DNA of 64,000 nucleotides, taken from IMG/VR virus record IMGVR_UViG_3300045988_146577, one strand, 5' to 3'. The notes beneath the pieces are model-generated. The model saw only the letters and a program-made list of their open reading frames with translations, was not told the origin of the DNA and searched no databases. Positions 1 to 64,000 of this stretch are shown here, piece by piece (the first letter of the stretch is position 1; every line of letters begins with the position of its first letter). The DNA comes from a virus (lineage: Duplodnaviria > Heunggongvirae > Uroviricota > Caudoviricetes). Both the position numbers and the translations under genes were made by a program.

Positions 1-1042
1 TGTCCATTTCGTACTTTAGCCGCTCAACATAAACCCTGTTCTCAGAAGCAGGTGGTGTGTATCCAAACTCTTTTGTGGTAAGACGTTTACGCAGCCCTGC
101 AACAGCCAGTTTCATCAGCGTTGCAGGTTCGTCGTCTGCCATCTTGGGCAGTGCTGGTGGCAATTCATGCCAGCGCCATGTGCAGGCATCGATAATGGAG
201 TCCTGCGTTGTTGAGGCCATTGCAGCTGTTACCGGCACATCCATGCGAACGGAGAAGGCTTTAAGCGCCTCAAGGAGATGGCGACGACCATTGATGGCGT
301 TATCTCGCTGGTGGGGGATACGCAGACGATGCGGCTGGTCGATTTTTATGTTGTTCGTAACCATGTGCGCAATGTCTTTAATGTCTGCATCGTCGATCGA
401 TTCGTAATAAGCGGGATAGAACGCTACTGGCTCTATTTTCAGTGCGCTGGCTACTTTCATCGCTCGGACGTTAATCTGGTCGTAGAATGGGGTAGGGTGC
501 GGATAAACCACGCTATAGAAGTTGTCTTTCCCGCCCGCTGTAATCAGTGAGCTTATGATTTTTGCAAAATCGTTGCGTTGGAACACGCTACCGATGTCGG
601 AAGTGAGCAGGATGATGTTGCCTTTGGCATATGTAGAAACCAACTGTTCGAGCGAGAGACGCGGTACAAAGTAGAACTGTTCTCGTGTGTTGGCCACCGT
701 CATTAGTTCGCAGATGTCGCGATATCCTTGCTCATTTTTAATTAGAGCGGTAAACGAGTAGTTACGTCCCCGCTCTAATGATTCCATACATCTCATAGAT
801 TCTTTAGCAAGTTTAGCCCGGTGCTCGTATGTGGGATCATCAACGATATTTAGTTTCACACCACAAATAACCGCCATGTCGTCACCAGCGGCACGTTGTA
901 GTGGAATAACACTCGCAATATTCATGCTATCTGCTGAAATTACAGCGGTGTAGCCAGCTTCTCTGGCAATCTTCACCGCGTTTTCTGCTTTTAGAGCCGA
1001 CTCCCCAAGTGAGAAGTCAGTTCGAACCATCAGTGCTTTCAT
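1..1042 (-). CDS. DnaE-type DNA polymerase III alpha-like protein, N-terminal PHP-domain part (partial; continues past left edge)
   Basis: Hand translation from ATG at 1042 reads MKALMVRTDFSLGES...AVISADS...GVKLNIV... with no stop seen down to position 1; pattern resembles the PHP domain at the N-terminus of DnaE. Absent from ORF track, presumably because it runs off the window. Confidence 0.45.
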   Translation of the reverse strand, partial: MKALMVRTDFSLGESALKAENAVKIAREAGYTAVISADSMNIASVIPLQRAAGDDMAVICGVKLNIVDDPTYEHRAKLAKESMRCMESLERGRNYSFTALIKNEQGYRDICELMTVANTREQFYFVPRLSLEQLVSTYAKGNIILLTSDIGSVFQRNDFAKIISSLITAGGKDNFYSVVYPHPTPFYDQINVRAMKVASALKIEPVAFYPAYYESIDDADIKDIAHMVTNNIKIDQPHRLRIPHQRDNAINGRRHLLEALKAFSVRMDVPVTAAMASTTQDSIIDACTWRWHELPPALPKMADDEPATLMKLAVAGLRKRLTTKEFGYTPPASENRVYVERLKYEMD

Positions 1043-1222
1043 GTGTTTTTACCTTTATGGTTTTTTTGATTTTGTCATTGGGGAAGCCTACGAACTTCCC
1101 ATACATCGAAATCGCAACTTCTTTTGCTGATTGGTGACAATCGGGCTTGTCTGGACATACCAGACAAGCCTTACCAGTTTCAGAAGCAGCGATAAGAGAG
1201 CCGAAACATCCTTTACGCACGA

Positions 1223-2458
1223 TCAACCAAATATTTTTTGAACAACTTCACGAGCCGCTTGTGCAGAAGCTGAAGGGAGTTTGTTAATGAAAGAACGCTC
1301 AATACCTGTCACAAAGTCGCCTCGCATCATTCCAATCTTGGCCGACAACAAAAGTTCACGAGGGCCAATTGGCTGACTGATAAGGTGTTCTTCGTATCCA
1401 TCGCGAACGATACCGGCAAACTTAACCATCTTTTCTGCGTATTCATCCACGATACCGGCATTTATCAACATGTTGATCTCTGCCTCTTTGCTCATGTATT
1501 TCACATTCGAAACGATGCCAAAACGCGAAAAGTTCGCGGCGTTCTGGATGTTTGTACCCTGGTACAAGCCGGTTTCATCACCAGATCCGTTCGTGTTGCC
1601 AGTGCCAATGAAAGCAAACCGTTCATGCGGAGTAATGCGACGCCATTCTGGAGTCGCCTCTTTGATGACTAACGCTTCACCTTCCAGCACTGGCTGATAC
1701 ACGCCAAGAATTTGTGGAAACGCAAAGTCGTATTCATCCGCGAGGTAAACCCAGCCATGCTTCATTGCGAGCGCAAGCAAGCCAGGCTCGAAATACGTAG
1801 AGCCATCACGCGCCAGAATTTGCCCCGTAACATGTGCCTCTTCCATTGATGCTGTATGTTGGGCACGGATCAACGGACGATTGAGCAAAGCACATAGTTG
1901 TGTAGGCAATGACGATTTGCCTGTTCCTGCATGACCCCACAAATAGCCAGGTATGCCAAGTTCAAGCATCATGAAAATGTCTTTGATCAGTTCGAAGTCG
2001 CCATATACGTAGCCCTTCTTCACTTCTGGAACGAACTCTGGAAACGGCGTATTGACGTTGACGCTAACCATGAGCGGCGTCCCACGTTTTGTTCCGAGTT
2101 CTTTCACCGTTACATTTAGCAGTTCGTGAGCTGCGACCAGATCTGTCTTGTACTCAACTGTGCCTGTGTAGCCTGGGCTACTGGTCACGCCAGATGATTT
2201 GGCCATTTCGCTTTTTTGCTCGGCACGTTTAGCTTGAATTGCATCAAGTGCCTTTTTCGATAGCGTTGGCTCATCTGGAAACTGTGTTGTGTACATTTTC
2301 AGTACGGTGTCAGGATCGGCATCTTTTACTGACTCAGGAATGCCCTCGCAATTACCATTGGCAACATGGGACTTAAAATAGTGAAATGATTTTCCGCACC
2401 ACTTGCAAACAAGGTAATCAGAAGGATTTTTTTCATTTTGCAGTGCAGTAGTAGTCAT
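1223..2458 (-). CDS. AAA+ ATPase (MoxR/CobS-like) with N-terminal Cys-rich motif
   Basis: Walker A GHAGTGKSS, Walker B-like VYLADEYD, N-terminal CKWCGKSFHYF...C motif; 411 aa ORF. Confidence 0.75.
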   Translation of the reverse strand: MTTTALQNEKNPSDYLVCKWCGKSFHYFKSHVANGNCEGIPESVKDADPDTVLKMYTTQFPDEPTLSKKALDAIQAKRAEQKSEMAKSSGVTSSPGYTGTVEYKTDLVAAHELLNVTVKELGTKRGTPLMVSVNVNTPFPEFVPEVKKGYVYGDFELIKDIFMMLELGIPGYLWGHAGTGKSSLPTQLCALLNRPLIRAQHTASMEEAHVTGQILARDGSTYFEPGLLALAMKHGWVYLADEYDFAFPQILGVYQPVLEGEALVIKEATPEWRRITPHERFAFIGTGNTNGSGDETGLYQGTNIQNAANFSRFGIVSNVKYMSKEAEINMLINAGIVDEYAEKMVKFAGIVRDGYEEHLISQPIGPRELLLSAKIGMMRGDFVTGIERSFINKLPSASAQAAREVVQKIFG

Positions 2459-2553
2459 GCGTTTTTCCTTTGTTTTCTAATGAGCGTTCAACTTCTTATA
2501 TAAATATATCATTATCTATCGTAAGTGGTTACTTATCGTTAAGGCTGTTTTGT

Positions 2554-4662
2554 TCACTTTAAAATGATACGAGATAGTTCAGTAACTACAGATGAACCAA
2601 GACTATCAACGCTCGTTACCAGGGCATGATTTGCGTAAAATCTCTCCGGTGCATCAGTCATGATGCCAATTGCCATCAAATCAATGTCAGTCTGCGTTTC
2701 AATTTGCTTCGCAACCGAACGCAAATGAGCGTCAAAACCTCTCCCAACAGCCCACGGCTCGCCATCGCTCAGAACAAGCATGATCTTCCTGTCCTCCATG
2801 CGACCGGAAAATAACGATGCAAGGCTGGCTATGCTTTCACCATCCACGTTATTAAGAAGTGGGAATGTGTAGCCTACGCACCCCATACGTGAGCGAACTT
2901 CGCGAGAATTTGCTTTTTCATTCCAATTTTTGATGATAGGTAGCATTAAAGATTCAAAGCGAGAGAACTCATATTTGATAGCCTTAAGTTCTCCTGCTGC
3001 CATATGACTGCCAAATGTAGTGAAGCCGGTGATAATGTTGGGAACATTTATTCGATCAAGTGCATCGGCGATGGTATATGCACTTGCAAGAGCTAGTTTT
3101 ATCGTTTCGCCACTCATTGAACCCGATAAATCAATCACTTGTTGAACACAGGCGTTAACGGCTTTAGATTCTTCTTTTTTACGAAACACGCGATCATCAT
3201 TCATTGTTAATCTGTAGATACTTGAACCATGAATGCGCCCCCGACGCTGGCCAGGTATAAACTGAACTCTGTTTCTGCTTGCTATTGCACGTTCCAGGTC
3301 TTTTGCCAGCGTCGACGAAACACCTGACGAAAGGTGCTTTTCAATATATTTGTCGAAGAGTTGGTTGCCTTCAGGAACGATGCGATAACGGCTGATTGGA
3401 TATCCACCTAAATCAATATCGGAGAATGTTTTAATAAGCCGTTTGATATGGGCTTCTGCCTGATCAATCGAGCCGATGAAGTCGTATGAGCGATTGTATG
3501 GCCTGTATTCGCTTTTCGAGCTTTCTGTTAACTCGCTTTTAATCGTTTCGGATAGCGCATCTTCTGTCATGCCTCCGACTTCATCTTCCATGCTATCCAA
3601 CTCCTCTAAAGCCTCTTCCAGACTCATTTTTGACGGAGTTGGAATGTCTGAAGAGCCGTCTTCTGTCGTTTTTCTTTTTTCGTGGTCAGCGGTTAATGAT
3701 TCTGACGCCGCGTTATCAGAAGCATCAGAATCTGATACCGCTTTATCATTTTCTGTATCATCGAATATTGTTTCTGATGATTCAGGATTATCTGAATCAT
3801 CACTGTCGTTATTATCATGTTTGTGCTTACTATGTGACTCTGATTTAATAGATTTGTGATTATCTAACGATGAGGGTGTCTCATGATCTTCGTTGTCTTC
3901 ATTGTTTTCTCCAGAGGCATCCGTCTGGTCAGCGTCTGAAGGATCGGAAGTTTTTCCCGGAGCTGACTCCTTACCTTTGCTTTCACTTTCAGTGTCTTTG
4001 AGGATCTTAGCTATGGTCGCAGCCACCTTTACACAATCCTCGGTGCAAGACATGTTACGCACGGCCACATCGATACCATGTTCTTTTAATAATGAAATTG
4101 GTTTCTCAATGACAGGCCAATATTCATCCATGAAATCTACGAACGGTGCTTGGCCATCCCAGGCTCTTACAACCGGACAGAGAAAGAAGTTTAGAAAAAG
4201 CGCGCGCTGATCTTTGCCACAATAAGCAATAGCCTCTGAAGCCTTTGGTTTAAAGACTTTTTCGATTATAAGGCGCTGAGTTGCCATCAGATTACGTCTT
4301 GTTCCGTTAAAGACCTGACCCATTTTTCGCTCGATGAACACGTCTTCTAAGGCATTCCATAGCGACCAGGAAGGAACGCGTCCTTTTTCTCTCATTTTGT
4401 TGGACACACGAATATCGGTAAACAAAATGTGAGCAACCTCATGATCGAGAAATCCGCGCACAGCATTCATCAATGCCGGTGTTGCGTTATCCGGGATTGA
4501 TGGGATGTTTACGAGAATTGGCTCTCCATCATCGTTATAGCGTACATAAGCGTCGTCCCCTCGTTCTGCAACAGGGATGTTTTTACCTGAAAGGAGAGCG
4601 ACTACTCGTTTTACACTGTCACGGAAGTCCTGAACCTCTTTGATGGAACGTTTTTTAGACAT
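2554..4662 (-). CDS. von Willebrand factor A (vWA) domain protein with long acidic Ser/Asp/Glu-rich central region (CobT-like)
   Basis: C-terminal MIDAS-like motif VIDLSGSMSG; strongly acidic low-complexity middle; directly upstream of the AAA+ gene on same strand. Confidence 0.75.
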   Translation of the reverse strand: MSKKRSIKEVQDFRDSVKRVVALLSGKNIPVAERGDDAYVRYNDDGEPILVNIPSIPDNATPALMNAVRGFLDHEVAHILFTDIRVSNKMREKGRVPSWSLWNALEDVFIERKMGQVFNGTRRNLMATQRLIIEKVFKPKASEAIAYCGKDQRALFLNFFLCPVVRAWDGQAPFVDFMDEYWPVIEKPISLLKEHGIDVAVRNMSCTEDCVKVAATIAKILKDTESESKGKESAPGKTSDPSDADQTDASGENNEDNEDHETPSSLDNHKSIKSESHSKHKHDNNDSDDSDNPESSETIFDDTENDKAVSDSDASDNAASESLTADHEKRKTTEDGSSDIPTPSKMSLEEALEELDSMEDEVGGMTEDALSETIKSELTESSKSEYRPYNRSYDFIGSIDQAEAHIKRLIKTFSDIDLGGYPISRYRIVPEGNQLFDKYIEKHLSSGVSSTLAKDLERAIASRNRVQFIPGQRRGRIHGSSIYRLTMNDDRVFRKKEESKAVNACVQQVIDLSGSMSGETIKLALASAYTIADALDRINVPNIITGFTTFGSHMAAGELKAIKYEFSRFESLMLPIIKNWNEKANSREVRSRMGCVGYTFPLLNNVDGESIASLASLFSGRMEDRKIMLVLSDGEPWAVGRGFDAHLRSVAKQIETQTDIDLMAIGIMTDAPERFYANHALVTSVDSLGSSVVTELSRIILK

Positions 4663-4760
4663 GGCTAATCCTTTGTTATGAAAACAAATTATTTACTAGT
4701 GTGTTTAATGTAGCACTGCGCGAACAGGGAACTAAGCCATTCGCGCAGGGAGAAGAGGGG

Positions 4761-4973
4761 TTAACAGATTCTGACGGCTAAAGACCCGGAGCCGGTATTG
4801 AGAAGCGTGAAGCGTTTGTTGTTAAGTTCGAATATAAATCCAGTTGTGTCATTCACACCAACCTGAATCTGCTCATTCGGTAGATCGGTGAGGATGTCAG
4901 CTACACACTCATCAACTAATTTCTGTACGTGTCCGATCTCAAGAGCGATTAGGCTGGAAATAGTGGTGTTCAT
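4761..4973 (-). CDS. hypothetical small protein
   Basis: 70 aa ORF, no recognisable motif. Confidence 0.3.
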   Translation of the reverse strand: MNTTISSLIALEIGHVQKLVDECVADILTDLPNEQIQVGVNDTTGFIFELNNKRFTLLNTGSGSLAVRIC

Positions 4974-5224
4974 TCAATCAATCCATTCTAACTTATACTA
5001 TGGTAAGGAATACTACTAAAATTTATATCAATACTGAATACATTCATATCATATGCAAGTTGATTTTCTTACCTGTTTTGGGCTAATTTTTCTCCGTGCA
5101 ATGGCCTTTAACCGGTCTTTTAAGTGCCTATCGAAAAAAATGATAATAGCTTTACAACCCTAACCTTTGATGTAATATCGGTAAGCACTTACCAGAGAGA
5201 ATTGAACGCGCAAAGGTTGTAACC

Positions 5225-5611
5225 ATGTCTGATAACAAGATTGAATTTATAGAAAGTCGCTACGCTGCTTTTATCGCAGGGTTGATTGAATCCTCACCTA
5301 TGAGCCAGGCCCAGATAGCCAAAACAATTGGGTATAAAAACGCCAACAACCTTTCTTTAATTAAAAGCGGCAAAATTCCTTTGCCTATCGATAAGGTTCG
5401 TCCGCTGGCGCTGGCACTGGGCATTGAGCCAAGTCGTCTTATGATGATGGTGCTGGAAGAACGCCAACCCGAACTCGCAGCATTTTTATACAAAGAAGGC
5501 ACTGCTCCTCTTAACGAGGACGAAAAACAGGTTCTTGCTGCATATAACGAGCGATTCGGTAAAGAGAAAGGCGCATCACAAAAGGTTGTTGAGGCCATAA
5601 AGTCTCTATGA
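5225..5611 (+). CDS. HTH DNA-binding regulator (XRE-like), candidate repressor
   Basis: 128 aa; helix-turn-helix-like segment SQAQIAKTIGYKNANNLSLIKSGK; palindrome GGTAAGCACTTACC about 35 nt upstream. Confidence 0.55.
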   Translation: MSDNKIEFIESRYAAFIAGLIESSPMSQAQIAKTIGYKNANNLSLIKSGKIPLPIDKVRPLALALGIEPSRLMMMVLEERQPELAAFLYKEGTAPLNEDEKQVLAAYNERFGKEKGASQKVVEAIKSL

Positions 5612-6709
5612 AAAATTTACACGAATAAGCTCTGTTGATAGACGATCTCCCTTAAATTTGTGGTCAATTTCGTCTAAATCCGGTTGCTCTACGATTGATG
5701 CGATGTACGTCGAGAAACTTTCTAAGGCGTCTCGCATCTCGTCCATATAATCGTGCCGGTCGTAGACCCGATCTATCCCCTCAAGACTGTGGTTCATGAT
5801 TTTACGTGATACCTCCTGGCTTATGCCTAATGCTGGGAAGTAACTACGCGCAGTACGGCGCAAATCTCGGGGTGTAAATGGCTCAAGCTCCATCAGTTCT
5901 GGTCGTTCCAGAATACGACGTAATGCCTGGGCTATTGCCACTTTAGACATAGGAAGGTCTTTCCCGATTTTTTTATTCGAAGGCACGAGCCACTGGCTGT
6001 CTTTACCATATTCGAACAACTCTTCAATACAAGTGCGCATTAATGAGCTTAAAGGCAGAGAATGCTCACGGGCAGATTTGTTCCTCTTGCCTTGATTCCA
6101 AACCCCACGCTTAAGATTGAACTCACTTTTTTTAGCCCGCAGTACTTCGTCAGGTCGTCTTGCGGATACAAGACATAGCCTGGCCGCCCATTTTGTACCA
6201 GCACACACATTGAAGTAGTCCCATATATTCCAGAACACCCATACCTCTGCGTCAGTCAGCTTCCGCTCGCGGGGCGTGGGCTTTGCGCCACCGGCAACTT
6301 TGTTAAGTGACATATCGTTTAACGGTGACACGTCTATCATCCCCTGGAAGGCGCACCAGCTAAGGAACTGCTTCATCAGAGAGAAAACGCGGCGGCCCAT
6401 AACAATTTTGCCATCCAGTATTAGTGGGTTGACCAGTTGGTTCACCATGAACCTATTAATATCACTTACTTTTACATCGGCAATGTGCGGAAAAACATGT
6501 ATCAAAATACAATGAACAGCGATCTCTGGCCGACGTCTGGTTATGAGCAGAGATAAGCGAGTGAATAACATGAATGCGTCCGAGAATCTCATGTCATTGC
6601 TGACCTGGGAGATCATAACGGCCTGCATTTGAGATGCTCTTTCGAGATACTCTATCGCCTCTTTTGAGGTGTTCTCCGCAGCGCGTGCTCTGTCAAAGCT
6701 ATTTTTCAT
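5606..6709 (-). CDS. int: tyrosine recombinase / phage integrase
   Basis: 367 aa; C-terminal catalytic region with RDLRRTARS...HSLEGIDRVYDRHDY (R..H..R..Y pattern). Confidence 0.85.
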   Translation of the reverse strand: MKNSFDRARAAENTSKEAIEYLERASQMQAVMISQVSNDMRFSDAFMLFTRLSLLITRRRPEIAVHCILIHVFPHIADVKVSDINRFMVNQLVNPLILDGKIVMGRRVFSLMKQFLSWCAFQGMIDVSPLNDMSLNKVAGGAKPTPRERKLTDAEVWVFWNIWDYFNVCAGTKWAARLCLVSARRPDEVLRAKKSEFNLKRGVWNQGKRNKSAREHSLPLSSLMRTCIEELFEYGKDSQWLVPSNKKIGKDLPMSKVAIAQALRRILERPELMELEPFTPRDLRRTARSYFPALGISQEVSRKIMNHSLEGIDRVYDRHDYMDEMRDALESFSTYIASIVEQPDLDEIDHKFKGDRLSTELIRVNFS

Positions 6710-6725
6710 ATGACAATCACCGAGT

Positions 6726-6745
6726 TACGCCGATGTACTGTATAA
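6726..6745. promoter_or_regulatory. LexA (SOS) box-like site upstream of integrase
   Basis: TACTGTATAAGTAAACAGTA fits CTGT-N8-ACAG; 17-36 nt upstream of int start. Confidence 0.45.
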
Positions 6746-6889
6746 GTAAACAGTATATTAGGCATAGATTCTTATAGGATCAAGAGTAAAAGTAACTCAT
6801 TTTTACTAATGATTCCATACATAGTAGGTATGGAATCATTTTGACGTTGTTTTTTGAATTTTAAGGGAAATGGGAGTGAGTTTGGTGGG

Positions 6890-6916
6890 AATAAAAACGG
6901 CTCCTGTGAGCCGTTA
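6890..6916 (-). terminator. rho-independent terminator after glutaredoxin gene
   Basis: Hairpin ACGGCTCCTGTGAGCCGT followed by U-run on minus strand. Confidence 0.55.
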
Positions 6917-6919
6917 AAA

Positions 6920-7165
6920 TCAGAGGGTGCTGACGTATGCAGCCAGTTCTGTGTATCCGCCAATCGGCTGGCCATCGATCAGCACCTGGGGGATAGTCTC
7001 TACCGGTTTACCAACAATTTCACTTAGTTTTTCCTTGTCGATACCGGCAGTGGTGATGTCGATGTACTCATAATCACCGTAGCCATGTCCCTTTAGTTGC
7101 TTCGCCAGCTCGACCGCACGTTTGCAGTATGAGCAGTTATCTCGTCCGTAGATAGTGATCGTCAT
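6920..7165 (-). CDS. glutaredoxin-like protein
   Basis: 81 aa; CSYC active-site motif near N-terminus, glutaredoxin-like length and layout. Confidence 0.75.
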   Translation of the reverse strand: MTITIYGRDNCSYCKRAVELAKQLKGHGYGDYEYIDITTAGIDKEKLSEIVGKPVETIPQVLIDGQPIGGYTELAAYVSTL

Positions 7166-7512
7166 TGCTTTGCCTCATGCCACTTTTGCTTCAGGAGATA
7201 GCCTTCCAGGGGCCAGATTTGATCGATAGCATCTTTTCGAGCGTACTCGCGACCAACATCAAAGTTGAAGATTTCTGGTCTTACGCACGCAGATTTTCCC
7301 GTTACGGTATATCCATTTTTGAGAACCATAACGCAGAACGTTAAGAGTTTTAACGACTCATGACCTTTGTCGATATCTGTTTTTGAATTGTAAACAGAGA
7401 TGAAGTTATCCCCGTGGCTGGCATCATATGCAGTGAAATAATGTTCACTTTGAATGAGTTGTTCAATGTGTTCAGGGGTGACTTTTAGTGGTGTGTTATC
7501 TTTGCTGGTCAT
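7162..7512 (-). CDS. hypothetical protein
   Basis: 116 aa ORF overlapping glutaredoxin start by 4 nt (coupled). Confidence 0.5.
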   Translation of the reverse strand: MTSKDNTPLKVTPEHIEQLIQSEHYFTAYDASHGDNFISVYNSKTDIDKGHESLKLLTFCVMVLKNGYTVTGKSACVRPEIFNFDVGREYARKDAIDQIWPLEGYLLKQKWHEAKQ

Positions 7513-7555
7513 TATTTCTTCCTACAAAGTTCGTAGACTTGACTCTTTCAGTTGC

Positions 7556-7585
7556 AAAAAAGGGGCCGAAGCCCCTTTGAATTTT
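7556..7585 (-). terminator. rho-independent terminator (possibly bidirectional) after tRNA cluster
   Basis: GGGGCCGAAGCCCC hairpin flanked by A6 on one side and TTTGAATTTT on the other. Confidence 0.6.
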
Positions 7586-7732
7586 GCGCTGAAAAAAGTG
7601 TTGCTAGGATGTTAGCAAGCTATGGTTAAGAACGTCTGCCGTAATTGTCTATCACAGCGTTGAGCGGTCTGGTTTATGTTAGCGGAGTCTTAATCTGGGT
7701 GATTAAAAGGCCAAACCGCTCAACGCTGTGTC

Positions 7733-7819
7733 TGGCGGAGAGTAATGGAATCGAACCATCATCGCTTGCGCAATGGGACGGTTTTCAAGACCGCTTGAGC
7801 ACCATGCTCCCTACTCTCC
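7733..7819 (-). tRNA. tRNA-Ser (anticodon UGA), about 87 nt
   Basis: Acceptor stem GGAGAGT/ACTCTCC, discriminator G, encoded CCA, anticodon loop CUUGAAA, long variable arm; folded by eye. Confidence 0.6.
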
Positions 7820-8139
7820 AGCTATTGTGATGGTCGGTGCTGAACTCCGACACAGGGTTGTAGCAAGCCCCGCAAAGCGCGCACTACTGTAGTTGCGGCA
7901 CATCAGCCTGTGCATTCATCACAACGGTAAGATCACTACCTTTCGACCAGTCATTGTGCACATGAACGACGATTAACCGTAATGATCTTATCGTTGTGTT
8001 GTGAAGCCAGATGCTTATCTTCTGGTTGCTTCAAAGAGCTGCACTTCCTCACAACGGTAAGAGCACTGGTCTGACTCTATCGATTTACGGGCTTGTGGGT
8101 CAGTATCGCCGATTCGCCCAATGCTCTTACCTGTTGTGT

Positions 8140-8215
8140 TGGTGCCGGTTAACGGGATCGAACCGCTGACATCCTGCTTACAAGGCAGACGCTCTACCAA
8201 CTGAGCTAAACCGGC
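8140..8215 (-). tRNA. tRNA-Thr (anticodon UGU)
   Basis: Acceptor GCCGGTT/AACCGGC, anticodon loop CUUGUAA, T-loop GGTTCGATCC, encoded CCA. Confidence 0.65.
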
Positions 8216-8219
8216 AATT

Positions 8220-8306
8220 TGGTGGGGAGTGATGGAGTCGAACCACCCGAGTCGCAATGACAGTAGATTTACAGTCTACCCCGCTGCCCCTACGGACTAA
8301 CTCCCC
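8220..8306 (-). tRNA. tRNA-Tyr (anticodon GUA)
   Basis: Acceptor GGGGAGT/ACTCCCC, anticodon stem-loop GTAGA-CUGUAAA-TCTAC, T-loop GGTTCGACTCC, long variable arm, CCA. Confidence 0.65.
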
Positions 8307-8311
8307 TAAAT

Positions 8312-8386
8312 TGGCGATGGTGGGTGGATTCGAACCACCGACCAGTTGGTTAACAGCCAACTGCTCTACCGCTGAGCTACACCATC
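8312..8386 (-). tRNA. tRNA-Asn (anticodon GUU)
   Basis: Acceptor GATGGTG/CACCATC, anticodon stem-loop GTTGG-CUGUUAA-CCAAC, T-loop GGTTCGAATCC, CCA. Confidence 0.65.
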
Positions 8387-9164
8387 AATTCAGCACTGCC
8401 AGTATTTATTACTCAACAGTGCCAATCGCGACGGTTTAGTTTCTGCCAGGAAACGCACCGCTACTTGCACTTTTCGTTAGTGCCAGACGCTTTCGACTTC
8501 GCTCAATAGTAGAAGGCAAAATCTTTAAGTAGATGATGTTTCTGAGGACAGCACCTACTTTGTAATTTATACAATGTGATGTATGGAATCATTTGTTGTG
8601 AAAACAGGCACCAATGGCAACAGTGGTTAAACCTACACAACAATCCTGTCTTCACAACGTTGAGGCCACTACTCCGATTGAATGTTTGCCCAACATGTTA
8701 CATATCAACGCTCGCCGGTATCTCTGTGAATAGAACCTTAGAATTGATAAAAATGTAATGGCCTCAACGTTGTGTGCTGGCTAACCATACCAGCCGGGCT
8801 ACGTCGCCGCTTTTTAACCCAGTATAAACGACATAATTGAACAAAATGACGTAACAGGATGGGCGGTCAGTGGCTAAGAATCCGGGAGTCATATGGAGTT
8901 GAAAATATACCAACCACCCATTCTGTTACTTCATCGGAGGGAACATGAATGTTCCCTCCTGCGTTCTGCAATCACACTCGCTCAGTGTGTCCCATTTCGG
9001 TAACGAGGCTGGAAACTGACCTCGCTGGTGTTTGGCTTATTAGGCTACTGCCAGATAGACTTCTTCGTTTGCACTTGTATTTAAGTTCAAACAGTCGCGT
9101 CTCAACGAAAACAAAGTCATCTTATACATAAAAGATAAGTAAGTAAATACTTATCACCATGTTT

Positions 9165-9455
9165 TTATTCGGTTGTGACTTTTTTGATCAAGGCCACTCT
9201 ACGACTAGGTGTTCTTGTGATGGTGGCAGTGAATCGTTTCGCCTGGATAGTAATGGTTTCGTTCTCCTTAAGTTGCCCGTAGCGAGTTTCCACCAGGGTG
9301 CCAAGACGCCACAGACCATCATCGATACGTTTATGACTAGCAAATTTAATCAGCAACAGTTTTACGACTAACTGACCTACGTAAAAGGCGAATGCGACTC
9401 CGGCCGCTAAGAAATAGGTGGCCAACCACCAGTCCCAAGAAGTTAAATTGCTCAT
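9165..9455 (-). CDS. hypothetical membrane protein
   Basis: 96 aa; N-terminal hydrophobic helix WWLATYFLAAGVAFAFYV. Confidence 0.45.
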   Translation of the reverse strand: MSNLTSWDWWLATYFLAAGVAFAFYVGQLVVKLLLIKFASHKRIDDGLWRLGTLVETRYGQLKENETITIQAKRFTATITRTPSRRVALIKKVTTE

Positions 9456-9600
9456 TTTCTAACCTTTGTTTCATGAACTACCCGATACACACGCTTTCCG
9501 ATGCACAGTGTTTTGGTTTTAAGTTCCTGCTTAATTAAATCACGACAGATGCCGAAGCCGATAAGGAAGCCACCCATAAAAGCTAATGAGATGTATGGAA

Positions 9601-9816
9601 TCATTTTAACACTCCTGATTCTACTAATTGCTGTAGCAATACTTTCCCTTTATCAGTTAACTGGTAGTTGGCCGAACACTTCGTTTCAGAAACGTTTGCA
9701 ACCAACCCTAAACGCTCTAACTTAGCTCGCGTTTTAGGCTTCCAGTACTCAGGGAACTCCGGCCACTTACTGATTTCATGAAGCGTTTCCTTCTCCCGTT
9801 TACTTAATACGATCAT
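9601..9816 (-). CDS. hypothetical protein
   Basis: 71 aa ORF. Confidence 0.4.
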   Translation of the reverse strand: MIVLSKREKETLHEISKWPEFPEYWKPKTRAKLERLGLVANVSETKCSANYQLTDKGKVLLQQLVESGVLK

Positions 9817-9975
9817 CCTTAATCTCCTTCAGGGTGTTGGTTATTTCTACAATGCGATAAATACGACCGCGTCTTTCTATAACACCGCTTTTAATGTAGT
9901 CATTGATGCAACTGGACATCACCACAATACCTATGAAAAAACCAACTGCTAAAAATGCAATCATCCAGCCGAGCA

Positions 9976-11298
9976 TCATTCTTTATCTCCGATTCGATCT
10001 TCTGTATCGCGTAAGCAACGCGGCCATTTCAGTCGGGGGTGGCGTAAGCTGCCATCCGGTGTTTTCTCGTGACAATGAACCTCAACAATACGACCACGGT
10101 ACTTCTCTTTGTTGTTCCAGATCTCGTCCAGATATTTATGCTTAATGCCGCTCGCACGAACAATCACACCGTTTTCAAGGCGAATAACAATTTTTCCAAG
10201 CGTGTTGGCAAAACCAGAGTCCGGATCGCCCGGCTCAAAATCGATAATTTCACCATCTTCTGAATCTTCGTCTTTTAACTTCCACCAGCTGCGGGTACGT
10301 TTAAACTCGTAAACAGAGTTCGGATCTTTGCCCATCTCCCCTTCTTCGTTATCGTCCAGGCGTTTCATGAAGCGTTCGATGAAGTCTTCGTGGCTATGGA
10401 TGATATAGAACGGATGCAGGTGAATGTCTTGTGCGTAGCCTTCACTGCGATCGTTTTTGAACAACGCCACGAGAATAGCCAGGCGCTCTTTCAGCTTCAT
10501 ACCTGTCTTTGCATACTCTTTGGATTTAGCCTGTGCCCGCCATTCCGGTAGGAAGAAGTCGAAAACATGATAAATAGCGCCAATTGCCTGCACGTTCTTT
10601 TTGCGCAATGCAGATACGGACTGGTTAAATGAACCGGCTGTTCCTTCACCATCGAAGAAGATGTGTTTGTGGCCTGAAAGTTTGCCTAATTCGAGCATTG
10701 CTGGCTTTAGGTGATCGAGAGACGTGATTGGATTACCAGTACGAGAAAGGAAGTTAACCTCTTCCTCGTCAACAATAACCTCGCAAATTACTCGCAAACC
10801 ATCGAGCTTAAGACTGCCAATCATCGGCCATTTTGCTTTAGGATTTGGCTTGAAGGGGTATTTGTCGCCTTTTTCTTTATACGGTGACGCCAGCTGCACC
10901 TCGAATTTCGGAATGGGATTTTCAAAAACCTTGTTGCATAGGCTAATCCCAACACCTGCTTTCGGGTCTTTTAAGAGGAAACGACGGAACACGTCCTGCC
11001 CATCGGCGCACATTGACGCCACGATAGACTCAACAGCTGCTATTGCTGCGTTCCCCGTCAGCTCGCGAGAGGCCAGCTTATTCAGTACATCAATGGCTTT
11101 TTCGTCACTTGGGACGGACTCACTAAGCGGCTCTGCCACTTTGTATTTCTTTACCCCAAAACGGATGAAAGGGTTGAGCATCAATGAAACCATGCTTTGT
11201 TCAAAGTCATCCATGTTGGCCAATGCCTCTTTTTTTGCATTGGTTCCCATAGCTTTCATTTCGTCCAGCTTATGCTTAAGTGCGATCAACTTTTTCAT
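9976..11298 (-). CDS. ATP-dependent DNA ligase
   Basis: 440 aa; adenylation motif SLKLDGLRVI (KxDG), ligase-like size. Confidence 0.75.
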   Translation of the reverse strand: MKKLIALKHKLDEMKAMGTNAKKEALANMDDFEQSMVSLMLNPFIRFGVKKYKVAEPLSESVPSDEKAIDVLNKLASRELTGNAAIAAVESIVASMCADGQDVFRRFLLKDPKAGVGISLCNKVFENPIPKFEVQLASPYKEKGDKYPFKPNPKAKWPMIGSLKLDGLRVICEVIVDEEEVNFLSRTGNPITSLDHLKPAMLELGKLSGHKHIFFDGEGTAGSFNQSVSALRKKNVQAIGAIYHVFDFFLPEWRAQAKSKEYAKTGMKLKERLAILVALFKNDRSEGYAQDIHLHPFYIIHSHEDFIERFMKRLDDNEEGEMGKDPNSVYEFKRTRSWWKLKDEDSEDGEIIDFEPGDPDSGFANTLGKIVIRLENGVIVRASGIKHKYLDEIWNNKEKYRGRIVEVHCHEKTPDGSLRHPRLKWPRCLRDTEDRIGDKE

Positions 11299-11777
11299 TG
11301 TTGTTTTGCCTCCATATGTTGATCGATTTGCTCATGTGTTTCTTTTGTTGTTTCTTCAAGCAACGCCGCATACACGTCAGTGATCGCTGTTTGTGATGTG
11401 GCGCTCTTCTTAACCATGCTATTAATCGTTACACTGTCACGTTTTCGTTTTATAGTTCTGGCTTGTTTATTCCGTTCTTCAACCTCCTTAATGAGTGCGG
11501 TCATATCTTCGAAATACAGAGATTCTCCTTTACGAATCTCTTCAACCATCATTTTTAACGCCTTGCATTTGCCTGCTTTGATAGCGGTTGCGCACGACTG
11601 GAATGAAGTTCGAGGAAGACGGTTTTCTTTGAAGGCAAGAATGGTGTGCTGGCAAACGGAGTAGCTGCAATATGCCGACTCACCGTTTATCTTTACTTCC
11701 TCACAACGAAGTGAATAACCATTATTTCCTGAAATAGAGGGGATTTTTGACAAATCAGCTTTCACAACCACCGCCAC
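11295..11777 (-). CDS. hypothetical protein (Cys-containing)
   Basis: 160 aa ORF overlapping ligase start by 4 nt. Confidence 0.5.
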   Translation of the reverse strand: MAVVVKADLSKIPSISGNNGYSLRCEEVKINGESAYCSYSVCQHTILAFKENRLPRTSFQSCATAIKAGKCKALKMMVEEIRKGESLYFEDMTALIKEVEERNKQARTIKRKRDSVTINSMVKKSATSQTAITDVYAALLEETTKETHEQIDQHMEAKQQ

Positions 11778-11832
11778 AAATAATCTTGTACTTACCTATC
11801 ATTCTTTGCGTAAAAAACGACACACTGAGAGA

Positions 11833-12609
11833 TTACCAACTTCCCCAGCTAATCATCTTGCGCTGATTGCTTTCTAAGCGATAGGGGGCAAGAAGCTCTG
11901 TGACATGATTGGTGGCGTATGATTTAGCCTCTTGCTCTATCATCGGTAATTCGTTAGCAATCCTGACCACCTTCCAAGCAAATTCCGCCATTACGCCATC
12001 ACATGCCTTCCCAGCATCAATAACGATATGCACCAGATCCAACTGGCTTTTGCACATGTCGCAAAGAGACGCATACTCACTCTCTCTGATTACATTTACG
12101 GCATCATTAGCCCCTTTATTAAGCAAGACTTCCAACAGGTTTTTCGGGGTAACGAAATCTGCTTTCAGAGATAATGTCTTTTCACCACTTATCGAACGCA
12201 AGTACTCTTCGTAGTTATTCTTCATCAAACCGCTGCTGCGCATTGCTAGAACTGCTTCTTGAATGGCCGCTTCAATAGTTTCGTCGTTTGAAAGACAAAA
12301 AACGGTATTTGTGTAGATCACTTTGCCATCCATCCATGCACCAACCTGCACTTTAAGACTGAGCGGGTTTTCTTTGCTAATAAAAACAACTAATGCAGAA
12401 CGCCGTGCACAAGAAGGTTCACCCCATACGTGTAACTCAACTTTCAGATAAGGTAGCCCTGGTAGCGGGATCTCAACCAAACGAGTGGCGATATGATCCA
12501 TTGCTGTTTTTACCGCTTTTTCAATGATGTCTAGTCGATTGCTCTCGCTGATTTCTAAACCAGTTTTATCAATGATGTCGCAGGCTAATTTCTGAATTTC
12601 GTCTTTCAT
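11833..12609 (-). CDS. hypothetical protein
   Basis: 258 aa ORF; TAAGTA-N6-TACTTA palindrome 44-61 nt upstream. Confidence 0.5.
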   Translation of the reverse strand: MKDEIQKLACDIIDKTGLEISESNRLDIIEKAVKTAMDHIATRLVEIPLPGLPYLKVELHVWGEPSCARRSALVVFISKENPLSLKVQVGAWMDGKVIYTNTVFCLSNDETIEAAIQEAVLAMRSSGLMKNNYEEYLRSISGEKTLSLKADFVTPKNLLEVLLNKGANDAVNVIRESEYASLCDMCKSQLDLVHIVIDAGKACDGVMAEFAWKVVRIANELPMIEQEAKSYATNHVTELLAPYRLESNQRKMISWGSW

Positions 12610-12684
12610 ACCAACTCCTAGCTAACAGATGAAAGTATTCTTACAGAAAGATAAGTAATCATCTACTTATTTTAGCGGCACTTG

Positions 12685-13866
12685 TTACGATAGCGCCTTA
12701 ATGCCCAAAACCTTGCTTTGCAACTCCAACTGTTTGGTATACGGTTTTGCCCGATAATAGGCTTTGATAATTTGTTCTGGCGTTGCATCGCCTGGGTCGA
12801 GTCCTTCCTCGCCCAAACATGCTACTTTGACATTAAGACCAATACTGGTCAGTCGCCTGGCTGCGGCCATAGTGTTGCGTATAGCTTGCTTTTCACTATC
12901 CCACATCATGATCACATTACGTAATCCACGCGCCTTGAGCGTCAGGAACGCGCCCAACTGATCTTCTGCATCCTGAGTGGTGTTACCAGATAGATGCATC
13001 CCGAACGTTCCTATCGGTTCCACGTAATCACGTAATGTTTCTTCATCAAAAATAGCTCGTTTAACTCCCATAACATCGAACGCCCCCTCACAGACAACTA
13101 CAGTCTGTTTGCCGACCGCATTATGGCCGTTGTAGAGAAACTTACCTGAAGCTGGAAGCTGCATAGGAAAGAGGTAGCGACGTTCAGCTGTACCGGTAAT
13201 GTCTCGTCCCTGAAATGTCTTCATTACCCCATCCAGATCGTAAACCGGTATCAGTATTCGCATATCGAATATCTGTCCTTTAACCTGATCTGTATACGGA
13301 TCTACATAGGCGTGCTTGCCTTCGACGCAGTATCGTAGGTCAAAATACTTTGCCATTTCAGGCGATATGTTTCGTTCAACCAGATAGTCTGGAAGACGGC
13401 CATCTATAGGAAGCTCGTAATGACGAGGGAGTGCAACTGGCCCCTCTAACTCGACTGTGCTTGCAAGCACTATCTCTTCTTTCTTTGGTGCCCACCCCTG
13501 GGAAAGAAGGGCGTTCTGCACATATTCCTCGAACTGTCGTCGTGATTTGCCGCTGTAGTGCTTGAGGAAGACCAGCTTATTGAACTGAATCTCTTCGGGA
13601 TGATCACCAGCGAAGCATTTACCGACGCCACTGGTCAGATTGAAATATACCTTCCAGTTGGAGCTGCCACATACCGGACACTCCTTGATATTCACTTCAC
13701 GACCGCGAGTACTCACGCCTCCACGTCGATAAACGATACCTTCAGTATCCAACCATTGTTCAAAATCTAATTCGGTAATTAGCTCTTTCAGCTCGCTCAC
13801 GATAATTCCACTTTTAACAGGCAATATTGTGACCAACCTAAATGTTGATATAACATAAAGGCTCAT
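12685..13866 (-). CDS. DNA primase (zinc-ribbon + TOPRIM); start uncertain (track start 13938, alternative GTG near 13800)
   Basis: CPVCGSSNWKVYFNLTSGVGKCFAGDH zinc motif; TOPRIM-like VVVCEGAFDVMGV; track ORF start overlaps a hairpin. Confidence 0.7.
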   Translation of the reverse strand: MSLYVISTFRLVTILPVKSGIIVSELKELITELDFEQWLDTEGIVYRRGGVSTRGREVNIKECPVCGSSNWKVYFNLTSGVGKCFAGDHPEEIQFNKLVFLKHYSGKSRRQFEEYVQNALLSQGWAPKKEEIVLASTVELEGPVALPRHYELPIDGRLPDYLVERNISPEMAKYFDLRYCVEGKHAYVDPYTDQVKGQIFDMRILIPVYDLDGVMKTFQGRDITGTAERRYLFPMQLPASGKFLYNGHNAVGKQTVVVCEGAFDVMGVKRAIFDEETLRDYVEPIGTFGMHLSGNTTQDAEDQLGAFLTLKARGLRNVIMMWDSEKQAIRNTMAAARRLTSIGLNVKVACLGEEGLDPGDATPEQIIKAYYRAKPYTKQLELQSKVLGIKALS

Positions 13867-13919
13867 GTGTTTTTCTTTTGTGGTTTGGCAAAAGAAAAGT
13901 TGTTTCACCAATGAATCAA

Positions 13920-13949
13920 GCGTGGAGGTGTTCTCCACGCTTATTTTTT
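13920..13949. terminator. hairpin with T-run between helicase and primase genes (orientation ambiguous)
   Basis: GCGTGGAGGTGTTCTCCACGC followed by TTATTTTTT on plus strand; weaker U-tract on minus strand. Confidence 0.35.
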
Positions 13950-15288
13950 AGGTAACGTCTAAGATTCGCTCAATGAAGCGCATTTGTTCGAGGTTTTGTT
14001 TAACGCGAATGCTGATCCCTCCCTGCTGGTTACGTGAACCAGCAAAGTAGAGACGAGCCTCTCCTTTCGCTTCTTCTTCTTCGGTTTTGTTGATCGTTAT
14101 TACCAGGTCAGCAATACGTACTTTTTCGATGTTGTCGGCAGCGTGCATCATTGTGGCAACTTCTGACGCGCCACCTTCACGGTTTGTCTGCGATGCCGTG
14201 ATACCAGCAACGTTGTGTTTGTCATAAAGAGCACGTAAGTCGGTATAGATACTACGTATGTTGGCGCGATCATCACGAAGGTCATAACTGGCACGCATCA
14301 AATCTGCATAGTCGACAACAACCATGTCAGGCACCATGCCATTGGCTTTCATGCTGTTAAGCATACGATCCAGATCTGCCGGTGACATACTTCCTGACGG
14401 ACGCTCAACAACCCACAAACTACCAATCCCCTTCGTGGCTCCCAACTCTGCCAACTTACGATGAACCTCATCGCGCCGTTCCACCAGCTTGGACATTTCT
14501 GTCTCCGACAATCTTGCATCAAAACGGTCGGATAAAATGGTGGTGTGAACCTCCAGCGAGAGATACAGAACATTGTAGCCAGCAAGCGTTGCGTTTATGG
14601 AAAACTCACCCATTGCGGTCGATTTACCGGATTTAGCGAACCCCATGAAGAGCACCATTTCGCGCTTTGCCCAGCCTTTTTGGTACAGCAACCTATCGAG
14701 CAGAGGGAGTCCAGTTGTAATGCTGTTTGGCACATACTCCTCTGAAGCCTCATATTCACGCGCTTTCAATCGCTCACTTGCGGAGGTGTAGTAGTCATAG
14801 ATTCCGGTCGCTTCGTTCGATCCAATCTGCTGAACCTTGGCCATGATTGCCATCGCCCCCTGAAAGTCGCCTTTCTCTTTCAGTTCAGCAGCCTTAATCA
14901 GAGCATCATCAAACGCTACGCTTTTTGCGAAGGTTGATACCTGGTCAACCATGTACGAGGTATCGGACAATTTTTCTGCAAGGATGCGCTTAAACGCAGC
15001 AACAACATCGGCGAATAGTTCCTCACGGATAGTCTTATCGCGTTTCGCACGCTTAAGCATATCCAGAATTGCAGATGAAGAGGGCGCGCTCTTGTACATA
15101 CGGTAATAGCCCGAAACCATATTAACCAATATGGCATTGGCCACATTGGCAAATTGGCTAGGCACAACCAGATCTCCCGCACGAGTAAGAAACTCGTGAT
15201 CACGACAAAAATATGCCGTCAGTCTGTTCTGGAAATCTTCATCAAACTCTTCGGACAGCCCGCGTCCTGTATGGCAAAGTTCGGTCAT
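13948..15288 (-). CDS. DnaB-family / RecA-fold replicative helicase
   Basis: 446 aa; Walker A GFAKSGKST, Walker B VVVDYADLM. Confidence 0.75.
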   Translation of the reverse strand: MTELCHTGRGLSEEFDEDFQNRLTAYFCRDHEFLTRAGDLVVPSQFANVANAILVNMVSGYYRMYKSAPSSSAILDMLKRAKRDKTIREELFADVVAAFKRILAEKLSDTSYMVDQVSTFAKSVAFDDALIKAAELKEKGDFQGAMAIMAKVQQIGSNEATGIYDYYTSASERLKAREYEASEEYVPNSITTGLPLLDRLLYQKGWAKREMVLFMGFAKSGKSTAMGEFSINATLAGYNVLYLSLEVHTTILSDRFDARLSETEMSKLVERRDEVHRKLAELGATKGIGSLWVVERPSGSMSPADLDRMLNSMKANGMVPDMVVVDYADLMRASYDLRDDRANIRSIYTDLRALYDKHNVAGITASQTNREGGASEVATMMHAADNIEKVRIADLVITINKTEEEEAKGEARLYFAGSRNQQGGISIRVKQNLEQMRFIERILDVT

Positions 15289-15304
15289 GTGCTTTCCTTT
15301 GTTT

Positions 15305-15325
15305 TTTAAACAAATTGTTTTCTAG
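15305..15325 (-). promoter_or_regulatory. palindromic operator motif A (AAACAA-N-TTGTTT) upstream of helicase gene
   Basis: AAACAAATTGTTTTCT 15-30 nt upstream of start at 15288. Confidence 0.5.
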
Positions 15326-15331
15326 TATTAG

Positions 15332-16081
15332 TTAATTAGATAGGGGATCAATAAACCGCCGTGCTTCTTCCAGTTCTTCTGGAAAGTGGGCGGAAATAAG
15401 GCGCTCTGGAACGATTTCCATTAGCCAGATAGCGGAGAAAATTGCGCGTATGCGCTTGCTGCGGGGGATGGTGCGTAAACGCTCCAGAATCCACTCAAAA
15501 TAGCTTTCCTGAATCGGGTTGAACTGCATGTCTCCCATATGCTTAAAGCTAACGAGAGAGTCATCCAGACGGGTTGTTGCGCGTCTGGCTAATTTCTCTT
15601 CGAATATCTCAATCAGCTCTGGCTGCCACAAATGCTGTGGGCGCGGCAGCTTGTCCCACAGCCGTCGTGCAGCTGCGGAAAGAACGGTGGAGATAAAGTA
15701 GTCGTATGAGCAGCAATAGCGATCCGCAAACTGGCGTGCTTTCCATAGCGACGTTTTATTGGCAGTCGACAACTCCTGATAAGGCAGGCGTTTTAACCCG
15801 GTGGTGAACGGAGCTGTTTCAAAGTGTTCGCGACCGTGCGTCAGCATGATATTTGAGTACTGACGTTTGTATGCCTCCGTAAAAAGACAGGTGGCCATGA
15901 GAGGATGCATGTCGCGGTAATCAAACCACTTCGTCTCGAAGAGTTCAGCCTCGTCTTTACAGCGCGACAAACCAATGTTTTCAGCGACCCACTTGTCCAT
16001 AACAGCGGTATTCCACTCTGTCATGAAGTCGTACTGGTCGTTGTCGATGGTATCGAAAAAGATTTGGCTCATGTGGCTCAC
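15332..16081 (-). CDS. hypothetical protein (replication-module position)
   Basis: 249 aa ORF immediately upstream of helicase gene. Confidence 0.5.
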   Translation of the reverse strand: MSHMSQIFFDTIDNDQYDFMTEWNTAVMDKWVAENIGLSRCKDEAELFETKWFDYRDMHPLMATCLFTEAYKRQYSNIMLTHGREHFETAPFTTGLKRLPYQELSTANKTSLWKARQFADRYCCSYDYFISTVLSAAARRLWDKLPRPQHLWQPELIEIFEEKLARRATTRLDDSLVSFKHMGDMQFNPIQESYFEWILERLRTIPRSKRIRAIFSAIWLMEIVPERLISAHFPEELEEARRFIDPLSN

Positions 16082-16190
16082 CTGGTAGGTAGTTACTTAC
16101 TTATCACAATGAGCGGATGATAGCGACTGGTGGCAGTTTTTGGAAGTGGAAACGGAAGGGAGTTGTTCTGGTGGTGTCTTTTAAAAGACC

Positions 16191-16244
16191 TGCTTCCGTA
16201 TATATTTAATAAGTTACTTATTATTTATATATACAGAAGCAGGC
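16191..16244. repeat. 54-bp AT-rich palindromic element, copy 1 of 2
   Basis: CCTGCTTCCGTATATATTTAATAAGTTACTTATTATTTATATATACAGAAGCAGG; one mismatch to copy at 47801-47855; sits in a divergent intergenic region. Confidence 0.8.
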
Positions 16245-16348
16245 TCCTAATGGATACCAAGAACAACATAATTTGACTCCAACCCCAGATGCTATGTCAT
16301 TGACAGATTTATCAAGGGAGATCATGTTAGAATCAGTGTTTTAGCCTC

Positions 16349-17422
16349 GTGGATATTGTCACCATGCGCATGAATAGACTTCCAGGATATGGCCTTACCG
16401 AACTGGCTTTTTGGCCTCAGCCTAAATATGAACGGAATAAATGGTCGATGTTCTGTCTGAAACTCCGTAATGATGGAACCCTTGCTTGGTATCGGCGATA
16501 TGTTGATCGTGGTATGCCAAACCACGCTTTTGATGACGACTACGATAACTATCCTGAAGCAAGAAAAGCGGCATTAGAGCTGAATAAAAACGTGAGCTTT
16601 GACATTGAAAAACTTCCTCTATCTATGTTTCAAAAGAAGTCATTGCGTTTGAAAGTTGACAAAGCACTCAAAGCCAAATCACGTCTCATGGATGAAGAGC
16701 ATATAATGCTCAACGAAGCAATTAAGGCACACGCCAACGATCCGCGAGTGACATTAAATGAGTTAATAATTAACCCAGATTACGAAACTTTGCGTCAACC
16801 CCTTTTTGACGTGCTAAGCGAGATGCCTTACTTACATTTTGTTTTTCTTCCCAAATTCCAAGTTTCACTTCAACTCGTTGCTCCTAACACTTGGGAATGT
16901 TCATATAACAACAAAGCTAAGACAGCGAAGATCTGCTACCAAGAACGCATAGCCAGAGGTTTTGGTTTATCAGGCGCTGCACATTGGGGAAAAACAAAAG
17001 CGACTATTCGCTCAATGCTTCTGCCGCGTGCTAACCGGTTACTGCAACTCGCCAGCGTAAAAAGAATGCTGGATGAAGCTCTCAGGAATGGGCAAAAGGT
17101 ACTGGTTGTTGGCAACTTTGTTTTCTGGTTTGAGGACAAAAATCAGGTAGGTTGGAGTGTTAAAGTTGCTAGCGAAAGCGAAACCACCTCAAGAGGCAAT
17201 ACGCTCTGGAAAGAAGGAACTATCATTTCAAAAAATCACGGTCGAATTGTCGTGCTGCCGTATACAAAAGAAAACGGTAAACATGTAAAAGGTTATACCA
17301 AGAATGCCCCTAACGACGGCAACGCAATTCCGAGACATAAGGATGAGTATGTCGAGTTGCCCTTTGAAATTTTGGATGGTGACTTGATGTTCAGTCTGTT
17401 CGGTGAGCTTAACTACGAATAG
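16349..17422 (+). CDS. hypothetical protein (lone plus-strand gene)
   Basis: 357 aa ORF with no recognisable motif. Confidence 0.5.
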   Translation: MDIVTMRMNRLPGYGLTELAFWPQPKYERNKWSMFCLKLRNDGTLAWYRRYVDRGMPNHAFDDDYDNYPEARKAALELNKNVSFDIEKLPLSMFQKKSLRLKVDKALKAKSRLMDEEHIMLNEAIKAHANDPRVTLNELIINPDYETLRQPLFDVLSEMPYLHFVFLPKFQVSLQLVAPNTWECSYNNKAKTAKICYQERIARGFGLSGAAHWGKTKATIRSMLLPRANRLLQLASVKRMLDEALRNGQKVLVVGNFVFWFEDKNQVGWSVKVASESETTSRGNTLWKEGTIISKNHGRIVVLPYTKENGKHVKGYTKNAPNDGNAIPRHKDEYVELPFEILDGDLMFSLFGELNYE

Positions 17423-17482
17423 CTTTCATAGAACGAAATATTTCTAAGGCTGTCCAATGCAGACCAGCCTTAGAGATTTATA

Positions 17483-17842
17483 TCAACCTTTCTTCATCAA
17501 CTCTCGTTTGATTTCATCGGTACGCATCGTGACATCGGCAGCGGTGATCGCCTCATTCAATTTCACGATGTCCTCGATTTCCTGCGGTGACTTCTCTGCC
17601 AGATGGAAAATGGCTGCTCGAATCACGTCAGAACGAGTGAACTTCTCGAAGCGAGGGATGAACTTCATCATCTCCAGCAGTTCGAAGTATTCGTCCTCCA
17701 GTGACATTGTGCGGCTTTTAATTTTCTCTTTGCCACGAGTCGGGCGTCCCTGTGGTCTGACTGGTTGGCGCAAAGGAGTTGTGTTCTTAGCCGGTGCATC
17801 AGGCTCTTTGCGCTTTGCTAGGTCACCCATTTTCATGGACAT
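17483..17842 (-). CDS. putative partition centromere-binding protein (ParG/ParB-like small partner of ParA)
   Basis: 119 aa ORF directly downstream of and abutting ParA; basic N-terminus; assigned by position only. Confidence 0.4.
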   Translation of the reverse strand: MSMKMGDLAKRKEPDAPAKNTTPLRQPVRPQGRPTRGKEKIKSRTMSLEDEYFELLEMMKFIPRFEKFTRSDVIRAAIFHLAEKSPQEIEDIVKLNEAITAADVTMRTDEIKRELMKKG

Positions 17843-18510
17843 TATTCTTCTTCCTCCAGACTCAACAGATAATCTACAAATTCTTCAAACTCGGCTTCCG
17901 CCTTTTTGTCGCGCTCGCTACCGGTCATTTCAAAGATAGAACGACCAGACTCTTCCGCATCATCATAGACGTTGCGGTTATATAGATTGACTGGCGCAGA
18001 CTCGATTCCAAACGTCTCAACAATCTCTTTAGCCGCCAGAATGCGAGACACTTGTGATGGCAAAGCCGGGCACTGGTTCATGACCGCGCGGACCTTCACT
18101 TTATCGTTTACATTGCGAACATTGTCGATAATAGGATCGATGTCACGTAAAGATTTCAAATCACGACGCTTAGGACGCAGCGGGATAATGATAACGTCAG
18201 CCATCAGCATCGCTTGTCGCTGAATTTCGGAGTCGAAGCCACCAGCATCTACCACTACAAACTCAGCTCTACCCTGAAGCGATTTTAGGTGCTTAATGAT
18301 GTCATCCTGAACGTATGCAAAAGGAATCAGCTCAAGGTCTTCGTTCTGTCGACGGTCTTCACACCAGCTCGTTGTCGTGCGCTGAATATCTATATCGGTA
18401 ATATAAACCTTCTTCTTCTTTTTGACTTTCATGCAAACGGCAATTTGCTGGGCAACGGTGGATTTGCCAGGCCCGCCCTTTGTGCCGCCAACCACAAAGA
18501 TCTTGGTCAT
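17842..18510 (-). CDS. parA: ParA/Soj-family partition ATPase
   Basis: 222 aa; deviant Walker A GGTKGGPGKST at N-terminus. Confidence 0.8.
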   Translation of the reverse strand: MTKIFVVGGTKGGPGKSTVAQQIAVCMKVKKKKKVYITDIDIQRTTTSWCEDRRQNEDLELIPFAYVQDDIIKHLKSLQGRAEFVVVDAGGFDSEIQRQAMLMADVIIIPLRPKRRDLKSLRDIDPIIDNVRNVNDKVKVRAVMNQCPALPSQVSRILAAKEIVETFGIESAPVNLYNRNVYDDAEESGRSIFEMTGSERDKKAEAEFEEFVDYLLSLEEEE

Positions 18511-18545
18511 TGGAGAGTTCCCTTTGCGTATATAATTATCGTCTG

Positions 18546-18562
18546 AAACAACTTGTTTTCTT
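18546..18562 (-). promoter_or_regulatory. palindromic operator motif A upstream of parA
   Basis: AAACAACTTGTTTTCTT 36-52 nt upstream of parA start. Confidence 0.5.
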
Positions 18563-18828
18563 ATATGTGATATAGCCTAAATGCCTACGGCTGCGGTGTA
18601 AAGGTTAAATGGTAGGTTGTGATTAACAATTGGCAATCATAGCTTGTATTTGTCTGTTGAAAAAAGTAACAATGACCTCTATATTACAAGTACGGTGATA
18701 TGCCGTACACAATTTGATAATGCACACGTAATGGGCTATAGCCTTTTAAAGTAATTTTTGAGTCGAAAACTCAGTTTGAACAGAGGAGATTGATGGCCTT
18801 CCTACATCACGGCCATCAGGAGGAATAC

Positions 18829-19098
18829 ATGTCAGCACTAAAAAAGCAGCGCATCGATTTGAGATTAACCGATGACGATAAAAGCATCATCGAGGAAGCT
18901 GCCGCAATGTCTAACCAGAGCATTACTCAGTTTATGGTTAGCAGTGCATCTGAACGTGCCGTGAAAGTTATAGAGCAACACCGTAGACTAGTTCTGAATG
19001 AAGAATCCTGGAATCTGGTTATGGACGCTATAAGCAATCCTCCGGCACCGAACGACAAGCTGAAACGAGCTGCTGATCGTCTGAAAAGCATGGAGTAG
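18829..19098 (+). CDS. DUF1778/TacA-like antitoxin (partner of GNAT toxin)
   Basis: Start at ATG 18829 after SD AGGAGG (track ORF begins at 18790); about 89 aa; sits directly upstream of GNAT gene. Confidence 0.65.
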   Translation: MSALKKQRIDLRLTDDDKSIIEEAAAMSNQSITQFMVSSASERAVKVIEQHRRLVLNEESWNLVMDAISNPPAPNDKLKRAADRLKSME

Positions 19099-19105
19099 TT
19101 TACTC

Positions 19106-19627
19106 GTGAGCAATACAACGATAGAGATTTTCTCTGGAGAGAAAGATTATGATCTAAACGGTTTTGATTGCGGCGAAGAGTCACTAAACGCCTTTTTAGC
19201 CAACCACTTAAAAAGGCAGCATGAGGGAAAAATTCTTCGTGCTTATGTGCTTTGCACTCAAGAAGAAAGGCCAAAAGTGTTAGGATATTACACTTTGTCA
19301 GGTAGTTGTTTTGAAAAGGAGTCCTTACCTTCAAGAAGCAAACAAAAGAAGGTTCCTTATCGGAATGTTCCAAGTGTTACTTTGGGTAGGCTGGCTTTGG
19401 ACAAGTCCCTTCAAGGTCAAGGATTTGGCTCAATGCTTGTAACACATGCAATGCGCGTTGTGTACAATGCATCTCTTGCTGTAGGCATTCATGGACTTTT
19501 CGTTGAGGCGTTAAATGACAAAGCCAAGGCGTTTTATAAAAGTTTAGGCTTTATCCAGCTGGTTGGTAACAACGAGCGTTCTTTGTTCTATCCTACAAAA
19601 TCTATCGAAAAATTGTTCGAAGAATAA
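19106..19627 (+). CDS. GNAT-family acetyltransferase toxin (TacT/AtaT-like)
   Basis: 173 aa; acetyl-CoA binding motif RLALDKSLQGQGFGSMLV; 8 nt after antitoxin stop. Confidence 0.7.
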   Translation: MSNTTIEIFSGEKDYDLNGFDCGEESLNAFLANHLKRQHEGKILRAYVLCTQEERPKVLGYYTLSGSCFEKESLPSRSKQKKVPYRNVPSVTLGRLALDKSLQGQGFGSMLVTHAMRVVYNASLAVGIHGLFVEALNDKAKAFYKSLGFIQLVGNNERSLFYPTKSIEKLFEE

Positions 19628-19795
19628 TGTGTTCCCCTCATTTGAGGGGAACTTCGACATCACCAACCACAAACCCTCTCTCCCATCGTATTGTGAAAAA
19701 GGATTTGGCGTTCGGTTTCTTCAGTCATTACATCATTATTGCTGATATAGATAGGCTCAGCCCCATCGCAGAACAACACGCTGGCTGTTTGTGGT

Positions 19796-20047
19796 TTAAT
19801 GACGCACCCACTTATCATACAACTCACGATGAACGGCAGAAGCATCTTTCTGACGTATTTTACTGCTCGTCTCATTCACCACTTTCACTGTGTTTTGAAG
19901 TCGTTTTCTGTCTTCCTGTTTTGCCTTCTCTTCCATTGCTCGTCGCGCCGCATTCCCGCCCATCGTGTAAGCGCCGACAAGAACGAAAAGAACGGCAGCC
20001 AGCGTAATCAAAGCAACTTTTAGCTTTGTCATCAGGCTGCCTAGCAT
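19796..20047 (-). CDS. putative spanin / lysis accessory protein
   Basis: 83 aa; N-terminal TM helix then charged coiled-coil-like region; immediately downstream of endolysin-like gene. Confidence 0.4.
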   Translation of the reverse strand: MLGSLMTKLKVALITLAAVLFVLVGAYTMGGNAARRAMEEKAKQEDRKRLQNTVKVVNETSSKIRQKDASAVHRELYDKWVRH

Positions 20048-20048
20048 A

Positions 20049-20768
20049 TTAGACCATCCCTTTCTGGTGTTTTCTTACCTGCGACCAGGCAATGAATCCT
20101 GCCACAACAATAGTGGCAATACCGAAGATGATGCGTACTGTATCCCCGCTAGAGATATGACCTTGTGCTTTATCCATAGCAGCGGAAACCTGCGGCATAA
20201 CATCGGCCAGCTGCGCCAGACCAATACCTGCTGTAACAGTTGCGCCTGCGGTTTCTTTAGTTACAGGAACAGCCTTCACGGTTTTCACCGGCTTAACAAC
20301 GCCAGCTCGACGCAGACCTTCCTCAATAACTTCTGCCGCATACCAGGTGTTCAGCGTTTTTAGCGGACCTCGCCCATTCTCATGGCGAATGATTGCCTCA
20401 ACCAAAGGTCGAAGAATGTCGTAATCATGCAGATCGATAATCATGTCTGCGGTTACACCAACGGCTTTAGACACCTCATTAATGTAGGCGTCAGTATTAT
20501 TTTCATTCGGCGGTGCCCAGCGTTCAATAACTTCACGAATGGTATCGATACTTGAGCCGTCTTTTGCGCGACGTTTGTCGTGGTAGGTAATTAGAGTCAC
20601 CGCCAGCGCACGAATCCCCCAAACAGGGTCTTTAAACGTGCAAAAGCGCGGTTCGTCTGGATTCGCAACCAGACCTTGCCACGGTGATCCTTTATCAAGA
20701 TTACCGGGGTTATTATTACGAATGCCTCTCGGAGTCTTCATCCTTGATCTCCTGTTATTGCAGTCCAT
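20049..20768 (-). CDS. putative endolysin with C-terminal transmembrane segment
   Basis: 239 aa; N-terminal RGIRNNNPGNL motif, C-terminal hydrophobic helix; between holin-like and spanin-like genes. Confidence 0.45.
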   Translation of the reverse strand: MDCNNRRSRMKTPRGIRNNNPGNLDKGSPWQGLVANPDEPRFCTFKDPVWGIRALAVTLITYHDKRRAKDGSSIDTIREVIERWAPPNENNTDAYINEVSKAVGVTADMIIDLHDYDILRPLVEAIIRHENGRGPLKTLNTWYAAEVIEEGLRRAGVVKPVKTVKAVPVTKETAGATVTAGIGLAQLADVMPQVSAAMDKAQGHISSGDTVRIIFGIATIVVAGFIAWSQVRKHQKGMV

Positions 20769-21090
20769 TTTTTACGCCATACGCGGCTAACCCCAAAAGC
20801 AGTGCAGTAATAATGAACGACGTTATTTTAGAAACAATGCCGCCAAAGAACCCACTGGAGATGGAATCTAACCGGTTAAGGAGTTTGTCCAGATTGGAGT
20901 GTTGAATACTATGTTGCGCCGGGGTCATATCACCAAAGTAGGTTTTCAGCTGATCATTGACCTCCTGGCCAATTTCTTCACGTAGCTCTTTACCTAATTT
21001 ACCAACAACCTCCCGAGCAACGATCGCGGCAATACGCTCAACTTGCTCTGTTGTAACGCCCGCCATCTCGTTCGACATGTTTTCCTCCAT
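20755..21090 (-). CDS. putative holin
   Basis: 111 aa; C-terminal TM helix FGGIVSKITSFIITALLLGLAAYGV; first gene of cassette. Confidence 0.45.
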   Translation of the reverse strand: MEENMSNEMAGVTTEQVERIAAIVAREVVGKLGKELREEIGQEVNDQLKTYFGDMTPAQHSIQHSNLDKLLNRLDSISSGFFGGIVSKITSFIITALLLGLAAYGVKNGLQ

Positions 21091-21280
21091 GAAAAGTCAA
21101 ATCGGGATGGCGGATTTATATCACATTTCACCCTTTTGTTGTAGGTGTGTACTTACCTATCTATGTATATACCGTTTAACGGCTGTTCAAATTCGTATCT
21201 AGTAACTCACTAATATATCCCTATGATTGCGGCTGTGAGATCGCATTTTAAACCTCACAGCCATATAAATAATGTCTAAA

Positions 21281-24200
21281 TCAGTTACTTGTTGCCCCAA
21301 CAGTACCGGCAAATTTCAGCCATTGACCTGACGGACTTCTATTACTGCGGTAGTGATAAACGAGGATTGCGTTTGTCACTCCACCGTAATCAGCTTTATG
21401 TGACGTTGTTAAACGAATTGTATAATCACCGTTAGGTAGATTAAAAACTTCGATTATAGATTCTGCTAATTCTACAGCACCAAATCCCGTTATATTGTTG
21501 ATACTGCCAGCATTGAATCCCATAGCATCGCCAAAGCCAATCCAATATCTTTTGCTAAACGCCCCATTTGATTTAAGGTGGCTAATGAATGTGGACAAAC
21601 TCATGCCCATATCCCCACCTGAAATAGAGGAAGTTCGCACAGTCATGCTTGGAAGAGCACTGCTCTTCACATAGGAACTTAGAAGATTCGTTACCTCTGT
21701 TTTCGTATAAGCATTAAGGTTAGCCGCAGTCAAAGTAATATCGGCAGAGCCATCAAACGCCACACCAGCAATTTTCCTTGCTGTCTGCAATTTTGTGGCG
21801 GTTGCAGCATTACCAGTAGTGTTCTGGTTCCCATCTGCATTCACACCTGGGATGCTGTCTTTTTTAGTATATATCTGAGTCCAGTCCTCTTCGAACCCAT
21901 AGCCATCACGTGATGAACGGTAATACAATCCACCATTTTTATAATGCGCTCGGATTTGGAGAGTCCGACAACTACCTACGCCTATATAAAAATTTGCAAC
22001 GATATAAGAATCCCCGGAGCGTGTAACATTATACGCACCTGATTCGGCATTCCACGGGACCGCACCACTAGTATCGGCATAAGTTCCAGTAGCGCGTCGA
22101 GCAAAAGCAGATACATTTGCAGCTGTTAGTGTTATATCAGCAGAACCATCAAAAGACACGCCGCTTATTTTTCTAGCAGTTTGCAACTTCGTAGCTGTTG
22201 AAGCATTACCGTTCAAACTACCATTTACGCCACCAGTAACATTTAGTCCATTACCAATGGACACAGCACCGCTGGTATTATTAATTGTAATAGGTCGCAA
22301 ACCGTTCCATGAACCTAATGTGTTTCCTGATGCTGTTAGCATGAAATATGTGTTCGATCCATCATTACGGATAAAGAACCCAAAGCTACCGTAAGCAATG
22401 CGGAAACCATTTGCATATTTTGAAACGATCTCACCAGAAGACGTTAATCCGCCAGTTAACGCTCCTCCAGATAGTGGTAAAGCTCCGACATCAGCCGCAG
22501 TAGGCTTGTTTTTAGTGTTATACGCTCTGCGCCATCCTGGTGAATAGCTCGTCCCGTTAAATACATAGATAAACTCCGCATTAGTGAGAGCACCAGAGAC
22601 ACTCGTCGTTGTGGCCGTTGTTATACGGATCGTATAATTGTTTGAGCTACTACCGTTATTAAATACCTCAATAACTGCGCCAGCCAGTGGAATAATGCCG
22701 CATCCTGTTTCGCTGTCTGGTATGGATGCACTATTTGCATACGCCCAAGCACAACGCGCTATCCATGCCTTTGCATTAAAAGCACCATTATTTTGCAATA
22801 ACGTCACTAACTGTGCTGTTGTTATTGCTCCGCCATTACTTCCTGTAGTTAACCAACCAGTAGGAGATGCCGGGCAACCTATATTTGTTGGCGACAAGGA
22901 AATATTTGCCGAGCCGTCAAACGACACCCCATTGATAGTACGCGCAGTCTGCAACTTCGTAGCAGTAGCCGCGTTGCCCGTTGTATTCTGATTACCAGTC
23001 GTATTAACACCTGGCAAATTAATATTCGCAGTACCATCAAAGCTCACGCCGCCGATAGTTCTTGCCGTCTGAAGTTTTGTAGCAGTTGCAGCATTACCAG
23101 TGGTGTTCTGATTACCCGTAGTATTTACACCTGGAAGGTTGATATTTGCAGAACCGTCGAAACCAACTCCACCGATAGATCTTGCCGTCTGCAATTTCGT
23201 TGCTGTACTTGCATTACCATTTAATGTTCCGGTGATCCCACCAGTAACAGACAACGGACCTGAAACTGTTCCTCCGGTTGTTGGCAGTGCTCCAATATCT
23301 AACGGCGTCGGTTTCTGATGTGTGCTATACATCGTATAAACAACACCATCGGTAACGCTGGAAGGCTTACTAGCTGAATATGTTGGCGATGTATAAATAG
23401 AAACTGTCGCATTTGCAGTACAATCCCAATGGATATTTACACGAGTCGCATAATTGCCAATCTCAACGTAAATATCATATGTATCGCCGGATGTGTTGAT
23501 CCAGGCGAAATTCGTTAATCCGACAGCTGTACGCTTCCACAAAGCACCTGTAATCCCTTTGGGGTTTCCATTGCCTGCTCGTAGAACCAGTTCTGAAATG
23601 CCTGCCTGATGTGGGGAGCCGACGTTGTAACCAGCGCCACCAATCAATGCGATGTAAACGATGGAACTCGCTTGTGGCATTGTAACAGTAGCCAGTTTGA
23701 ACCACCCGGCCCCGCCAGAGAAAGACATCGTTATTGAATTTAAAGTACCAATATCTTTCGGCGTTAATGTGATATCCGCAGTCAGTGCTTTACCGTTAAC
23801 TTTTCGGTTAGATGGCACCCTGCTATTCGCATTGTCATTGGCTGCTTTAACTGCTTTTGGCGTTGCGGCCAGCGATTCACTGGTGCTATCAACAGCACTG
23901 CTAAGTTTCACAACACCTTTAGTTGTAAGGCTTGCGTCTTCCATCGCAACTGCACCGGCAATCTCTTCAGCACGATCAGCAGCAGCTTCCGCACGGGTCG
24001 CAGCGGATTCAGCAGCAGTTTTGCTCTGAGATGCTGCCGTCGCACTGCCTGCCGCCTCTGTCGCCTTCGTGGATGCTGTCGTGGCGCTGCCCTTCGCTGC
24101 GGACGCTTGTCTGGTCGCCTCATCTTTTGAAGCAGACGCCGATGATGCCGATGACGCCGCCGAACTGGCGGACGATGCGGCAGCCGTTTTTGAGGATTCT

Positions 24201-25306
24201 GCGCTGGTTTCCGACGCTTTCGCGTTCGTTTCGGATGTCTTCGCTGCGGAAGCTGACCTCGCTGCTGCGCTGGCCTGTTCAGTGGCTTCGCCAGCCTTCG
24301 TTGTGGCTGTTGAAGCGGATGATGCGGCGCTTTCTGCCGATTTTCCGGCGGCGGTGGCACTGGCTGAGGCCTGCCCGGCACTTGTTGACGCGGCACTGGC
24401 AGACGACGCAGCCGCTGTTTTTGAGCCTGCCGCAGCTGAGGCGCTCTGTCCCGCTGCCGTCTCAGAAGACCTGGCGTTCGCCTCGGACTTTTTTGCCGCC
24501 TTCGCGGAATTTCCTGCCGCCGTTGCCGAGGAAGCGGCACTACTGGCGCTCGAGGATGCGTTCGTTTCTGATGATTTCGCTGCCTCTTTTGAGGCCGCCG
24601 CATCCCGGGCTGAGGTGGCAGCTTCTGACGCCTTCGTGGTCGCGGTGGATGCAGAAGTGGCTGCAGATTTTTGTGACGCTGCAGCATTCGTTTCAGACGT
24701 TTTCGCGGCACCGGCACTGGTGGCCGCCGCGCTTTTTGAGGACTCTGCAGCGGATGCACTTTGAGACGCTTGAGAGGCTTTTTCTCCAGCGGTATTGGCG
24801 CTTTCTGCTGCTGCGGCAGCACTGGCCGCCGCCTCACGAGCTTTGTCGCCAGCAGCATCAATCGCGTCAGTGTTATTTTTATACCACTCAACGTTTTCGT
24901 TGTGCTCGTTGACGATCTGCATTAGCGGCTTAACGGTCACTTCTGTACCGTCTTCACGCTCGATTGTCACCTCATCCAGAGCAGTCAACCAACTGCGCAT
25001 GGACTTGGAATCAGCCGACATACGCGACATTAGTGCTGTAAAGCGCGCGCTAAACTGTGTTAAGTCGCCTTCATAGGTCGTAATGATTCGGCACGGAACT
25101 TCAGACTGAGTTTCGCCGGTATAAGGTTCTGAGAGAACAATGTTCGTATCGCTTATTACGCGCTTGATCTCATACAGCTTATTGTCGGGGCCAATGACGA
25201 TCATCCCCGGCAACACACCATTAGCTGTTACGTTCCAGGCTGTCCCTGCCCCAACCAGAGTATTGCTACCCTGTGTAAATGTGATAGTACCTTCCCTGTA
25301 CCACAT
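21281..25306 (-). CDS. stf: side tail fibre protein (lambda Stf-like) with Ala/Ser-rich repeat region and tail-fibre repeats
   Basis: 1341 aa; long ETNA...ASxSA low-complexity stretch; multiple GNAATATKLQTAR...GVxFDGSA repeats. Confidence 0.85.
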   Translation of the reverse strand: MWYREGTITFTQGSNTLVGAGTAWNVTANGVLPGMIVIGPDNKLYEIKRVISDTNIVLSEPYTGETQSEVPCRIITTYEGDLTQFSARFTALMSRMSADSKSMRSWLTALDEVTIEREDGTEVTVKPLMQIVNEHNENVEWYKNNTDAIDAAGDKAREAAASAAAAAESANTAGEKASQASQSASAAESSKSAAATSAGAAKTSETNAAASQKSAATSASTATTKASEAATSARDAAASKEAAKSSETNASSSASSAASSATAAGNSAKAAKKSEANARSSETAAGQSASAAAGSKTAAASSASAASTSAGQASASATAAGKSAESAASSASTATTKAGEATEQASAAARSASAAKTSETNAKASETSAESSKTAAASSASSAASSASSASASKDEATRQASAAKGSATTASTKATEAAGSATAASQSKTAAESAATRAEAAADRAEEIAGAVAMEDASLTTKGVVKLSSAVDSTSESLAATPKAVKAANDNANSRVPSNRKVNGKALTADITLTPKDIGTLNSITMSFSGGAGWFKLATVTMPQASSIVYIALIGGAGYNVGSPHQAGISELVLRAGNGNPKGITGALWKRTAVGLTNFAWINTSGDTYDIYVEIGNYATRVNIHWDCTANATVSIYTSPTYSASKPSSVTDGVVYTMYSTHQKPTPLDIGALPTTGGTVSGPLSVTGGITGTLNGNASTATKLQTARSIGGVGFDGSANINLPGVNTTGNQNTTGNAATATKLQTARTIGGVSFDGTANINLPGVNTTGNQNTTGNAATATKLQTARTINGVSFDGSANISLSPTNIGCPASPTGWLTTGSNGGAITTAQLVTLLQNNGAFNAKAWIARCAWAYANSASIPDSETGCGIIPLAGAVIEVFNNGSSSNNYTIRITTATTTSVSGALTNAEFIYVFNGTSYSPGWRRAYNTKNKPTAADVGALPLSGGALTGGLTSSGEIVSKYANGFRIAYGSFGFFIRNDGSNTYFMLTASGNTLGSWNGLRPITINNTSGAVSIGNGLNVTGGVNGSLNGNASTATKLQTARKISGVSFDGSADITLTAANVSAFARRATGTYADTSGAVPWNAESGAYNVTRSGDSYIVANFYIGVGSCRTLQIRAHYKNGGLYYRSSRDGYGFEEDWTQIYTKKDSIPGVNADGNQNTTGNAATATKLQTARKIAGVAFDGSADITLTAANLNAYTKTEVTNLLSSYVKSSALPSMTVRTSSISGGDMGMSLSTFISHLKSNGAFSKRYWIGFGDAMGFNAGSINNITGFGAVELAESIIEVFNLPNGDYTIRLTTSHKADYGGVTNAILVYHYRSNRSPSGQWLKFAGTVGATSN

Positions 25307-25399
25307 GTTGAATATGCTCCTTGATTTGGCGGGCTATCCTTGCCCGCCATTAAGTAAATACTTACCTATTTTTACCGATATAAAATTTTTTTTCCACCA

Positions 25400-28300
25400 T
25401 CACAGACGGCCAATTCTTACTCGTAGGACGTTGTTATCGTCATAAACGTCAATCCGCTGACCATTTATAACCAATCGCCCATTGCCGCCGCTATTACCGT
25501 TGATCTCAAGCGTTCCATTTTTGCCGAACCGCCATCCAGATCTACCGCTAACAAAATTGGTAGATTGCAGATCGCCTACTTTTGCATTGGTGATTGTGCC
25601 ATCCTTGATATACGCTCCATTCATATAGGCGATACTGTTTTCGATAACAAATGGCGTTGTGATCTTCCCGTTAACAGAGTTGACCAAACCAAACCTGTCC
25701 GCCTGAACCAAAAACTGAGATAGCCCAGTGGTGTCAATACCAAGAGCAATACCGGCAACATACTTCTGCCCTCCGCTCGTTGAAGTCTCCATTTTCAACG
25801 TCCACGCGGTTGAGACTTTTTTGTTGGTATCAGCAATGGCTGTTGCCTGCTGTTGAATTGTCGCGGTATTTCCATCCACCTCTGCTTTCAGAGTATCGAT
25901 TCGCCCACTTAGAGCATTATCTGCCTGCGTTCTCGCTGTCGTTTCAGTTGTGACCGCCGCAGAAATGTTGGCTGCCGTTTGAGACTCTAAGTTTGTGATT
26001 TGAGTCGCCAGTGCCGCATCTTGCTCTGTACGCGTTTTCGTTTCGGTTGCTACAGCCGCTTTAATATCCTCTTTGTATTGAGAGGTCAGCTTGGTGATCT
26101 GAGACGACAACGCCGAGTCAGCATCAGTTCGAGCCTGCGTTTCAACTGCAACGGCCGCACTAATATCTTTCGCAGTCTGTGCTTTTAAACTTGAAACCTC
26201 TTTTGTTAAAGCGGTATCACCATCTGCACGAGCCGTTGTTTCTCTGGCAAGAGATGCCTCAAGATCATTAGCTTTTGCTGTAAGAGACGTAATCTGAGTG
26301 GACAATGCACTATCGGCATCAGTCCTTGCCTTTGTCTCTACAGCAACCGCTGCGGCAATATCAGTTCCGGTCTGTGCTCGCAGGCTGTTAATTTCTCGTG
26401 AGAGCGCCTGGTCAGCACTTGCCCTGGCCTCCTGCTCCTGAGTGATGGCAGCGGATATATCACCGTCAACCTTTGACTGAAGCTGGTTTATTTGTTTGGC
26501 TAACGCAGAGTCCCCGCTTGCTCGAGCCTCCTGCTCACTACGTATTGCAGCAGAAATATCATCATCAACCTTTGCCTGAAGTTGTGTGATCTGGCTTGCC
26601 AGAGCCGAATCTTCCGTTGCTCGGGCTTCTTGCTCTTCCTTAATAGCTGCGACGATATCGTTGCTTACTTTCGACTCAAGCTGAGTGATCTGTGTCGTCA
26701 GAGCTTCATCGGCAGATGTACGAGCCTCCTGCTCTGTACTAATCGCCGCGCTGATATCTCCTTCAAACTTAGATTGCAGCTGAGTGACACGCTTTGCCAA
26801 CGCTTCATCGCCATCGGCACGAGCGGTGGACTCTTCCAGAATACTGGCCTTAATGTCTTCGCCAATTTCTACGCGAATTTCCTCAACCTTCGTGGCCATT
26901 GCAGACATATCATCAGCAAAGGTTTTCTGTGTTGTTGCGATCTTCGCGTTATTGACCATCTGCTTGTGCTGGTCTTCATCTTGACGAAGAGCCAGGTCAA
27001 TATTTGTTTTGGCCAACGCCTCAATGTTCGTAGTCAGTTCTGCACTGGCACGATCGACCTCTGCAACCGTCTTTTTCATTTCTTCAACGGCAGCGGAGCT
27101 TTCCTCTACCGTTGACTGCAACACTTCCAGTTGTTTAGCGTTTGCAGCATCGCCTTCAACACGAGCCTCGCTTTCCTTAGCAATAAGAGCCGCCGCTTCA
27201 TCTCTTGCAGCCTTTATTGCCTCGACTGTATTAGCGAGAGCTTTATCGTGTTCAGATACGGTGTTTTCGATTTCAACAATTGCAGCATCAGTAGCATCAA
27301 TTTTTTCAAACGCTTCATTGACCTTGTCGATCGTTGCCGAAACCTCACCTTTAAGCTCGGTTTGTGCGTTCTCCAAAGCATCGCTACGCTCGTTGAATTT
27401 TATTTCAAAATCCGCGAGGTTATCGCTGAACTGCTTATCTAATTCAGCTATATCTTCCTTAACGTCGTTTACCGACCCCTCCAAAGATTCGACGCTCTGG
27501 TTGATATGCTCATTTAACTCGTCAACTGCTTCTTGAGAGGCTTTGCTGTTGATGTCCTCAAGCAGAGCCTGACCAAGCTCGGAAGATGTAATTTTGCCAG
27601 TCAGGAACGACAGTACATCGCGAGTTGTCGCCTCTGTACCCAAGTTTGAGTTCGGAGGACTTAACATACCTCGCTTGTTCGATGCTCGAACCCAGTAATA
27701 CCACGTTTCGCTATCCCCAAGACCAGCATGTGTAAAGGTGGTGCTTGCAGACTCTGCGATCAGTTTCGCCGTATCCAGATTGTTGGTCTGGGATGCGTAA
27801 ACATTAATGTGATCAAGGTCTACCGAATCTGGATTAACCCAATTCAGTATCACATTACGATAGTCTCCAACGGCCGTTAATGACGTTGGTGCATCCGGCG
27901 GTGTCATTGTGCCCAGCACCTGATAAACGGCACTGATAATTTCTGTTTTTTTACCGTTGAATGAAACCGCATACAGTTGGAAGTCGTAGCGTCCATTCTC
28001 CGCGACATTAACGATTTCGTATTGCTCTTCGGTTACACGCGCCGATTGCCAGTTCGATACATTGTTTTCATCAGAACGTCGCCAACTGATCCAATACTCT
28101 GGAGATTTCCCTTCCCATGTTGCAGTCAGTTTTACTGACAGGTTGCCAGGGCTTGAGAGATAAGTCCCTTCGGTGATTTGCAAATTAGACGGCTTGGAGT
28201 AAGTCGGGTCCAATACCGTCGTATTTTGCGGGATAAGCGTTGCACCATTGTCGATCGCCTCATATTTAGACGGATTGTTCTCAACAGCGGTGATGTCAAA

Positions 28301-30133
28301 GCTACCCGGCGTTTCCCCCTGCGCGATGTTAACGATGCGAACGCGCATAGGTTCGAGGTCTGGTTCTGTAATAGTCCAGACGCCGTTCAAAACAGGCGTT
28401 TCAGCCGAAGACAGGGATTTTGAAAACGTAACTTTTGTTATATTTTCGCCAGTTTCAAGAACATCGCGTTCAACGATTTTGCCTTCCTGATTCAGTATTC
28501 GAATAAAGCAGCCGCCTTTGGCTAACGACACCGGCGCATCGAGTGTGACGCTGTTTTTGGTAAACGCCACAATTCGACCTGAGTTACGTTTGCCTGCGCG
28601 ATATTTGTTCTGAATCAGAACGGTTTCACCAGGCATCAGAAATGACGCGTCTAAGCCGGCAGTAAATGTAATTACATCCGACTCCATTCTGGCGGTATAT
28701 AAAAGCCACAAACCAACTCGGTGAGCCTGCCCTCGGCTTGTACAGCCAAATGCTACGACTTCTGTCTTACGCTCACCATAACGGCGCATTGCGTCCTGAT
28801 CTTCAACGTACTCGATGTTTTGCTTATAACCGTCCTCCTTGTTGTTGTAGGTTACGAGCGCAACGGATGGGCGATCTTTACGCGCAGAACCTTTATAGGT
28901 AAACAATCCATCTTTGACGTTAGAGTTGGTAAACATCATTACCGGATCTGATGGGCTATCCTGCATGATGTTAACCATCCCACCAGCCCAAAACACCATG
29001 CCGCGGAATGCTCCAGCAATATCCTGAATTAGTCGGTATGCGTCCTGTCGACTGGTGATCTGCGTATTGATTGCAAAGCGTTTCTCTTTGCCACCAAAGC
29101 CATCATCGACCTCTTCGTCACAATATCGACCAATCTGGTACAACTGGCCAAGGTCAATCATAGATTCCGACACATACTGACCAAGGCCATATCGAGCATT
29201 GGTCAGCAAATCAAAGAGAATCCACGCGGGGTTCGAAGAAGACAACAGCTTAAAAGTGCCATCCCATACCCCAGCGTAAGTGTTACTGGACTCGTTATAG
29301 TTTGAAGGTACTCGAATTTTTAGGCCACGCACCAGATAAGAGCGAGATGGCATGGTGCTGCCGAATTGCTCAGAGTTTACCTTCAATCCAACTAAAACAG
29401 AGTTTGGATAGTTCATCGGTGTATCGACAATTTCCCCGATTGAATCCACCCATGTATCGTTATAGAGATACTGGCTACTGTTATCATCGGTAATACGGAC
29501 TACACGAACCTTGTATGCGCGTCCAGGCTTAGGCAGCTTCAGCTCGTAGCTACGGTAATAAACGCCGGTCTTCTTTGCTGTTAGCTTAATGCCAACGCTT
29601 TTTTCACCTTCCGCGACCACATCTACAAATGTTGAGTCGCCATTTGCTATCTGGAACTTGTACTCAACAGTCGTACCGTTCGTGTCACCAGTTTTTTTAT
29701 CTATGCTTCGCAAAGAAGGAAACTTCATGATGACACGAACCCGATCAGCTTCATCGTTATCGATTGAAACCGTTACATAATGTGTTTTTTTTAACTGGAT
29801 ATTGACGGATTTAGGCGTTTCAACGAAATCAAAGCCAGACATTGGAGTTTGGTCTTGCGAACCGTCGCGAAAATCCCATGTGATTCCGCTGAAGTTGGAG
29901 GAACCGTCTTCATTTACAATCGGCAGATCGTCGATAAAAATAGATCTTGCGCCATTTACCAAGCCGCCAATTACACCTTCCCCAAGAAGATCGAGGATAG
30001 CGGCCATTGCACGAGAATTTACGGTATCGTCGGCTTCAACCGGTGTACGGCTAGAGCTTTTGCTGCTTTTTTTACCACCCGCACCTGCAATAAACAGCGG
30101 TAACTTTTTCTTCTTGAACTGTTCCATGTTCAA
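25400..30133 (-). CDS. host-specificity / central tail fibre protein (lambda J-like) with expanded coiled-coil repeat insert
   Basis: 1577 aa; J-like N-terminus and C-terminal QKYVAGIALGID...SQFLV motif; residues ~950-1400 are tandem ~27-aa heptad-like repeats. Confidence 0.85.
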   Translation of the reverse strand: MNMEQFKKKKLPLFIAGAGGKKSSKSSSRTPVEADDTVNSRAMAAILDLLGEGVIGGLVNGARSIFIDDLPIVNEDGSSNFSGITWDFRDGSQDQTPMSGFDFVETPKSVNIQLKKTHYVTVSIDNDEADRVRVIMKFPSLRSIDKKTGDTNGTTVEYKFQIANGDSTFVDVVAEGEKSVGIKLTAKKTGVYYRSYELKLPKPGRAYKVRVVRITDDNSSQYLYNDTWVDSIGEIVDTPMNYPNSVLVGLKVNSEQFGSTMPSRSYLVRGLKIRVPSNYNESSNTYAGVWDGTFKLLSSSNPAWILFDLLTNARYGLGQYVSESMIDLGQLYQIGRYCDEEVDDGFGGKEKRFAINTQITSRQDAYRLIQDIAGAFRGMVFWAGGMVNIMQDSPSDPVMMFTNSNVKDGLFTYKGSARKDRPSVALVTYNNKEDGYKQNIEYVEDQDAMRRYGERKTEVVAFGCTSRGQAHRVGLWLLYTARMESDVITFTAGLDASFLMPGETVLIQNKYRAGKRNSGRIVAFTKNSVTLDAPVSLAKGGCFIRILNQEGKIVERDVLETGENITKVTFSKSLSSAETPVLNGVWTITEPDLEPMRVRIVNIAQGETPGSFDITAVENNPSKYEAIDNGATLIPQNTTVLDPTYSKPSNLQITEGTYLSSPGNLSVKLTATWEGKSPEYWISWRRSDENNVSNWQSARVTEEQYEIVNVAENGRYDFQLYAVSFNGKKTEIISAVYQVLGTMTPPDAPTSLTAVGDYRNVILNWVNPDSVDLDHINVYASQTNNLDTAKLIAESASTTFTHAGLGDSETWYYWVRASNKRGMLSPPNSNLGTEATTRDVLSFLTGKITSSELGQALLEDINSKASQEAVDELNEHINQSVESLEGSVNDVKEDIAELDKQFSDNLADFEIKFNERSDALENAQTELKGEVSATIDKVNEAFEKIDATDAAIVEIENTVSEHDKALANTVEAIKAARDEAAALIAKESEARVEGDAANAKQLEVLQSTVEESSAAVEEMKKTVAEVDRASAELTTNIEALAKTNIDLALRQDEDQHKQMVNNAKIATTQKTFADDMSAMATKVEEIRVEIGEDIKASILEESTARADGDEALAKRVTQLQSKFEGDISAAISTEQEARTSADEALTTQITQLESKVSNDIVAAIKEEQEARATEDSALASQITQLQAKVDDDISAAIRSEQEARASGDSALAKQINQLQSKVDGDISAAITQEQEARASADQALSREINSLRAQTGTDIAAAVAVETKARTDADSALSTQITSLTAKANDLEASLARETTARADGDTALTKEVSSLKAQTAKDISAAVAVETQARTDADSALSSQITKLTSQYKEDIKAAVATETKTRTEQDAALATQITNLESQTAANISAAVTTETTARTQADNALSGRIDTLKAEVDGNTATIQQQATAIADTNKKVSTAWTLKMETSTSGGQKYVAGIALGIDTTGLSQFLVQADRFGLVNSVNGKITTPFVIENSIAYMNGAYIKDGTITNAKVGDLQSTNFVSGRSGWRFGKNGTLEINGNSGGNGRLVINGQRIDVYDDNNVLRVRIGRL

Positions 30134-30145
30134 AAAAATCCTTGT

Positions 30146-30739
30146 TTACATTAGCTGGTCAATCGTGATTGAAGAACTCACAACCTGTGAGCCAACCAGA
30201 ATTTCCTCGCCGTAGATAAGTTGTACTGGGTTTCCCTGGTTTTCTGTATTTTGAGGGCCGTCGAAATAATATGAGTTCGAATTATCCGCTTGCCTCACAC
30301 TTTCGTTAGTGGCTTGCGGCGATATGATTTGTGATATACCGCCCATCATCAGTGACAAACCGAGAGGTGCTAAAGCAGGCATCATTACCGCCGATACAAC
30401 CAACAAAGCGGCCCCTACTACCGTCTGAAACCACCCAAAAGCAGATCCGCCGCTCCCTCGCGGAACAGGGGTAATGCGTATTTTGGCAATGTTGTCAGAC
30501 TGCCCCATCATCTGATATTCACTCTCGTCCACAGACCACTTGTGACCCTGTTTATTGGTGATCTGGATGTGGTATCTGTCATAGGTTTTGATGTTGCGCT
30601 TCATCCATGCTTTAAACCCAGGCTTGTTAGCCTCAATTAAATCCAGAGCCTGTTTTGTATTACGCACCTTTAGATGCCAGTGGCGGCCAAAATGTTTGGC
30701 CATAGGGCCGCCAAGCTGCACATGAACTAACTCAGACAC
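30146..30739 (-). CDS. tail assembly protein (lambda I-like)
   Basis: 197 aa; Gly/Ala-rich hydrophobic middle and conserved C-terminal YGE..VGS motif; position between K and J. Confidence 0.8.
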   Translation of the reverse strand: MSELVHVQLGGPMAKHFGRHWHLKVRNTKQALDLIEANKPGFKAWMKRNIKTYDRYHIQITNKQGHKWSVDESEYQMMGQSDNIAKIRITPVPRGSGGSAFGWFQTVVGAALLVVSAVMMPALAPLGLSLMMGGISQIISPQATNESVRQADNSNSYYFDGPQNTENQGNPVQLIYGEEILVGSQVVSSSITIDQLM

Positions 30740-31551
30740 GTCTCATCTCCCTTGAGCAAGTCTCTGTGACGCAAGTGATGCGTCGTATGTTTCTGATACA
30801 TTCCGCCGTAATAAGCACGACAACTAAGGCGGTCGATCTGGTGATGAAGAATCATTCCATCGCCGATATAAACCGCGCAGTGGTCAGGCATTTTCCCGTA
30901 TTGGATAAAGAAGATGTCCCCACGTTGAGGCTCTGTTCCGGGCGCAAGACGCACCAATCCCTCGTTACGGTAGTTCTGATCGAGAATGTCGTTATCGCCG
31001 GTGTACCACGATGGAATATGCAGGTGTGCGTTCGGGTTTAGTTCGACGTTAAACTCACGCTTCAAATAGTCCCGACACAACATCCAGCAATCGAATACGC
31101 CAAATACATACGGTCTGCCCAGATATGGCATTTCGAAACCATCAGGTGTGATCACATTCATCTCGCTAAAATGGAAAGGGGCATCTCCCTCAACATTCTT
31201 GCGAATAGCCAGAATCATCCACGGAACTTCCGTCGCTTCGCAGCCTGCACGATCGGCATCAGATGCTTCTGCTGATTCATCAGTATGTGAATGCCAGATT
31301 GCGATAACATCACCCGCATCCTCTGCCGCCATAATGTCGTCAACGTGCATTACAAAAGTGTTCTGCGGGTTCTCCGAAACATTCCGCGCTTCCATAAAGC
31401 GATATTTGTCGCCATTAGTTCTAACCAGAAAGCCACACGCTTCATTAGGGTAGCGATTTATGGCGCAGAGATAGATTTGCTGCATAACGTCAGAGCCAAG
31501 CTCAGGGATTGCTTTATTACCCATACCGCGTAGCTCCAATAAATCCGCCAA
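30727..31551 (-). CDS. tail assembly protein (lambda K-like; JAB/MPN + NlpC/P60)
   Basis: 274 aa; HSHTDES...D JAMM-like motif and DCWMLCRDY...H NlpC/P60 Cys-His. Confidence 0.8.
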   Translation of the reverse strand: MADLLELRGMGNKAIPELGSDVMQQIYLCAINRYPNEACGFLVRTNGDKYRFMEARNVSENPQNTFVMHVDDIMAAEDAGDVIAIWHSHTDESAEASDADRAGCEATEVPWMILAIRKNVEGDAPFHFSEMNVITPDGFEMPYLGRPYVFGVFDCWMLCRDYLKREFNVELNPNAHLHIPSWYTGDNDILDQNYRNEGLVRLAPGTEPQRGDIFFIQYGKMPDHCAVYIGDGMILHHQIDRLSCRAYYGGMYQKHTTHHLRHRDLLKGDETCLS

Positions 31552-32248
31552 AATGGATCACACCGTCGGCAAAATAATTCCGACGCGCATTACAGGCGTC
31601 ATAACGTTTTGTGCAGTAATCCGCACCAGACATAGACGTCTGCTGGTTATTTTTGTCGAAATATGGACCGGTATAGCCGCATTCTGGCCCTCGGTATTTC
31701 CACGGGCAGGTGTTTTTAATGATCTGACGATACGGCAGTTGCACCCCCATCAAATCGAACACACTGGACAATTCAAACTCGACAACCTGATGAGTTTCGA
31801 GAGTTTTCTGTTCGATAAACCACATTTCATCCGGGAAATGTTGGTTTGGATCTGCTGTTGGGTTGCCATCTTTAAAATTAACGGCATCGAGGAAGCGAGC
31901 CAGCGTCATCTTGCGAATAATGCGGCAGCCAACAAGATCGTCGTTTGCCTGAACTTCCGCAGAGACAGTTCCGGCAAAGTTCGATACCTGAATTTTTGGA
32001 CGTGGCAACGTTCCCTGGCCAGTTTTGTCAAAGCCTGATGCTTTGATTGGCCACGGCTCGTATGTCACTCCTTGCCAGACGACCGGTTGCATCAGTTCGT
32101 TTGTTCCGGCGTGGAAGAATAGCTCCCCCCCTGAAGTTGTGTTCGACATATCCAGTACGAACAACTCAATGAGTGCAGAGGGAGATAAGCTCTGAATATC
32201 AGCTTTAATTCCCATTGTTTCATCCTTGAAATAAGTAGGCGCTAACAT
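31517..32248 (-). CDS. minor tail protein (lambda L-like)
   Basis: 243 aa; C-terminal Cys cluster CPWKYRGPECGY...C; position between M and K. Confidence 0.75.
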   Translation of the reverse strand: MLAPTYFKDETMGIKADIQSLSPSALIELFVLDMSNTTSGGELFFHAGTNELMQPVVWQGVTYEPWPIKASGFDKTGQGTLPRPKIQVSNFAGTVSAEVQANDDLVGCRIIRKMTLARFLDAVNFKDGNPTADPNQHFPDEMWFIEQKTLETHQVVEFELSSVFDLMGVQLPYRQIIKNTCPWKYRGPECGYTGPYFDKNNQQTSMSGADYCTKRYDACNARRNYFADGVIHFGGFIGATRYG

Positions 32249-32297
32249 CCTGTCAGCGCCACAATGATAGTAAATTAGTACTTACTTATCCAGATAC

Positions 32298-32633
32298 TTA
32301 AGCCTCAAATACTTGTCTGAATGTAGCAGTTAAGACACAGTACCCCTGATATCGCTTGACCGTATGACTGTCACATACAACTACAATCCGTTTTCCTCTT
32401 GGATTAACCCAATAGAACGACTCAACGCCTGCTCGCTCAGTCAGGAAGTCATCGATTGCATTAATTTCGTTGTATGATCTGGTAAAGGTTAACGACCATT
32501 CTTCTTTAATACGATTAAGACCTTGAGCCTGTCGCTGCTCGTAGTCATCACCAAAATTAAGTATCGTTACATTCGGTTTTACGCTTTTTTCAGATTCGTA
32601 ATCTGGATACCAATTAAACGTTTGTCTTTCCAT
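32298..32633 (-). CDS. minor tail protein (lambda M-like)
   Basis: 111 aa; position between tape measure and L. Confidence 0.65.
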   Translation of the reverse strand: MERQTFNWYPDYESEKSVKPNVTILNFGDDYEQRQAQGLNRIKEEWSLTFTRSYNEINAIDDFLTERAGVESFYWVNPRGKRIVVVCDSHTVKRYQGYCVLTATFRQVFEA

Positions 32634-32675
32634 CTCACATCCTTGTGAGACTGCCCCGGTCGGGGCAGTCGATAG

Positions 32676-35600
32676 TTAGTTACGTTGAGTGTTTGGGTTG
32701 AGTGATCCGCCAGGGCGTTTCTCTTGAGCGATAGTCTCAAGCGCGATTGCTTTCATCCGTTGAGCGGCATTGTTCCATATGCTTTCTGTATCGCCGGATT
32801 CAGTTGCGCTACCGTCACTATGGACGTTGATCTCAATTGATACCGGAGAAAGAACATTTCCTCCTCCACTCATGCCATCGGTACTGAGCGTTACAGGGAT
32901 TGTTCGACCATCAGGCAATGGAACATACGCCTCATTCATATCGCCTTCCCCAAACAACGCCAATTGAGGTGAGTTGGCGATACCGCCTTTCTGGTATGCC
33001 CGGAGCGGGATCACGCCGTCTTTTCCGAATATGCCACCATTTGCAAACTTCGGAATTGCAGGAATACCATTCGTGCCATCGGCAGCAGAACTGGTCAGAT
33101 TGTTGAACCCGGAAGTTGAACCAGAAGAACCGGACATCAATCCATCGAATCCACCACTAGCCCATACTGAAACCAAACCAGATGCAACTGTCGCGCCGAA
33201 ATTCAACCACTTATTACCAGAGCCGGAAGCATTAGCTCCAAGCATTGCAAACGCGGCAGACAGCGCGCCGGTAACAGAACTGAGGTTCTGCATCGAGAAG
33301 ATGGAGTCCTTCACGGCTTTTGTCTCGGCATCTTTGGCTTCAGTGCTATCAAATAGCCCTGATACCCAGCTACCAATCGCATTTGTTGCAGTGCCAATTG
33401 CGCTGGTGGTCTGCTGTGTTGTTTGCCCCAATCCAGTTACCGAACTGGACGTCTCCTTCGTGGCTTCTCCTACCGACTTGTCGCCATTAACAGTGTTGCT
33501 TATGCGCACACCTTGATTGGCAACTGCGGAAGCAACCCCGGTGAGCAAATTACCACTCTGTGAACTACCAGCTGCGGTGGCTCCCATCCCCAACATGTTC
33601 ATTAGAGGCAGCGTGATTTGCGACTTCACGACCATATTGGTGATATCTTTCAAAATGGACTGAGACAGGCTGGAGAAGCTCATCTTCCCGTTAATAACGA
33701 AATCAGTCAGGACATCAGTTAAGCCACTAAACAAATCAGTCCAGGTGCTTTCGATCTGCTCTGCCAGGTTTTCGTATTCCAGTGCCAACTTCTGCGTCGC
33801 AGTCCCCGTCTCTTTAATAAGCGCGGTATTGCCAGCAGCAATCAGTTGATTGATTTTCTTTGTATAAAGCGCCACAACTTTAGGATCAGACGCCTTATCA
33901 CGAAGTTCTATCAACGCTTTGAGATTGCGGTTGTAGGTGTCTTCGAAATCAGCAACTTTATCTTCGCGAGACGGCGTATAGCCAGCACTAATAATGGAAT
34001 CCGCCTTCGGTGCCCAAGTGGAGATCATCTGCTCAACATTGCGGCGATTAAACATCTCGCGATATTCAGGTGTCGCATTTTTGAGGTCTTCAAGACGTTT
34101 TTTCGCCTTGTCGATCATCTCTTGAGTGATGAACTCGTTAGGAACCGCATTAGCCAAATCTGTCAGCGATTTCGTTGTATCGCGAAGAGACTGATCAAAC
34201 GATACCGTAGCCTTAGAGCTTTCACCCATTTGCCCCATAAGCTGATCGGCTTTATCCAGAGCCTTCTGGTATCCGGCTGCCAGTTTCTGTTGCGCTGCCT
34301 GTTCCTTCTTGGCCGCACGCTGCGAGGCGTTAGCTGATCGTTGGGCTGCTTTCTCGGCAGCTGCTGCATCCTGTTCACGAGCTTTAGTCAGTGCAGCAAT
34401 GGCTGCGGCACGCTCTTCATCGCTCATTTTCTCCAGAGAGCTGGCACTGGATGCTTTCTGCAAATTAAGCTGCGTCTTGAGTTGTTTAGGCCCAATAATC
34501 GGCTTACCTTCGAAGTCCATCATCGGAGTGCCGTCAGGCAGAGTACGCTGATAAGTCGCAGAATCCATCTGGTTTCGCATATATTGCGCCAGCGCCTTCT
34601 GAGCTGCTTTATCAGTTGTACCTAACCCCAGAACATCTCCATTGATTGACACTAAGCCATTACCACTTTTGGCCGCGTTATCCCTCTTAAACTCTGCCTG
34701 AGTCAGTTCCTGAGCGACGACTTCCAAATTCTCCTGATAACCACGAATACTGCCTTGCAGTTTCTTGATCTGCTCGGTGTTTCCTTCCCTTTTCGCTTTT
34801 TCAAGCTGATCATTAAGAGTGGCTATTTGCCCCTCGACAGCATTCTTACGAGAAGAAAGTGAATCAACCAATTCTTGCGCTGGTTTCAGATAGCTTTTGT
34901 TTACCGTTTCACGTAACGGTGCCAATAGCTTGTTCTTTTCGTCATCTGAAAGTGAACCGTCATCCTTGATTTTCTGAATCTTCTCCAGAGCCTCCTGACG
35001 AGATTTAACGAATGTTGCCGCAAAGTCTCTATTCTCTTCGAGTATTTTCTCTATCTGTGATTCTGCCGCATCTTTTGCAAGACGTTTTGCAACAGCTGTG
35101 TCTCCACGTTCAATAGCCCCAGTAGTTTTATCGAGTTCCTTACGAAGATCATTTAACCCAGTTTCTATTCGCTTCCGTTCATCCTGATCAATCTTTACTG
35201 TGGTTCCAGCCATACCCGGCCCATAAACCACCTTTTCGCCAGATTTTAACTGTTGTTCCTTTTGCGTGATTTGTTGCTCGAGACGCGCTTTATACTCCGC
35301 CATCTGTGCACGTTTGGCCGCCGTCATCGCTTCTGGTATTTTCCTAATCTCGTCAACGACCTTTGAAGTTTCGCTACGAAGCATGGTCATATACGTGATT
35401 AAGCCAGCAACAGCGGTCATTGCAGCAGTGAAAACAAAACCTATCGGATTCGCCGCAATAAACGCAGTCAAGCCAGCAAAAGCGCCTTTAAGCCCCGTAA
35501 TCGCCCCACGGATGGCGAAAATAAGAGAGGGGATCGGAGCCAGCCCCATACGTGCCGCACGATTGAATCGGGTTACTGCTGTAGCGCCGAGGTTAAATGG

Positions 35601-37274
35601 AGTCTGTATGGCGGTCGCCATCGTGGCAAAGGTGCTAACCATCTGGCTGCCTGCGCCAACTACCCCCATGATCCCTGCTCGCATCAGTTTGAACGCAACC
35701 ATCGCGGCCACGACCTTACCGAGATTAATTACCAGCTCTTGGTTCTTTGCTAACCATTGAGCAAGCTGACGCAACCCATCGATTGCCGTTGTTAACCCCG
35801 AACCTAAAGAATTGGCAAACGAAATCCCTTCGGCGCTATTCATGATTGAAGCCAGTTCTTTCATCCCCTTCGATAGAGAATCCAGATATCCGGCCTGACC
35901 AACCCGATCAGCAAATAACGAGAATGACGTCTGAAGTTGCGCCAGCGCACCTGTGTAGGTTTGCATCATGTCTTTCGCTGCGTTCTCATTCTCCGCACGC
36001 AGACCAACAAACATCAGAGACAACGCCTGTTTTGCCTCAACCATACCGCTGGCAACGGCTTTAGTCAGTTCCCCCATAGTGATGCCTGCGGCGTCTGCCA
36101 TTGCCTGCATCGCGTTAGGAACGGCTTCACCTAATTGCTGACGTAGCTCTTCCATTGACACAACGCCCTTACCGGACATCTGCTGAACGGCCACAGCCGC
36201 ACGTTTCAACAGCTCACTATCACCACCAAAACGAGCAACGGAGTCCACCAGCGCCTTCAGAGAACCATCGGTTGGATCTAAGCCAGCAGAACGAAACTTC
36301 ACGAAGGAGTCTGTTAACGCCTGCATCGCGAACGGCGCATTTTGAGCCATGTCTACGATGTACTTCATATCATCAGCGGCAGCCTGGCCCGGGTTGGACT
36401 TCTCCTTATTCAACCCTCGAAGCATCACCCGCATACGTTCCATTTCGGCCGCAGCTTCAACAATAGGCTTCTGCCACCCAAACATGATGTCAGTAACCGT
36501 TCTGGCTGCATCTCCGATCTCGCCAAGCAGGAAAATGTTGCCACGAAGGCCAGAGAACATACCTCCTTCGTTACTTTTACCGCTATGGCCAGAAGCGCCG
36601 CTACGCCGCCCGCTACCACCATCGCCACTTCCAGATGTACGAACGCGTACCGGCTTGCTAATCAGTTGCTGACGTCCGATAACTTCGTCCATCTGCTCAC
36701 GAACCTTTTTCAGTCCCTCGGCAGCCTGACTCGTTGTGACACCCCAATTACTGAGTCGCTTCGTCGTGGTATTAAGGCGCGTATTCATGCCACTCACGGA
36801 CGCAGAGGCTTCTTTGACCTCCGTACCAAAGCGGCTTGCGCTTTTGCTTGCATAGGTCGCCCAATCAGAGAAATCATTTAGCTCTGATTGCACTTTACGT
36901 AATGACGCGGTGAGTTTATCTACTGAAGAAGTTGTCGTATCGACGCGCTCAATCAGGGCTTTAAGACCAGAATTGAGGCTGGTGATGTTGCCACGCATTT
37001 TACGCGTAGCATCTGAAGCAAGCTCAAAACCGGCAGCTACATCCTGTAGTTTATCTGCCGTAGAATCGAGCTTGCTTTCCAGAACGCCAATGATACGGGC
37101 GACCGAACCCAAAGAGCGTTCAAAGGTTTGGATTTTTTGAGCAGGCTTTGTTACCTGCTCACCAAATCGAGTAAGCAGTTTCCCCGCACGATCGATTGAC
37201 GCTGTAAACTGTTTGTCTTCCAGCGACAGGATAAACTCTACGTTTTGTGACATTCCCTTGTCATCCTCTGCCAA
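32676..37274 (-). CDS. tail tape measure protein
   Basis: 1532 aa; coiled-coil-rich with Gly/Ala-rich hydrophobic segments; follows G/T chaperone pair. Confidence 0.9.
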   Translation of the reverse strand: MAEDDKGMSQNVEFILSLEDKQFTASIDRAGKLLTRFGEQVTKPAQKIQTFERSLGSVARIIGVLESKLDSTADKLQDVAAGFELASDATRKMRGNITSLNSGLKALIERVDTTTSSVDKLTASLRKVQSELNDFSDWATYASKSASRFGTEVKEASASVSGMNTRLNTTTKRLSNWGVTTSQAAEGLKKVREQMDEVIGRQQLISKPVRVRTSGSGDGGSGRRSGASGHSGKSNEGGMFSGLRGNIFLLGEIGDAARTVTDIMFGWQKPIVEAAAEMERMRVMLRGLNKEKSNPGQAAADDMKYIVDMAQNAPFAMQALTDSFVKFRSAGLDPTDGSLKALVDSVARFGGDSELLKRAAVAVQQMSGKGVVSMEELRQQLGEAVPNAMQAMADAAGITMGELTKAVASGMVEAKQALSLMFVGLRAENENAAKDMMQTYTGALAQLQTSFSLFADRVGQAGYLDSLSKGMKELASIMNSAEGISFANSLGSGLTTAIDGLRQLAQWLAKNQELVINLGKVVAAMVAFKLMRAGIMGVVGAGSQMVSTFATMATAIQTPFNLGATAVTRFNRAARMGLAPIPSLIFAIRGAITGLKGAFAGLTAFIAANPIGFVFTAAMTAVAGLITYMTMLRSETSKVVDEIRKIPEAMTAAKRAQMAEYKARLEQQITQKEQQLKSGEKVVYGPGMAGTTVKIDQDERKRIETGLNDLRKELDKTTGAIERGDTAVAKRLAKDAAESQIEKILEENRDFAATFVKSRQEALEKIQKIKDDGSLSDDEKNKLLAPLRETVNKSYLKPAQELVDSLSSRKNAVEGQIATLNDQLEKAKREGNTEQIKKLQGSIRGYQENLEVVAQELTQAEFKRDNAAKSGNGLVSINGDVLGLGTTDKAAQKALAQYMRNQMDSATYQRTLPDGTPMMDFEGKPIIGPKQLKTQLNLQKASSASSLEKMSDEERAAAIAALTKAREQDAAAAEKAAQRSANASQRAAKKEQAAQQKLAAGYQKALDKADQLMGQMGESSKATVSFDQSLRDTTKSLTDLANAVPNEFITQEMIDKAKKRLEDLKNATPEYREMFNRRNVEQMISTWAPKADSIISAGYTPSREDKVADFEDTYNRNLKALIELRDKASDPKVVALYTKKINQLIAAGNTALIKETGTATQKLALEYENLAEQIESTWTDLFSGLTDVLTDFVINGKMSFSSLSQSILKDITNMVVKSQITLPLMNMLGMGATAAGSSQSGNLLTGVASAVANQGVRISNTVNGDKSVGEATKETSSSVTGLGQTTQQTTSAIGTATNAIGSWVSGLFDSTEAKDAETKAVKDSIFSMQNLSSVTGALSAAFAMLGANASGSGNKWLNFGATVASGLVSVWASGGFDGLMSGSSGSTSGFNNLTSSAADGTNGIPAIPKFANGGIFGKDGVIPLRAYQKGGIANSPQLALFGEGDMNEAYVPLPDGRTIPVTLSTDGMSGGGNVLSPVSIEINVHSDGSATESGDTESIWNNAAQRMKAIALETIAQEKRPGGSLNPNTQRN

Positions 37275-37530
37275 ATATTTGCATCAGTTGCTCTTTGGCG
37301 TCAGGGTCTGCCTTATCCTGGCTTGGATCGTAGACTTTATCTGTTACGACTGGTCTTCCAATCCTGAGTTGCAAACCCTCCATGAACGCCTTCACAGCCT
37401 CGCCATCCGCCTGGGACGCACGAGCGACTTGTAAGTTGCGGACATCCTCTTCCGCACGCAGACGGTCTATATTGCGACTGAGCATCCAGAACATCGTGAG
37501 AGGAACGTTCAGTAGCTCTAATGGCGACAC
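37261..37530 (-). CDS. tail assembly chaperone T-like (frameshift extension of G)
   Basis: ORF in -1 frame relative to the upstream chaperone gene; this frame is open upstream to about 37647, overlapping the chaperone 3' end. Confidence 0.55.
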   Translation of the reverse strand: MSPLELLNVPLTMFWMLSRNIDRLRAEEDVRNLQVARASQADGEAVKAFMEGLQLRIGRPVVTDKVYDPSQDKADPDAKEQLMQIFGRG

Positions 37531-37610
37531 GGCGTAGTGAGCAACTACACGACTGAAATAGAATCCGAGATCTATTGAGACGGTCCTTGTCCCGGATTCA
37601 TCGCGGGAAA

Positions 37611-37928
37611 TTACTTTGCCCCTTCGCCAGCCGCTTTTTCGTTTTCTTCATCAATCACTTCCATAGCGAAGGTGAAGATCTGCTGGAGTTGCGGAACAGT
37701 CAGTTTTTCAAGAACTTCGTCAGGTACTGAAGGGATAACCTTACGAACCAGATCTGCATAAGCTGTCACTTGCTCAACAGGAGACATGTTCATGAGATCT
37801 TTGCCTTCCATCTGCTTGATGGAAACGAACAGACCTACCGTCATTTCAACGATGGGATATTCCTGACCGCCAAATTTGATGCTTTTCTTCGGAGGCAGAA
37901 TGGAATCGAGATCGAGTAATTTGGTCAT
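37611..37928 (-). CDS. tail assembly chaperone (lambda G-like)
   Basis: 105 aa acidic protein between major tail and tape measure genes. Confidence 0.65.
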   Translation of the reverse strand: MTKLLDLDSILPPKKSIKFGGQEYPIVEMTVGLFVSIKQMEGKDLMNMSPVEQVTAYADLVRKVIPSVPDEVLEKLTVPQLQQIFTFAMEVIDEENEKAAGEGAK

Positions 37929-37983
37929 TGGTTAAAATCCTTTTAAAAGAGAGGCCCATCCTGAGCCTCTGCTTAATTACTGA

Positions 37984-38766
37984 TTAATCTGCGGGGTTAA
38001 TCGTTACTGACTTAGTTGCCTTCTTACCACCGCTATTGCTGGTGAAGGAAATATTTGTAGAACCCTGCGCCACACCACGTACCAGACCCGTTTGATCTAC
38101 CGTGGCCTTTTCCTGGTCTTCGGATTCCCAAACACCGGTTTTGTCTGCGGCATCAGCTGGAGTGATTTCGGCTGTCAGTTGCACAGTTTCTCCAGCTTTT
38201 ACGGTTGGAGATTCCGGTGAGATCGACACAGTTTTTACCGGTTTAGGACCGCTCATTTTGCCCAGAACGCCTTCATCATCCGGGTATGCGCTGAACTGAA
38301 CAGAGAACACACGAACATCATCAGACTGGTAGGTCATAGTGAAGTTGCCCGCGGTTGCCGCTTTCGGGATGGTCAACACATAGTCGGTGGTGTCCTGCGG
38401 AGTCAGAACCAGCTCCTTCGCCACATCAATCAGGTTAACGCCCTGTGCAGATGTGATCGTGACAGAGTTGTCATCTTCGCTCAGAGTAGAACCAGGCATC
38501 AGGTCAACCATGTTTTGGAGTACAGACTCAGCCAGAGGCGCGGTGATGGTAATGTTGCGCCCCTGAACTAATTCGGAAATTACGGTCTGCCCCAACTGAT
38601 CGACGGTGACTTTCAGCGTTTCAGTGGCTACTTCAACCTGAACACCACCTTTGGTGTAACCCAAATCCACACCACCAAACGACACCTTACAGGCACCAAG
38701 TTTGATGTTTTTTACATGGGTATTAGACATTGATGGAAAACTCCTTTTTCCGTTAATTCTACGCAT
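37984..38766 (-). CDS. major tail protein with C-terminal Ig-like (Big_2-type) domain
   Basis: 260 aa (likely start MSNTHVK near 38730); C-terminal segment VQLTAEITPADAADKTGVWESEDQEKATVDQTGLV typical of Ig-like domains. Confidence 0.75.
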   Translation of the reverse strand: MRRINGKRSFPSMSNTHVKNIKLGACKVSFGGVDLGYTKGGVQVEVATETLKVTVDQLGQTVISELVQGRNITITAPLAESVLQNMVDLMPGSTLSEDDNSVTITSAQGVNLIDVAKELVLTPQDTTDYVLTIPKAATAGNFTMTYQSDDVRVFSVQFSAYPDDEGVLGKMSGPKPVKTVSISPESPTVKAGETVQLTAEITPADAADKTGVWESEDQEKATVDQTGLVRGVAQGSTNISFTSNSGGKKATKSVTINPAD

Positions 38767-38804
38767 TCATTGCGCTAATAGTAAGTATATACTTACTAAT
38801 TGAG

Positions 38805-39188
38805 TTAATTCAATAAATAGCCAGCAAATTCAACAGGAATGCCTGCTTCTATTAATGCCCCATCATTTTTGGGATAAATGATTGGCATCGCCATCGGTCG
38901 TACAAGTCGAAAATAAACACCACCAGATTCCGTTTCCTCTACTGGAAACATCTCAATGATTTTATTGGCTTTCTCAACCGTCGTAGTAATTGACGAACCA
39001 CGCACAATGATTGTGAATGATTCGAGATAAAAGCCCTGTAGCTCATGATCGATGCTGATACCGGTATTTGGGTTAATAAGCAGGACGCCAGATTTCACAT
39101 TGGCAGGCAAGTAGTGACAGAAAATGTCAGTCCCGACCGTGCCAATCTTTGCCTTCTGCATCAAACTTGCAAACGCTTCAATAAACAC
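38805..39188 (-). CDS. tail terminator / tail completion protein
   Basis: Start re-assigned to GTG at 39188 abutting upstream stop (track start 39311 would overlap upstream gene by ~120 nt). Confidence 0.45.
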   Translation of the reverse strand: MFIEAFASLMQKAKIGTVGTDIFCHYLPANVKSGVLLINPNTGISIDHELQGFYLESFTIIVRGSSITTTVEKANKIIEMFPVEETESGGVYFRLVRPMAMPIIYPKNDGALIEAGIPVEFAGYLLN

Positions 39189-39189
39189 A

Positions 39190-39663
39190 TTAACCTCTCG
39201 TAAATCCGGCTTTTCTGGCAGCCTCAAGAATCGCTTCTGAGAACTGCTTCTCGCTAATTTCCACCGCTCTTTCCAGAAAGTGTGGCCCAACACGGGGTTT
39301 AACACCGGCAATTGGTGGGTTTGTCACGTTCTTCATTCGAGAAAGATAACCGAGTCGGTATTTACCCAGCTCCATGTACTTAGCATAGTCACCTACTTCT
39401 ACGCCCGGATGCCCCTGACGTGGTTTTGCTCCAGACACAGAAAGCTCAATACGCAGCCCTGAATAACCTTCTTTAATCACCCTGGCAAAGATGGCTGTCT
39501 CCAGAGATCCGGTTTCCAGCGGGGCCATTGCACGGCTGAGACGCTCAACCAAACGCGCCAGCTTTTCCATGTCCCGAATAAGATATCGCTTAAATGCTTT
39601 CTGGCTGTTGTTGAGTCGATTCCCCGCACGTTTGAACTGATGCGCATCGTATTTCAGACCCAT
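39190..39663 (-). CDS. head-tail joining / tail completion protein
   Basis: 157 aa ORF in the head-tail connector region. Confidence 0.45.
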   Translation of the reverse strand: MGLKYDAHQFKRAGNRLNNSQKAFKRYLIRDMEKLARLVERLSRAMAPLETGSLETAIFARVIKEGYSGLRIELSVSGAKPRQGHPGVEVGDYAKYMELGKYRLGYLSRMKNVTNPPIAGVKPRVGPHFLERAVEISEKQFSEAILEAARKAGFTRG

Positions 39664-40094
39664 ATATTCGCCCCTACTTCAAGATGCCCAGGTCTTCCTC
39701 GTAGCCCCCAGCGGCGATGAACACTGGACACCTTTAATTTTTGACCTTCAAGGATCAGTACATCATCAAGTTGTACAGCCGCTTCCAAAGGGACAACTAA
39801 CACAGCATCAAACAGCTCCAGACTCGCCTTACCACGACTACCAGAGCTATCAGCACGAACTGACGATTTCTCATTACTCTGTTCGAACTTAACCACGCCG
39901 ACATTCGTCTTCCTGACGAATTGTAATTGCGCCTCACCGTAAACGTTCTTTGCGCCAAAGCGGTAGATCGCAATTTCTGTTTGCCATGAAATATTCATGC
40001 TCTCTCCCTGTTGTTGTCGGTCGCTCTCATTACTGGCCAAAAACCCTTTAGACCAAAAGTAAATAATGCGACTGGCGTTACGCACGGCGAACAA
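39654..40094 (-). CDS. head-tail adaptor / head closure protein
   Basis: 146 aa ORF; start may be internal (MNISWQ...) since it overlaps upstream gene. Confidence 0.4.
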   Translation of the reverse strand: MFAVRNASRIIYFWSKGFLASNESDRQQQGESMNISWQTEIAIYRFGAKNVYGEAQLQFVRKTNVGVVKFEQSNEKSSVRADSSGSRGKASLELFDAVLVVPLEAAVQLDDVLILEGQKLKVSSVHRRWGLRGRPGHLEVGANIWV

Positions 40095-40911
40095 TCATAC
40101 GGTTGTTGATGTAACTGACCAGCAAGCGCCAGGTACTACGAGCCACATGCACGTTTGCAGCTTTACCGGTACGGTACATATTGGTTGTTTCACCGATGGA
40201 CTCTGACAAAATGCCATCCTCTCGTGCTGCGGCTACATCATTGCCATTTGCGATCTCACACGCTTCGTTGACAACGGCAAGCATCAACGCTTCTTTGAAG
40301 TAGTCAGGGAACTCTTCAAACTTCTCCTGCGTCATCTTTTCCCAATCGACTAAATCATGCCGGTACGCTCCATCTGCTCCCCACGGAATGTCATACACAT
40401 TCAGCATATTTTGAGGGCGATCGTATCGGTCAAAGTCGATACGTAGAATTTTGCGGATTGAGAACGGTAAAGTTTTAATTCGTCTGGTAGCCTCAATGAG
40501 ACGCTTGCGCATTAAGCCTTCACCATCCGACAGCAAAGTGTCCCCATTCAGCATATCGATCGCCTGCATTTGAGCATCAGCGACAGTTGCAAACGACTGT
40601 TCTGGTATCGACAGTTCAAAACTATTCAGCAGAACATACATTTGCCGCTCTTCATGCGTCAGACCCGATGCAACAGCCTTCACAATGACGTACCGCAGAT
40701 CGCGTTCTTTCTCAGAGAGCTGGTTATATTCAGCCGACACGACAACCGGAATCGACATTTGACCGCTGGTAATTTCTAGCGGCTCGCCATCAACGAGAAT
40801 AGCCCCGGTGCTGTCCTTTACTGTGTAGGTAGCAGATTCGATATCCAGCACGTTGAAGGCAAATGAAAGGGAAACAGCTTCACCGCTACGATACGAGTCG
40901 ATCTGCGCCAT
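40078..40911 (-). CDS. hypothetical virion-associated protein
   Basis: 277 aa ORF in head-tail connector region. Confidence 0.4.
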   Translation of the reverse strand: MAQIDSYRSGEAVSLSFAFNVLDIESATYTVKDSTGAILVDGEPLEITSGQMSIPVVVSAEYNQLSEKERDLRYVIVKAVASGLTHEERQMYVLLNSFELSIPEQSFATVADAQMQAIDMLNGDTLLSDGEGLMRKRLIEATRRIKTLPFSIRKILRIDFDRYDRPQNMLNVYDIPWGADGAYRHDLVDWEKMTQEKFEEFPDYFKEALMLAVVNEACEIANGNDVAAAREDGILSESIGETTNMYRTGKAANVHVARSTWRLLVSYINNRMIVRRA

Positions 40912-41345
40912 TACTCACCGCCTTGTGCTTTCAGGATGCCTTCAATCATCTCGACAATTCCTTTCGCTTTGACACCAACCTGATTACCAATCACACGTAG
41001 ACCGGCAATGCCTTCATTGTCTGCAATTGACTCCAACTCTTCTCGTGTGAAAGTCTGGATCTGTTTGGCCGGTTCATCTGGTGTCCCACGTTTCATTGGC
41101 ACAATGTCAGGTGCTGCTGGCTCGGTAATCAGGTCTGCGGTCAACTCGCCACGATCACTGTATGCGGCAGACGGAGAAACATTTTTGCCCTCGACTGTTG
41201 ATGCTCGCATTGAGGCACAAATCCTTTGCTGATCGATAAAAGGCAACTCCGCTACGGACACCCCGTTCTCGAACTGAACGCCGCACAACATTCCCGAATA
41301 ACCGGAAAATTGCGGTTCTAATAAAACAATTTTTGCTGGTTTCAT
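40911..41345 (-). CDS. hypothetical head protein
   Basis: 144 aa ORF abutting downstream gene. Confidence 0.4.
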   Translation of the reverse strand: MKPAKIVLLEPQFSGYSGMLCGVQFENGVSVAELPFIDQQRICASMRASTVEGKNVSPSAAYSDRGELTADLITEPAAPDIVPMKRGTPDEPAKQIQTFTREELESIADNEGIAGLRVIGNQVGVKAKGIVEMIEGILKAQGGE

Positions 41346-41389
41346 AACGCATTCTCTCTACATGGGCGGCTTTCGCCGCCCAATATTGA

Positions 41390-42310
41390 TTATTCCTGTG
41401 CAGCAGTGACTTCTACAGTTGCTGTCGCTTTGTGGCTACCATCTTGGGTAGTAACCTCGATTGTGGCAGTACCAGCCGCAACACCAGTTACAACACCGGT
41501 TTCGCTGTCAACCGTTGCAAACTCGGTATTTTTGGATTCCCAAGTAACGGTTTTATTTGTGGCTCCTGCCGGCTCGACATTTGCGGTCAGCTGAACAGTT
41601 TTGTTTGCCTCAACGGTTGTGCTATTTGGGTCGATTTCGACGGCGGTAACAGCCACAACAGGCGCAGTTACTTCCACCGTTGCAGTTGCCTTTTTGCTGC
41701 CATCTTGGGAAACGATCTCAATCGTCGCAGTGCCAACTTCTACACCAGTAACGTTCCCGCTCTGGTCTACCGTTGCCTTATCTTCATTTTTTGAAGACCA
41801 GGTAACAGCCTTATTCGTCGCATTTGACGGCTGAACATTCGCTTTCAGACTGACTGATTTCCCTTTCTCAACAGAGGTTGAGTCTGGCGTTACCGTTACG
41901 GATTGAACGGCTACCGGATTTACGGTGACTTCCACTGACGCGGAAAGCTGGGTTTCCTGATCAGTTGCAGTAATTTTTACTTTGCCTGGTGCTACACCAG
42001 TTACTAATCCAGTGCCGTTAACGGTTGCAATTTGATCATTCGCTGACTTCCAGGTGAATGAACTGGCACTCTTACCCATACTAATACCTGCACTAAGTTG
42101 AACAGTTTTCCCAACCAAAACTGACGGTGAAGCCGGGGTTATGTTTACGGATTGGGAGAGGGGAACCGCCTGCAAACAAGCAGATAGCTGACTTTGTTGC
42201 CGCTCGGTTAAAGGTTCATCGGAGATAGAATTGGTAAATCCGGCGCGGCACATATGCCCCGTAAAATCCGAAAATGCCTCTTCCGTAATCTTCATCTTTT
42301 GTTCTGGCAT
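41390..42310 (-). CDS. capsid decoration protein with three Ig-like (Big_2-type) repeats
   Basis: 306 aa; three repeats of ~85 aa with VTxxS..TVxxGKTVQL..AN..PxxATNKxVTW pattern; downstream of major capsid gene. Confidence 0.65.
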   Translation of the reverse strand: MPEQKMKITEEAFSDFTGHMCRAGFTNSISDEPLTERQQSQLSACLQAVPLSQSVNITPASPSVLVGKTVQLSAGISMGKSASSFTWKSANDQIATVNGTGLVTGVAPGKVKITATDQETQLSASVEVTVNPVAVQSVTVTPDSTSVEKGKSVSLKANVQPSNATNKAVTWSSKNEDKATVDQSGNVTGVEVGTATIEIVSQDGSKKATATVEVTAPVVAVTAVEIDPNSTTVEANKTVQLTANVEPAGATNKTVTWESKNTEFATVDSETGVVTGVAAGTATIEVTTQDGSHKATATVEVTAAQE

Positions 42311-42383
42311 TTCTTGCTCCTACAAAAAGGGTGGGCGTATAGCCCACCCTTTAACATAGATAACTACTTATCTACTACACTGA

Positions 42384-43259
42384 TTAAATTTTTACATTGG
42401 TCAGTGCAGCGATAGCCTTATCATGCTTATTCGCCAGAGAGCAGTACCACTTCACACGGGTACGTACTGCGTCTTTGTTCTGTACAGTGCCAATGTTTTC
42501 AACAACGATACCTGCGTTGTCGCCGCCATACAGACCAGTAACGCCGTTCTCTTCTGACAGGTGCAGGCAGTAGATGCTTGCTTTGCCAGAATCGGTCGGG
42601 ATGAAGTCGTTGATGATGAACGGAACGCCGTTATGACACAGCATCGGACGACCGAAGTTCTCCATCATGATTTCAGACGGGCCTACGTTTACTGTACGCA
42701 GCAGCGCACGGTAAGCACGCAGGTGCTCTGAACGCATCATGATGCAGTCAGCACCAAGATCTTTCACCGCATCGACCAGTTCGTCGAACATAGAGAAAGT
42801 CATAGATGCACCGGCGATATCGATCTTCTGATCTGCGTGCATCAGGCGTGGAATGCCGTCAAACGCCTTGTTGTTGGAGCTGGAGTCACCCAAAATCAGG
42901 TTGCGACGGAACGCACGAGCCAGACCTTTAACTTTCTGACGAACCTGAATAGCCAACTGGTTGTTGGTGTCGGCCATAGTGGTCGCCAGGAATTTATCAA
43001 CGTCTACGTCACCAGCCAGAATACGCAGTTTCGCAACGCATTCTTCGAAGGTTGCTGCACCTTCAGGGATGGTGTCGTTAACGTCGATGAAGGTAGCTTC
43101 ACTCAGCGTTTTTTCACGGTTGTACAGATATGCCTTTGAATTAATTTTCATAAAAGGCAGGATGGCAAACAGGTCATCGCGATCGATGATGGTTTCAATC
43201 ACGCCCTGTTCAAGTTCGTTGTTAGACAGCTTTTCAGCTTCTTCACGCAGTAATGGCAT
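42384..43259 (-). CDS. major capsid protein
   Basis: 291 aa; position between scaffold and decoration genes. Confidence 0.65.
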   Translation of the reverse strand: MPLLREEAEKLSNNELEQGVIETIIDRDDLFAILPFMKINSKAYLYNREKTLSEATFIDVNDTIPEGAATFEECVAKLRILAGDVDVDKFLATTMADTNNQLAIQVRQKVKGLARAFRRNLILGDSSSNNKAFDGIPRLMHADQKIDIAGASMTFSMFDELVDAVKDLGADCIMMRSEHLRAYRALLRTVNVGPSEIMMENFGRPMLCHNGVPFIINDFIPTDSGKASIYCLHLSEENGVTGLYGGDNAGIVVENIGTVQNKDAVRTRVKWYCSLANKHDKAIAALTNVKI

Positions 43260-43284
43260 CTATCAATTCCCTTTGATTTAGATG

Positions 43285-44172
43285 TTACTTAAGTCCAATT
43301 TTCCCCAGACCGGAGGCCAACTTATCCATAGTCGACTTGTTCTTCGGTTGGGATATTGTGTAGGTCGATTTGGAATGTGAGCCTACACCCTGCTTGGCTT
43401 CGCTACGCATCAATGCGTCAGCTTCCGGATCTGCCCGCACAATGCGTTCAATCGCGGATTCAAACGGCAACGGCTTACCTTCACCGTCAACCAGAACAGC
43501 TCGTTCTTTATGACCTGCCGGTTTGTCATAACCCACTACGCTACCGTCTTCACCCACTTCAAAATGAGAACCGTAGATCACGCGGGCTTTTGCCGGAGTC
43601 ATCAGAACTTTGTCACGTAGGAAGAGAGAGTTACTGAAGGAAGCGCCCACGGTCATCTCGACTAATTGAGATTTCAGTGATGCGTTTTCACTTTCCAGTG
43701 CTGCATAACGTTCGTCACGCTGTGCCAGCTCTGCCTGGTGTGCTTCGATCATCTGTTTTTTAACAGCATCGAACTCACCACGACGCTCCAGTTCAGCTTG
43801 CTCCGCCTCACGACGTGCGTTTTCTGCGGCCTGTTCAGCTTCTAAAAGCTGGCGAGCACGCGCCGGGTCGATATCACCGTACTGAGCAAGCTGATCGGCC
43901 AATGTGCGCTCTTTCTCTTTGCGCTTCATGTTCTCTTTCAGCAGTTCAGCACCAGCTTTCTTGGTTTTGCGAAGTTCGGCCAGTAACTCTTCATGAGTCA
44001 TGCCAGCGTATTCGTCATCACCCTTCGGCTGCTCTTTTTGTTCACCCTGTTTGTCAGGATCTTGTGTACTCTGCTCATTATCAGCAGCTACACCGCCAGC
44101 GCCTCCACGCTCATGCGCTTCAGCAACACCCATCAGACCACGACGGGCCAAAAGCATTTGCCACAGTTGCAT
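43285..44172 (-). CDS. scaffolding protein
   Basis: 295 aa; charged coiled-coil-rich central region; between portal and capsid genes. Confidence 0.65.
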   Translation of the reverse strand: MQLWQMLLARRGLMGVAEAHERGGAGGVAADNEQSTQDPDKQGEQKEQPKGDDEYAGMTHEELLAELRKTKKAGAELLKENMKRKEKERTLADQLAQYGDIDPARARQLLEAEQAAENARREAEQAELERRGEFDAVKKQMIEAHQAELAQRDERYAALESENASLKSQLVEMTVGASFSNSLFLRDKVLMTPAKARVIYGSHFEVGEDGSVVGYDKPAGHKERAVLVDGEGKPLPFESAIERIVRADPEADALMRSEAKQGVGSHSKSTYTISQPKNKSTMDKLASGLGKIGLK

Positions 44173-44193
44173 AAAAATTCCCTTTGTTACTTA

Positions 44194-45768
44194 TCACTCG
44201 TTCTCTTGAGTAGATGAGTCCCCATTCCCTCGGGGTTGATCTTGCCCGCTTTCTTGGGCTGCGCCTTGATCATAAGTAAGTACTGACTTATTTTCAAGAG
44301 TATTTAGATCATTTTTTGGCGGAAAATTCAAGAGATCTTTATCAAATTCCTTCTTCATCGCCTCAGTGATGTTCGGGAAAATCTTCTCAATCAGCATTTC
44401 CATCTGGTGACGACGTACAGAGTCCGGTGCCTGAAGTAACGACAGTTTCTCGGCAACAGAAAATTCATCAGTAAGGCCACGAATATCGAAACTTTCTGGA
44501 TACGCAATTAATGAGTGGTCTTCGTCCAGATCTACCCCCATCCATTTCGCAACCAGTAGCATGATTTGGCGTTCAGCCCTTTCCAGACGCTCTGCTTTTG
44601 TGACAAGCAAGCTATTTACACGCTGGAAGTCATACATTTTTGCGGCACCAGATGAGTTATCGATTCCCTGTGCGTTGTCCTGCTTCGTTCGCTCACCAGC
44701 TACACCAACTGAATGGTAGATTTCGTTAATCACCGTCTTAATCGTAGTGATGATCATCTGAGCTTGTTTCGGGTCTGGTGACAGATAAAACGGCTGGTTT
44801 CCACCTTCAGAATCGTAGGTGAAGACTCGCTTTGTGCCCATTTCAAGCACTTTAGTGTGGTTTTCATCACCAGGTAAAAGCGACTGTACCGGTATAGCCA
44901 ACTGGCTAAATGTCTGATCCTGAATAATGGCATCAAGGTTTGACAGATAGTTTGCAACCGCACGATCAAGATAAGCGATATCATCGATCAACGATGGGCT
45001 GAAATACGGTGATTCACTTTCTCCAATACAATCAACAGGAAACACAGGAACTACGCCGAGATTATGCTCACCGCTATCCTCTAAAATAACTTTTGCCTGA
45101 CGGCGACCTGCTCCACCAGCGCCCTTCTTCACTTCCTCACGGAACAGATACCACTCGTTTTGTGTCCACAGACGATAACGTTGGTATTCCTGACCTGTAG
45201 AAGTAAAAGGATCTGCGTCATCACGAGCGACTTCCACAATTAACGCCCACAACATATTCCCGTCGTCGTCCCATGCCACATCCAGCATTTGCTGAGGTGA
45301 AATCCAGTAGGCGTAGGCGCGAGCATCTTTCTTTTTCTCGTCAGCTACTGACTCAACATCACCACTCATCGTGCTATCGACAACAACCCATATGCGACCG
45401 TAAATAGACGACTGCAAATCAATAGCGGCCATAAATGAGTCAATAGAGGCATTCTGGCGAGTCGCACGTTTCCAGAAATTGCGGATCTGCTCTGGTGCCT
45501 CTTCGATATTTCTATGAATGTCTTCTTTAAAGAGATATTTGTTGATGAGGTTTACCACCTCACGAGTGTGGTTGAAGCGATAAGCACGCTCAACTCGCTC
45601 CTTAAACTCCTGATCTCCCTCTTTAAAGTAACGAAAGATATTGTCTGTAAACCAACCACGCCCGCCAGCGTAAGTGCTGGCGAGGAAGTCCCAATGTTCT
45701 TTTTTCTTTTCGTATTCCGGGTGGCGTCGCGCCACCAGATCCTTAATTTGTTTGTCGTTCAATTCCAT
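44194..45768 (-). CDS. portal protein
   Basis: 524 aa ORF directly downstream of terminase large subunit. Confidence 0.75.
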   Translation of the reverse strand: MELNDKQIKDLVARRHPEYEKKKEHWDFLASTYAGGRGWFTDNIFRYFKEGDQEFKERVERAYRFNHTREVVNLINKYLFKEDIHRNIEEAPEQIRNFWKRATRQNASIDSFMAAIDLQSSIYGRIWVVVDSTMSGDVESVADEKKKDARAYAYWISPQQMLDVAWDDDGNMLWALIVEVARDDADPFTSTGQEYQRYRLWTQNEWYLFREEVKKGAGGAGRRQAKVILEDSGEHNLGVVPVFPVDCIGESESPYFSPSLIDDIAYLDRAVANYLSNLDAIIQDQTFSQLAIPVQSLLPGDENHTKVLEMGTKRVFTYDSEGGNQPFYLSPDPKQAQMIITTIKTVINEIYHSVGVAGERTKQDNAQGIDNSSGAAKMYDFQRVNSLLVTKAERLERAERQIMLLVAKWMGVDLDEDHSLIAYPESFDIRGLTDEFSVAEKLSLLQAPDSVRRHQMEMLIEKIFPNITEAMKKEFDKDLLNFPPKNDLNTLENKSVLTYDQGAAQESGQDQPRGNGDSSTQENE

Positions 45769-45794
45769 TTGAATAACCTTAGATAATTACTTAC

Positions 45795-47051
45795 CTATCG
45801 AGAGCCACCAAGAATAACACGGTTTTTGACTGGATACCTACGATGTACTGGATAGCCCAATGCGTCTGCACTATGCTCAATGCCACCTGTCTTATCCATA
45901 TCTCGTGTTCCAGGCTTGTAGATGACTTTTTCCAGTGAATCAATCAAATGCTTGCACTTCGGATCGATATACAGCCGGATATCTCCAGATGCGGTCATCA
46001 GCATTCGGTTAACAGCATTAACACGATCCGCAATTGGCGGGTGCTTTTTCGAATAATCGACACGTAAGAATCCCTTCTCTTTGAATATGTCGACGTCAGA
46101 CTCCCCGCGAGCATGTTGGCGATAAGCACCTGCCGGATCTGGAAATACCGTTATCTGTGATTTCCAGCGCCAGAAGCGTCTCTCAAGCTCATCACAAACC
46201 TCTGCCGTGTTAGAGGAAAAGAGCACCAATTCATCAATTGCCCATAGCTCACCATTTGGCTGAGGTTGCAAAATTACTGAAGACATCGGGTCAATGTTGA
46301 AGTCCTGCCCTACCCATATAGGCAACCGAGGGTTGAACTGAAGCGGTTTTACATGCACGTTACGATCGAACGGGTAGTAAACGCGCCCGGACATGTTCTC
46401 AAAGCTCGCCAGGTACTCCTGAGCGAACGATTTCGGGTCCATATCGTTCTTAGCAGCTTCAATTTCCGCCGTAGGTACAAACGGAGAATCGGCAGTTACA
46501 AACTGCCAGCTCTTCCACTGTCCCTTTCTTTGCAGCTCTACGTTCTGGCCTATAGTCCACAGTTTGTGAAATTCCGAGAAGCCTTTTGGCGTACCAATGA
46601 TCAGTGCACCGCCGCGTGTCGATGAAAGAGTAGGTCGTAACACCTTGTACCAGGTGTCAGCCTTCATATCCTGAAATTCATCAAGCACTACAAAATGCAA
46701 CGCTACGCCGCGCAGAGTGTCAGGCTTATCAGCACCTTTGAGGGCGATCTCCGAACCGTTCTTCAACACGATTGTCATCGTGGTGTCGTTCTTTCTCCTA
46801 ACCCACTTACGAGGCAGAACTTCCTGTAGATCGTCCCACAAAATCTGGCGAGCCATCTGGTAAGTAGGAGCGACATACCAGACCCTTTGCTTTTTTTCCT
46901 TTGCCGCCGCACGAATAATAGTGGAGATCGACAACCGGGATTTTCCCCAGCGTCGACCAGCACAAACAACTTTAAATCGATGCGGAGACTGGAAGACTTT
47001 CATCTGTCCAGAATGCAGTTGCACAAGACTGAGCGAGGACGGGATTGCCAT
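45795..47051 (-). CDS. terminase large subunit
   Basis: 418 aa; Walker A VVCAGRRWGKS, Walker B-like VVLDEFQDM, C-terminal nuclease-like region. Confidence 0.8.
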   Translation of the reverse strand: MAIPSSLSLVQLHSGQMKVFQSPHRFKVVCAGRRWGKSRLSISTIIRAAAKEKKQRVWYVAPTYQMARQILWDDLQEVLPRKWVRRKNDTTMTIVLKNGSEIALKGADKPDTLRGVALHFVVLDEFQDMKADTWYKVLRPTLSSTRGGALIIGTPKGFSEFHKLWTIGQNVELQRKGQWKSWQFVTADSPFVPTAEIEAAKNDMDPKSFAQEYLASFENMSGRVYYPFDRNVHVKPLQFNPRLPIWVGQDFNIDPMSSVILQPQPNGELWAIDELVLFSSNTAEVCDELERRFWRWKSQITVFPDPAGAYRQHARGESDVDIFKEKGFLRVDYSKKHPPIADRVNAVNRMLMTASGDIRLYIDPKCKHLIDSLEKVIYKPGTRDMDKTGGIEHSADALGYPVHRRYPVKNRVILGGSR

Positions 47052-47683
47052 TATTCGTCCTCCCCTTCACTTCCATCATCTGTCGCATCAAATTCGCTTA
47101 GAGCTTCTTCTTCCAACGTCTCAAGCAATTCGTCATCGATGATTTCAGGCTCGTCGTCTTCCTGACGTAATTTCGCCACCTGGGAAGGCGTAAGCTCACC
47201 AAATACCAGGTTCGGAATTTCTTCCTCGTCATTTTCCGCATGATCCATGCCCAATGCTTTGGACGAAACTTCAAAGCATTTTGCAAGGGTATTACTGGCT
47301 CTCTGTAAGCTCTTGAGAGAATCCTCAATCGCCCCTAAAGGCTTACCCTCACGTTTGGCCGTAGTGACTTCGACCATCACCATCTGCCCCAACGCATACG
47401 CCCAGCCGTCATAACGTGTACGACGTTCTTCTATCTTTTCCGCACGGGCTTTAGCGCGAAGCTCTGCGTCAGATTTAAGAGACTCACGAACCATCTTCCC
47501 AACAGAGTCCGCGCCTTTCTCTAATCCTCGCTTTTTGAAATGTCTGGAGAGTGTTTCACGACGAATGCCGTACTCTTCCTCCAGCTTTGAGAGTGTATAT
47601 TCGCCTGACGTCCATTTGGCTTCAGCTTCGGCCCACTCCGCTGGTGTCAGGCGAGTTTTTACCTCGTCTTTTTCGACCGTCAT
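47051..47683 (-). CDS. terminase small subunit (HTH)
   Basis: 210 aa; N-terminal HTH-like region, acidic C-terminus; abuts terminase large subunit. Confidence 0.6.
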   Translation of the reverse strand: MTVEKDEVKTRLTPAEWAEAEAKWTSGEYTLSKLEEEYGIRRETLSRHFKKRGLEKGADSVGKMVRESLKSDAELRAKARAEKIEERRTRYDGWAYALGQMVMVEVTTAKREGKPLGAIEDSLKSLQRASNTLAKCFEVSSKALGMDHAENDEEEIPNLVFGELTPSQVAKLRQEDDEPEIIDDELLETLEEEALSEFDATDDGSEGEDE

Positions 47684-47723
47684 AGATCCCTCTAAAACAC
47701 ACAGAGCGCGTCCATGCGCTCTA

Positions 47724-47764
47724 AAACAACTTGTTTACTGCATCTTCTAACCAACTTGTTTTCT
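47724..47764 (-). promoter_or_regulatory. operator motif A, two half-site copies upstream of terminase small subunit
   Basis: AAACAACTTGTTT and CCAACTTGTTTTCT 40-80 nt upstream of start at 47683. Confidence 0.5.
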
Positions 47765-47800
47765 GGGGTGTTTAATTAGGTCTGGGCATGTCTTACTAAG

Positions 47801-47855
47801 CCTGCTTCCGTATATATTTAATAAGTTACTTATTATTTATATATACAGATGCAGG
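47801..47855. repeat. 54-bp AT-rich palindromic element, copy 2 of 2
   Basis: One mismatch to copy at 16191-16244; lies between the ParB/ATPase/GNAT/wHTH operon and the terminase operon. Confidence 0.8.
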
Positions 47856-47879
47856 TCTTTAAATAAGCTCCCAGACCGA

Positions 47880-48146
47880 TTACATCACCAGTAACTTCGC
47901 TTTGGCTCGACCTAAAGTGGTTAACCCAAGAGTTCGGCGGTGATAGCGATTGTCACTGCGTTGGCGCGTATGCCCTTTCTCCACCAGCCCCTTTTTTATC
48001 AGAGCGCGAATTGAGAACTGGATACTTTGCTTGGTTGTCTTGTACGGCAAAACTTCAAGCAATTCGTCCAGATCAAGTAGATGACCTCGCTCATAACCGA
48101 GATTGAGCGTTTTGATGATGTCCTTTTGTTTATCGGTTAACGTCAT
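47880..48146 (-). CDS. small winged-HTH-like DNA-binding protein (last gene of ParB-ATPase-GNAT operon)
   Basis: 88 aa basic protein; 10 nt downstream of GNAT-fold gene. Confidence 0.5.
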   Translation of the reverse strand: MTLTDKQKDIIKTLNLGYERGHLLDLDELLEVLPYKTTKQSIQFSIRALIKKGLVEKGHTRQRSDNRYHRRTLGLTTLGRAKAKLLVM

Positions 48147-48155
48147 GGCAAATCC

Positions 48156-49046
48156 TTATGCCGGTAAAGCAATTTCTAACGGTTTATCCAAAGGTTGTTT
48201 GTCGAATGCCAGCAGTGGCAGCGTGTCAGGCAGTCGACGGCCAAAGTCAGGGTTTCGGTACACACCATACAACGGAGACGTAAAGCTCAGGTTGTGAATG
48301 TCCTTGAGCAGCTTCACAATGCTGGCCTCGTCCACCAGACTGTCGGCAATGTCCTGAATCGTCGTGCCACGATTCCGCCCAGCTTTTGCCAGGGAACTGT
48401 TCTTGTGGTAGTCCGCCACCAGATCACGCAATGCACGGCGACGACGAGACTCGCTCATTGCGAACAACTCTTTGACGATCGCCTCGTTATCACCCGGGTC
48501 GGAACGGAAATGGCGCTGGAATACACGCAGTGCACTTTCATAGCTCTTCGGTCGCTCAGGGCGGATGAACTTAAACCCTGCTTTCATGGCGAAGGGATTG
48601 TATTTGCTCATCGAGGACTGGATCTCAATGATTGGCCGGTCATGCATCCTGCTAACCAGGTTAATCATTCGATAAGAGACGCCTACGCCACGATACTGAG
48701 TATCCACAACTGAGCGACTGATCACCGCAAAGTTGTTATTCACGTACCGACCCCAGTACTGGTTAGCCACGGTGGTATTAGTGGTTGGTTTCAACTTAGG
48801 AAACATGCGGTGGCGAGGTGCCAACAGTAGTTTCGGGTAAGCCATAACCACGACGCCCACCAGACGGTCATCAAGTTCGCAGCGATAGTAAGTTGGCGCG
48901 AAAGGTTTGCCGTCTGTTTTGTAGTGAAGCGACTTAAGAGCGTGCCAGTCCTCTACAGTTCCCTTTGTGACAGTCATTCGCTCCAGAAAGTCCAGATGAC
49001 GCGGAAACTCTTCAGGGCGGTAGCGTTTAATGATGATGTCCGTCAT
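48156..49046 (-). CDS. GNAT-fold (acyl-CoA N-acyltransferase-like) protein with extra C-terminal domain
   Basis: 296 aa; motif-A-like RSVVDTQYRGVGVSYRMINL; 4-nt overlap with upstream ATPase gene. Confidence 0.55.
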   Translation of the reverse strand: MTDIIIKRYRPEEFPRHLDFLERMTVTKGTVEDWHALKSLHYKTDGKPFAPTYYRCELDDRLVGVVVMAYPKLLLAPRHRMFPKLKPTTNTTVANQYWGRYVNNNFAVISRSVVDTQYRGVGVSYRMINLVSRMHDRPIIEIQSSMSKYNPFAMKAGFKFIRPERPKSYESALRVFQRHFRSDPGDNEAIVKELFAMSESRRRRALRDLVADYHKNSSLAKAGRNRGTTIQDIADSLVDEASIVKLLKDIHNLSFTSPLYGVYRNPDFGRRLPDTLPLLAFDKQPLDKPLEIALPA

Positions 49047-49708
49047 AAATGAACCTCATCATGACTACCATTGTGATATTCCACCTTCACGCGTTCTTTG
49101 TAGTGCTTGGTGATCTGCATATCCGGGCGCAGCGCGTTCTTCAGGTCTTCGTGAGTCGTCGCCACCATTACCGTTGCACCAACCTTTCGAGCGGCACGCT
49201 GGAGGTTAGATGCCACAACCTGAGCGGTTACACGGTCTAGAACAGCACCGAACTCGTCAGCAGCCCACACTTTAGCGCCTGACTCAATCAGTTTGGCAAT
49301 CTTGAGACGATATTTCTGACCGTCTGACATTTCAGAAGGCTTGCGAACAAACAGATATGCATCGTTCAGACCAGCCATAGATAACAACCCAAGCGCATCG
49401 CTGGTCGTTTTGCCCAACTGATCGATGACGTTAACCTCATTATCGAAGGTAAAATCATCGATGGAGGCTACAGACAGCCCTTCATCCTTCATCTGTCGTT
49501 GCAACTCGCGCAGCACAACGGATTTGCCGGAACCGGATTGGCCGGTGATGTACACCACATCGCCCTGCTTCACTTCCAGCTCCAGATTGTCGTAAAGCGT
49601 CCACTCTTTTTCGTCCAGGCCAAGCCCGAACGACTCAGCGATTTCCAACGTGCGAGTGGTTTTATTTACGCGTGTCTGAAACGATACGTTGATGATGTAT
49701 TTGCTCAT
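49043..49708 (-). CDS. ABC-type ATPase (nucleotide-binding domain only)
   Basis: 221 aa; Walker A GQSGSGKS, signature-like MSDGQKYRL, Walker B VWAADEFG, H-loop-like TTHEDL. Confidence 0.7.
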   Translation of the reverse strand: MSKYIINVSFQTRVNKTTRTLEIAESFGLGLDEKEWTLYDNLELEVKQGDVVYITGQSGSGKSVVLRELQRQMKDEGLSVASIDDFTFDNEVNVIDQLGKTTSDALGLLSMAGLNDAYLFVRKPSEMSDGQKYRLKIAKLIESGAKVWAADEFGAVLDRVTAQVVASNLQRAARKVGATVMVATTHEDLKNALRPDMQITKHYKERVKVEYHNGSHDEVHL

Positions 49709-50406
49709 GCAGCCATCTCCCCGGAAGAGATCTTCTCCGCATATGCCACAAATGCGTCTACCCCGCTTTCTCCCGTCATTTCTTCCATGTGGGCAAGCAA
49801 ATCACCAACAACAATGGCAGAGCCAGCAGGGAGCGTTTTAAAGCCCAATACGTCGACAACACGTACTTCTTCCGCTGCAACTTCACGACTGATCTCGGTG
49901 TGTTCATCCTTCTGTCGTTTAGTTTCTTCGCCAAGATCGATAACTAGCGAGTCGGTGTCCATTTCTTCTGTCATGCTGCCAACGAGAACATTCAACTCAC
50001 GCTCTTCAAAGCCGAAAACCTCGATATCGTCCAGAACAAGCGACTCAAGCTCTTTCTGTAGCTTAATTGCATCGTAATCAATGCTGGCAAGTCGGTTATC
50101 TTCAAGGCGCTTCGCACGAACCTCGTCATCACTGAGATCATCGCGAACAATAACCGGTACGCGCTCAAGTCCAGCAAAAATTGCAGCCTCACGGCGGCCG
50201 TGGCCAGTAATAATTACGTCGTTCTTATCGACCGTAATTGGCTGGTCAAATCCGCGCTTTTTAATGGCTGCGGCCAGATCTCGGATCTGCTGTTCATCAT
50301 GCTTTTTGGCATTCATCTCATAGGGAATAAGATCTGCCGGGTCGCGATATACGATTTCAAACTTTTTGGTCATTACATACGCTCCTTGTAGTAGTCGACC
50401 AGCCAC
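49705..50406 (-). CDS. ParB N-terminal-domain (ParB/Srx-like) protein, paralog 1
   Basis: 233 aa; ParB-box-like ITGHGRREAA; no obvious HTH; acidic C-terminus. Confidence 0.65.
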   Translation of the reverse strand: MAGRLLQGAYVMTKKFEIVYRDPADLIPYEMNAKKHDEQQIRDLAAAIKKRGFDQPITVDKNDVIITGHGRREAAIFAGLERVPVIVRDDLSDDEVRAKRLEDNRLASIDYDAIKLQKELESLVLDDIEVFGFEERELNVLVGSMTEEMDTDSLVIDLGEETKRQKDEHTEISREVAAEEVRVVDVLGFKTLPAGSAIVVGDLLAHMEEMTGESGVDAFVAYAEKISSGEMAA

Positions 50407-51071
50407 ACCAGAGCCTCACCAGCGTTCTCCATTTCATTACCGGTGTTAATAGCCTGCTCTTTGATGATGTTTTTTATGGTTTCTGCAACACGATCTGACG
50501 CATCGAAAGTTACTTTGAAGCGCATGGTCTGATGTTCCGCACCCACACGTTCGGTTTTCTCTCGTTTGTCGGTATCGACAGGCTCATCACTACCACGAGA
50601 CAACGCCTCCAGTGCTTCAAGGTCGATTGCCGCCTCTTTTGCTAAAACCATCGAGATTTCGTCGTCATACGGGGCGATTTCAGACAGTTGATAGTCAAGT
50701 TCTGACTGAATTTCTTCAATGAAGCGTTGCAATGCGATTTGGTCGTCTTCACCGTATCGCTCGTTGTCCACCAGTGACATCTGTTTAGCTACGACATCGC
50801 TAATTTTGCCCACAGAAAGCACCGGAACCGTTGAAATTCCTTGCTCAATAGCAGCACGCCAGCGATGTTCGCCGCCGAGGATTTCAAAAAATCCATCTTC
50901 AAGTTCACGAGCCAAAATTGGCTTAAAAAAGCCCAATTTTTCGATAGAACCTTTCAGTTTTTCAAAATTCTGCGCACCAACCGAATTGGTGTTCCAGGTA
51001 TTCGGGCGAAGGTTGGCAACATCAACCTGCAAAATCGTGATTTTTACATCCATTTTATTGCTACAATCCAC
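50373..51071 (-). CDS. ParB N-terminal-domain (ParB/Srx-like) protein, paralog 2
   Basis: 232 aa; classic ParB box ILGGEHRWRAAIEQG; first gene of operon. Confidence 0.7.
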   Translation of the reverse strand: MDCSNKMDVKITILQVDVANLRPNTWNTNSVGAQNFEKLKGSIEKLGFFKPILARELEDGFFEILGGEHRWRAAIEQGISTVPVLSVGKISDVVAKQMSLVDNERYGEDDQIALQRFIEEIQSELDYQLSEIAPYDDEISMVLAKEAAIDLEALEALSRGSDEPVDTDKREKTERVGAEHQTMRFKVTFDASDRVAETIKNIIKEQAINTGNEMENAGEALVWLVDYYKERM

Positions 51072-51135
51072 TAAGTAATCACTTACTTATTATAATAGCC
51101 AAATAACATACAAAAGGCACTAAGGAAAGAGGTTT

Positions 51136-52695
51136 ATGACTGTTCGGATTGTATCTAACGCAGTTAATGCGCTTATTTCTGGCGCAGATGACAAGGTAAA
51201 GCAAATGGTGCAACAGATGTTGAGCTACGAAGTCGAGACTGGCGACTGGAAGGGCACAAGCACGATGTTCAACTGGAGTAAAAACTCGTTCCCTGCTGGC
51301 TTTGCCAAGCCTGTAGCGGCGAACTTGAACAAGGCGGGCATAAAATGTGTTCATATCCGCAAAGACAAAGCCCCGGCGCTTGGTAAACCAAATCCGGCGG
51401 TTAACCCATTCCCATGCAATCCTGATTATGCGTATCAGGATCAGACTGTGGAAACACTAGTTCGAGAGGGAATGATGATTGCGCAGATCGCTACTGGTGG
51501 CGGGAAATCTAATGTTGCCTGCAAAGCAGCTGCACGTATCGGTCGAATGACATTATTTTTAACAACCCGCTCTGTTCTGATGTTTCAGATGGCCGAAAAC
51601 TTCCAGAGATCCATCGACTACCGCGCCGAAAATGGCGAACCGTGGTTAAAAGACCAAAAGGTTGGAGTCATTGGCTCGGGTGAGTTCCAGGTATCACGAC
51701 ATATCAACGTCGCTACAGTTCAAACTCTTGCAAGTTTCCTCGAAGAACCACCACGCGATGCAACACCAGATAAGAAAAGCTTCCACCTCAAACGTCGGGA
51801 GTTGGTGAAACGCTTCCTTTCAAGTGTCTCTCTTCTTATTCTGGAAGAGGCGCATGAGTCTTCAGGCTCAAATTTCTATGACATTGCCAGATTATGTGTG
51901 AACGCAGACTATCGTCTGGCACTTACGGCCACGCCGTTCATGAAGGATTCTACAGAAGCCAACATGCGTCTGATGGCTGTGGCTGGGCGAATTGAAATCA
52001 AAGTCACAGAAAAGTACCTGATTGATCGAGGCATTCTGGCAAAACCGTACTTCCTTTATCATAAAGTTGCCTACAAGCCAGACGAGGTCAGAATAAAGGC
52101 GGAACTTGCCAACAAACACCTCAATTTTAGAGTTGGTATGAGCACCGCCTACCAAAAGGCTTATCAGTTGGGGATCGTGTATAATTTGGGACGTAACGAG
52201 GCCATTGTGCGCGAAGCATTGCTCTATAAGCAACATTCTCTCAATTGTATGACTCTGGTTCGTCTTAAACGCCACGGGCAAATCCTGATGGAAATGATGA
52301 AAGAGTCCGGCCTTAGAGTTGACTTCATTTATGGGGAATCGAACCAGTCGACAAGGCAAGCAAAGCTGAACAGTTTAGCGTCTGGTGAAATAGATGTTTT
52401 AATAGGCTCGACTATTCTGGATGTTGGTGTTGATGTGCCAAGCGTTGGTGCGGTCATTCTTGCTGGTGGTGGGAAAGCAGAAGTTGAAATGAGACAGCGT
52501 GTCGGTCGTGGCTTACGAGCCAAGAAGAATCAGGCAAACGTGTGTTTTATCACTGATTTCATTGACATTAGCAACAAATACCTGTTGTCTCACTCTTATG
52601 AGCGAAAACACATCATCGACACCACACCTGGCTTTGCAGAAGGTGTATTGCCTATTGATGGCGCATTCGATTTTGGAGTTCTGAAACGAGATTAG
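51136..52695 (+). CDS. superfamily-2 helicase (DEAH-like)
   Basis: 519 aa; motif I ATGGGKS, motif II LEEAHE, motif III TATP, motif VI QRVGRGLR. Confidence 0.8.
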   Translation: MTVRIVSNAVNALISGADDKVKQMVQQMLSYEVETGDWKGTSTMFNWSKNSFPAGFAKPVAANLNKAGIKCVHIRKDKAPALGKPNPAVNPFPCNPDYAYQDQTVETLVREGMMIAQIATGGGKSNVACKAAARIGRMTLFLTTRSVLMFQMAENFQRSIDYRAENGEPWLKDQKVGVIGSGEFQVSRHINVATVQTLASFLEEPPRDATPDKKSFHLKRRELVKRFLSSVSLLILEEAHESSGSNFYDIARLCVNADYRLALTATPFMKDSTEANMRLMAVAGRIEIKVTEKYLIDRGILAKPYFLYHKVAYKPDEVRIKAELANKHLNFRVGMSTAYQKAYQLGIVYNLGRNEAIVREALLYKQHSLNCMTLVRLKRHGQILMEMMKESGLRVDFIYGESNQSTRQAKLNSLASGEIDVLIGSTILDVGVDVPSVGAVILAGGGKAEVEMRQRVGRGLRAKKNQANVCFITDFIDISNKYLLSHSYERKHIIDTTPGFAEGVLPIDGAFDFGVLKRD

Positions 52696-52697
52696 TT

Positions 52698-52976
52698 ATG
52701 AGCGAAAAGAAAACAACTTATTGCCAAGTGGCATTGTCTGATAAGGCCAATGAAAAACTTGGAAAATTCCAAATAAAACTCAAAGAGAAAAAAATCAAGA
52801 TGTCTAAGGCTGAAGTTATCAATGCCATTCTGGAGACGATGACTATGGCTGAATTTGACAAAGTCACATCTGCCGTTGGGGTTTCCGCTAAGACGCGTGA
52901 GAAAATCATGCGCATCTATGAAAACTCCAATATGACAAAAAAAGATCTAGAGGAAATACTGAGCAGGTTGCCGTAA
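52698..52976 (+). CDS. hypothetical protein
   Basis: 92 aa Lys-rich ORF 3 nt after helicase stop. Confidence 0.45.
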   Translation: MSEKKTTYCQVALSDKANEKLGKFQIKLKEKKIKMSKAEVINAILETMTMAEFDKVTSAVGVSAKTREKIMRIYENSNMTKKDLEEILSRLP

Positions 52977-53008
52977 CATTTCATATTTACCCCCTATCTA
53001 CTAATTCT

Positions 53009-53608
53009 ATGATGTGCTCACTTGTTAGAAAGGAGCACATCATGAGTTGGTTAAAAGAATTATCATTTGTTGACACCACTGGCGCTAAGAAAAATCATTC
53101 TTTCTGGAAAGTCAGCGATCCTTCTGATTTTCTTGTTGGTGCTAATGCTGCTTTTGAATTGCTTAACTTTTATCAACGTTATCCAGAAATGAAACACAGT
53201 CCACTCCTGTACAGAATAACAAACGATATGAATAGGTCTGGTTTATTATCAAGTGAGTCAGCGAAAGGCTTTTTTAGCAAAATTACGCCACACATATCAT
53301 TCGATGCTGCAAACGAAATTGATTATCTATCCACGAAACCTCAAGAACAATTATCTGTACCACCTGAGAAAAAAGAAAGACGAATTGCCAGCATTGAAAA
53401 TATATCGAAAGAGCTTCGCACAACAACGTTGAGGCTGCTGAACTTTCTTACGCTGCTTAATTGGATAGATGATCAAACATTGATTCCATCAACAGATGCG
53501 TTGGATAACAGAGTCCTTAGGCTGAACAAAAAATCGCAATTTGGTTTTGTGTTCACCAAAAAAGGTGAAGATTTAATCAAAAGAAAATATAGATTATTGA
53601 ATGATTAA
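53009..53608 (+). CDS. hypothetical protein
   Basis: 199 aa ORF (start possibly MSWLK at 53042); AT-rich. Confidence 0.45.
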   Translation: MMCSLVRKEHIMSWLKELSFVDTTGAKKNHSFWKVSDPSDFLVGANAAFELLNFYQRYPEMKHSPLLYRITNDMNRSGLLSSESAKGFFSKITPHISFDAANEIDYLSTKPQEQLSVPPEKKERRIASIENISKELRTTTLRLLNFLTLLNWIDDQTLIPSTDALDNRVLRLNKKSQFGFVFTKKGEDLIKRKYRLLND

Positions 53609-53992
53609 TAGTCTACATGCAGGTGTATGAGAGCACCTGCATGTGACATTCATCACATTTTTGAATGTATATACCTTCGGCTGAAAAAGATCTTGATAGG
53701 CTGAATGATATTTGTAGGCTTCGCCTCCGAAGAAATTCGGAGGATATATGCGACAATTTATAAAAACGTGTGACCTAAGAAATATAGTAGATGATATTGC
53801 ATGTGATGAAATTAGCAAAAAAGAGAAGAACAAAAACGCCAATTAACGCTATCTACCTATAAATCTGAAGAGTTCAATAGGATGCATATCTGAAACACGC
53901 CCTCGACAATACCAAAAAGATTTGTCGAGGGCGTCGGGCTTTCCCTATGTCTGAACGATTAAATTTTACAGCAATTAAATATTTTGTATATG

Positions 53993-54793
53993 TTATTCTT
54001 CTGGTGGCACGACAAAATCATCGAGCTTATTCTTTTCGTCTCGAAGCAACTTGATTTCTTCTTCTGTTATACATTTGTCATAATCTGTTTGTTCAGAATG
54101 GCACAGTGTAACCGCGAATGGATAGCCGGTATAAGACAGTCCCCTAACAGGTTCTAGTTCACCGTTGTCTTTTTTCCTAAATTTGTAAAAGTCAGGAGTG
54201 TCATAATTGGTGACGCTAACAAGAGCATATTTATCATTTTCTCTTGCATACACTTCACTAACACCTCTCGATTCGCCCAACTCTCTACTCACATATGTCG
54301 AATCACTTGCAGCATCAAACACAGCCTGACCTAATGGAGTTTTTTTTAAATCATCTATTTTCTCTTTTTCCTTCCTGATTTTAGATTCGTTTTCCAGATA
54401 AAGTTTCACACCGTTTTCTTTGCATGCTAGATTTTGGCGTTCAAAACGTAATCGTTCTCTTGCCGAGTTGGTACTTTTATCCATTGTAACGAATACAATC
54501 GGGTTACGTTCACGAACATCAAAGATGTGCGCATTGAATGCGGTCGCACCTGTATAGGCATTCAAGACGTTTTTGCCATTCACTTCTCCACATACCATAT
54601 ATGAATAGCTATTTTCACCTAACTGAATAGCTCGCATATTCGTGAACCGACCAGCATCAGGATCTAGCAGTGTAGAGCGAATATCCTTTTCAACTAGATC
54701 TATGGCTCGCTCTTCATCAGAATCACAACCTGTTAATAGTAAAGCCGCTATTAACAATGCTAATGAGTATTTTTTATTCACCCCATTCTTCAT
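53993..54793 (-). CDS. putative lipoprotein
   Basis: 266 aa; signal peptide with lipobox LLLTGC. Confidence 0.6.
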   Translation of the reverse strand: MKNGVNKKYSLALLIAALLLTGCDSDEERAIDLVEKDIRSTLLDPDAGRFTNMRAIQLGENSYSYMVCGEVNGKNVLNAYTGATAFNAHIFDVRERNPIVFVTMDKSTNSARERLRFERQNLACKENGVKLYLENESKIRKEKEKIDDLKKTPLGQAVFDAASDSTYVSRELGESRGVSEVYARENDKYALVSVTNYDTPDFYKFRKKDNGELEPVRGLSYTGYPFAVTLCHSEQTDYDKCITEEEIKLLRDEKNKLDDFVVPPEE

Positions 54794-54895
54794 GAAACTT
54801 ATTCCATAATCAATTTTTGGTGGAATGTACGGTTAGTCTGTCTACGCATCATAGAGATGTATATAATGACCAAAAAAGACTTAAAAAGGTAGACT

Positions 54896-55417
54896 ATGGT
54901 TAAAGACATCACCTACGGCATACCGGCTGAAGTATGGCCGCGAGACTACGAACATGCTGAACGCACCTTGCTCTTCTGGCGGAGAGCTAAATTTCCTGTA
55001 AGAGTCACTCTCGAAGACGGCCAAGTGTTTTGCATGTACGTTTATGGTCTCATGTCATCTCGTAACAAAGTTGACCTTTGTCCAACTCCATTTGACAAAG
55101 AAAATCGTATAAGGCTCCCACTTGAGCGCATTAGCACAATTGAATCAGGCGTAATTGATGGCATTGATTACGATTTCAAAGGGAGACTAACAATACACCC
55201 TGACTATGTAGACAACCAGCCATCACGTCGTGACTTTTTTAAGATATGTCGTCAGGCTTACCAAAACGGCAAATCTATAAGGGTCTACATGGCAGACGGT
55301 CGCGAAATTGAGGGAACGTCAGATGGCGTTGACGCCTGTCTAGTCACACTTAAGTTGGAAGACGGTAGAAAAATACTTATTTTCTTCGATTGGGTTGAAC
55401 GAATCCTTCCGTTTTAG
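54896..55417 (+). CDS. hypothetical protein
   Basis: 173 aa ORF. Confidence 0.45.
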   Translation: MVKDITYGIPAEVWPRDYEHAERTLLFWRRAKFPVRVTLEDGQVFCMYVYGLMSSRNKVDLCPTPFDKENRIRLPLERISTIESGVIDGIDYDFKGRLTIHPDYVDNQPSRRDFFKICRQAYQNGKSIRVYMADGREIEGTSDGVDACLVTLKLEDGRKILIFFDWVERILPF

Positions 55418-55426
55418 GATATTGAT

Positions 55427-55726
55427 ATGAAAACTGTAGCAGCATTCACATTCTTAACTTTCATTTTTAGCTCTTCCGCATTTCCTCAAGAAAATAGCAT
55501 TGAACGAGTGCAACGTGTCTCTACAGAGTTGTGTTCAAAGGCGGAAGACTACGATTTGTGCATGTTAGACCTAAGCATGGCTTTAGGCGCTGCATATCAA
55601 GATGGACTGATCGTTGCGGGATGCAAGTTGGGACTTGATGAGCCTTCGAAAGACAAATGCGAAAACTCGGAGCGTTTTCAGGAATATATAATAAAAGAAA
55701 TCAGGAACTATGCAAAAAAGATGTAA
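55427..55726 (+). CDS. small secreted Cys-containing protein
   Basis: 99 aa; N-terminal signal-peptide-like MKTVAAFTFLTFIFSSSAF; four Cys. Confidence 0.5.
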   Translation: MKTVAAFTFLTFIFSSSAFPQENSIERVQRVSTELCSKAEDYDLCMLDLSMALGAAYQDGLIVAGCKLGLDEPSKDKCENSERFQEYIIKEIRNYAKKM

Positions 55727-56009
55727 ATTCCTATAAGGGTAATAACCGGCTAAGTCCGGTTATTATTTTACATGCCATTCGTTTAACACTCATTCAATTC
55801 TCCCCCGTATAAATATATATAAGGTCAAAAGCCGGAATTTATTATTTATTTAGGGAACACCTTCGACGATCTCGCTTTTATTTCTAGGGCTTTCATCCCT
55901 GCAAAAAACTTAAAAAAATACTTGCAATCTTTTTTCGCGTGTCGATAATTGGACTCATCGAAAGCGAAATTGCTAACGATAATTAAATTTTATACTAAGG
56001 ATTGAAATC

Positions 56010-56660
56010 ATGACTAACATTATCATTTCTAAAAAATCCATCATTGAAGCTGCTGCCATTGTATCCGACGAGCTGCGCGAAAAAGCAGATCTGGCAACTC
56101 AAACATATAACGAACATTATAAAAATGGTACGCACACAAAAGCAGACAAAGCAAATATGCAAGCTGCGACCACCAAACTTGCTTACTTCATCAACAACGT
56201 CGTAAACGCAGTAGAAGACGAAAAATTGTGCTCTGTTTTCTACTATGCGATCAAAGCAAGCAAACAAGCGCCAGAAGTATTTTTCCGTGATGCAATGACT
56301 AATAGTTATTCTCTGGAAAAACTGGTTTATCTGGTTAAATCCATTAAAGCTGGAAAGTGTGTTTATTCCGTCGCTGATATGTCCGGATCTCGTGTATTCG
56401 CATTAATCGATATGATTAACGACGAGATCGAGACGTTCACAAATGGCGCTGTTTTCGATTTAATGAATGAAGCGAAAAAAGCCAACGAAATAAAATTAGA
56501 CGCAGGATACACTCAAGCCAACCAGCTTATCAATCTTTGCGAACGTCTTGGACTTGTTGAGAAAGTCAAAGGAATGGGAAGCGCAAAAGCTGGTACGCAG
56601 CAATATCGCTTTATTAAAAATGATTTCTATAACTATCTGGCTGATGCTTTCAAAGCGTAA
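56010..56660 (+). CDS. hypothetical protein
   Basis: 216 aa ORF followed by terminator at 56674. Confidence 0.5.
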   Translation: MTNIIISKKSIIEAAAIVSDELREKADLATQTYNEHYKNGTHTKADKANMQAATTKLAYFINNVVNAVEDEKLCSVFYYAIKASKQAPEVFFRDAMTNSYSLEKLVYLVKSIKAGKCVYSVADMSGSRVFALIDMINDEIETFTNGAVFDLMNEAKKANEIKLDAGYTQANQLINLCERLGLVEKVKGMGSAKAGTQQYRFIKNDFYNYLADAFKA

Positions 56661-56673
56661 TTAATGGAATCTG

Positions 56674-56694
56674 GCGCCCACTATGGGCGCTTTT
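56674..56694 (+). terminator. rho-independent terminator
   Basis: GCGCCCACTATGGGCGC + TTTT. Confidence 0.7.
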
Positions 56695-56707
56695 AAGGAG
56701 CTTAATC

Positions 56708-56938
56708 ATGTTTATTCTTATCGCTGGCGTTAACGTGCGCAATGAATATTTTGTTAATCGCATCGCTGGGATCGCTGGTTACGCTGGGCGCGCAGTCGAG
56801 CTTATAGATGAAACGACGCGCAAAATTGACTTATTGAGCGACCAGGAGCGAAAAAAAGCAGACGTGAATGACGCTGATATATTTTTAATGTTAAAAGCGT
56901 TTGTAGAAATGGGATTTGAAATCAGTTTACATAAATAA
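56708..56938 (+). CDS. hypothetical small protein
   Basis: 76 aa ORF followed by identical terminator hairpin. Confidence 0.45.
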   Translation: MFILIAGVNVRNEYFVNRIAGIAGYAGRAVELIDETTRKIDLLSDQERKKADVNDADIFLMLKAFVEMGFEISLHK

Positions 56939-56944
56939 AATCGA

Positions 56945-56967
56945 GCGCCCACTATGGGCGCTTTTTT
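56945..56967 (+). terminator. rho-independent terminator (identical hairpin to 56674)
   Basis: GCGCCCACTATGGGCGC + TTTTTT. Confidence 0.7.
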
Positions 56968-56991
56968 CGTTTCCAATACTTCCACCATAAC

Positions 56992-57017
56992 GCGCCAATG
57001 ATGGCGCTTTTTTTATT
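56992..57017 (+). terminator. rho-independent terminator
   Basis: GCGCCAATGATGGCGC + TTTTTTT. Confidence 0.6.
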
Positions 57018-57424
57018 GTCTTTGACTCAAGCCAACAACATAAAAATAAGCGCCAAAATAACGCCATAGACGCGCTTTTATATCCTTACCAGTACATACC
57101 CATTACTTAGCGCATTAACGCGCTTAAATCGCGTTATATTGCGTTATGGTGTATGGTTAATCATTGGCTTTTATTCTTGCTATGTGATCCGCGTTTAATT
57201 GTCGGCGCGGATCGGCATTTTGTTTTGTTCCGTATCCGCTCGCGTATTATGTGCGCGTGATTTTTCACATAATCACACCACTTAATCACATATGTGATTA
57301 CGCTACGAAAGAAATCTGGATGTCTCAGGCGACGAAAGTCATCATAATTTTCCCCGCTCACCTGTCCGACAACCGCTGGTTGGATTCCACCAGCTTCCCG
57401 ATGTTTTTTCTATATAAAGGCGAA

Positions 57425-57545
57425 TGCAGCCGTTTCCCGAAAAAATCCTGGCCGTTTCCCGTCGGCTCATGAATACGTTCCTCGCCGTTTCTGAAAATTT
57501 CCCTGCGGCAGCTGGTGGCTATATAGAAAGGGCCGTTTCTGGCCC
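57425..57545. repeat. iteron cluster 1 (4 copies of GCCGTTTCC/TG-like motif)
   Basis: AGCCGTTTCCCG, GGCCGTTTCCCG, CGCCGTTTCTG, GGCCGTTTCTGG spaced 20-50 nt. Confidence 0.6.
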
Positions 57546-57554
57546 TCTTCTCAG

Positions 57555-58037
57555 TTACACGCCATCAAGGATGTGGATGCGGTTGCTTGCGTATACATTC
57601 AGCATAAAGTTAGCGCAAAACAGTTTCCATGTATCAACGCCAGCGGTATACGTAATGTTTTTGCATTTAATCGCATTGTTGGCGATCCGCATCCCCTGCG
57701 ATACTGCTTCATCGTCGGAAAATTTGAACGACGATTGAGTTTTAATCCAGACAGAAATCTGCGTAGCGAACTCAATCAGCTTGGACTGGCAGAATCGCCC
57801 GGAGCGCACCGGAAAGACGAACGTTCCGAATCCAGAATTTACCACATACGCTTTCTCAAATACCCGCGAGTAACGACGATTGCCAATGATGTCGCGTGCA
57901 ATAATGCATTTTTCTTGTGCTGACAGTTCTACCGTCTCATTGTCGCGCCATGCACCAAGTACTCGTTTTTCAATGTCAGAGAACGTTACAGCGATATTGC
58001 CATGTGCGGGTGCGTTTACAGTAGCGATAAAATTCAT
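57555..58037 (-). CDS. hypothetical protein
   Basis: 160 aa ORF; motif-A promoter-operator immediately upstream. Confidence 0.5.
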   Translation of the reverse strand: MNFIATVNAPAHGNIAVTFSDIEKRVLGAWRDNETVELSAQEKCIIARDIIGNRRYSRVFEKAYVVNSGFGTFVFPVRSGRFCQSKLIEFATQISVWIKTQSSFKFSDDEAVSQGMRIANNAIKCKNITYTAGVDTWKLFCANFMLNVYASNRIHILDGV

Positions 58038-58054
58038 GATTAATTCCTTATCGT

Positions 58055-58092
58055 AAATAACAAATTGTTTTCTTGTTGGTGTTAATTATCGT
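58055..58092 (-). promoter_or_regulatory. promoter-operator motif A (GATAAT -10-like box plus AACAAATTGTT palindrome)
   Basis: minus-strand CGATAATTAACACCAACAAGAAAACAATTTGTT just upstream of start at 58037. Confidence 0.55.
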
Positions 58093-58241
58093 TGTACGAA
58101 TAAGGCGTCAAAGTGGAAAGTTGCGGTAGCCGGACGGGAACAGGTGGGTTTGTCGGTTGCCTGGAGGTAAGAGGTTGGTGTTTTTAGCCTGCGGGAAACA
58201 GGATGGTCATTTAAGGCCACCAGCATTGGTGGCCTTACTCT

Positions 58242-58528
58242 TTAGTGGAGCAGACCGATGTCGATGGTATCCCCTGAATCATCCACACGGATCATCAGCA
58301 TGGCGAAGGCGTTTAGTGGATAGCTTGCGTGCCATTCAGGGAAGCGGTCATCTCGCATGAAGTCGGCAATGTCGTAAACGCAGCCCTCAAAGTGGAAGAA
58401 TCGCGTGCTTACCTGCTCGTCATATTCCACATGATCCATTTCTTGCTGTTCTGTTTCCGGCAAGTCCAGCCATGATTCAAGGAATACATTTTGTGCTTTA
58501 GGGGTAATGGTGAAATCAGTCATGAGCA
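58242..58528 (-). CDS. small acidic protein
   Basis: Start re-assigned to ATG near 58528 after SD GAGGAT (track start 58655 lies upstream of the promoter motif); about 95 aa. Confidence 0.5.
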
Positions 58529-58542
58529 TATCCTCACTGCGT

Positions 58543-58575
58543 AAACATATTGTTTTCTTGTTGGTGTAATTATCG
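58543..58575 (-). promoter_or_regulatory. promoter-operator motif A
   Basis: minus-strand TGCGATAATTACACCAACAAGAAAACAATATGTTT (extended -10-like TGnGATAAT). Confidence 0.55.
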
Positions 58576-58858
58576 CAGTGTAGATAAGGCATAAAAGAAG
58601 TTAATACAGGCTGAATACACAAGAAAGGTTCTGGAAGTTGATAGCCAGGTTTCAAACTAACCTTCGGTTATTAAAAGTCATTTAAGACCACCAATGCTGG
58701 TGGCCTTAATAATTATCGCCCGATTACGCTAAGGATCTTTTCCTCAACTGATTTGTTGTTGCGACTAAACTGCCTTGCGTATCTGATGACAGAAGAGGCG
58801 TTTTGCTTTCTGACCATCTCGACTCTTTCCTTCAGGCGTTTCTTGAAATCGCCCATAT

Positions 58859-59233
58859 TTACCACCAGGCGCAGAAGGTCAGTCTGTTATTGTGAAAGTC
58901 GTGGTTCTTAATCAGATCTTCCACAAGCTCTTTCAACTCCCCCACATCATGCCAGTAACCTTCATCGTACTCCTGACTGCCGAAGAAAAAACCTTCCCGG
59001 GTAGGCAAGTACTCTTCGCAATTACTTTCGTTTATGTGCATCAAATGAGCCTTCAGAAAACAAATGTCATTCATCGTTAATTCTAAAAGCTCACAATTTT
59101 CGACTTCACCTACGTTGCGCTCCATCCACCCAACGAGCGCATTGAACTTACGGAAGTAAGCAACCTGCTTTCTGGATGCCTCGTTATTCAGATCGTTTTT
59201 AGGCTGTGTCTCGATATAGATATCAAGTCCCAT
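58859..59233 (-). CDS. hypothetical protein
   Basis: Start re-assigned to ATG near 59233 after SD AAGGAAA; about 124 aa. Confidence 0.45.
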   Translation of the reverse strand: MGLDIYIETQPKNDLNNEASRKQVAYFRKFNALVGWMERNVGEVENCELLELTMNDICFLKAHLMHINESNCEEYLPTREGFFFGSQEYDEGYWHDVGELKELVEDLIKNHDFHNNRLTFCAWW

Positions 59234-59310
59234 GATGGTTTCCTTATTAAGTTGCTTCAGTGAAATCATTTTCACAAATCAGATAAGGCAGAAAACAAAT
59301 TGTTATCGGG

Positions 59311-59339
59311 CATAATAAAATGGCGCGGTTTGCGCGCCA
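59311..59339 (-). terminator. rho-independent terminator
   Basis: GGCGCG/CGCGCC hairpin followed by U-run on minus strand, just after the stop at 59351. Confidence 0.5.
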
Positions 59340-59350
59340 TTTAAAGAGGA

Positions 59351-59746
59351 TTAAGCGAATACGCTTTCAGGGATTAAGGTGTCGGCAGGAATGCCAGAGG
59401 TAATGCGCAGACCGTACTGGCCAATCCAGGTGGTGCTGGTGTTCAGGCTGGAGGCGAATACGGTGTTAACCATATTCATCATGGTTTCAAACACCTCTTC
59501 ATCAACCTGGCGGAAGTAGTTCTCGATTTTCAGCAGCAGAGGGTCAGTTGCATCGAGAATGGACTGGTATTGAGTCGCGTACTCGCCGCCGGAGGCATCA
59601 CCTTTACGCACGATCGTACTGGCCTGGACTTCGGCACCAGTTTCGGTGTTGTACGTAACAACGGTGATTTTTGCCACATTCTTACCTTCGGCGGTTTCAG
59701 AGGCATAGTAAACATCAACTGTCAGTTTTTCGCGTTTAACGGTCAT
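59351..59746 (-). CDS. hypothetical protein
   Basis: Start re-assigned to ATG near 59746 after SD GGAGAG; about 131 aa; TAAGTATGTACTTA palindrome upstream. Confidence 0.5.
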   Translation of the reverse strand: MTVKREKLTVDVYYASETAEGKNVAKITVVTYNTETGAEVQASTIVRKGDASGGEYATQYQSILDATDPLLLKIENYFRQVDEEVFETMMNMVNTVFASSLNTSTTWIGQYGLRITSGIPADTLIPESVFA

Positions 59747-59810
59747 TTCACTCTCCGTAGTGTTTTGGTTATTTTTATATTCTATGATCGTAAGTATGTA
59801 CTTACAATAC

Positions 59811-59837
59811 AAAAAAGCCCCGTAAGGATGGCGGGGC
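59811..59837 (-). terminator. rho-independent terminator
   Basis: GCCCCGCCATCCTTACGGGGC hairpin + U6 on minus strand. Confidence 0.65.
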
Positions 59838-59872
59838 TGTCGTACTGTCGACTAATTACCACTTGCACATTA

Positions 59873-60187
59873 TCAGGCTATTGCCATCACTGATGCTCTC
59901 TGAATTTCTTGCTGGGCCACGCGGTTAACTTCCATCAAAGCCAGTTCGAGCTGATGTTCCGGCCACATTCTTTGAAATGCCATCCAGCCTTTTCCACGCT
60001 GGCGACGAACATTCATTACATAACGAGTAAAGGTGTTTTTATCGAAAGACACCGCTGTTTCACGGAACAGACGAATAGAGGTTCCATTGGCAACGATGTC
60101 CAGCAAAGTTAATTGAGCAACCAGCGCAGGCTTCTCTTTTCTCTTCTGGTCTTTGTCCAGACCAAGAACCAATGATTTTTTCATCAC
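59873..60187 (-). CDS. small basic protein, possible DNA-binding regulator
   Basis: Start re-assigned to ATG near 60187 after SD GGAG; about 104 aa, Lys/Arg-rich. Confidence 0.45.
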   Translation of the reverse strand: MMKKSLVLGLDKDQKRKEKPALVAQLTLLDIVANGTSIRLFRETAVSFDKNTFTRYVMNVRRQRGKGWMAFQRMWPEHQLELALMEVNRVAQQEIQRASVMAIA

Positions 60188-60195
60188 AACTCCGT

Positions 60196-60211
60196 AAACA
60201 ACTTGTTTTCT
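60196..60211 (-). promoter_or_regulatory. operator motif A
   Basis: AAACAACTTGTTTTCT just upstream of start at 60187. Confidence 0.5.
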
Positions 60212-60337
60212 CAATGGCGTAAATAATACCAGTAAGAAAACGGCTACAAAGCATATTGATCAGGTGCATGAGCGATATGCAGGTTCTTCCCTGCGGCTAT
60301 AGAGAAATTAAGCCAGCAATGCTGGCTTTGGTTGGGA

Positions 60338-60667
60338 TTACTCGAATACTTCAAGAAACTCCTGAACGTCCCAATGCTGGACGAGGTGAAGATAGACCTT
60401 AGAAATCACGTCATTTTCGCTATCGCATGTGAAGTAGTACTTCTGGCTGCGGTTGTATGTGTCCACACAAAATTCGCTCATATCCATAAAGTCAGCATCT
60501 TCACCCATGTCGCAAATCATCAAAGCAGGTGCGTCATCACGAGTCATCAGCTCAAGCACCCACCGCGAATTGATCAGAGTGGAAGACCAACCTTCCAGCT
60601 CATAGAACTGGTCAAACTCTTTTTGAGTCAATTTCTTGATTTGGTTGATGTCGATATGTGCAAACAT
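60338..60667 (-). CDS. small acidic protein
   Basis: Start re-assigned to ATG near 60667 after SD AAGGA; about 109 aa; Asp/Glu-rich. Confidence 0.5.
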   Translation of the reverse strand: MFAHIDINQIKKLTQKEFDQFYELEGWSSTLINSRWVLELMTRDDAPALMICDMGEDADFMDMSEFCVDTYNRSQKYYFTCDSENDVISKVYLHLVQHWDVQEFLEVFE

Positions 60668-60679
60668 AAAGCAATCCTT

Positions 60680-60712
60680 AAACAACATGTTTTCTTGTTG
60701 GTGTTATTATCG
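60680..60712 (-). promoter_or_regulatory. promoter-operator motif A
   Basis: minus-strand TGCGATAATAACACCAACAAGAAAACATGTTGTTT directly upstream of SD and ATG. Confidence 0.55.
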
Positions 60713-60994
60713 CAATAACGCACAGGCGAAAAAGGATTTTATTCCGGTGAATGTGGTTTTGGCAGTGAGTTTTCAGGTTCAGTACCGAGTACACTTTTTA
60801 CATTATTCTGATTTAGTGGCCGAAGGTGGCTGGTGGGCAGAATAATCATCTCCCCGAAAACCTACTGAAATCGATTGTGACCCGTTGGCTGTCTGGCACA
60901 ATTACGCTGTAACTGGGCATTCAGAGGGAATCCAGCGGTAAGTAAGTTCGCCTGCACGTGAGCGCCTCTCTTCTTCCCGCACATTACAGGTGGG

Positions 60995-61185
60995 TAGCCG
61001 CAACTCTCCCTCTCGCTATACCGGTACGCCGCCGTTCCTGAACCGGCATCGAGCCTTTTCCCGAAATCCACACAGGCAACTCGACCGTTTCCCTGAAAAC
61101 CTCCAGCCGTTCCCCGAAGGCAACCCAGCCGTTTCTGTAGCGGGATGCAGCCTTTTCCCTGTATGGACCGAAGGCTGACCGTAGG
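60995..61185. repeat. iteron cluster 2 (6 copies of CCGTTTCC-like motif)
   Basis: CGCCGTTCCTG, AGCCTTTTCCCG, GACCGTTTCCCTG, AGCCGTTCCCCG, AGCCGTTTCTG, AGCCTTTTCCCTG at ~20-30 nt spacing. Confidence 0.6.
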
Positions 61186-61225
61186 GGTGTTACGGGGGGG
61201 TAAAATCAGGAGTTGAATAAATACG

Positions 61226-61248
61226 AAAAAGGAGGCGACACCCCTCCT
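61226..61248 (-). terminator. terminator-like hairpin ending the transcript of the GT-skewed region
   Basis: AGGAGG/CCTCCT stem with 7-nt loop followed by U5 on minus strand. Confidence 0.4.
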
Positions 61249-61249
61249 T

Positions 61250-62110
61250 CCCTCCCCACTTATACATACCTGTCTTGTTCGCTATACATGTTGTGTTTTC
61301 TTCGTGTTTTATCTGTCTCAACCTCTCTATAGGCGTTAATGCTCACTCCTTCCAGAACGTTCTATACGGCGACTATTTCTGTTGGTGAATTGGGTGTGTT
61401 GTTTTCTCTGTCGGTGTATGTAGTTTCATTAGTTTTGCGGTGGTTCTTCTATGGGGTGTTCTCGTCGTTTTGGTGATTGTTCTTCTCCGTGTATGGAGTA
61501 ATGACAGGTGGGCGATTGCTTTCGTTATTGTGTTTGAGTTGTTTGTCTGGAGTGTGAAAGGCTTTTGTAGTTATTCGTGTATTGGGTAATGGCGTTTCCC
61601 GTGATTGTTATGTTTCGTGTCTTTTGGGATTGAGAGAAACCTTGCGGTTACAGGCTTCGTTGGGGTTTCAGTGATTCTGATGTTTCTTCGCTGTTTGGGT
61701 AATGGCGTGTCGTGAGTATCGCGCGTATGGAAGTTTCGAATTGCCTGTGAAAGTTAGGTTGGTTGTCCGGTAGCCTGGGAAGAAGAGGTGGGTCTTTTCG
61801 GTAGCCTGCCATAAAGAGGTTGGTTGTTTTGGGAATGGCATATGTGTTATTTAGTTGTTTTGTTATGCCTGAAAATAAGTTGTTTATATGGTTATGTAAC
61901 GCAACGGGAACGATTTTGAGCGTGTGTTTTTGTTGGTAGTGTGTTGGGTCGTCTGTGGTGAAAATTGGACGCTGTGGCGCTGTCTGCTGCGTAGAATTAC
62001 GGGTATAAGCTGTGATGTGTGGAAACGTCAATTTTTTAGACCAAATCGGGTGAAAGCGTTGATGTTTCGTTGATCTGTTATTCAGTTGTTTTCTTGATTG
62101 TATAAACAAC
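61250..62110 (-). ncRNA. candidate long non-coding transcript from GT-skewed (plus strand) region; transcript would be CA-rich and G-poor
   Basis: ~860 bp with strong G+T skew on plus strand, internal short repeats, no credible ORF; promoter-like motif near 62080-62110 and terminator at 61226-61248, both minus-strand. Confidence 0.3.
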
Positions 62111-62219
62111 TATAACTTATTGATATTTAAGGATGTGATTGCGGGTATGGAAGGGGAGTAGTGGCGATCAACGGATTCTTATAGAAAAGAATCAAATTGT
62201 GACCGCCATTATCAATGTT

Positions 62220-62954
62220 TTACTTAGTTTTGTTTAGCAGAGAGAGAATTTCATCACTAATTTCACTCGCCTGTTTGATAGCCAATGCAGTTACCTCTTC
62301 TATGGTTGGTGACTGTTGATGCTCATGTTTGGTTTCAGTTATGACAATGTGTTCTTCACCTGAATTTGCGCATAGTGCCGCATTGACTATAAGGTTTGAG
62401 TAAGAATTTAGCAGAGCACTGTTGATAAACGCTTTCACGGTATTACTGTCTGCACCAAATACATCTTTTCTGACCGCTTCAGCCTCACAGCGAACCCCTG
62501 CAGCAACATCGTGAAGAACATGTATGGCCTTGGAGCTTGTTTGTTCACAGTACTCAATCATTATTGTCGAATTGTTCTGTTCAACAAATGATCTGATGCC
62601 TGACGATTCACCCATAGCATCGAAGGCAGCGTGACTCGCACTAGTAGAGATATCTTCATAGAGTTCTTCATCGCTATCTTTTTCTTCAGGTGTCGAGGTG
62701 TCTTCATCGTCGTAATAGATATTGCCTTTAATCAGTGTTTTGGATACTTGATATAAACAATAAGAGACAAGATTTAAGCATTGGATTTTAGCTGTATTGT
62801 CCTTTGTCGCCTCGCTCTTCAGTTCTTTCGCTTCTTCAGTAAGGCTGTTGATAAGACTTTGTATTTTTTCCAACGCGTTAGGTGCACACTCCGCGTTGTC
62901 CATAAAGAATTTATAACCAGTTCCAGGGATTTCTAAACTTTTCAACTTTTTCAT
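62220..62954 (-). CDS. hypothetical protein
   Basis: 244 aa ORF, acidic. Confidence 0.5.
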   Translation of the reverse strand: MKKLKSLEIPGTGYKFFMDNAECAPNALEKIQSLINSLTEEAKELKSEATKDNTAKIQCLNLVSYCLYQVSKTLIKGNIYYDDEDTSTPEEKDSDEELYEDISTSASHAAFDAMGESSGIRSFVEQNNSTIMIEYCEQTSSKAIHVLHDVAAGVRCEAEAVRKDVFGADSNTVKAFINSALLNSYSNLIVNAALCANSGEEHIVITETKHEHQQSPTIEEVTALAIKQASEISDEILSLLNKTK

Positions 62955-62999
62955 TTCTTTGATAATCCTAAAAACAAACTACCAATGCTTTAATATCTG

Positions 63000-63296
63000 T
63001 TACCAGTTCCAGCACTCAAGCCCTTCAACGACCGGTGCACCACAATCAAAATGTACAGAGTCAAAGCCTACATCAAGTACTTTCTGAATGTTAGCAATCG
63101 CGCCTTCGGATATACCATATCGACGCAAGTCGTCTTTCCAGACATCATCCTGTAACCCGGCGTGGACAATACAACCGCCATCAATTTGTGAAACCCAATC
63201 CAGCTCATTGCTTGCGATCATGAATCGGCGAGCATCTTCCTCTGATGTATGAGATGAGCTGATCAATGCCACCTGGTAGGCTTGGGTAATGTTCAA
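63000..63296 (-). CDS. hypothetical protein
   Basis: Start re-assigned to ATG near 63296 after SD GGAGTGG; about 98 aa; two motif-A copies upstream. Confidence 0.5.
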   Translation of the reverse strand: MNITQAYQVALISSSHTSEEDARRFMIASNELDWVSQIDGGCIVHAGLQDDVWKDDLRRYGISEGAIANIQKVLDVGFDSVHFDCGAPVVEGLECWNW

Positions 63297-63310
63297 CATT
63301 TCAACCACTC

Positions 63311-63376
63311 CAAAACAAGTTGTTTTCTTATGTGGTTTATTATCTCCATCAACAAAAGGCAGAAAACAAATTGTTT
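63311..63376 (-). promoter_or_regulatory. two copies of operator motif A
   Basis: AAAACAAGTTGTTTTCTT and AGAAAACAAATTGTTTT. Confidence 0.5.
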
Positions 63377-63460
63377 TAGGTACTGTGTAAATCAGAAGGG
63401 ATTGTGTCTATATGAAAATGCCCGGCGTGTTGCCGGGCATTGCGAAGAGAGGTTGTTTAA

Positions 63461-64000
63461 TTACTTAACCTGGTGGCCAGGTTTAGCACCAGCATCCGGG
63501 CTTAACAGGAAGATATCTTTCCCACCGGGGCCAGCAGCCATCACCATACCTTCGGAGATACCGAAGCGCATTTTACGCGGAGCCAGGTTAGCCACCATAA
63601 TGGTGTGACGACCAATCAGTGCCTGTGGGTCTGGATAAGCAGAACGGATGCCTGAGAAGACATTGCGTTTTTCACCACCTAGATCCAGCGTCAGACGCAG
63701 CAGTTTGTCAGAGCCTTCAACAAACTCCGCGTTTTCAATCAGCGCCACGCGCAGGTCAACTTTGGCGAAGTCATCAAAGGTGATGGTTTCCTGAATCGGA
63801 TCGTCTGCCAGCGGGCCAGTAACTGGCGCGGCAGTGGCTTTCACTTCTTCTTTAGAGGCTTCCACCAGTGCTTCAACCTGCTTCATGTCGATGCGGTTAT
63901 ACAGTGCTTTGAACGGATTAACTTTGTGCGCCAGCAGCGGTTGCTGGATGCCATCCCAGGTCAGTTCCGTATTGAGGAATGCTTCTGCACGCTCGGTCAG
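63461..64000 (-). CDS. metG: methionyl-tRNA synthetase, C-terminal part (partial; 5' end beyond window)
   Basis: Translation ...[30 protein letters not shown]...[19 protein letters not shown]...PGHQVK matches enterobacterial MetG C-terminal tRNA-binding domain from memory; GCCCGGCAACACGCCGGGC hairpin just downstream. Confidence 0.85.

Follow-up and report, generated by a model that had tools for sequence, protein, structure and literature searches.

We find that the stretch of DNA analysed here (64,000 nucleotides, hereafter the window) is very probably part of a phage-plasmid of Escherichia coli, about 108.5 kb in size, which belongs to the pSLy3 group of the SSU5 supergroup (classification in PMC7969092; bioRxiv 10.1101/2025.09.12.675607), Cyrano/pLF82 type, and that the metG gene at its right end is cargo of the element itself. 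This kind of element is already known, and metG on a phage-plasmid has already been published (pWPMR2, Shigella sonnei). Cyrano, which is pLF82 of E. coli LF82 (OV696614 / NC_011917), matches the window at 98–99% nucleotide identity, colinear throughout, with the same gene order and with metG at the same place. SSU5 has a colinear backbone of 80–81% nucleotide identity, and both homology and synteny with members of the SSU5 group are thus found along the backbone. More than 160 circular plasmids of 105–120 kb are colinear with the last 4 kb (60,001–64,000), which they cover in full (100%) at 96–97.7% identity. The first-pass annotation had noted a resemblance to large phage-plasmids, and the element is best understood as one of them.

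Among known variants, the window is a mosaic, and the annotated collections hold no record that is 100% identical to it. Compared with Cyrano, it carries an extra tRNA-Tyr and an insert of 0.4 kb in the tRNA array, another cassette at 16,252–17,480, small indels, and a metG allele that best matches those of other plasmids (MARGA_4, strain 54214). The type members, SSU5 and pHCM2, share the replication cluster and the head module at 80–81% nucleotide identity and, like the window, have a conserved ORF-free region beside the cargo hotspot. They differ in that no metG–apbC cargo was detected in them, and SSU5 homology within the right-hand 25 kb ends at window position 47,818. The exact tail-fibre protein was found on a single contig, NODE_54 of ENA ERZ1741973. 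Over 24,026 nt, this contig matches the window at 100.000% identity with every position shifted by exactly 32,000, which places the window at 32,001–96,000. NODE_54 is 108,543 bp long, about one circle; Cyrano measures 108,379 bp.

Gene content and plasmid state

The left part of the window holds genes for replication and maintenance, together with tRNAs:

1–1042 (coding sequence also given as 2–1042), minus strand: 5′ part of dnaE (Pol III alpha, PHP domain; Pfam PHP 8.7e-14); the gene extends left of the window
1223–4662, minus: AAA_5 ATPase (CobS-like) and CobT-like VWA protein, a pair (Pfam AAA_5, CobT, CobT_C; same annotation in SSU5, Cyrano and p1448_4)
5225–5611, plus: HTH regulator, homologue of Cyrano CYRAN_45, a putative repressor there (weak Pfam HTH_19 match; Cyrano annotation)
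5606–6709, minus: tyrosine recombinase ("integrase"; Pfam Phage_integrase 2.9e-10; same position in all relatives)
6920–7165, minus: glutaredoxin (Pfam Glutaredoxin; annotation in relatives)
7162–7512, minus: Gp49-like protein (annotation in relatives)
7733–8386, minus: tRNA array Ser(tga), Thr(tgt), Tyr(gta), Asn(gtt) (ARAGORN; Rfam finds three of the four)
9976–11298, minus: ATP-dependent DNA ligase (Pfam DNA_ligase_A_M; PHROGs)
between ligase and primase, minus: two ORFs without assigned function in the replication cluster 9976–15288
12685–13938, minus: primase (Pfam DNAG_N/Toprim_2; PHROGs)
13948–15288, minus: DnaB-like helicase (Pfam DnaB_C; PHROGs)
16252–17480, plus: variable cargo slot with an ORF of 357 aa (phrog_22329); other genes there in Cyrano and in MARGA_4, the latter with a GIY-YIG protein
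17483–17842, minus: ORF of 119 aa downstream of the next gene
17842–18510, minus: ParA/MipZ-like partition ATPase (Pfam MipZ, AAA_31; NCBIfam ParA_partition)
18790–19627, plus: TacA/KacA-type antitoxin and GNAT acetyltransferase toxin, an addiction module (Pfam TacA1 8.6e-26, GNAT; KacT/antitoxin in Cyrano)

The virion module and the right part follow:

19796–21090, minus: lysis cassette of holin, endolysin and spanin (Cyrano annotation of the colinear, 98.9%-identical segment)
21281–25306, minus: mosaic tail fibre with a T4 gp34-type trimerisation domain (Pfam Gp34_trimer) and a high-GC 3′ part as in lambdoid side tail fibres
25400–37274, minus: lambda-type tail tip and tape measure, J, I, K, L, M and TMP (Pfam Phage_Tail_Tip, FNIII-A_GpJ, Phage-tail_3, NLPC_P60+JAB, Phage_tail_L, Phage_min_tail, Tape_meas_lam_C)
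37261–47683, minus: tail tube, connector, head and terminase, comprising major tail protein, Ig-like decoration protein, major capsid protein, DUF6651 scaffold-like protein, portal, TerL and TerS (NCBIfam, Pfam Big_2 and DUF6651, Cyrano annotation)
48156–52695: ABC-type ATPases and two ParB-like proteins (minus), and a DEAD/UvsW-like helicase (plus) (Pfam ABC_tran, ParB_N twice, DEAD/ResIII/Helicase_C)
52698–57000: accessory island of low GC (38–40%), delimited by composition
54896–55417, plus: FljA-like repressor of phase-1 flagellin, inside the island (Pfam Flag1_repress 3.5e-80)
60700–62220: ORF-free region of 1.5 kb with iteron-like repeat families, conserved across the SSU5 supergroup
62220–63299, minus: protein of 244 aa (phrog_20845) and DUF5983 protein, the last backbone genes before the cargo block (same genes in relatives)
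63413–63441, minus: hairpin and U-run, probable metG terminator (fold −19.1 kcal/mol, z = −5.2; flank comparison)
63461–64000, minus: 3′ end of metG, its last 179 codons and stop (methionyl-tRNA synthetase; NCBIfam metG_C_term, MetRS C-terminal tRNA-binding domain)

The gene list of the first-pass annotation, namely a lambda-like tail, ParA, a toxin-antitoxin pair, the start of a dnaE, primase, DnaB-like helicase, ligase, glutaredoxin and tRNAs, is borne out by Pfam/NCBIfam and ARAGORN. Together with the lysis genes, they make up a complete virion and packaging module, in which Pfam/NCBIfam matches cover terminase, portal, major capsid protein, tail tube, tape measure, M/L/K/I/J and tail fibre; within 37261–47683, the major capsid protein and terminase are assigned by NCBIfam, and this segment has 81% nucleotide identity to SSU5. 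The lysis genes are named only through homology to Cyrano, and a Pfam search of the lysis cassette gave no match. The tail-fibre gene, with a GC content of 53%, has a 95% nucleotide match to phage phi458. The four-tRNA variant of the array is common to at least 66 E. coli plasmids. When the accessory ORFs were searched with PADLOC, no defence system was detected, just generic helicase and ATPase matches.

Several lines of evidence bear on the plasmid state. Partition and addiction genes are both found in the window (the ParA/MipZ-like ATPase, two ParB_N proteins, and TacA with the GNAT toxin). The RepB/IncFIB initiator lies outside the window; the complete relative MARGA_4 carries one, and IncFIB is the type assigned to four relatives that were sampled. 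Of 5,426 closed E. coli genomes, 260 carry the virion module; its 426 locations are all on plasmids and none is on a chromosome. For this particular molecule, the 108,543 bp contig, which corresponds to about one circle, points indirectly to an extrachromosomal state. Experiments on Cyrano itself (PMC9928086) showed virion production, induction by ciprofloxacin and a copy number of about 5.5 per cell. The ORF-free region is a candidate cis-acting site. An Rfam search of this region found no match. No other copy of its 23 nt repeat occurs in the part of MARGA_4 scanned (99.5 kb, including the repB region), which indicates that the repeats are not RepB iterons.

The metG–apbC block and its edge

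Most likely, the metG of the window is the element's own captured copy and not the edge of a chromosome. The window holds the edge of a 3.3 kb metG–apbC block, just 540 nt of the metG 3′ end, in which the tRNA_bind domain is intact. In p1448_4 and MARGA_4, the gene next to metG (677 aa) is apbC; beyond it lie an S24 peptidase and further phage-plasmid genes up to RepB. Likewise, in the more than 160 circular plasmids mentioned above, the sequence at 63,380–63,460 passes directly to full-length metG, divergent apbC and more phage-plasmid genes. Other members of the group carry other cargo at this site: DUF262 with a type I R-M system, ydfZ/LprI, or IS1, in Klebsiella, Citrobacter and another E. 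coli plasmid. The metG–apbC block is kept in roughly 220 E. coli plasmid copies.

Allele comparison speaks against the chromosomal location that had been assigned to this metG. Over its 540 nt, the allele matches plasmid copies at 100% identity but all 5,423 E. coli chromosomal copies at only 90–95%, and this rules out that the gene is the host's own. The best 25 matches to it are all plasmids, and a MetRS with the C-terminus encoded in the window lies in phage-plasmid context in all 10 of the places shown, out of 486 index blocks. Between plasmid metG and that of K-12, dN/dS is 0.025, and the MetRS of relatives (677 aa) has 98.5% amino-acid identity to the K-12 protein. A donor scan of species-representative genomes, a sample that includes part of the Escherichia species, gave among the matches listed no chromosome above 94% for metG or above 83% for apbC. 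Again among the matches listed, metG is nearest to E. coli/Escherichia; for apbC, Escherichia and Citrobacter are at about the same distance, and the intergenic region lies closer to Citrobacter.

The boundaries of the block are sharp. Homology to the K-12 chromosome covers metG and apbC alone; it begins one base after the metG stop, at window position 63,460, and ends 4 nt inside the 3′ end of apbC. It is at 63,460, then, and not within 63,380–63,440, where a junction had been placed, that chromosome-like DNA ends. The hairpin at 63413–63441 is GC-rich, phage-plasmid-specific and absent downstream of chromosomal metG. A simple terminator scan did not call it; we read it as a probable metG terminator because the hairpin is followed by a U-run. 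The supposed junction at 63,380–63,440 is thus probably the metG terminator plus spacer, at a cargo edge inside a circle. When 63,300–63,470 was searched against the rest of the window for a direct repeat, only 20 nt belonging to a palindromic motif were found to recur, and these are not att-like. To the left, where a second chromosome junction had been expected, a 100%-identical locus (L102) instead continues into phage-plasmid genes and contains the complete dnaE of 1172 aa.

Joins between phage-plasmid and chromosome at metG

The suspicion of a prophage–chromosome edge at metG fails for the closed relatives, in which metG–apbC lies inside the circle, but it has some basis: the plasmid and chromosomal alleles share exact stretches, and some draft or metagenome assemblies do join there. 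The clearest case is a JGI metagenome contig, Ga0169214_10146, which is 100.000% identical to window 44,896–64,000 and passes, by way of a hybrid metG, to chromosomal mrp (369 aa)–yehEDCBA–rcnBAR–thiMD. The hybrid is of K-12 type at nt 6–828 and of phage-plasmid type from nt 955 onward. The 540 nt of metG 3′ end found in the window would be of phage-plasmid type in an integrated copy as well. Phage-plasmid-to-chromosome joins at metG occur in three further assemblies (L099 and two contigs of 424 kb and 711 kb). The switch interval, metG nt 829–954, is identical in both alleles and is the same in Ga0169214_10146 and the independent L099, the two for which SNP patterns were analysed. In addition, two metagenome contigs (L129, L130) have a K-12-type tract at nt 108–828 in phage-plasmid context. 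The joins may have arisen through misassembly caused by the repeat or through rare recombination at metG.

If the joins are real, the element could have entered the chromosome by Campbell-type, RecA-dependent recombination between its metG and chromosomal metG, so that the right end of the window would lead to mrp–yeh and a second hybrid metG would lie at the other end. The contig that enters chromosomal mrp, yeh, rcn and thi, the shared switch interval, the joins in the 424 kb and 711 kb contigs, and the allele mosaicism, both in closed plasmids and in the K-12-type tracts of L129 and L130, would all be in keeping with this. We nevertheless consider it quite unlikely for the window. None of the 260 closed E. 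coli carriers has a chromosomal element, and a phage-plasmid-type 3′ end of metG is absent from all 5,423 chromosomes compared. The reciprocal junction, phage-plasmid 5′ metG with chromosomal 3′ flank, never turned up. In two independent assemblies the element breaks off inside metG, as expected for an unresolved repeat, and NODE_54 is exactly phage-plasmid-sized and contains no hybrid MetRS.

It is less probable still that the contig of the window is an assembly chimera, in which a free phage-plasmid was joined to the chromosome over the shared metG repeat. Exact stretches of at least 126–128 nt are shared between the two metG alleles, contig ends inside metG elsewhere suggest that the shared stretch may be longer in this strain, and chromosome-joined contigs are known for an identical element. 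However, the window contains no chromosome-specific DNA at all, it is colinear over its whole length with closed circular plasmids, and the 108,543 bp contig amounts to one phage-plasmid circle. As for a classical integrase-mediated prophage with attR at 63,380–63,440 beside metG, the presence of a tyrosine recombinase and the start of host-like DNA near these positions speak for it, but we give this reading almost no credence: the recombinase is about 56.7 kb away, in agreement with the more than 56 kb first estimated, the sole recurrence in place of an att-like repeat is a promoter-proximal palindrome, the region is colinear within closed circular plasmids, and host homology is limited to two genes inside them.

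A free phage-plasmid carrying its own metG therefore remains our preferred interpretation. It is also conceivable, if rather improbable, that captured metG serves as a portable homology arm, through which metG segments are exchanged and the element of about 108 kb reversibly integrates at chromosomal metG via RecA. The metG alleles of closed plasmids are mosaic relative to one another and to K-12, which implies that copies do recombine. These mosaics, the tracts in L129 and L130, and the four independent joining assemblies fit such a scenario. If true, it would provide a recombinase-independent route between plasmid and prophage, and a way to move alleles of metG, an essential gene.

Proposed life cycle and significance

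The gene content suggests how a phage-plasmid of this type may live. In lysogeny, the element would be a low-copy circular plasmid, maintained by the RepB/IncFIB-type initiator, ParA/ParB-type partition proteins and the TacAT/KacAT-type toxin-antitoxin. The tyrosine recombinase would have a plasmid role, for example multimer resolution or another site-specific reaction, and most likely does not serve chromosomal integration. Phage P1 offers a parallel: it too is a temperate phage that persists as a plasmid at low copy number, has partition and addiction functions, and resolves multimers with a tyrosine recombinase, Cre (PMC7969092). P1 belongs to an unrelated phage-plasmid group, whose virion and replication genes differ from those of the window, and a Cre-like role for the window's recombinase is proposed by analogy only. 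After induction, the element would replicate by means of its own DnaE, DnaB-like helicase, primase, ligase and UvsW-like helicase; a siphovirus with a lambda-type tail tip would then be assembled and the cell lysed. The metG–apbC block was presumably taken from an enterobacterial chromosome and appears to be under strong purifying selection.

Since metG is carried as cargo, lysogens would be merodiploid for MetRS. The pWPMR2 type of Shigella sonnei is likewise an SSU5-group phage-plasmid of Escherichia/Shigella with an additional metG, as described by Tam et al. (medRxiv 10.1101/2024.10.27.24316207) according to the summaries in PMC12452169 and bioRxiv 10.1101/2025.09.12.675607, and a Shigella sonnei plasmid matches window 60,001–64,000 at 97.4%. 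The effect attributed to a phage-plasmid-borne metG copy, in the account of Tam et al. cited in PMC12452169, is better survival of antimicrobials. SSU5-type phage-plasmids that bear metG are clinically relevant, given their association with antimicrobial survival and with MDR lineages of Shigella sonnei.

Finally, phage-plasmids that carry host housekeeping genes can pass for integrated prophages, and they cause repeat-induced plasmid–chromosome joins in short-read and metagenome assemblies. If, on the other hand, the chromosome joins at metG are real, they would point to homology-driven switching between a plasmid and a chromosomal state.

Identity and state of the element

The element is an already known SSU5-type phage-plasmid. 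Window segments 1-25,000 and 39,001-64,000 match Escherichia phage Cyrano at ~98%; the figure is 95-97% for Escherichia phages CMS-2020a and PhiR41_1 and 80-81% for Salmonella phage SSU5. This bears out the likeness to large phage-plasmids noted in the first-pass annotation. Block by block, window 1-47,817 is colinear with Cyrano except for three small replacements, and window 47,818-64,000 matches it in two pieces. Cyrano, known as plasmid pLF82 in E. coli LF82, is an SSU5-like phage-plasmid shown to be present at ~5.5 copies per cell, which makes siphovirus virions and is induced by ciprofloxacin (PMC9928086). The SSU5 supergroup is an already described class, composed of the SSU5_pHCM2, pKpn, pSLy3 and pMT1 groups (PMC7969092), and its Escherichia/Shigella clades have been surveyed (bioRxiv 10.1101/2025.09.12.675607).

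Almost all long ORFs of the window lie on the minus strand. Direct family scans of the ORFs recovered every gene named at first pass.

Features of the window (protein-coding genes by family scan)
2-1042: start of dnaE, PHP domain
5606-6709: tyrosine recombinase
7,733-8,386: tRNA array, four genes (Ser, Thr, Tyr, Asn)
63,461-64,000: 3′ part of metG, C-terminal 179 codons of methionyl-tRNA synthetase
Replication and nucleotide genes: AAA_5/CobT-like pair, glutaredoxin, ATP-dependent ligase, primase, DnaB-like helicase
Maintenance: ParA/MipZ-like ATPase, TacA-antitoxin/GNAT-toxin pair
Lambda-type tail: tape measure (lambda C-terminal domain), M, L, K (NlpC/P60 + JAB), J
Head and packaging module
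Two ParB-like proteins; DEAD/UvsW-like helicase

Tail gene I gave no match in a Pfam scan and is named by its place between K and J and by the Cyrano annotation. All accessory ORFs tested were assigned to a PHROG family. Compared with the three tRNA genes of Cyrano and of the closed phage-plasmids p1448_4 and MARGA_4, the tRNA array has one gene more, a tRNA-Tyr, and a spacer of 0.3 kb, a four-gene variant common to at least 66 E. coli plasmids; its tRNA-Ser falls below the Rfam gathering threshold and is uncalled there. Two exchange hotspots are evident. One, a cargo slot (16252-17480), separates the DnaB operon from parA and holds a 357 aa unknown protein in the window and a GIY-YIG protein in MARGA_4; at the other (21281-25306) lies a tail fibre that is mosaic and, in its high-GC part, 95% identical to lambdoid side tail fibres. 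A low-GC accessory island carries a FljA-like "repressor of phase-1 flagellin" (54896-55417, plus strand; Pfam Flag1_repress, 3.5e-80), found in all related phage-plasmid loci listed, which in lysogens might turn off the host's flagellin.

Of 5,426 closed E. coli genomes, 260 carry the virion module (window 40,001-48,000); the 426 places at which it occurs are all on plasmids. In the gene index, the exact tail-fibre protein of the window is found on one contig, NODE_54 of ENA assembly ERZ1741973 (108,543 bp), one locus of which matches window 11,281-35,306 at 100.000% identity. Positions are shifted by exactly 32,000, so the window corresponds to NODE_54 positions 32,001-96,000; the length of this contig agrees with that of Cyrano (108,379 bp) to within 0.15%, which suggests a single complete circle. 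The first-pass annotation had proposed looking for a second junction to the left of the window. There, a 96,445 bp contig from a second assembly, 100% identical to window 1-14,662, carries dnaE, a csp gene, gp32, a 5′-3′ exonuclease and an intein-containing RecA, and the left flank is therefore also phage-plasmid. In many relatives this RecA (L102 21942-22109; L132-L140) is 779 aa long with a LAGLIDADG endonuclease-domain intein inside; in others it is uninterrupted, at 357 aa. We consider it very probable that the window derives from a free phage-plasmid.

Candidate cis-acting sequences

The palindrome AAAACAANTTGTTTT occurs at 13 window sites with two or fewer mismatches, against 0.83 expected (4681, 15307, 18545, 47723, 47748, 58057, 58542, 59292, 60195, 60679, 61872, 63312 and 63363). 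At nine of these, with spacing measured by hand, it lies 10-40 nt upstream of the start codons of minus-strand genes, encoding CobT-like, DnaB-like, ParA and TerS proteins and several small ORFs. The motif is kept in SSU5 relatives (alignment A1) and may serve a phage-plasmid regulon as an operator or promoter element.

A G+T-rich, ORF-free region of 1.5 kb (~60,700-62,220), without annotation in relatives, adjoins the metG-apbC block past the genes for a 244 aa protein and DUF5983. Over 800 SSU5-type plasmids, from Klebsiella, Enterobacter, Salmonella (pHCM2) and Citrobacter, share it at 66-72% nucleotide identity. Its repeats include about six of CCNTTTCCC type, a tandem 31-mer, and several copies of TTCTCCGTGTATGGAGTAATGGC (two within 3 mismatches in the window, up to five in relatives). 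Region 60700-62220 had no match in Rfam, and its 23-mer was absent elsewhere in the 99.5 kb of MARGA_4 scanned, repB region included. The region may act in cis, as a second origin, as a partition site or in some other way. Beyond it, four relatives examined differ in content, with IS1 in one E. coli plasmid, ydfZ/LprI in Citrobacter, and DUF262 plus a type I R-M system in Klebsiella, which places metG-apbC in a cargo hotspot.

The metG-apbC cargo block

It had been proposed that the element ends at ~63380-63440, beside chromosomal metG; this is most probably a misreading. Over 160 circular plasmids of 105-120 kb align colinearly with window 60,001-64,000 (100% coverage, 96-97.7% identity), straight through the supposed junction. 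In p1448_4 and MARGA_4, DUF5983 is followed by metG (2,034 nt, 677 aa), divergent apbC, an S24 peptidase and more phage-plasmid genes, including nrdAB, thyA, dfrA51 and, last, RepB. Aligned to the K-12 mrp-metG locus, chromosome homology is confined to one 3.3 kb block, running from one base past the metG stop (window 63,460) to 4 nt inside the 3′ end of apbC, and the DNA 3′ of the metG stop is phage-plasmid-specific. Downstream of this stop, a strong hairpin followed by a U-run (63,413-63,441) gave no call in a simple terminator scan. A search for a direct repeat of the junction sequence had been proposed. Of 63,300-63,470, just 20 nt come up again in the window; they belong to the palindromic motif found upstream of many genes and are not an att repeat.

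Nor is the allele chromosomal. The 540 nt of metG in the window are 100% identical to copies that strains MARGA_4 and 54214 carry on plasmids of ~110 kb; the best 25 matches are all such plasmids, and all chromosomal copies (5,423/5,423) stand at 90-95%. MetRS of the MARGA_4 type, with the same C-terminus as in the window, had phage-plasmid context in 10 of the 10 places shown, of 486 blocks. About 221 plasmid metG copies are present in the closed E. coli genome collection, in which 260 genomes have the virion module. The full plasmid gene is 94% identical to K-12 metG in nucleotides and 98.5% in amino acids; with dS 0.29, dN 0.007 and dN/dS 0.025, it is therefore an intact gene under selection. 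In this element metG is already known cargo. A phage-plasmid-encoded metG, with a link to antimicrobial survival, has been reported in S. sonnei (PMC12452169, citing Tam et al.). Perturbation of metG is a known determinant of persistence (PMC11004401).

The partner gene apbC (L001 11498-12755), which encodes 366 aa where the annotated K-12 protein has 369 aa, shares only 83% identity with E. coli mrp. Escherichia and Citrobacter lie at about the same distance from it, and for the metG-apbC intergenic region the better alignment is to Citrobacter. These values, set against the 94% of metG, suggest that the block was captured long ago from an enterobacterium other than E. coli, and that metG may later have been homogenised towards Escherichia alleles. 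Separately, record CP170191.1, labelled Enterobacter hormaechei B56, gave the same metG-mrp alignment statistics as K-12 in all comparisons made, and its mrp is 100% identical to that of K-12; it is probably mislabelled, or E. coli sequence.

Chromosome joins and recombination at metG

JGI metagenome contig Ga0169214_10146 (3300029074; L124/L126) matches window 44,896-64,000 at 100.000% identity and runs through metG into chromosomal mrp (369 aa), yehEDCBA, rcnB/A/R and thiM/D. Its metG is a hybrid, K-12-type at nt 6-828 and phage-plasmid-type from nt 955 onward, with the switch inside a 126 nt tract (nt 829-954) that is the same in both alleles. An independent 218 kb draft contig (L099) switches alleles in the same interval. 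Further joins lie on contigs of 424 kb and 711 kb. In all, the backbone is joined to chromosomal mrp-yeh at metG in four independent assemblies (L124/L126, L099, L104, L127); metG is disrupted in L104, whereas L127 has the same hybrid protein and a SNP pattern that is nearly identical. These four joins could be either repeat-induced misassembly or real homologous integration. Genuine Campbell-type integration at metG, real but of low frequency, would account for the contig matching the window; however, none of the 260 closed carriers has a chromosomal element, so stable integration is rare or absent, and other assemblies just end inside metG (the 96 kb contig at ~nt 1,024, a 40 kb JGI contig at ~nt 982), as expected of an unresolved repeat. 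We regard such integration as quite improbable here, and chimerism of the window's own contig as more improbable still. A free phage-plasmid remains our preferred reading, and we take the shared exact metG tracts to be the reason that short-read and metagenome assemblies break or are falsely joined there.

Among index blocks with backbone proteins, ~0.3-0.4% have contigs above 200 kb. Two such cases look IS-associated rather than metG-mediated. In CP043541.1 (5.57 Mb), phage-plasmid DNA adjoins ychF, with remnants of an IS91-like transposase, and breaks off at the equivalent of window position ~9,191; CASDMQ010000024.1 (2.72 Mb) has a 5′-truncated metG beside zinT and a tRNA-Ser fragment, in sequence with an N. 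The phage-plasmid DNA in these Mb-scale records may be real insertion or assembly artefact.

The hybrid MetRS protein is encoded on five contigs, NODE_54 not among them: two chromosome-phage-plasmid joins, one purely chromosomal and two purely phage-plasmid. In the last two (ENA metagenome contigs L129 and L130), metG is K-12-type at nt 108-828 and phage-plasmid-type at both ends. Between the closed plasmids MARGA_4 and p1448_4, metG is 90-93% identical at nt 1401-1700 and 98-100% elsewhere. Phage-plasmid-borne metG alleles are mosaics, and in our reading the phage-plasmid and host copies of metG do recombine.

Follow-up and report, generated by a model that had tools for sequence, protein, structure and literature searches.

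The CobSTN complex of Brucella melitensis (9ujv, 9uka) combines CobS, a MoxR-type AAA+ ATPase, with CobT, which consists of an N-domain, a disordered acidic linker and a vWA domain with a MIDAS motif, preceded by a segment called the shaft. The shaft inserts into the pore of the CobS ring, and the N-domain, CobT_N, has been described as M48C-peptidase-like (bioRxiv 10.64898/2026.07.21.739949). In the NorQ/NorD, CbbQ/CbbO and Midasin-MIDAS systems, which share this logic of motor, adaptor and client, the adaptors do not have a peptidase domain and the clients are known (NorB, Rubisco and pre-60S factors). In viruses, two-gene clusters of the same families, cobS with cobT or a 'peptidase', have been described for T4-like cyanophages, ICP2 and haloarchaeal viruses (PMC8651126). 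Independently, Iyer et al. (2021) described, in T4-like jumbo phages of group 2.2, a MoxR ATPase beside a protein that combines an N-terminal metallopeptidase domain with a vWA domain, and proposed a function in virion assembly (PMC7824862).

The pair analysed here is located near the start of a 64,000-nucleotide stretch of viral DNA (the window; IMGVR_UViG_3300045988_146577). The element is an SSU5-like phage-plasmid, with 98.8% identity to phage Cyrano/pLF82. Near-identical DNA is present in plasmids of 245 of 5,426 complete Escherichia coli genomes (about 4.5%); all 257 E. coli matches are plasmid-borne, so the element is not an integrated one, contrary to what the word prophage in the original prediction had implied. 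The two genes are the already annotated phage cobS/cobT ('porphyrin biosynthesis', 'CobT-related'), known in many tailed phages. The pair is therefore not new as an object and, as a sequence feature, is ordinary.

Both genes are on the minus strand, with the ATPase gene 95 nucleotides downstream of the gene for the 702-residue protein; their predicted coordinates and reading frames were exact (Table 1). The TTG start codon of a 69-residue open reading frame overlaps the stop codon of the ATPase gene. This frame matched no Pfam family, but its N-terminus (GCFGS…C-x2-C-x5-C) is also found in proteins of 167–184 residues that five distant relatives encode at this position; whether or not the frame is part of the system, it lies directly between the two larger genes. 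Beyond it starts dnaE, as expected from the predicted location beside a polymerase gene. On the other side, 251 intergenic nucleotides separate the string of leftward genes from a divergent gene for a putative repressor.

Table 1. Features of the locus, in window coordinates
Feature	Position	Strand	Basis
dnaE 5' part (DNA polymerase III alpha), next gene in the same direction; runs off the window start	1..1042	-	RefSeq annotation of near-identical plasmid; translation
69-aa ORF with four Cys, between ATPase gene and dnaE	1017..1226	-	ORF; phrog_6337, E 2e-44
CobS-like MoxR-class AAA+ ATPase, 411 aa	1223..2458	-	ORF, AAA_5, PHROG, PDB, AlphaFold
AAA+ module, aa 141-411	1226..2038	-	Motif correspondence with Brucella CobS
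Sensor-1 N288/N290; Arg finger R312; sensor-2 R367	inside 1226..2038	-	Brucella CobS correspondence
Walker B D241-E242	within 1727-1744	-	Brucella CobS correspondence
Walker A GHAGTGKS, K181	1913-1936	-	Brucella CobS correspondence
Probable Ros/MucR-type zinc finger, aa 14-70	2249..2419	-	Family alignment, profile, model
CobT-like adaptor, 702 aa: zincin-like N-domain, acidic disordered linker, vWA/MIDAS C-domain	2554..4662	-	ORF, Pfam, PHROG, AlphaFold
vWA domain, aa 492-701	2560..3189	-	Pfam CobT_C
MIDAS D511-x-S513-x-S515 (DLSGS, aa 511-515)	3118-3132	-	No variation across family
Shaft-equivalent segment, aa 463-505, aligned to Brucella CobT shaft Q373-R413	3148..3276	-	Profile alignment to 9uka_G
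Acidic Ser/Asp/Glu-rich disordered linker, aa 222-380 (159 aa)	3523..3999	-	Composition; AlphaFold
N-domain, aa 1-231: helix, three-stranded sheet, helical bundle	3970..4662	-	Pfam CobT on isolated domain, E 1e-21; AlphaFold
NALEDVFIE, aa 103-111, source of candidate third zinc ligand	4330-4356	-	Family alignment
HEVAH, aa 74-78, zincin HExxH motif	4429..4443	-	Family alignment
70-aa ORF (CYRAN_46 homologue), first of the leftward gene string	4761..4973	-	ORF; phrog_2627; Cyrano annotation
Divergent HTH gene, homologue of CYRAN_45 'putative repressor'	5225..5611	+	Pfam HTH_19; phrog_8; Cyrano annotation

The ATPase and its N-terminal extension

The 411-residue protein was predicted to be a MoxR/CobS-like AAA+ ATPase, and this is borne out by its sequence, its profile matches and its predicted fold. 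It matches Pfam AAA_5 (E 2e-15) and phrog_249, 'porphyrin biosynthesis' (E 2e-106); residues 141–411 match Brucella CobS in the PDB (9ujv, E 2e-25). The AlphaFold model has a pLDDT of 84.7, and Foldseek searches with it give NorQ and CbbQ as best matches. The catalytic residues are the same as those of Brucella CobS, and those of the Walker A and B motifs, sensor-1, the arginine finger and sensor-2 are invariant among 24 homologues of 45–78% identity.

In front of the AAA+ module, the viral protein has an extension of 140 residues containing the cysteine motif noticed in the original prediction; none of 75 cellular CobS proteins has such an extension. The motif is real (Cys18, Cys21, His26, His31 and Cys37) and, judged by alignment and profile, is probably a Ros/MucR-type zinc finger, which had been overlooked. 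The candidate ligands are Cys18-x2-Cys21-x9-His31, with Cys37 replacing the usual last histidine. In the 24 aligned homologues Cys18, His26 and His31 are invariant and Cys21 is present in at least 90%; the strict CxxC-x9-H pattern occurs in 103 of 113 homologues and in none of the 75 cellular CobS sequences. Pfam ROS_MUCR (PF05443) matched eight of the 24 members at E≤0.1 (best 3e-4), all under the gathering score and with the window protein itself unmatched. A profile of the N-termini had the Ros DNA-binding domain as its best match in the PDB (2jsp, E 3.7e-4), with the ligands aligned; the two share the C-x2-C-x9-H-x3/4-H spacing and the 'T/S-x-x-x-Y' segment that follows. The module is modelled as a hairpin and two helices, with pLDDT values of 76–92.

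Unlike Ros, the viral finger is fused to an AAA+ ATPase, and in the SSU5 clade its last histidine is a cysteine. Ros is basic, whereas the viral module has a net charge of about 0 (−3 in the window protein). The SSU5-like/DnaE-type branch carries the finger, in a degenerate form in one sub-clade, whereas the ATPases of ICP2 and the cyanophage S-PM2 lack it. Given this charge and distribution, tethering to DNA can be suggested only tentatively.

The adaptor and its candidate protease motif

The 702-residue protein has the CobT-type layout. Pfam CobT matches residues 9–292 (E 3e-27) and CobT_C, the vWA domain, residues 492–701 (E 3e-82), while the whole protein matches phrog_1576 with E 4e-301. 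A C-terminal vWA domain with a MIDAS motif had been predicted, and the DLSGS sequence of this motif does not vary in the family. The AlphaFold model has a pLDDT of 80, and the best structural matches of its vWA domain are NorD and MDN1-MIDAS. Both the AAA+ and the vWA fold are present in the models of the individual proteins. With an ATPase of AAA_5/CbbQ_C type encoded next to a vWA protein whose MIDAS is intact, the two genes form a generic MoxR/vWA chaperone-type pair.

The middle of the protein, estimated beforehand at about 150 Ser/Asp/Glu-rich residues, is a linker of 159 residues, 48% of them Ser, Asp or Glu, with a net charge of −35; pLDDT values are below 50 for residues 231–341. This acidic linker is a family trait (median length 174 residues between anchor columns, median acidic content 37%). 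After the linker, the columns of the Brucella shaft are kept, with Gly471, Gly475, Leu482, Leu485, Asp489, Arg491 and Phe493 invariant or nearly so in the family.

The secondary structure of the modelled N-domain agrees with the published description of Brucella CobT_N (bioRxiv 10.64898/2026.07.21.739949). Its sequence, in which the HExxH motif is intact, marks it as a probable peptidase domain of zincin type, which the original prediction had missed. Among 147 representatives of the 'phage-type' family, which may not all be viral, His74 and Glu75 are conserved in 144, His78 in 143, Glu106 in 146 and Glu111 in all. In contrast, the same columns read S/A-M-A-L-R/K in 76 of 76 cellular CobT sequences, and H-E-x-x-H in none, in a narrow sample from alpha-proteobacteria with 64–79% identity to Brucella CobT. 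The HExxH motif is also present in RHEph10, ICP2, CRP-810, GMA3 and the S-PM2 'peptidase', to which there was also a profile match. With the HExxH, the invariant downstream glutamate and the adjoining MoxR ATPase, the pair on this phage-plasmid appears to be of the metallopeptidase-vWA kind reported from jumbo phages, a likeness drawn from the described architecture.

The N-domain is thus a putative zinc metallopeptidase and is probably active. Fold searches returned vWA matches only, with no peptidase match for the N-domain, so the assignment of a peptidase fold is founded on the motif and on homology to Brucella CobT_N. Phage nickie has kept the pair but has SEISK in place of HExxH; proteolysis is therefore not essential everywhere.

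Cobalt chelation

The pair might supply a B12 auxiliary metabolic function, in which the viral proteins bind CobN of the host, so that more cobalt enters the corrin ring and B12-dependent nucleotide synthesis is boosted. Homology to CobS and CobT is clear and extends to the shaft and the MIDAS, the parts that the solved structure shows touching CobS and CobN, and in both systems the two genes are adjacent. Some Rhizobium and Pseudomonas, hosts of related phages, have the aerobic B12 pathway, which also speaks for this explanation. The host-CobN hypothesis itself was put forward for haloarchaeal and other tailed viruses by Liu et al. (2021; PMC8651126).

The proteins encoded here are nevertheless distant from the cellular enzymes. 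The ATPase scores 84.8 bits against the NCBIfam CobS equivalog TIGR01650 (cut-off 558.55), aligned over residues 141–411 only, and the 702-residue protein scores 65.9 bits against the CobT equivalog TIGR01651 (cut-off 759.05); tblastn matches to cellular cobS have about 30% identity. The gene order is also reversed, with the cobT-like gene first in the virus and cobS first in cells, and the viral N-domain retains a peptidase motif that true CobT does not have. A CobN partner appears to be missing from both phage-plasmid and host: the window contains no CobN-like reading frame, its three frames of more than 1,300 codons being tail proteins, and a related complete plasmid has neither cobN nor a B12-dependent enzyme. 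That plasmid carries nrdAB, for a class Ia ribonucleotide reductase, which is B12-independent.

E. coli lacks a de novo route to corrins; engineering it to produce B12 took about 30 heterologous genes, cobN, cobS and cobT among them (PMC6249242). The anaerobic route of Salmonella does without CobNST. The idea that the viral proteins hijack CobN is therefore inapplicable in this host. The same pair in ICP2, a phage of Vibrio cholerae, also counts against a chelatase role, and for cyanophage cobS the field itself states the function as unknown. Cobalt chelation is very unlikely to be the role of the pair in this element, and we give the B12 explanation hardly any credence.

Gene neighbourhood and proposed role

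Relatives with no more than 47–48% identity in CobS have the same order of cobT-like, cobS-like, small reading frames and dnaE, and so do phages nickie and RHEph10. In ICP2, the pair immediately precedes genes for a primase, a helicase and a PolA-type polymerase, and in S-PM2 it lies between gp46 and gp45, within the T4-type replication cluster. The replication modules that contain the pair thus belong to phages with polymerases of three different types. In CRP-810 and GMA3, no recognisable replication genes adjoin it. The examples of the DnaE-type neighbourhood may share one ancestral replication module, and the neighbourhood as evidence for a link to replication is circumstantial.

This arrangement bears on a possible function in virion assembly, as a chaperone that would also process structural proteins by proteolysis. 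Such a function has been proposed for the jumbo-phage pair, which has the same domain architecture (PMC7824862), and shown for a MoxR-vWA pair of the archaeal virus ATV; in addition, the head module of this element includes a portal, a scaffold and a major head protein, and no recognisable prohead protease was found in it. Portal-scaffold-capsid modules without a protease are common, however, and the structural genes are 15–40 kb away from the pair, which is co-oriented with dnaE, ligase, primase and helicase. As in three other lineages, including S-PM2, where the pair is in the replication cluster and not in the morphogenesis clusters, it is embedded among replication genes. We therefore regard a role in virion assembly as improbable.

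In RNA-seq data of the Cyrano lysogen, neither gene of the pair is expressed above background (7.8 for cobT-like and 6.7 for cobS-like, with 10.1 for dnaE and a background of about 9.8), while the putative repressor CYRAN_45 reaches 95.8, about ten times background. These values matter for the suggestion of a conflict system, to which the original prediction had alluded; in this element, a MoxR-vWA sensor-effector would shield the lysogen from other phages or plasmids. Proposed conflict systems are known that have a MoxR-vWA pair at their core, and phage-plasmids carry many defence and toxin genes. Unlike the toxin-antitoxin genes of the element, however, the pair is silent in the lysogen, and it belongs to the core genes of strictly lytic phages (cyanomyoviruses and ICP2). 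Its neighbours are the 70-residue frame, the 69-residue frame and dnaE, with no VMAP-like third component or effector among them, and PADLOC gave no credible match. A marginal DrmE match (E 7e-4) covers only the low-complexity linker and was judged spurious. The suggestion has thus lost its footing, and a defence function is most improbable. The broader statement of the original prediction, that the pair is of the chaperone-like ATPase-vWA type, is upheld.

The explanation we prefer, and to which we give an even chance, is a viral motor-adaptor of CobS/CobT type: an ATP-driven, vWA-targeted protein remodeller with a probable zinc metallopeptidase, acting early in the lytic cycle and linked to replication, not to B12 synthesis. 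It is based on an ATPase with every AAA+ catalytic residue, an adaptor with an intact MIDAS, a shaft equivalent, a disordered acidic linker and a CobT_N-like domain that keeps HExxH and the downstream glutamate, and a gene string that includes dnaE and diverges from the putative repressor gene. The background-level expression of both genes in the lysogen points to activity in the lytic cycle. Transposing the Brucella CobST arrangement to the viral proteins, six ATPase subunits would form a ring that grips the shaft of the adaptor together with its lid-binding N-domain. The MIDAS face would bind an acidic residue of the target protein, in the place of CobN. ATP hydrolysis would then pull or turn the adaptor, remodelling the target, and the zincin site may cleave this protein or one next to it. 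A phage or host protein that is required for lytic DNA replication, or blocks it, would be the target, and the Ros/MucR-type finger may help to position the machine, with DNA or a partner protein as its anchor.

The same components would also suit a host-takeover or counter-defence protease, an early machine that captures and destroys a host protein, for instance a defence factor or a nucleoid or replication protein obstructing the phage, without a direct role at the replisome. An intact zincin motif, a vWA capture domain and an unfoldase-type motor are what such a machine would combine; the position at the head of a gene string facing the putative repressor suggests early expression, and the pair occurs in many unrelated lytic phages. 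However, no host target is known, nickie has lost the HExxH, and in S-PM2 and ICP2 the pair is placed in replication modules and not among early host-shutoff genes. We consider this explanation rather unlikely. It overlaps the replication-linked remodeller, from which it differs mainly in the target.

A more specific form of the replication-linked reading, which we hold as possible but doubtful, is that viral 'cobS/cobT' is not metabolic but a replisome-associated, ATP-driven, vWA-targeted metalloprotease or unfoldase, localised in the SSU5/DnaE-type branch by the Ros/MucR-type finger, that clears or processes a protein so that replication can proceed. The eukaryotic removal of DNA-bound proteins by a protease plus an AAA+ ATPase would be a broad analogue.

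The question of what phage cobS does dates back to the earliest cyanophage genomes. The gene serves as a marker, many virome surveys list it as a B12 'auxiliary metabolic gene', and the viral cobS/cobT pair is a near-universal core gene set of marine cyanomyoviruses. The E. coli phage-plasmid pair offers a genetically tractable system: its host lacks the aerobic B12 pathway, and lysogens that can be induced exist (Cyrano in LF82, SSU5 in Salmonella). Should the pair turn out to be a replication-linked protease or remodeller, many auxiliary metabolic gene annotations would need correction, and phage replication would gain a new accessory factor.

The gene pair and its surroundings

The 702-aa protein of the window matches Pfam CobT at residues 9-292 (E 3e-27) and CobT_C, the CobT vWA domain, at residues 492-701 (E 3e-82); its 411-aa partner matches AAA_5. 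PHROGs assigns the two to phrog_1576 (E 4e-301) and to phrog_249, 'porphyrin biosynthesis' (E 2e-106). The original prediction of an AAA+ ATPase paired with a vWA protein was right in its coordinates, domain calls, MIDAS motif, acidic middle and Cys motif. The pair is already known, annotated and common, and its correct identification is no discovery. RefSeq uses the names 'cobaltochelatase CobT-related protein' and 'AAA family ATPase'. The record of Escherichia phage Cyrano (OV696614) calls CYRAN_47 and CYRAN_48 'dimethylbenzimidazole phosphoribosyltransferase' and 'cobalamin synthetase'. Both functions belong to unrelated Salmonella proteins sharing the names CobT and CobS, and were attached to the pair by mistaken name transfer.

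Over the 3.8 kb spanning the pair, identity is 98.8% with Cyrano (pLF82) and about 74% with Salmonella phage SSU5. Of 5,426 complete E. coli genomes, 245 contain this DNA, and each of the 257 copies is plasmid-borne. The plasmid location and the likeness to Cyrano and SSU5 identify the window as an SSU5-like phage-plasmid.

Features of the window around the CobT-like and CobS-like genes
Feature	Coordinates	Strand	Basis or remark
70-aa ORF	4973..4761	minus	ORF; leads the gene string
CobT-like adaptor, 702 aa	4662..2554	minus	ORF; Pfam, PHROGs
CobS-like ATPase, 411 aa	2458..1223	minus	ORF; Pfam, PHROGs; 95 nt beyond the adaptor gene
69-aa ORF	1226..1017	minus	ORF; TTG start overlaps the ATPase stop codon
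dnaE	start at 1042	minus	ORF; continues past the window edge
Putative repressor (HTH)	5225-5611	plus	converges on the integrase gene, 6-nt overlap
Tyrosine integrase	5606-6709	minus	
Four tRNA genes	7733-8386	minus	Ser-tga, Thr-tgt, Tyr-gta, Asn-gtt

A promoter and terminator scan of 900-5700 gave counts not above those of shuffled sequences and was left unused. PADLOC, applied to the pair and both small flanking ORFs, returned a lone marginal DrmE match over the acidic linker, which we rejected as a low-complexity artefact. Cyrano and the related phage-plasmid pYLMB30c are annotated with three tRNAs (Ser, Thr, Asn), against four in the window. Between 52000 and 56000 the G+C content falls to 0.39, compared with 0.44-0.50 elsewhere, and both GC and AT skew are reversed; accessory or cargo genes may be located here.

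Relation to the cobaltochelatase motor

In Brucella CobST, a CobS hexamer is the motor and CobT the adaptor, the latter consisting of an M48C-peptidase-like N-domain, a disordered linker of about 90 residues and a vWA domain; a 'shaft', Q373-R413, enters the pore of the CobS ring, and CobN docks on the MIDAS side of CobT (bioRxiv 10.64898/2026.07.21.739949). The window ATPase matches Brucella CobS in the PDB with an E-value of 2e-25, starting only at residue 141, and the adaptor matches Brucella CobT with 9e-13 (2e-63 for the family profile). The AAA+ catalytic residues are invariant among 24 homologues, as are the MIDAS residues Asp511, Ser513 and Ser515 in the family alignment, and the adaptor segment that aligns with the Brucella shaft is conserved. 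In the AlphaFold model of the adaptor (pLDDT 80), a helix precedes three strands and a helical bundle, followed by a disordered stretch (231-341) and the vWA domain; for the ATPase model (pLDDT 84.7), the nearest structures are NorQ and CbbQ. Structure prediction and fold search thus recover the expected vWA and MoxR-type AAA+ folds. From these shared residues, the MIDAS, the shaft and the modelled folds, the pair very probably works mechanically like CobST.

As for gene order, cobS lies directly upstream of cobT in 75 of 80 alpha-proteobacterial loci, whereas the usual viral order is reversed. Two Bartonella loci contain cobT, although Bartonella is not known to synthesise B12, which hints at a second role even for cellular CobST.

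Chelatase function is another matter. Against the NCBIfam equivalogs, the ATPase scores 84.8 bits (CobS cut-off 558.55) and the adaptor 65.9 bits (CobT cut-off 759.05). No CobN-like protein is found among the window ORFs, of which the three longer than 1,300 aa encode tail fibre, tip and tape-measure proteins. In a plasmid of 99.1% identity, the remaining genes include those for class Ia NrdAB, thymidylate synthase, DHFR and further replication functions, but neither cobN nor any gene for a B12-dependent enzyme. De novo corrin synthesis is absent from E. coli, and about 30 imported genes, including cobN, cobS and cobT, were needed for it to make B12 (PMC6249242). The proposal that host CobN is hijacked by viral CobST (PMC8651126) therefore cannot apply to this element. 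The same pair is also present in ICP2, a phage of Vibrio cholerae. We consider it highly likely that the pair is a CobST-like machine that does not act as a cobalt chelatase here; with scores so far under the equivalog cut-offs and cobN missing from window and plasmid, an auxiliary metabolic role in B12 synthesis is very improbable.

The related phage-plasmid pYLMB30c (62100-112094) encodes a large nucleotide and replication toolkit and no cobalamin-related gene; its genes include metG, apbC (Fe-S cluster carrier), pol III theta, a HumD-like protein, a type I R-M system, dfrA51 and class Ia nrdAB with thyA.

Peptidase motif and predicted zinc finger

An exhaustive HMMER search yielded 5,097 cluster representatives at E<=1e-3, and the best 146 full-length ones were aligned with the window protein. 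In the N-domain, a G-F-x-D-H-E-x-x-H motif is near-invariant in these 147 sequences (His74 and Glu75 in 144 each, His78 in 143), as is a downstream N-x-x-E-D-x-x-x-E, with Glu106 in 146 and Glu111 in all 147. For comparison, 76 full-length CobT were reconstructed from 80 alpha-proteobacterial loci found with a Brucella CobT fragment and aligned with the viral-type set. In the same columns these read G-x-x-D-S/A-M-A-L-R/K; both Glu are retained, but H-E-x-x-H occurs in none of the 76. This contrast suggests that the chelatase adaptor CobT, as represented by 76 sequences from a phylogenetically narrow alpha-proteobacterial sample, is a dead peptidase, while the phage-type adaptor carries the full zincin signature and is a predicted peptidase.

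Rhizobium phage RHEph10 (HEVAH), ICP2 (HECYH), Roseobacter phage CRP-810 (HEAGH) and Gordonia phage GMA3 (HEISH) have the motif as well. In cyanophage S-PM2, a 740-aa 'peptidase' adjoining cobS has HEVGH together with the MIDAS sequence DWSGS. Liu et al. regarded the 'peptidase' label in cyanophages as mistaken (PMC8651126); an independent study by Iyer et al. 2021 reported a MoxR and metallopeptidase-vWA pair in T4-like jumbo phages (PMC7824862), and it is this second view that the motif data favour. When the N-domain was compared with PDB sequences, by single sequence and by profile, the matches were at chance level only (HLA, SOD, AcrIIA26) and included no peptidase, and Pfam on 18 isolated N-domains (E<=1) matched CobT alone. 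Fold searches covered the adaptor model as a whole and returned vWA matches only. In the cobT of Pseudomonas phage nickie (6974-9058), SEISK replaces HExxH; Nickievirus keeps the pair, the predicted ATPase zinc finger and dnaE synteny, and so offers a naturally occurring 'dead-peptidase' form for comparison.

About 140 residues of the ATPase have no counterpart in cellular CobS, which has a median length of 332 aa, lies beside cobT in 75 of 80 loci and in no case contains the finger motif. At the N-terminus, Cys18, His26 and His31 are invariant among 24 homologues of 45-78% identity and Cys21 is present in at least 90%. Most have C-x2-C-x9-H-x4-H, with Cys37 for the last His in the SSU5 clade. 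Of 113 full-length homologues, 103 have the strict CxxC-x9-H; one sub-clade substitutes C-x2-D and a Tyr for two ligands. Pfam ROS_MUCR matches 8 of the 24 (best E 3e-4), always under the gathering threshold, and the N-terminal profile has Ros (2jsp) as top match among 177,635 PDB sequences (E 3.7e-4), with the ligands in register. Ros/MucR domains bind DNA. The net charge of the finger module is near zero (-3 in the window), and the predicted finger may mediate protein contacts instead. ICP2, S-PM2, CRP-810 and GMA3 ATPases do not have it, and Pfam finds no named domain in their N-terminal extensions. Our literature search returned no paper tying MucR-type fingers to phage CobS.

The 69-aa ORF following the ATPase gene, unannotated in the RefSeq plasmid, overlaps the start of dnaE by 26 nt at its 3' end. 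Its N-terminal GCFGS-x13-C-x2-C-x5-C is shared with 167-184-aa proteins encoded at the same position in nickie, RHEph10 and three comparison loci (L162, L164, L166), so it looks like a truncated member of that group. Pfam assigns the conserved 4-Cys proteins to no family; the Cys spacing of the 69-aa ORF is reminiscent of the [4Fe-4S] ligands in Wbl, AddB and EndoIII. The distant relatives L162 (9182-9856) and L168 (10819-11454) have a sigma-70 region-2-like gene between the cobS-like and 4-Cys genes, with no counterpart in the window.

Replication context and proposed function

Distant context was taken from encoding contigs and annotated phage records. Three metagenomic relatives, with ATPases of only 47-48% identity, share the arrangement cobT-like, cobS-like, one or two small ORFs, dnaE, and in them dnaE is followed by a gp32-like SSB, a 5'-3' exonuclease and RecA. 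Nickie and RHEph10 also have the pair, small ORF(s) and dnaE in this order, and the dnaE-linked examples might descend from one ancestral replication module. In podovirus ICP2, primase, helicase and a PolA-type polymerase come directly after the pair; in T4-like S-PM2, it lies between gp46 and gp45, inside the gp47-gp46 ... gp45-gp44-gp62-gp43 cluster. These two unrelated lineages show the association with replication repeated. No replication link is evident around the pair in CRP-810 and GMA3. DnaE is fused to a uracil-DNA-glycosylase-like domain in L162 (10387-13809), L164 (9739-13083) and L168 (12219-15632). A viral-contig search with a diverse CobS alignment retained 80 loci, all SSU5-like (78-100% identical) and uninformative for distant context, and Xanthomonas phage JGB6 ('DNA polymerase III' features) was left out, its record being split into many short, uninterpretable CDS.

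The gene string of Cyrano is divergent from the putative repressor gene CYRAN_45, whose window homologue is the HTH gene at 5225-5611; in the window, a 251-nt intergenic region separates repressor gene and gene string. The last columns of the LF82 transcriptome supplement were read as normalised expression, in agreement with the fold values of the main text. The repressor stands at 95.8, cobT-like CYRAN_47 at 7.8, cobS-like CYRAN_48 at 6.7 and dnaE (CYRAN_49) at 10.1, with a local background of about 9.8. The pair is thus switched off together with dnaE in the plasmid state. This silence speaks for a lytic role rather than for a defence or 'moron' function expressed in the lysogen; a defence system, with expression at background in the lysogen, is very unlikely.

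All CobST-type motor-adaptor parts are present and conserved, and the adaptor adds a conserved, predicted zincin site; the pair runs in the same direction as the replication genes and is not expressed above background in the lysogen. In the mechanism we propose, an ATPase hexamer would hold the adaptor via its shaft and N-domain, and a client protein would occupy the MIDAS face where CobN binds in the chelatase. ATP hydrolysis would remodel the client, the zincin site would cleave it, and the predicted zinc finger would position the machine; the client would be tied to lytic DNA replication. The complete scheme is, in our judgement, about evenly balanced between right and wrong, and a replication-linked protease is put forward tentatively. 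A host-takeover or counter-defence protease, which overlaps this best explanation and differs mainly in its target, is somewhat less probable. Virion assembly, as proposed by Iyer et al. 2021 (PMC7824862), would fit a head module with portal, scaffold and capsid genes and no recognisable protease, but we judge it improbable.

The function of phage cobS and cobT is explicitly stated to be unknown (PMC9983427), bearing out the original remark that the role of such pairs in phages is unresolved. The literature searched does not state the contrast between an intact viral-type and a dead chelatase peptidase motif, the predicted Ros/MucR-type finger, or the placement of the pair in the replication module across three polymerase backgrounds. 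Together, the peptidase contrast, the finger and the replication placement make the long-standing question of phage cobS and cobT testable in E. coli.

What the first reader, a model, noticed from the sequence alone, without database searches (positions are those of the whole stretch)
2521..59798. Second dispersed palindrome family B (TAAGTA-N2-6-TACTTA) upstream of many operons
Near-perfect copies occur 30-60 nt upstream of starts across replication, lysis, tail, head and regulator genes: 5181 (GGTAAGCACTTACC before the HTH gene), 9142, 12653, 25351, 32275, 38780, 51078 (between ParB operon and helicase) and 59785; weaker copies at 2521, 16086, 21141, 42355 and 45786. The core of the duplicated 54-bp palindrome is a variant (AAGTTACTT). 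A genome-wide operator set of this kind is reminiscent of phage-plasmid repressors with many dispersed operators.
Basis: seen in the sequence. Interest (0 to 1): 0.55.

Follow-up and report, generated by a model that had tools for sequence, protein, structure and literature searches.

The report
Dispersed palindromic operators in phage-plasmid
A 20-22 bp palindrome sits in front of about fifteen gene blocks in this SSU5-type phage-plasmid and is conserved in its relatives, so it is most likely a set of binding sites through which one element-encoded protein switches the viral genes together.

Summary
The window is an SSU5-like phage-plasmid, about 98% identical to Escherichia phage CMS-2020a and close to Cyrano/pLF82. 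The motif is better described as a fixed-length palindrome, (GA)TAGGTAAGT|ACTTACCTA(TC). The reported "N2-6" spacer is an artefact of its 4-nt periodicity.

At 15 or more of 18 matches the window has 12 sites, against 0.2 expected. Ten of the 12 are intergenic. TAAGTA is the most intergenic-enriched hexamer in the window and in full Cyrano, and second in SSU5.

Sites are phylogenetic footprints at the same gene junctions in E. coli, Salmonella and Klebsiella elements. A distant Acinetobacter relative has a co-evolved variant (TTAGTAAGC|GCTTACTAA, 33 sites), several at corresponding junctions.

There is no sign of an RNA hairpin and no Lpa homolog. The palindrome overlaps conserved sigma70-like promoters at variable register, which suits a repressor operator better than an activator box.

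The best candidate binder is the XRE HTH protein at 5225-5611. It has a conserved self-operator, occurs in nearly all plasmid-state relatives, and is missing from the virion-isolated phage SSU5. A ParB-like protein and a P1-Lpa-like activator box remain rivals. No binding was tested. This is a new member of a known kind, of moderate interest.

The parts
2522..2539 (-). Weak site (gene direction ACGATAAGT|AACCACTTA), 62 nt upstream of the CobS-like gene.
   Evidence: Conserved in SSU5 and Klebsiella orthologous spacers while the flanks diverge.
5151..5178 (+). Predicted sigma70-type promoter of the HTH gene, TTTACA-16-TAATAT.
   Evidence: The same hexamers and spacing occur in Klebsiella pJN2-26, Salmonella pCFSAN076155 and Y. 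pestis pMT.
5178..5195 (.). Variant palindrome TCGGTAAGCACTTACCAG on the predicted +1 of the HTH promoter. It lies in the divergent region between the HTH gene and a 70-aa ORF.
   Evidence: Conserved in Klebsiella (GGTAAGTACTTACC), Salmonella and Yersinia.
5225..5611 (+). XRE-family HTH protein (CYRAN_45 homolog, 128 aa). Best candidate for the protein that binds the palindrome.
   Evidence: Pfam HTH_19 and PHROG 'transcriptional regulator'. Listed as putative repressor and expressed in the LF82 lysogen (PMC9928086). Absent from SSU5. Occurs about 1:1 with the SSU5-type portal in plasmids.
9136..9153 (-). Site TAAGTATTT|ACTTACTTA (16/18), after CYRAN_39 and upstream of the tRNA cluster.
   Evidence: Conserved in SSU5 and Klebsiella.
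11781..11798 (-). Site TAGGTAAGT|ACAAGATTA (14/18), 3 nt before the CYRAN_35 start.
12648..12673 (-). Site between the primase gene and CYRAN_34. Two registers are possible (AAAATAAGT-N8-ACTTATCTT or TAGATGATT|ACTTATCTT).
   Evidence: Conserved in SSU5.
16086..16103 (-). Site TAAGTAAGT|AACTACCTA (16/18), 13 nt before the start of CYRAN_31, which lies upstream of the DnaB-like helicase.
16206..16224 (.). Core (TTAATAAGTTACTTATTAT) of the first roughly 54-bp palindrome. It resembles the motif with one extra central base.
   Evidence: Copies exist in Cyrano, SSU5, Klebsiella and Acinetobacter relatives.
21142..21159 (-). Site TAGGTAAGT|ACACACCTA (16/18), 63 nt upstream of the holin gene.
   Evidence: The SSU5 ortholog is a 28-bp perfect palindrome with centre GC|GC.
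25351..25368 (-). Site TAGGTAAGT|ATTTACTTA (17/18) between tail protein J and the tail fibre gene, followed at once by a GC hairpin.
32271..32288 (-). Site TAAGTAAGT|ACTAATTTA (17/18) between tail genes M and L, followed by a GC hairpin.
   Evidence: A sigma70-like TGGATA-17-TATCAT overlaps it.
38782..38799 (-). Site TTAGTAAGT|ATATACTTA (15/18), 51 nt upstream of the major tail-type protein gene.
   Evidence: A conserved TTGAAT-18-TATACT promoter-like match has its -10 inside the palindrome.
42357..42374 (-). Site TAGATAAGT|AGTTATCTA (17/18) between the capsid gene and the Ig-like gene, followed by a terminator-like hairpin.
44273..44290 (-). Intragenic site TAAGTCAGT|ACTTACTTA (17/18) near the 3' end of the portal gene, 100 nt before the next gene.
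   Evidence: Present in Cyrano, SSU5 and Klebsiella, but coding constraint confounds this conservation.
45780..45797 (-). Site TAGGTAAGT|AATTATCTA (17/18) between the large terminase and portal genes, 11 nt before the portal ATG.
   Evidence: The ortholog is a perfect palindrome in Klebsiella. The Acinetobacter variant sits at the same junction.
47818..47836 (.). Core of the second roughly 54-bp palindrome, 134 nt upstream of the small terminase gene.
50373..51071 (-). ParB-like protein 1, the rival candidate binder.
   Evidence: Pfam ParB_N. Aligns with Spo0J chain 1vz0 residues 23-171. A motif site lies just upstream of its gene in every lineage (18 nt in the window, 20 nt in Acinetobacter).
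51072..51089 (.). Site in the divergent region between the ParB-like operon (18 nt away) and the UvsW helicase operon (46 nt away). Read on the + strand it runs into TATTAT/TATAAT.
59791..59808 (-). Site ATTGTAAGT|ACATACTTA (14/18), directly after a terminator and 44 nt upstream of CYRAN_107.
   Evidence: A conserved TTGTAA-17-TAGAAT promoter-like match has its -35 inside the palindrome.

Best explanation
The element is a dispersed set of operators: a 20-22 bp DNA palindrome, (GA)TAGGTAAGT|ACTTACCTA(TC). It occurs about 15 times in this window and about 25 times per genome.

Proposed mechanism, all of it inferred rather than shown:
1. The sites lie on or next to the promoters of the lytic-cycle transcription units (replication, nucleotide metabolism, head, tail, lysis).
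2. A dimeric protein encoded by the element binds them and blocks host RNA polymerase.
3. Where the site covers the -35, the spacer, the -10 or the start site, binding blocks initiation. Where the site sits inside an operon against the ribosome-binding site (for example terminase to portal), binding acts as a roadblock.
4. One protein thereby keeps the roughly 100-kb virus silent while it lives as a plasmid.

The most likely binder is the XRE-family HTH protein at 5225-5611, next to the integrase. Its own predicted promoter carries a variant operator at +1, which suggests autoregulation.

Shown here: existence, enrichment, conservation, DNA-level symmetry and overlap with promoter-like sequences. 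Inferred: protein binding, repression, and the identity of the binder.
For: Enrichment and placement:
- 12 sites against 0.2 expected, 10 of 12 intergenic, and not explained by AT-richness.
- TAGGTAAGTACTTACCTA occurs in 31 IMG/VR loci, all SSU5-like.

Conservation and DNA-level symmetry:
- Sites are footprints in orthologous spacers of Cyrano, SSU5 and Klebsiella pJN2-26.
- The half-sites vary independently. Positions 3 and 16 show no covariation, and G.U (36) versus A.C (29) shows no strand bias. Hairpin energies do not differ between strands.
- The Acinetobacter relative pZHOU-1 (portal 52% identical) has 33 copies of TTAGTAAGC|GCTTACTAA, several at junctions corresponding to the enteric sites (portal, nrdA, SbcD, CobS, the ParB|helicase divergent region). 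The changes are symmetric in both halves.

Relation to promoters:
- Sigma70-like promoters that score the same in two or three lineages overlap the palindrome at different registers. TTGAAA-17-TATCAT has its -10 at motif positions 17-22. TTGAAT-18-TATACT has its -10 at positions 11-16. TTGATA-17-TAACAT has the palindrome filling the spacer. TTGTAA-17-TAGAAT has its -35 at positions 2-7. Others place the palindrome at +1 to +20.
- Strong matches are more frequent on the gene-direction strand: 17 of 58 against 6 of 58.

The HTH protein as binder:
- A conserved TTTACA-16-TAATAT promoter with the variant palindrome at +1 is found in E. coli, Klebsiella, Salmonella and Yersinia.
- Two variant sites lie in the same region of the Acinetobacter element.
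- The HTH gene occurs about 1:1 with the SSU5-type portal in plasmids: Klebsiella 347/341, Enterobacter 92/91, Yersinia 63/62, Salmonella 49/49.
- It is missing from the virion-isolated phage SSU5, although a Salmonella plasmid that is 96% identical over the aligned 5.5 kb has it.
- It is listed as putative repressor and is expressed about 10-fold above local background in the LF82 lysogen (PMC9928086).
Against: - No binding, repression or transcription-start data exist for any site.
- Many sites (portal, J/fibre, holin) have no convincing sigma70 promoter.
- The promoter scoring used approximate matrices written from memory, and AT-rich DNA gives chance matches.
- At three sites in the window (25351, 32271, 42357), and at the nrdA-upstream sites in the full Cyrano, SSU5 and Klebsiella genomes, the palindrome is followed at once by a GC hairpin. 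Three of these four families also have a T-run before the ribosome-binding site. This is not explained by the model.
- The motif is almost unchanged between E. coli, Klebsiella, Salmonella and Yersinia elements, although the HTH protein is only 56-66% identical. Immunity repressors usually diversify together with their operators.
- SSU5 keeps about 24 good sites without the HTH gene. This is compatible with a recent deletion, but equally with a different binder that SSU5 retains.
- Orthologous sites are not independent observations.
Confidence: 0.5

Rival explanations
1. The palindrome is an activator-dependent promoter box, working like the '-22 region' of bacteriophage P1 late promoters. An element-encoded activator would bind it next to a -10 hexamer and recruit host RNA polymerase to promoters that lack a -35.
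For: - P1 late promoters annotated in NC_005856 read AAGT(T/G)ACTT-N4-TAnnAT. The centre of the SSU5-type motif is AAGT|ACTT, followed 3 nt later by TAtyAT.
- In Acinetobacter the motif often runs into a perfect TATAAT.
- A purine-rich position lies 6 nt after that hexamer.
- Most sites lack a good -35.
- Sigma70-like matches are depleted in the structural region: 8 against 23.7 expected.
- The 54-bp palindromes carry AAGTTACTT, identical to the box of P1 LPs and LPdar.
Against: - No Lpa homolog was found by tblastn, by tblastn against all phage records, where only P1-like phages match, or by a three-sequence HMM.
- The -10-like hexamer is the mirror image of the left flank (ATGATA/TATCAT), so it is not independent evidence.
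- It is not conserved at the portal site.
- At the portal and methylase sites there is no room for a transcript start before the ribosome-binding site.
- The conserved promoter-like matches sit at different registers relative to the palindrome.
- The sites also precede replication and nucleotide-metabolism genes, not only late genes.
Confidence: 0.2
2. The sites are loading or binding sites for the ParB-like proteins encoded at 49705-51071. These would be parS/NBS/KorB-operator analogues used for global silencing by a sliding clamp, or for organising or packaging the genome.
For: - ParB-like protein 1 has a ParB_N domain and aligns with Spo0J residues 23-171, beyond the N-terminal domain.
- ParB, Noc and KorB proteins bind palindromes of similar length, some at many dispersed sites (established knowledge, from memory).
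- A motif site lies just upstream of this gene in E. coli, Salmonella, Klebsiella and Acinetobacter elements (18 nt in the window, 20 nt in Acinetobacter).
- The gene is retained in SSU5, which also retains the sites.
Against: - The ParB-like genes are not among those reported as expressed above background in the LF82 lysogen.
- The sites are tied to gene starts and promoter-like sequences rather than clustered.
- The DNA specificity of these proteins is unknown.
- The autoregulation argument applies equally to the HTH gene.
Confidence: 0.15
3. The palindrome acts as an RNA hairpin in the 5' leaders or intercistronic regions, as a processing, stability or translational-operator element.
For: - It lies in transcribed spacers close to ribosome-binding sites.
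- The upstream arm is somewhat better conserved than the downstream arm: 21 against 8 sites.
- An FljA-like protein, from a family that acts on fliC mRNA (PMC2652032), is encoded at 54896-55417.
Against: - G.U 36 against A.C 29 in the gene-direction strand, with no covariation between paired positions.
- Hairpins are weak, and their energies are equal on the two strands: -5.45 against -5.16 kcal/mol, p=0.53.
- The sequence, not just the pairing, is conserved.
Confidence: 0.03
4. The repeats have no regulatory role. They would be chance products of AT-rich spacers, or recombination 'boundary' sequences that spread between genes.
For: Spacers are AT-rich, and the motif sits at module junctions, where mosaic phages recombine.
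Against: - Intergenic-only shuffles give 0.08 sites against 10 observed.
- The sites are conserved at orthologous junctions while their flanks diverge.
- The sequence has changed in concert in Acinetobacter.
Confidence: 0.05

Closest known systems
Bacteriophage P1 C1 repressor and its dispersed operators
   Same: A phage-plasmid in which one repressor controls many operons through operators scattered over the genome and overlapping promoters. Examples are annotated in NC_005856 (Oref, Omat, Ossb, Oc4, OrepL, Olpa).
   Different: P1 operators are 17-bp asymmetric sites (from memory), and P1 late genes are switched on separately by Lpa. Here the site is a 20-22 bp palindrome that precedes both replication and structural genes, and the candidate binder is an XRE-type HTH protein.
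Mycobacteriophage L5 repressor gp71 'stoperators'
   Same: About 25-30 sites in short intergenic spaces throughout the genome, including inside operons. There the bound repressor blocks elongation as well as initiation (from memory: Brown et al. 1997).
   Different: Stoperators are 13-bp asymmetric sites that depend on orientation. The SSU5-type sites are palindromes, and many overlap promoter-like sequences. The function here is untested.
IncP (RK2) global regulators KorA and KorB with OA and OB operators
   Same: Plasmid-encoded repressors act on a dozen dispersed palindromic operators at variable positions relative to promoters. KorB is a ParB-family protein, as is one candidate here (from memory).
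   Different: Different sequences and proteins. IncP plasmids are conjugative plasmids, not a virus. No KorA-like partner was identified here.
Bacteriophage P1 Lpa-dependent late promoters
   Same: An inverted repeat with the same half-sites (AAGT/ACTT) lies immediately upstream of a -10-like hexamer at promoters with a poor -35.
   Different: The P1 box is 9 bp with a central base and lies 4 nt from the -10. Here it is the centre of a 22-bp palindrome. No Lpa homolog was found, the sites are not restricted to late genes, and the register relative to promoter-like matches varies.

Membership tests
Repressor operator set (dispersed operators of a prophage or plasmid repressor) | A short site of defined length with dyad symmetry, recurring far above chance. 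| tested here: met
   Fixed 18-22 bp palindrome. 12 sites against 0.2 expected.
Repressor operator set (dispersed operators of a prophage or plasmid repressor) | Sites overlap core promoter elements or transcription start sites. | tested here: inconclusive
   About 12 orthologous site families have sigma70-like matches overlapping the palindrome that score the same in two or three lineages. Other sites have none, and no transcription-start data exist.
Repressor operator set (dispersed operators of a prophage or plasmid repressor) | A cognate DNA-binding protein is encoded by the element, usually with an operator at its own promoter. | tested here: met
   An XRE HTH gene at 5225-5611 has a conserved promoter with a variant palindrome at +1 in four genera. 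A ParB-like gene also has a site upstream.
Repressor operator set (dispersed operators of a prophage or plasmid repressor) | The protein binds the sites and represses transcription. | not testable with these tools
   This needs EMSA or footprinting, ChIP-seq and reporter assays.
Repressor operator set (dispersed operators of a prophage or plasmid repressor) | Both half-sites change together in diverged lineages, as expected if the site co-evolves with a dimeric binder. | tested here: met
   The Acinetobacter variant TTAGTAAGC|GCTTACTAA differs symmetrically from TAGGTAAGT|ACTTACCTA. Its HTH protein is 38% identical.
P1 Lpa-dependent late promoter | A 9-bp inverted repeat AAGTnACTT centred near -22, 4 nt upstream of a -10 hexamer. 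| tested here: inconclusive
   The core is AAGT|ACTT without the central base, 3 nt from a weak TAtyAT that mirrors the left flank. Only the two 54-bp palindromes have AAGTTACTT.
P1 Lpa-dependent late promoter | An Lpa (PF25716) homolog is encoded by the element. | tested here: not met
   No significant match in the window, Cyrano, SSU5 or pJN2-26. Among phage records only P1-like phages match. None of the 24 window proteins that were scanned hit PF25716.
P1 Lpa-dependent late promoter | Restricted to late (morphogenesis and lysis) operons. | tested here: not met
   Sites also precede the SSB, nrdA, thyX, SbcD and methylase genes, the spacer downstream of the primase gene, and the gene (CYRAN_31) that lies upstream of the DnaB-like helicase.
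ParB/Noc/KorB binding sites | A ParB-family protein with a DNA-binding domain is encoded by the element. | tested here: met
   A ParB_N domain and alignment to Spo0J residues 23-171.
ParB/Noc/KorB binding sites | The protein binds this palindrome specifically. | not testable with these tools
Structured RNA element | Pairing is maintained by compensatory or wobble changes on the transcribed strand. | tested here: not met
   G.U 36 against A.C 29, independent variation of paired positions, and equal folding energies on both strands. There is no Rfam match apart from three tRNAs.

The most novel reading that the evidence does not exclude
The AAGT|ACTT palindrome is not a repressor site. It would be the specificity element of a lytic-transcription system that SSU5-type elements share in mechanism with P1 late promoters. 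An activator unrelated in sequence to Lpa (or a small sigma-like factor, such as the weak sigma70-region-2 protein seen in the Acinetobacter relative) would direct host RNA polymerase to about 25 promoters that lack a -35. This would mean two unrelated phage-plasmid families converged on the same promoter box.
Probability: 0.12. Interest if true: 0.75.

Novelty: new member of a known kind. Interest (0 to 1): 0.5.

Why it matters
- SSU5-type phage-plasmids are very common. About 960 PLSDB plasmids carry this type of portal gene.
- The portal and HTH searches also hit about 62-63 Yersinia plasmids, including Y. pestis pMT, and 49 Salmonella plasmids.
- Searches of the open-access literature held here found no description of how these elements keep roughly 100 kb of viral genes silent or how they switch them on.
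- A single palindrome in front of nearly every lytic transcription unit, together with a candidate repressor carrying its own operator, turns this into a directly testable regulon.
- In Y. pestis pMT the same HTH gene, with its promoter and operator, lies about 1.9 kb from the caf1 gene of the F1 capsule operon (19232-19744 versus 16987-17373 in the locus), and motif sites persist in the phage-derived part.
- The predicted immunity test, the HTH gene in trans against phage SSU5, is simple and would settle the question.

Tried and rejected
- **Variable-spacer model (TAAGTA-N2-6-TACTTA).** Replaced by a fixed-length palindrome after re-registering all sites.
- **RNA hairpin.** Suggested at first by apparent G-C, G.T and A-T series between orthologs. 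Rejected after counting wobble against A.C pairs, testing covariation, and comparing folding energies between strands.
- **Membership in the P1 Lpa late-promoter family.** Lpa was searched by tblastn, by a three-sequence HMM and by family scans. Nothing was found.
- **The weak tblastn hit of Lpa to CYRAN_116 (E=0.7).** This gene is absent from SSU5 and Klebsiella, so it was dropped.
- **The FljA-like protein (54896-55417) as binder.** FljA proteins act on fliC mRNA (PMC2652032), so this is more likely a host-directed moron.
- **A phage sigma factor.** It is present only as a weak sub-threshold match in the Acinetobacter relative, with no homolog in the enteric elements.
- **The 14-mer GGTAAGTACTTACC in viral contigs.** The hits were mostly single, scattered matches as expected by chance, and were uninformative.
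- **Literature searches.** Searches for SSU5 or pHCM2 regulation and for the motif strings found nothing relevant. The P1 genome paper (PMC523184) is not held.
- **Pfam and PHROG scans of 24 window proteins.** These gave no further DNA-binding candidates.

Full report
**What the window is.** Bases 40000-52000 are 98% identical to Escherichia phage CMS-2020a. They are 95-99% identical to PhiR41_1 and Cyrano (pLF82) and about 80% identical to Salmonella phage SSU5 and several Klebsiella phage-plasmids. The window is the reverse complement of the Cyrano numbering, so most genes run on the window's minus strand. It holds the CobT/CobS-like genes, an integrase and an HTH gene. It also holds a tRNA cluster, replication genes, a ParA region, lysis genes, the whole tail and head cluster, two ParB-like genes, a UvsW helicase operon and a block of small genes.

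**Check of the observation.**
- The literal pattern gives 6 distinct sites, against 0.01 expected.
- TAAGTA, read in the direction of the genes, is the most intergenic-enriched hexamer in the window (18 of 27 copies in about 10% of the sequence) and in complete Cyrano (26 of 44), and the second most enriched in complete SSU5 (19 of 32, just behind TATATA).
- With a fixed 18-mer consensus, TARRTAAGTACTTAYYTA, the window has 12 sites at 15 or more of 18 matches.
- Whole-window dinucleotide shuffles give 0.20 such sites, and shuffles of the intergenic DNA alone give 0.08. AT-richness therefore does not explain the count.
- Ten of the 12 sites are intergenic.

**What the motif really looks like.** Once all sites are put in one register, the variable N2-6 spacer disappears.
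- The element has a fixed length: (T)GATAGGTAAGT|ACTTACCTATC(A).
- It has TA every four bases, an A-rich left flank and a T-rich right flank.
- The apparent spacers arise because the sequence is built of 4-nt units, and because the inner part of the downstream arm is the least conserved part.
- In the Klebsiella elements many copies are perfect 18-22 bp palindromes.
- The distance from the element to the next start codon is 3-134 nt.

**Conservation.** I aligned the orthologous spacers of the window, Cyrano, SSU5 and Klebsiella phage pJN2-26.
- The exact 18-mer TAGGTAAGTACTTACCTA occurs in 31 stretches of IMG/VR, all of them SSU5-like.
- No paper in the searchable library contains the motif strings or discusses regulation in these elements.
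- A distant relative, Acinetobacter plasmid pZHOU-1 (portal 52% identical), has its own dispersed intergenic palindrome, ATTAGTAAGC|GCTTACTAAT.
- That palindrome has 33 copies, and TAGTAAG is intergenic in 17 of 17 cases.
- Several copies sit at junctions corresponding to the enteric sites: before the portal, nrdA, SbcD-like and CobS-like genes, before the lysis genes, and in the divergent ParB|helicase region.
- The core GTAAG..CTTAC is kept, and the centre and outer positions have changed symmetrically in both halves.

**DNA or RNA?** Some ortholog comparisons looked like compensatory change, so I tested for a hairpin on the transcribed strand.
- Over 53 unique sites there are 36 G.U and 29 A.C oppositions.
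- The most variable pair (positions 3 and 16) varies independently.
- Predicted hairpins are weak and equally stable on both strands: -5.45 against -5.16 kcal/mol, p=0.53.
- Rfam finds only three tRNAs in the window.

The element therefore behaves as a double-stranded DNA site with two half-sites, that is, a site for a dimeric protein.

**Relation to promoters.** The right edge of the palindrome plus its flank reads TAtyAT, and a purine-rich position follows 6 nt later. This hexamer is the mirror image of the left flank (ATGATA/TATCAT). It is also not conserved at the portal junction.

Scoring sigma70-like promoters around all sites gave about a dozen orthologous site families with matches that are the same in two or three lineages. 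The scoring used approximate matrices written from memory. The palindrome lies at a different place in each family:

| Site family | Promoter-like match | Position relative to the palindrome |
|---|---|---|
| Before a membrane-protein gene | TTGAAA-17-TATCAT | -10 at motif positions 17-22 |
| Tail gene (38782) | TTGAAT-18-TATACT | -10 at positions 11-16 |
| nrdA | TTGATA-17-TAACAT | palindrome fills the spacer |
| 59791 | TTGTAA-17-TAGAAT | -35 inside the palindrome |
| ParB-like, methylase, CYRAN_31 | various | palindrome at about +1 to +20 |

- Strong matches are more common on the gene-direction strand: 17 of 58 sites against 6 of 58.
- Several sites follow a terminator directly (59791, and others outside the window), so a promoter must lie there.
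- Other sites abut the ribosome-binding site, such as the portal site at 11 nt, and leave no room for a promoter.
- Variable placement over the -35, spacer, -10 or start site is what repressor operators do. It is not what an activator box does.

**Comparison with P1 late promoters.** The promoters annotated in the P1 record read AAGT(T/G)ACTT-N4-TAnnAT. These are the same half-sites as the centre of this motif. The two roughly 54-bp palindromes in the window carry AAGTTACTT exactly. This resemblance is a lead and does not establish membership:
- No Lpa homolog is detectable in the window, Cyrano, SSU5 or pJN2-26.
- Among 50,697 phage records only P1-like phages have one.
- The sites are not confined to late genes.
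- The geometry differs.

**Who binds?** There are two candidates.

*The XRE HTH protein at 5225-5611.*
- Its predicted promoter TTTACA-16-TAATAT is followed at once by the variant palindrome GGTAAGCACTTACC.
- This arrangement is conserved in Klebsiella, Salmonella and Yersinia elements.
- Acinetobacter has two variant sites in the same region.
- The gene is a near-universal companion of the SSU5-type portal in plasmids.
- The LF82 study lists it as the putative repressor and finds it expressed in the lysogen (PMC9928086).
- It is absent, together with the integrase, from the virion-isolated phage SSU5. A Salmonella plasmid that is 96% identical to SSU5 over the aligned 5.5 kb carries the module.
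- If this protein is the binder it must be a repressor, because SSU5 grows without it.

*ParB-like protein 1 (50373-51071).*
- It has a ParB_N domain and aligns with Spo0J beyond that domain.
- It has a motif site just upstream of its gene in every lineage (18 nt in the window, 20 nt in Acinetobacter).
- It is retained in SSU5.
- It is not among the genes reported as expressed in the lysogen.

The identity of the binder is inference only.

**Most likely mechanism and what remains odd.** I commit to a dispersed operator set through which one element-encoded repressor silences the lytic transcription units in the plasmid state. The XRE HTH protein is the most probable repressor. It would act by promoter occlusion at most sites and by roadblock at sites inside operons. 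Three things remain unexplained:
- The arrangement of palindrome, GC hairpin (in three of the four families followed by a T-run) and ribosome-binding site at 25351, 32271, 42357 and the nrdA sites outside the window.
- The near-constancy of the motif across genera, although the HTH protein is only 56-66% identical.
- The role of the long palindromes.

**Novelty and verdict.** Dispersed operator regulons are known: P1 C1, mycobacteriophage L5 stoperators, and IncP KorA/KorB. This is a new member of that kind in a very widespread and little-studied family that includes Y. pestis pMT, which keeps the sites and the HTH promoter/operator about 1.9 kb from the caf1 gene. Interest is moderate.

Noticed in passing
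window 16190-16240 and 47800-47850 (cores 16206-16224 and 47818-47836): Two near-identical palindromes of about 54 bp (CTTCTGTATATATAAATAATAAGTAACTTATTAAATATATACGGAAG). Cyrano, SSU5 and Klebsiella pJN2-26 each have three, and Acinetobacter pZHOU-1 has one near 67947. One always lies upstream of the small terminase gene, where the Cyrano and SSU5 records begin, and one lies near parA. The core AAGTTACTT equals the -22 box of P1 promoters LPs and LPdar. The function is unknown; it could be a main late promoter or operator, a pac or partition site, or an origin.
   Followed up: partly
window 54896-55417 (+): A strong FljA-family protein (PF03614, E=3.5e-80), conserved in SSU5 and Klebsiella elements. 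FljA proteins block translation of host fliC mRNA, so this may be a moron that shuts off host flagellin rather than a phage regulator.
   Followed up: partly
SSU5 (L003) about 42600-42760, compared with Salmonella plasmid pCFSAN076155 (L142): SSU5 lacks the small ORF, HTH and integrase module, although a plasmid that is 96% identical over the aligned 5.5 kb carries it. Identity stops about 90 nt upstream of the CobT-like gene. The phage isolate may therefore be a repressor-less derivative of a plasmid prophage.
   Followed up: yes
window 25306-25350, 32238-32260, 42325-42349: GC-rich hairpins lie directly downstream of the palindrome and upstream of the ribosome-binding site. The one at 42325-42349 has a T-run like an intrinsic terminator. 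The same arrangement occurs before nrdA in Cyrano, SSU5 and Klebsiella. Elsewhere the order is terminator then palindrome.
   Followed up: partly
window 20001-40000: Sigma70-like promoter matches are strongly depleted in the tail and lysis region: 8 found against 23.7 +/- 4.6 in shuffles. In 1-20000 the count is 15 against 30.7.
   Followed up: no
L140 22485-23150 (Acinetobacter pZHOU-1): The Acinetobacter relative encodes a protein annotated as a sigma-70-family factor right after the CobS-like gene. The Pfam Sigma70_r2 match is below the cut-off (17.9 bits against 24). No homolog is detectable in the enteric elements.
   Followed up: partly
L143 (Y. pestis pMT) 16900-17373 and 19232-24360: In pMT the HTH gene, with its conserved promoter and operator, lies about 1.9 kb from the caf1 gene of the F1 capsule operon. 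The CobT-like gene is interrupted by IS100. Motif sites persist at record positions 51471, 54994, 62040 and 63520.
   Followed up: partly
window 48156-51071 (-): A conserved cluster upstream of the small terminase gene holds two ParB_N-domain proteins, an ABC-type ATPase and a 296-aa protein with no Pfam match. Cyrano annotates this last protein as an ATPase fused to an acetyltransferase. The cluster is also present in Acinetobacter with an added thioredoxin gene. Its role is unknown.
   Followed up: no
window 16349-17422 (+): A 357-aa ORF on the opposite strand, between the ParA region and CYRAN_31. It has no counterpart in the Cyrano annotation and no Pfam match.
   Followed up: no
window 8143-8386 (-): Three tRNA genes, annotated in Cyrano as Asn, Thr and Ser. 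They lie about 750 nt downstream of motif site 9136-9153, with no annotated gene in between.
   Followed up: no
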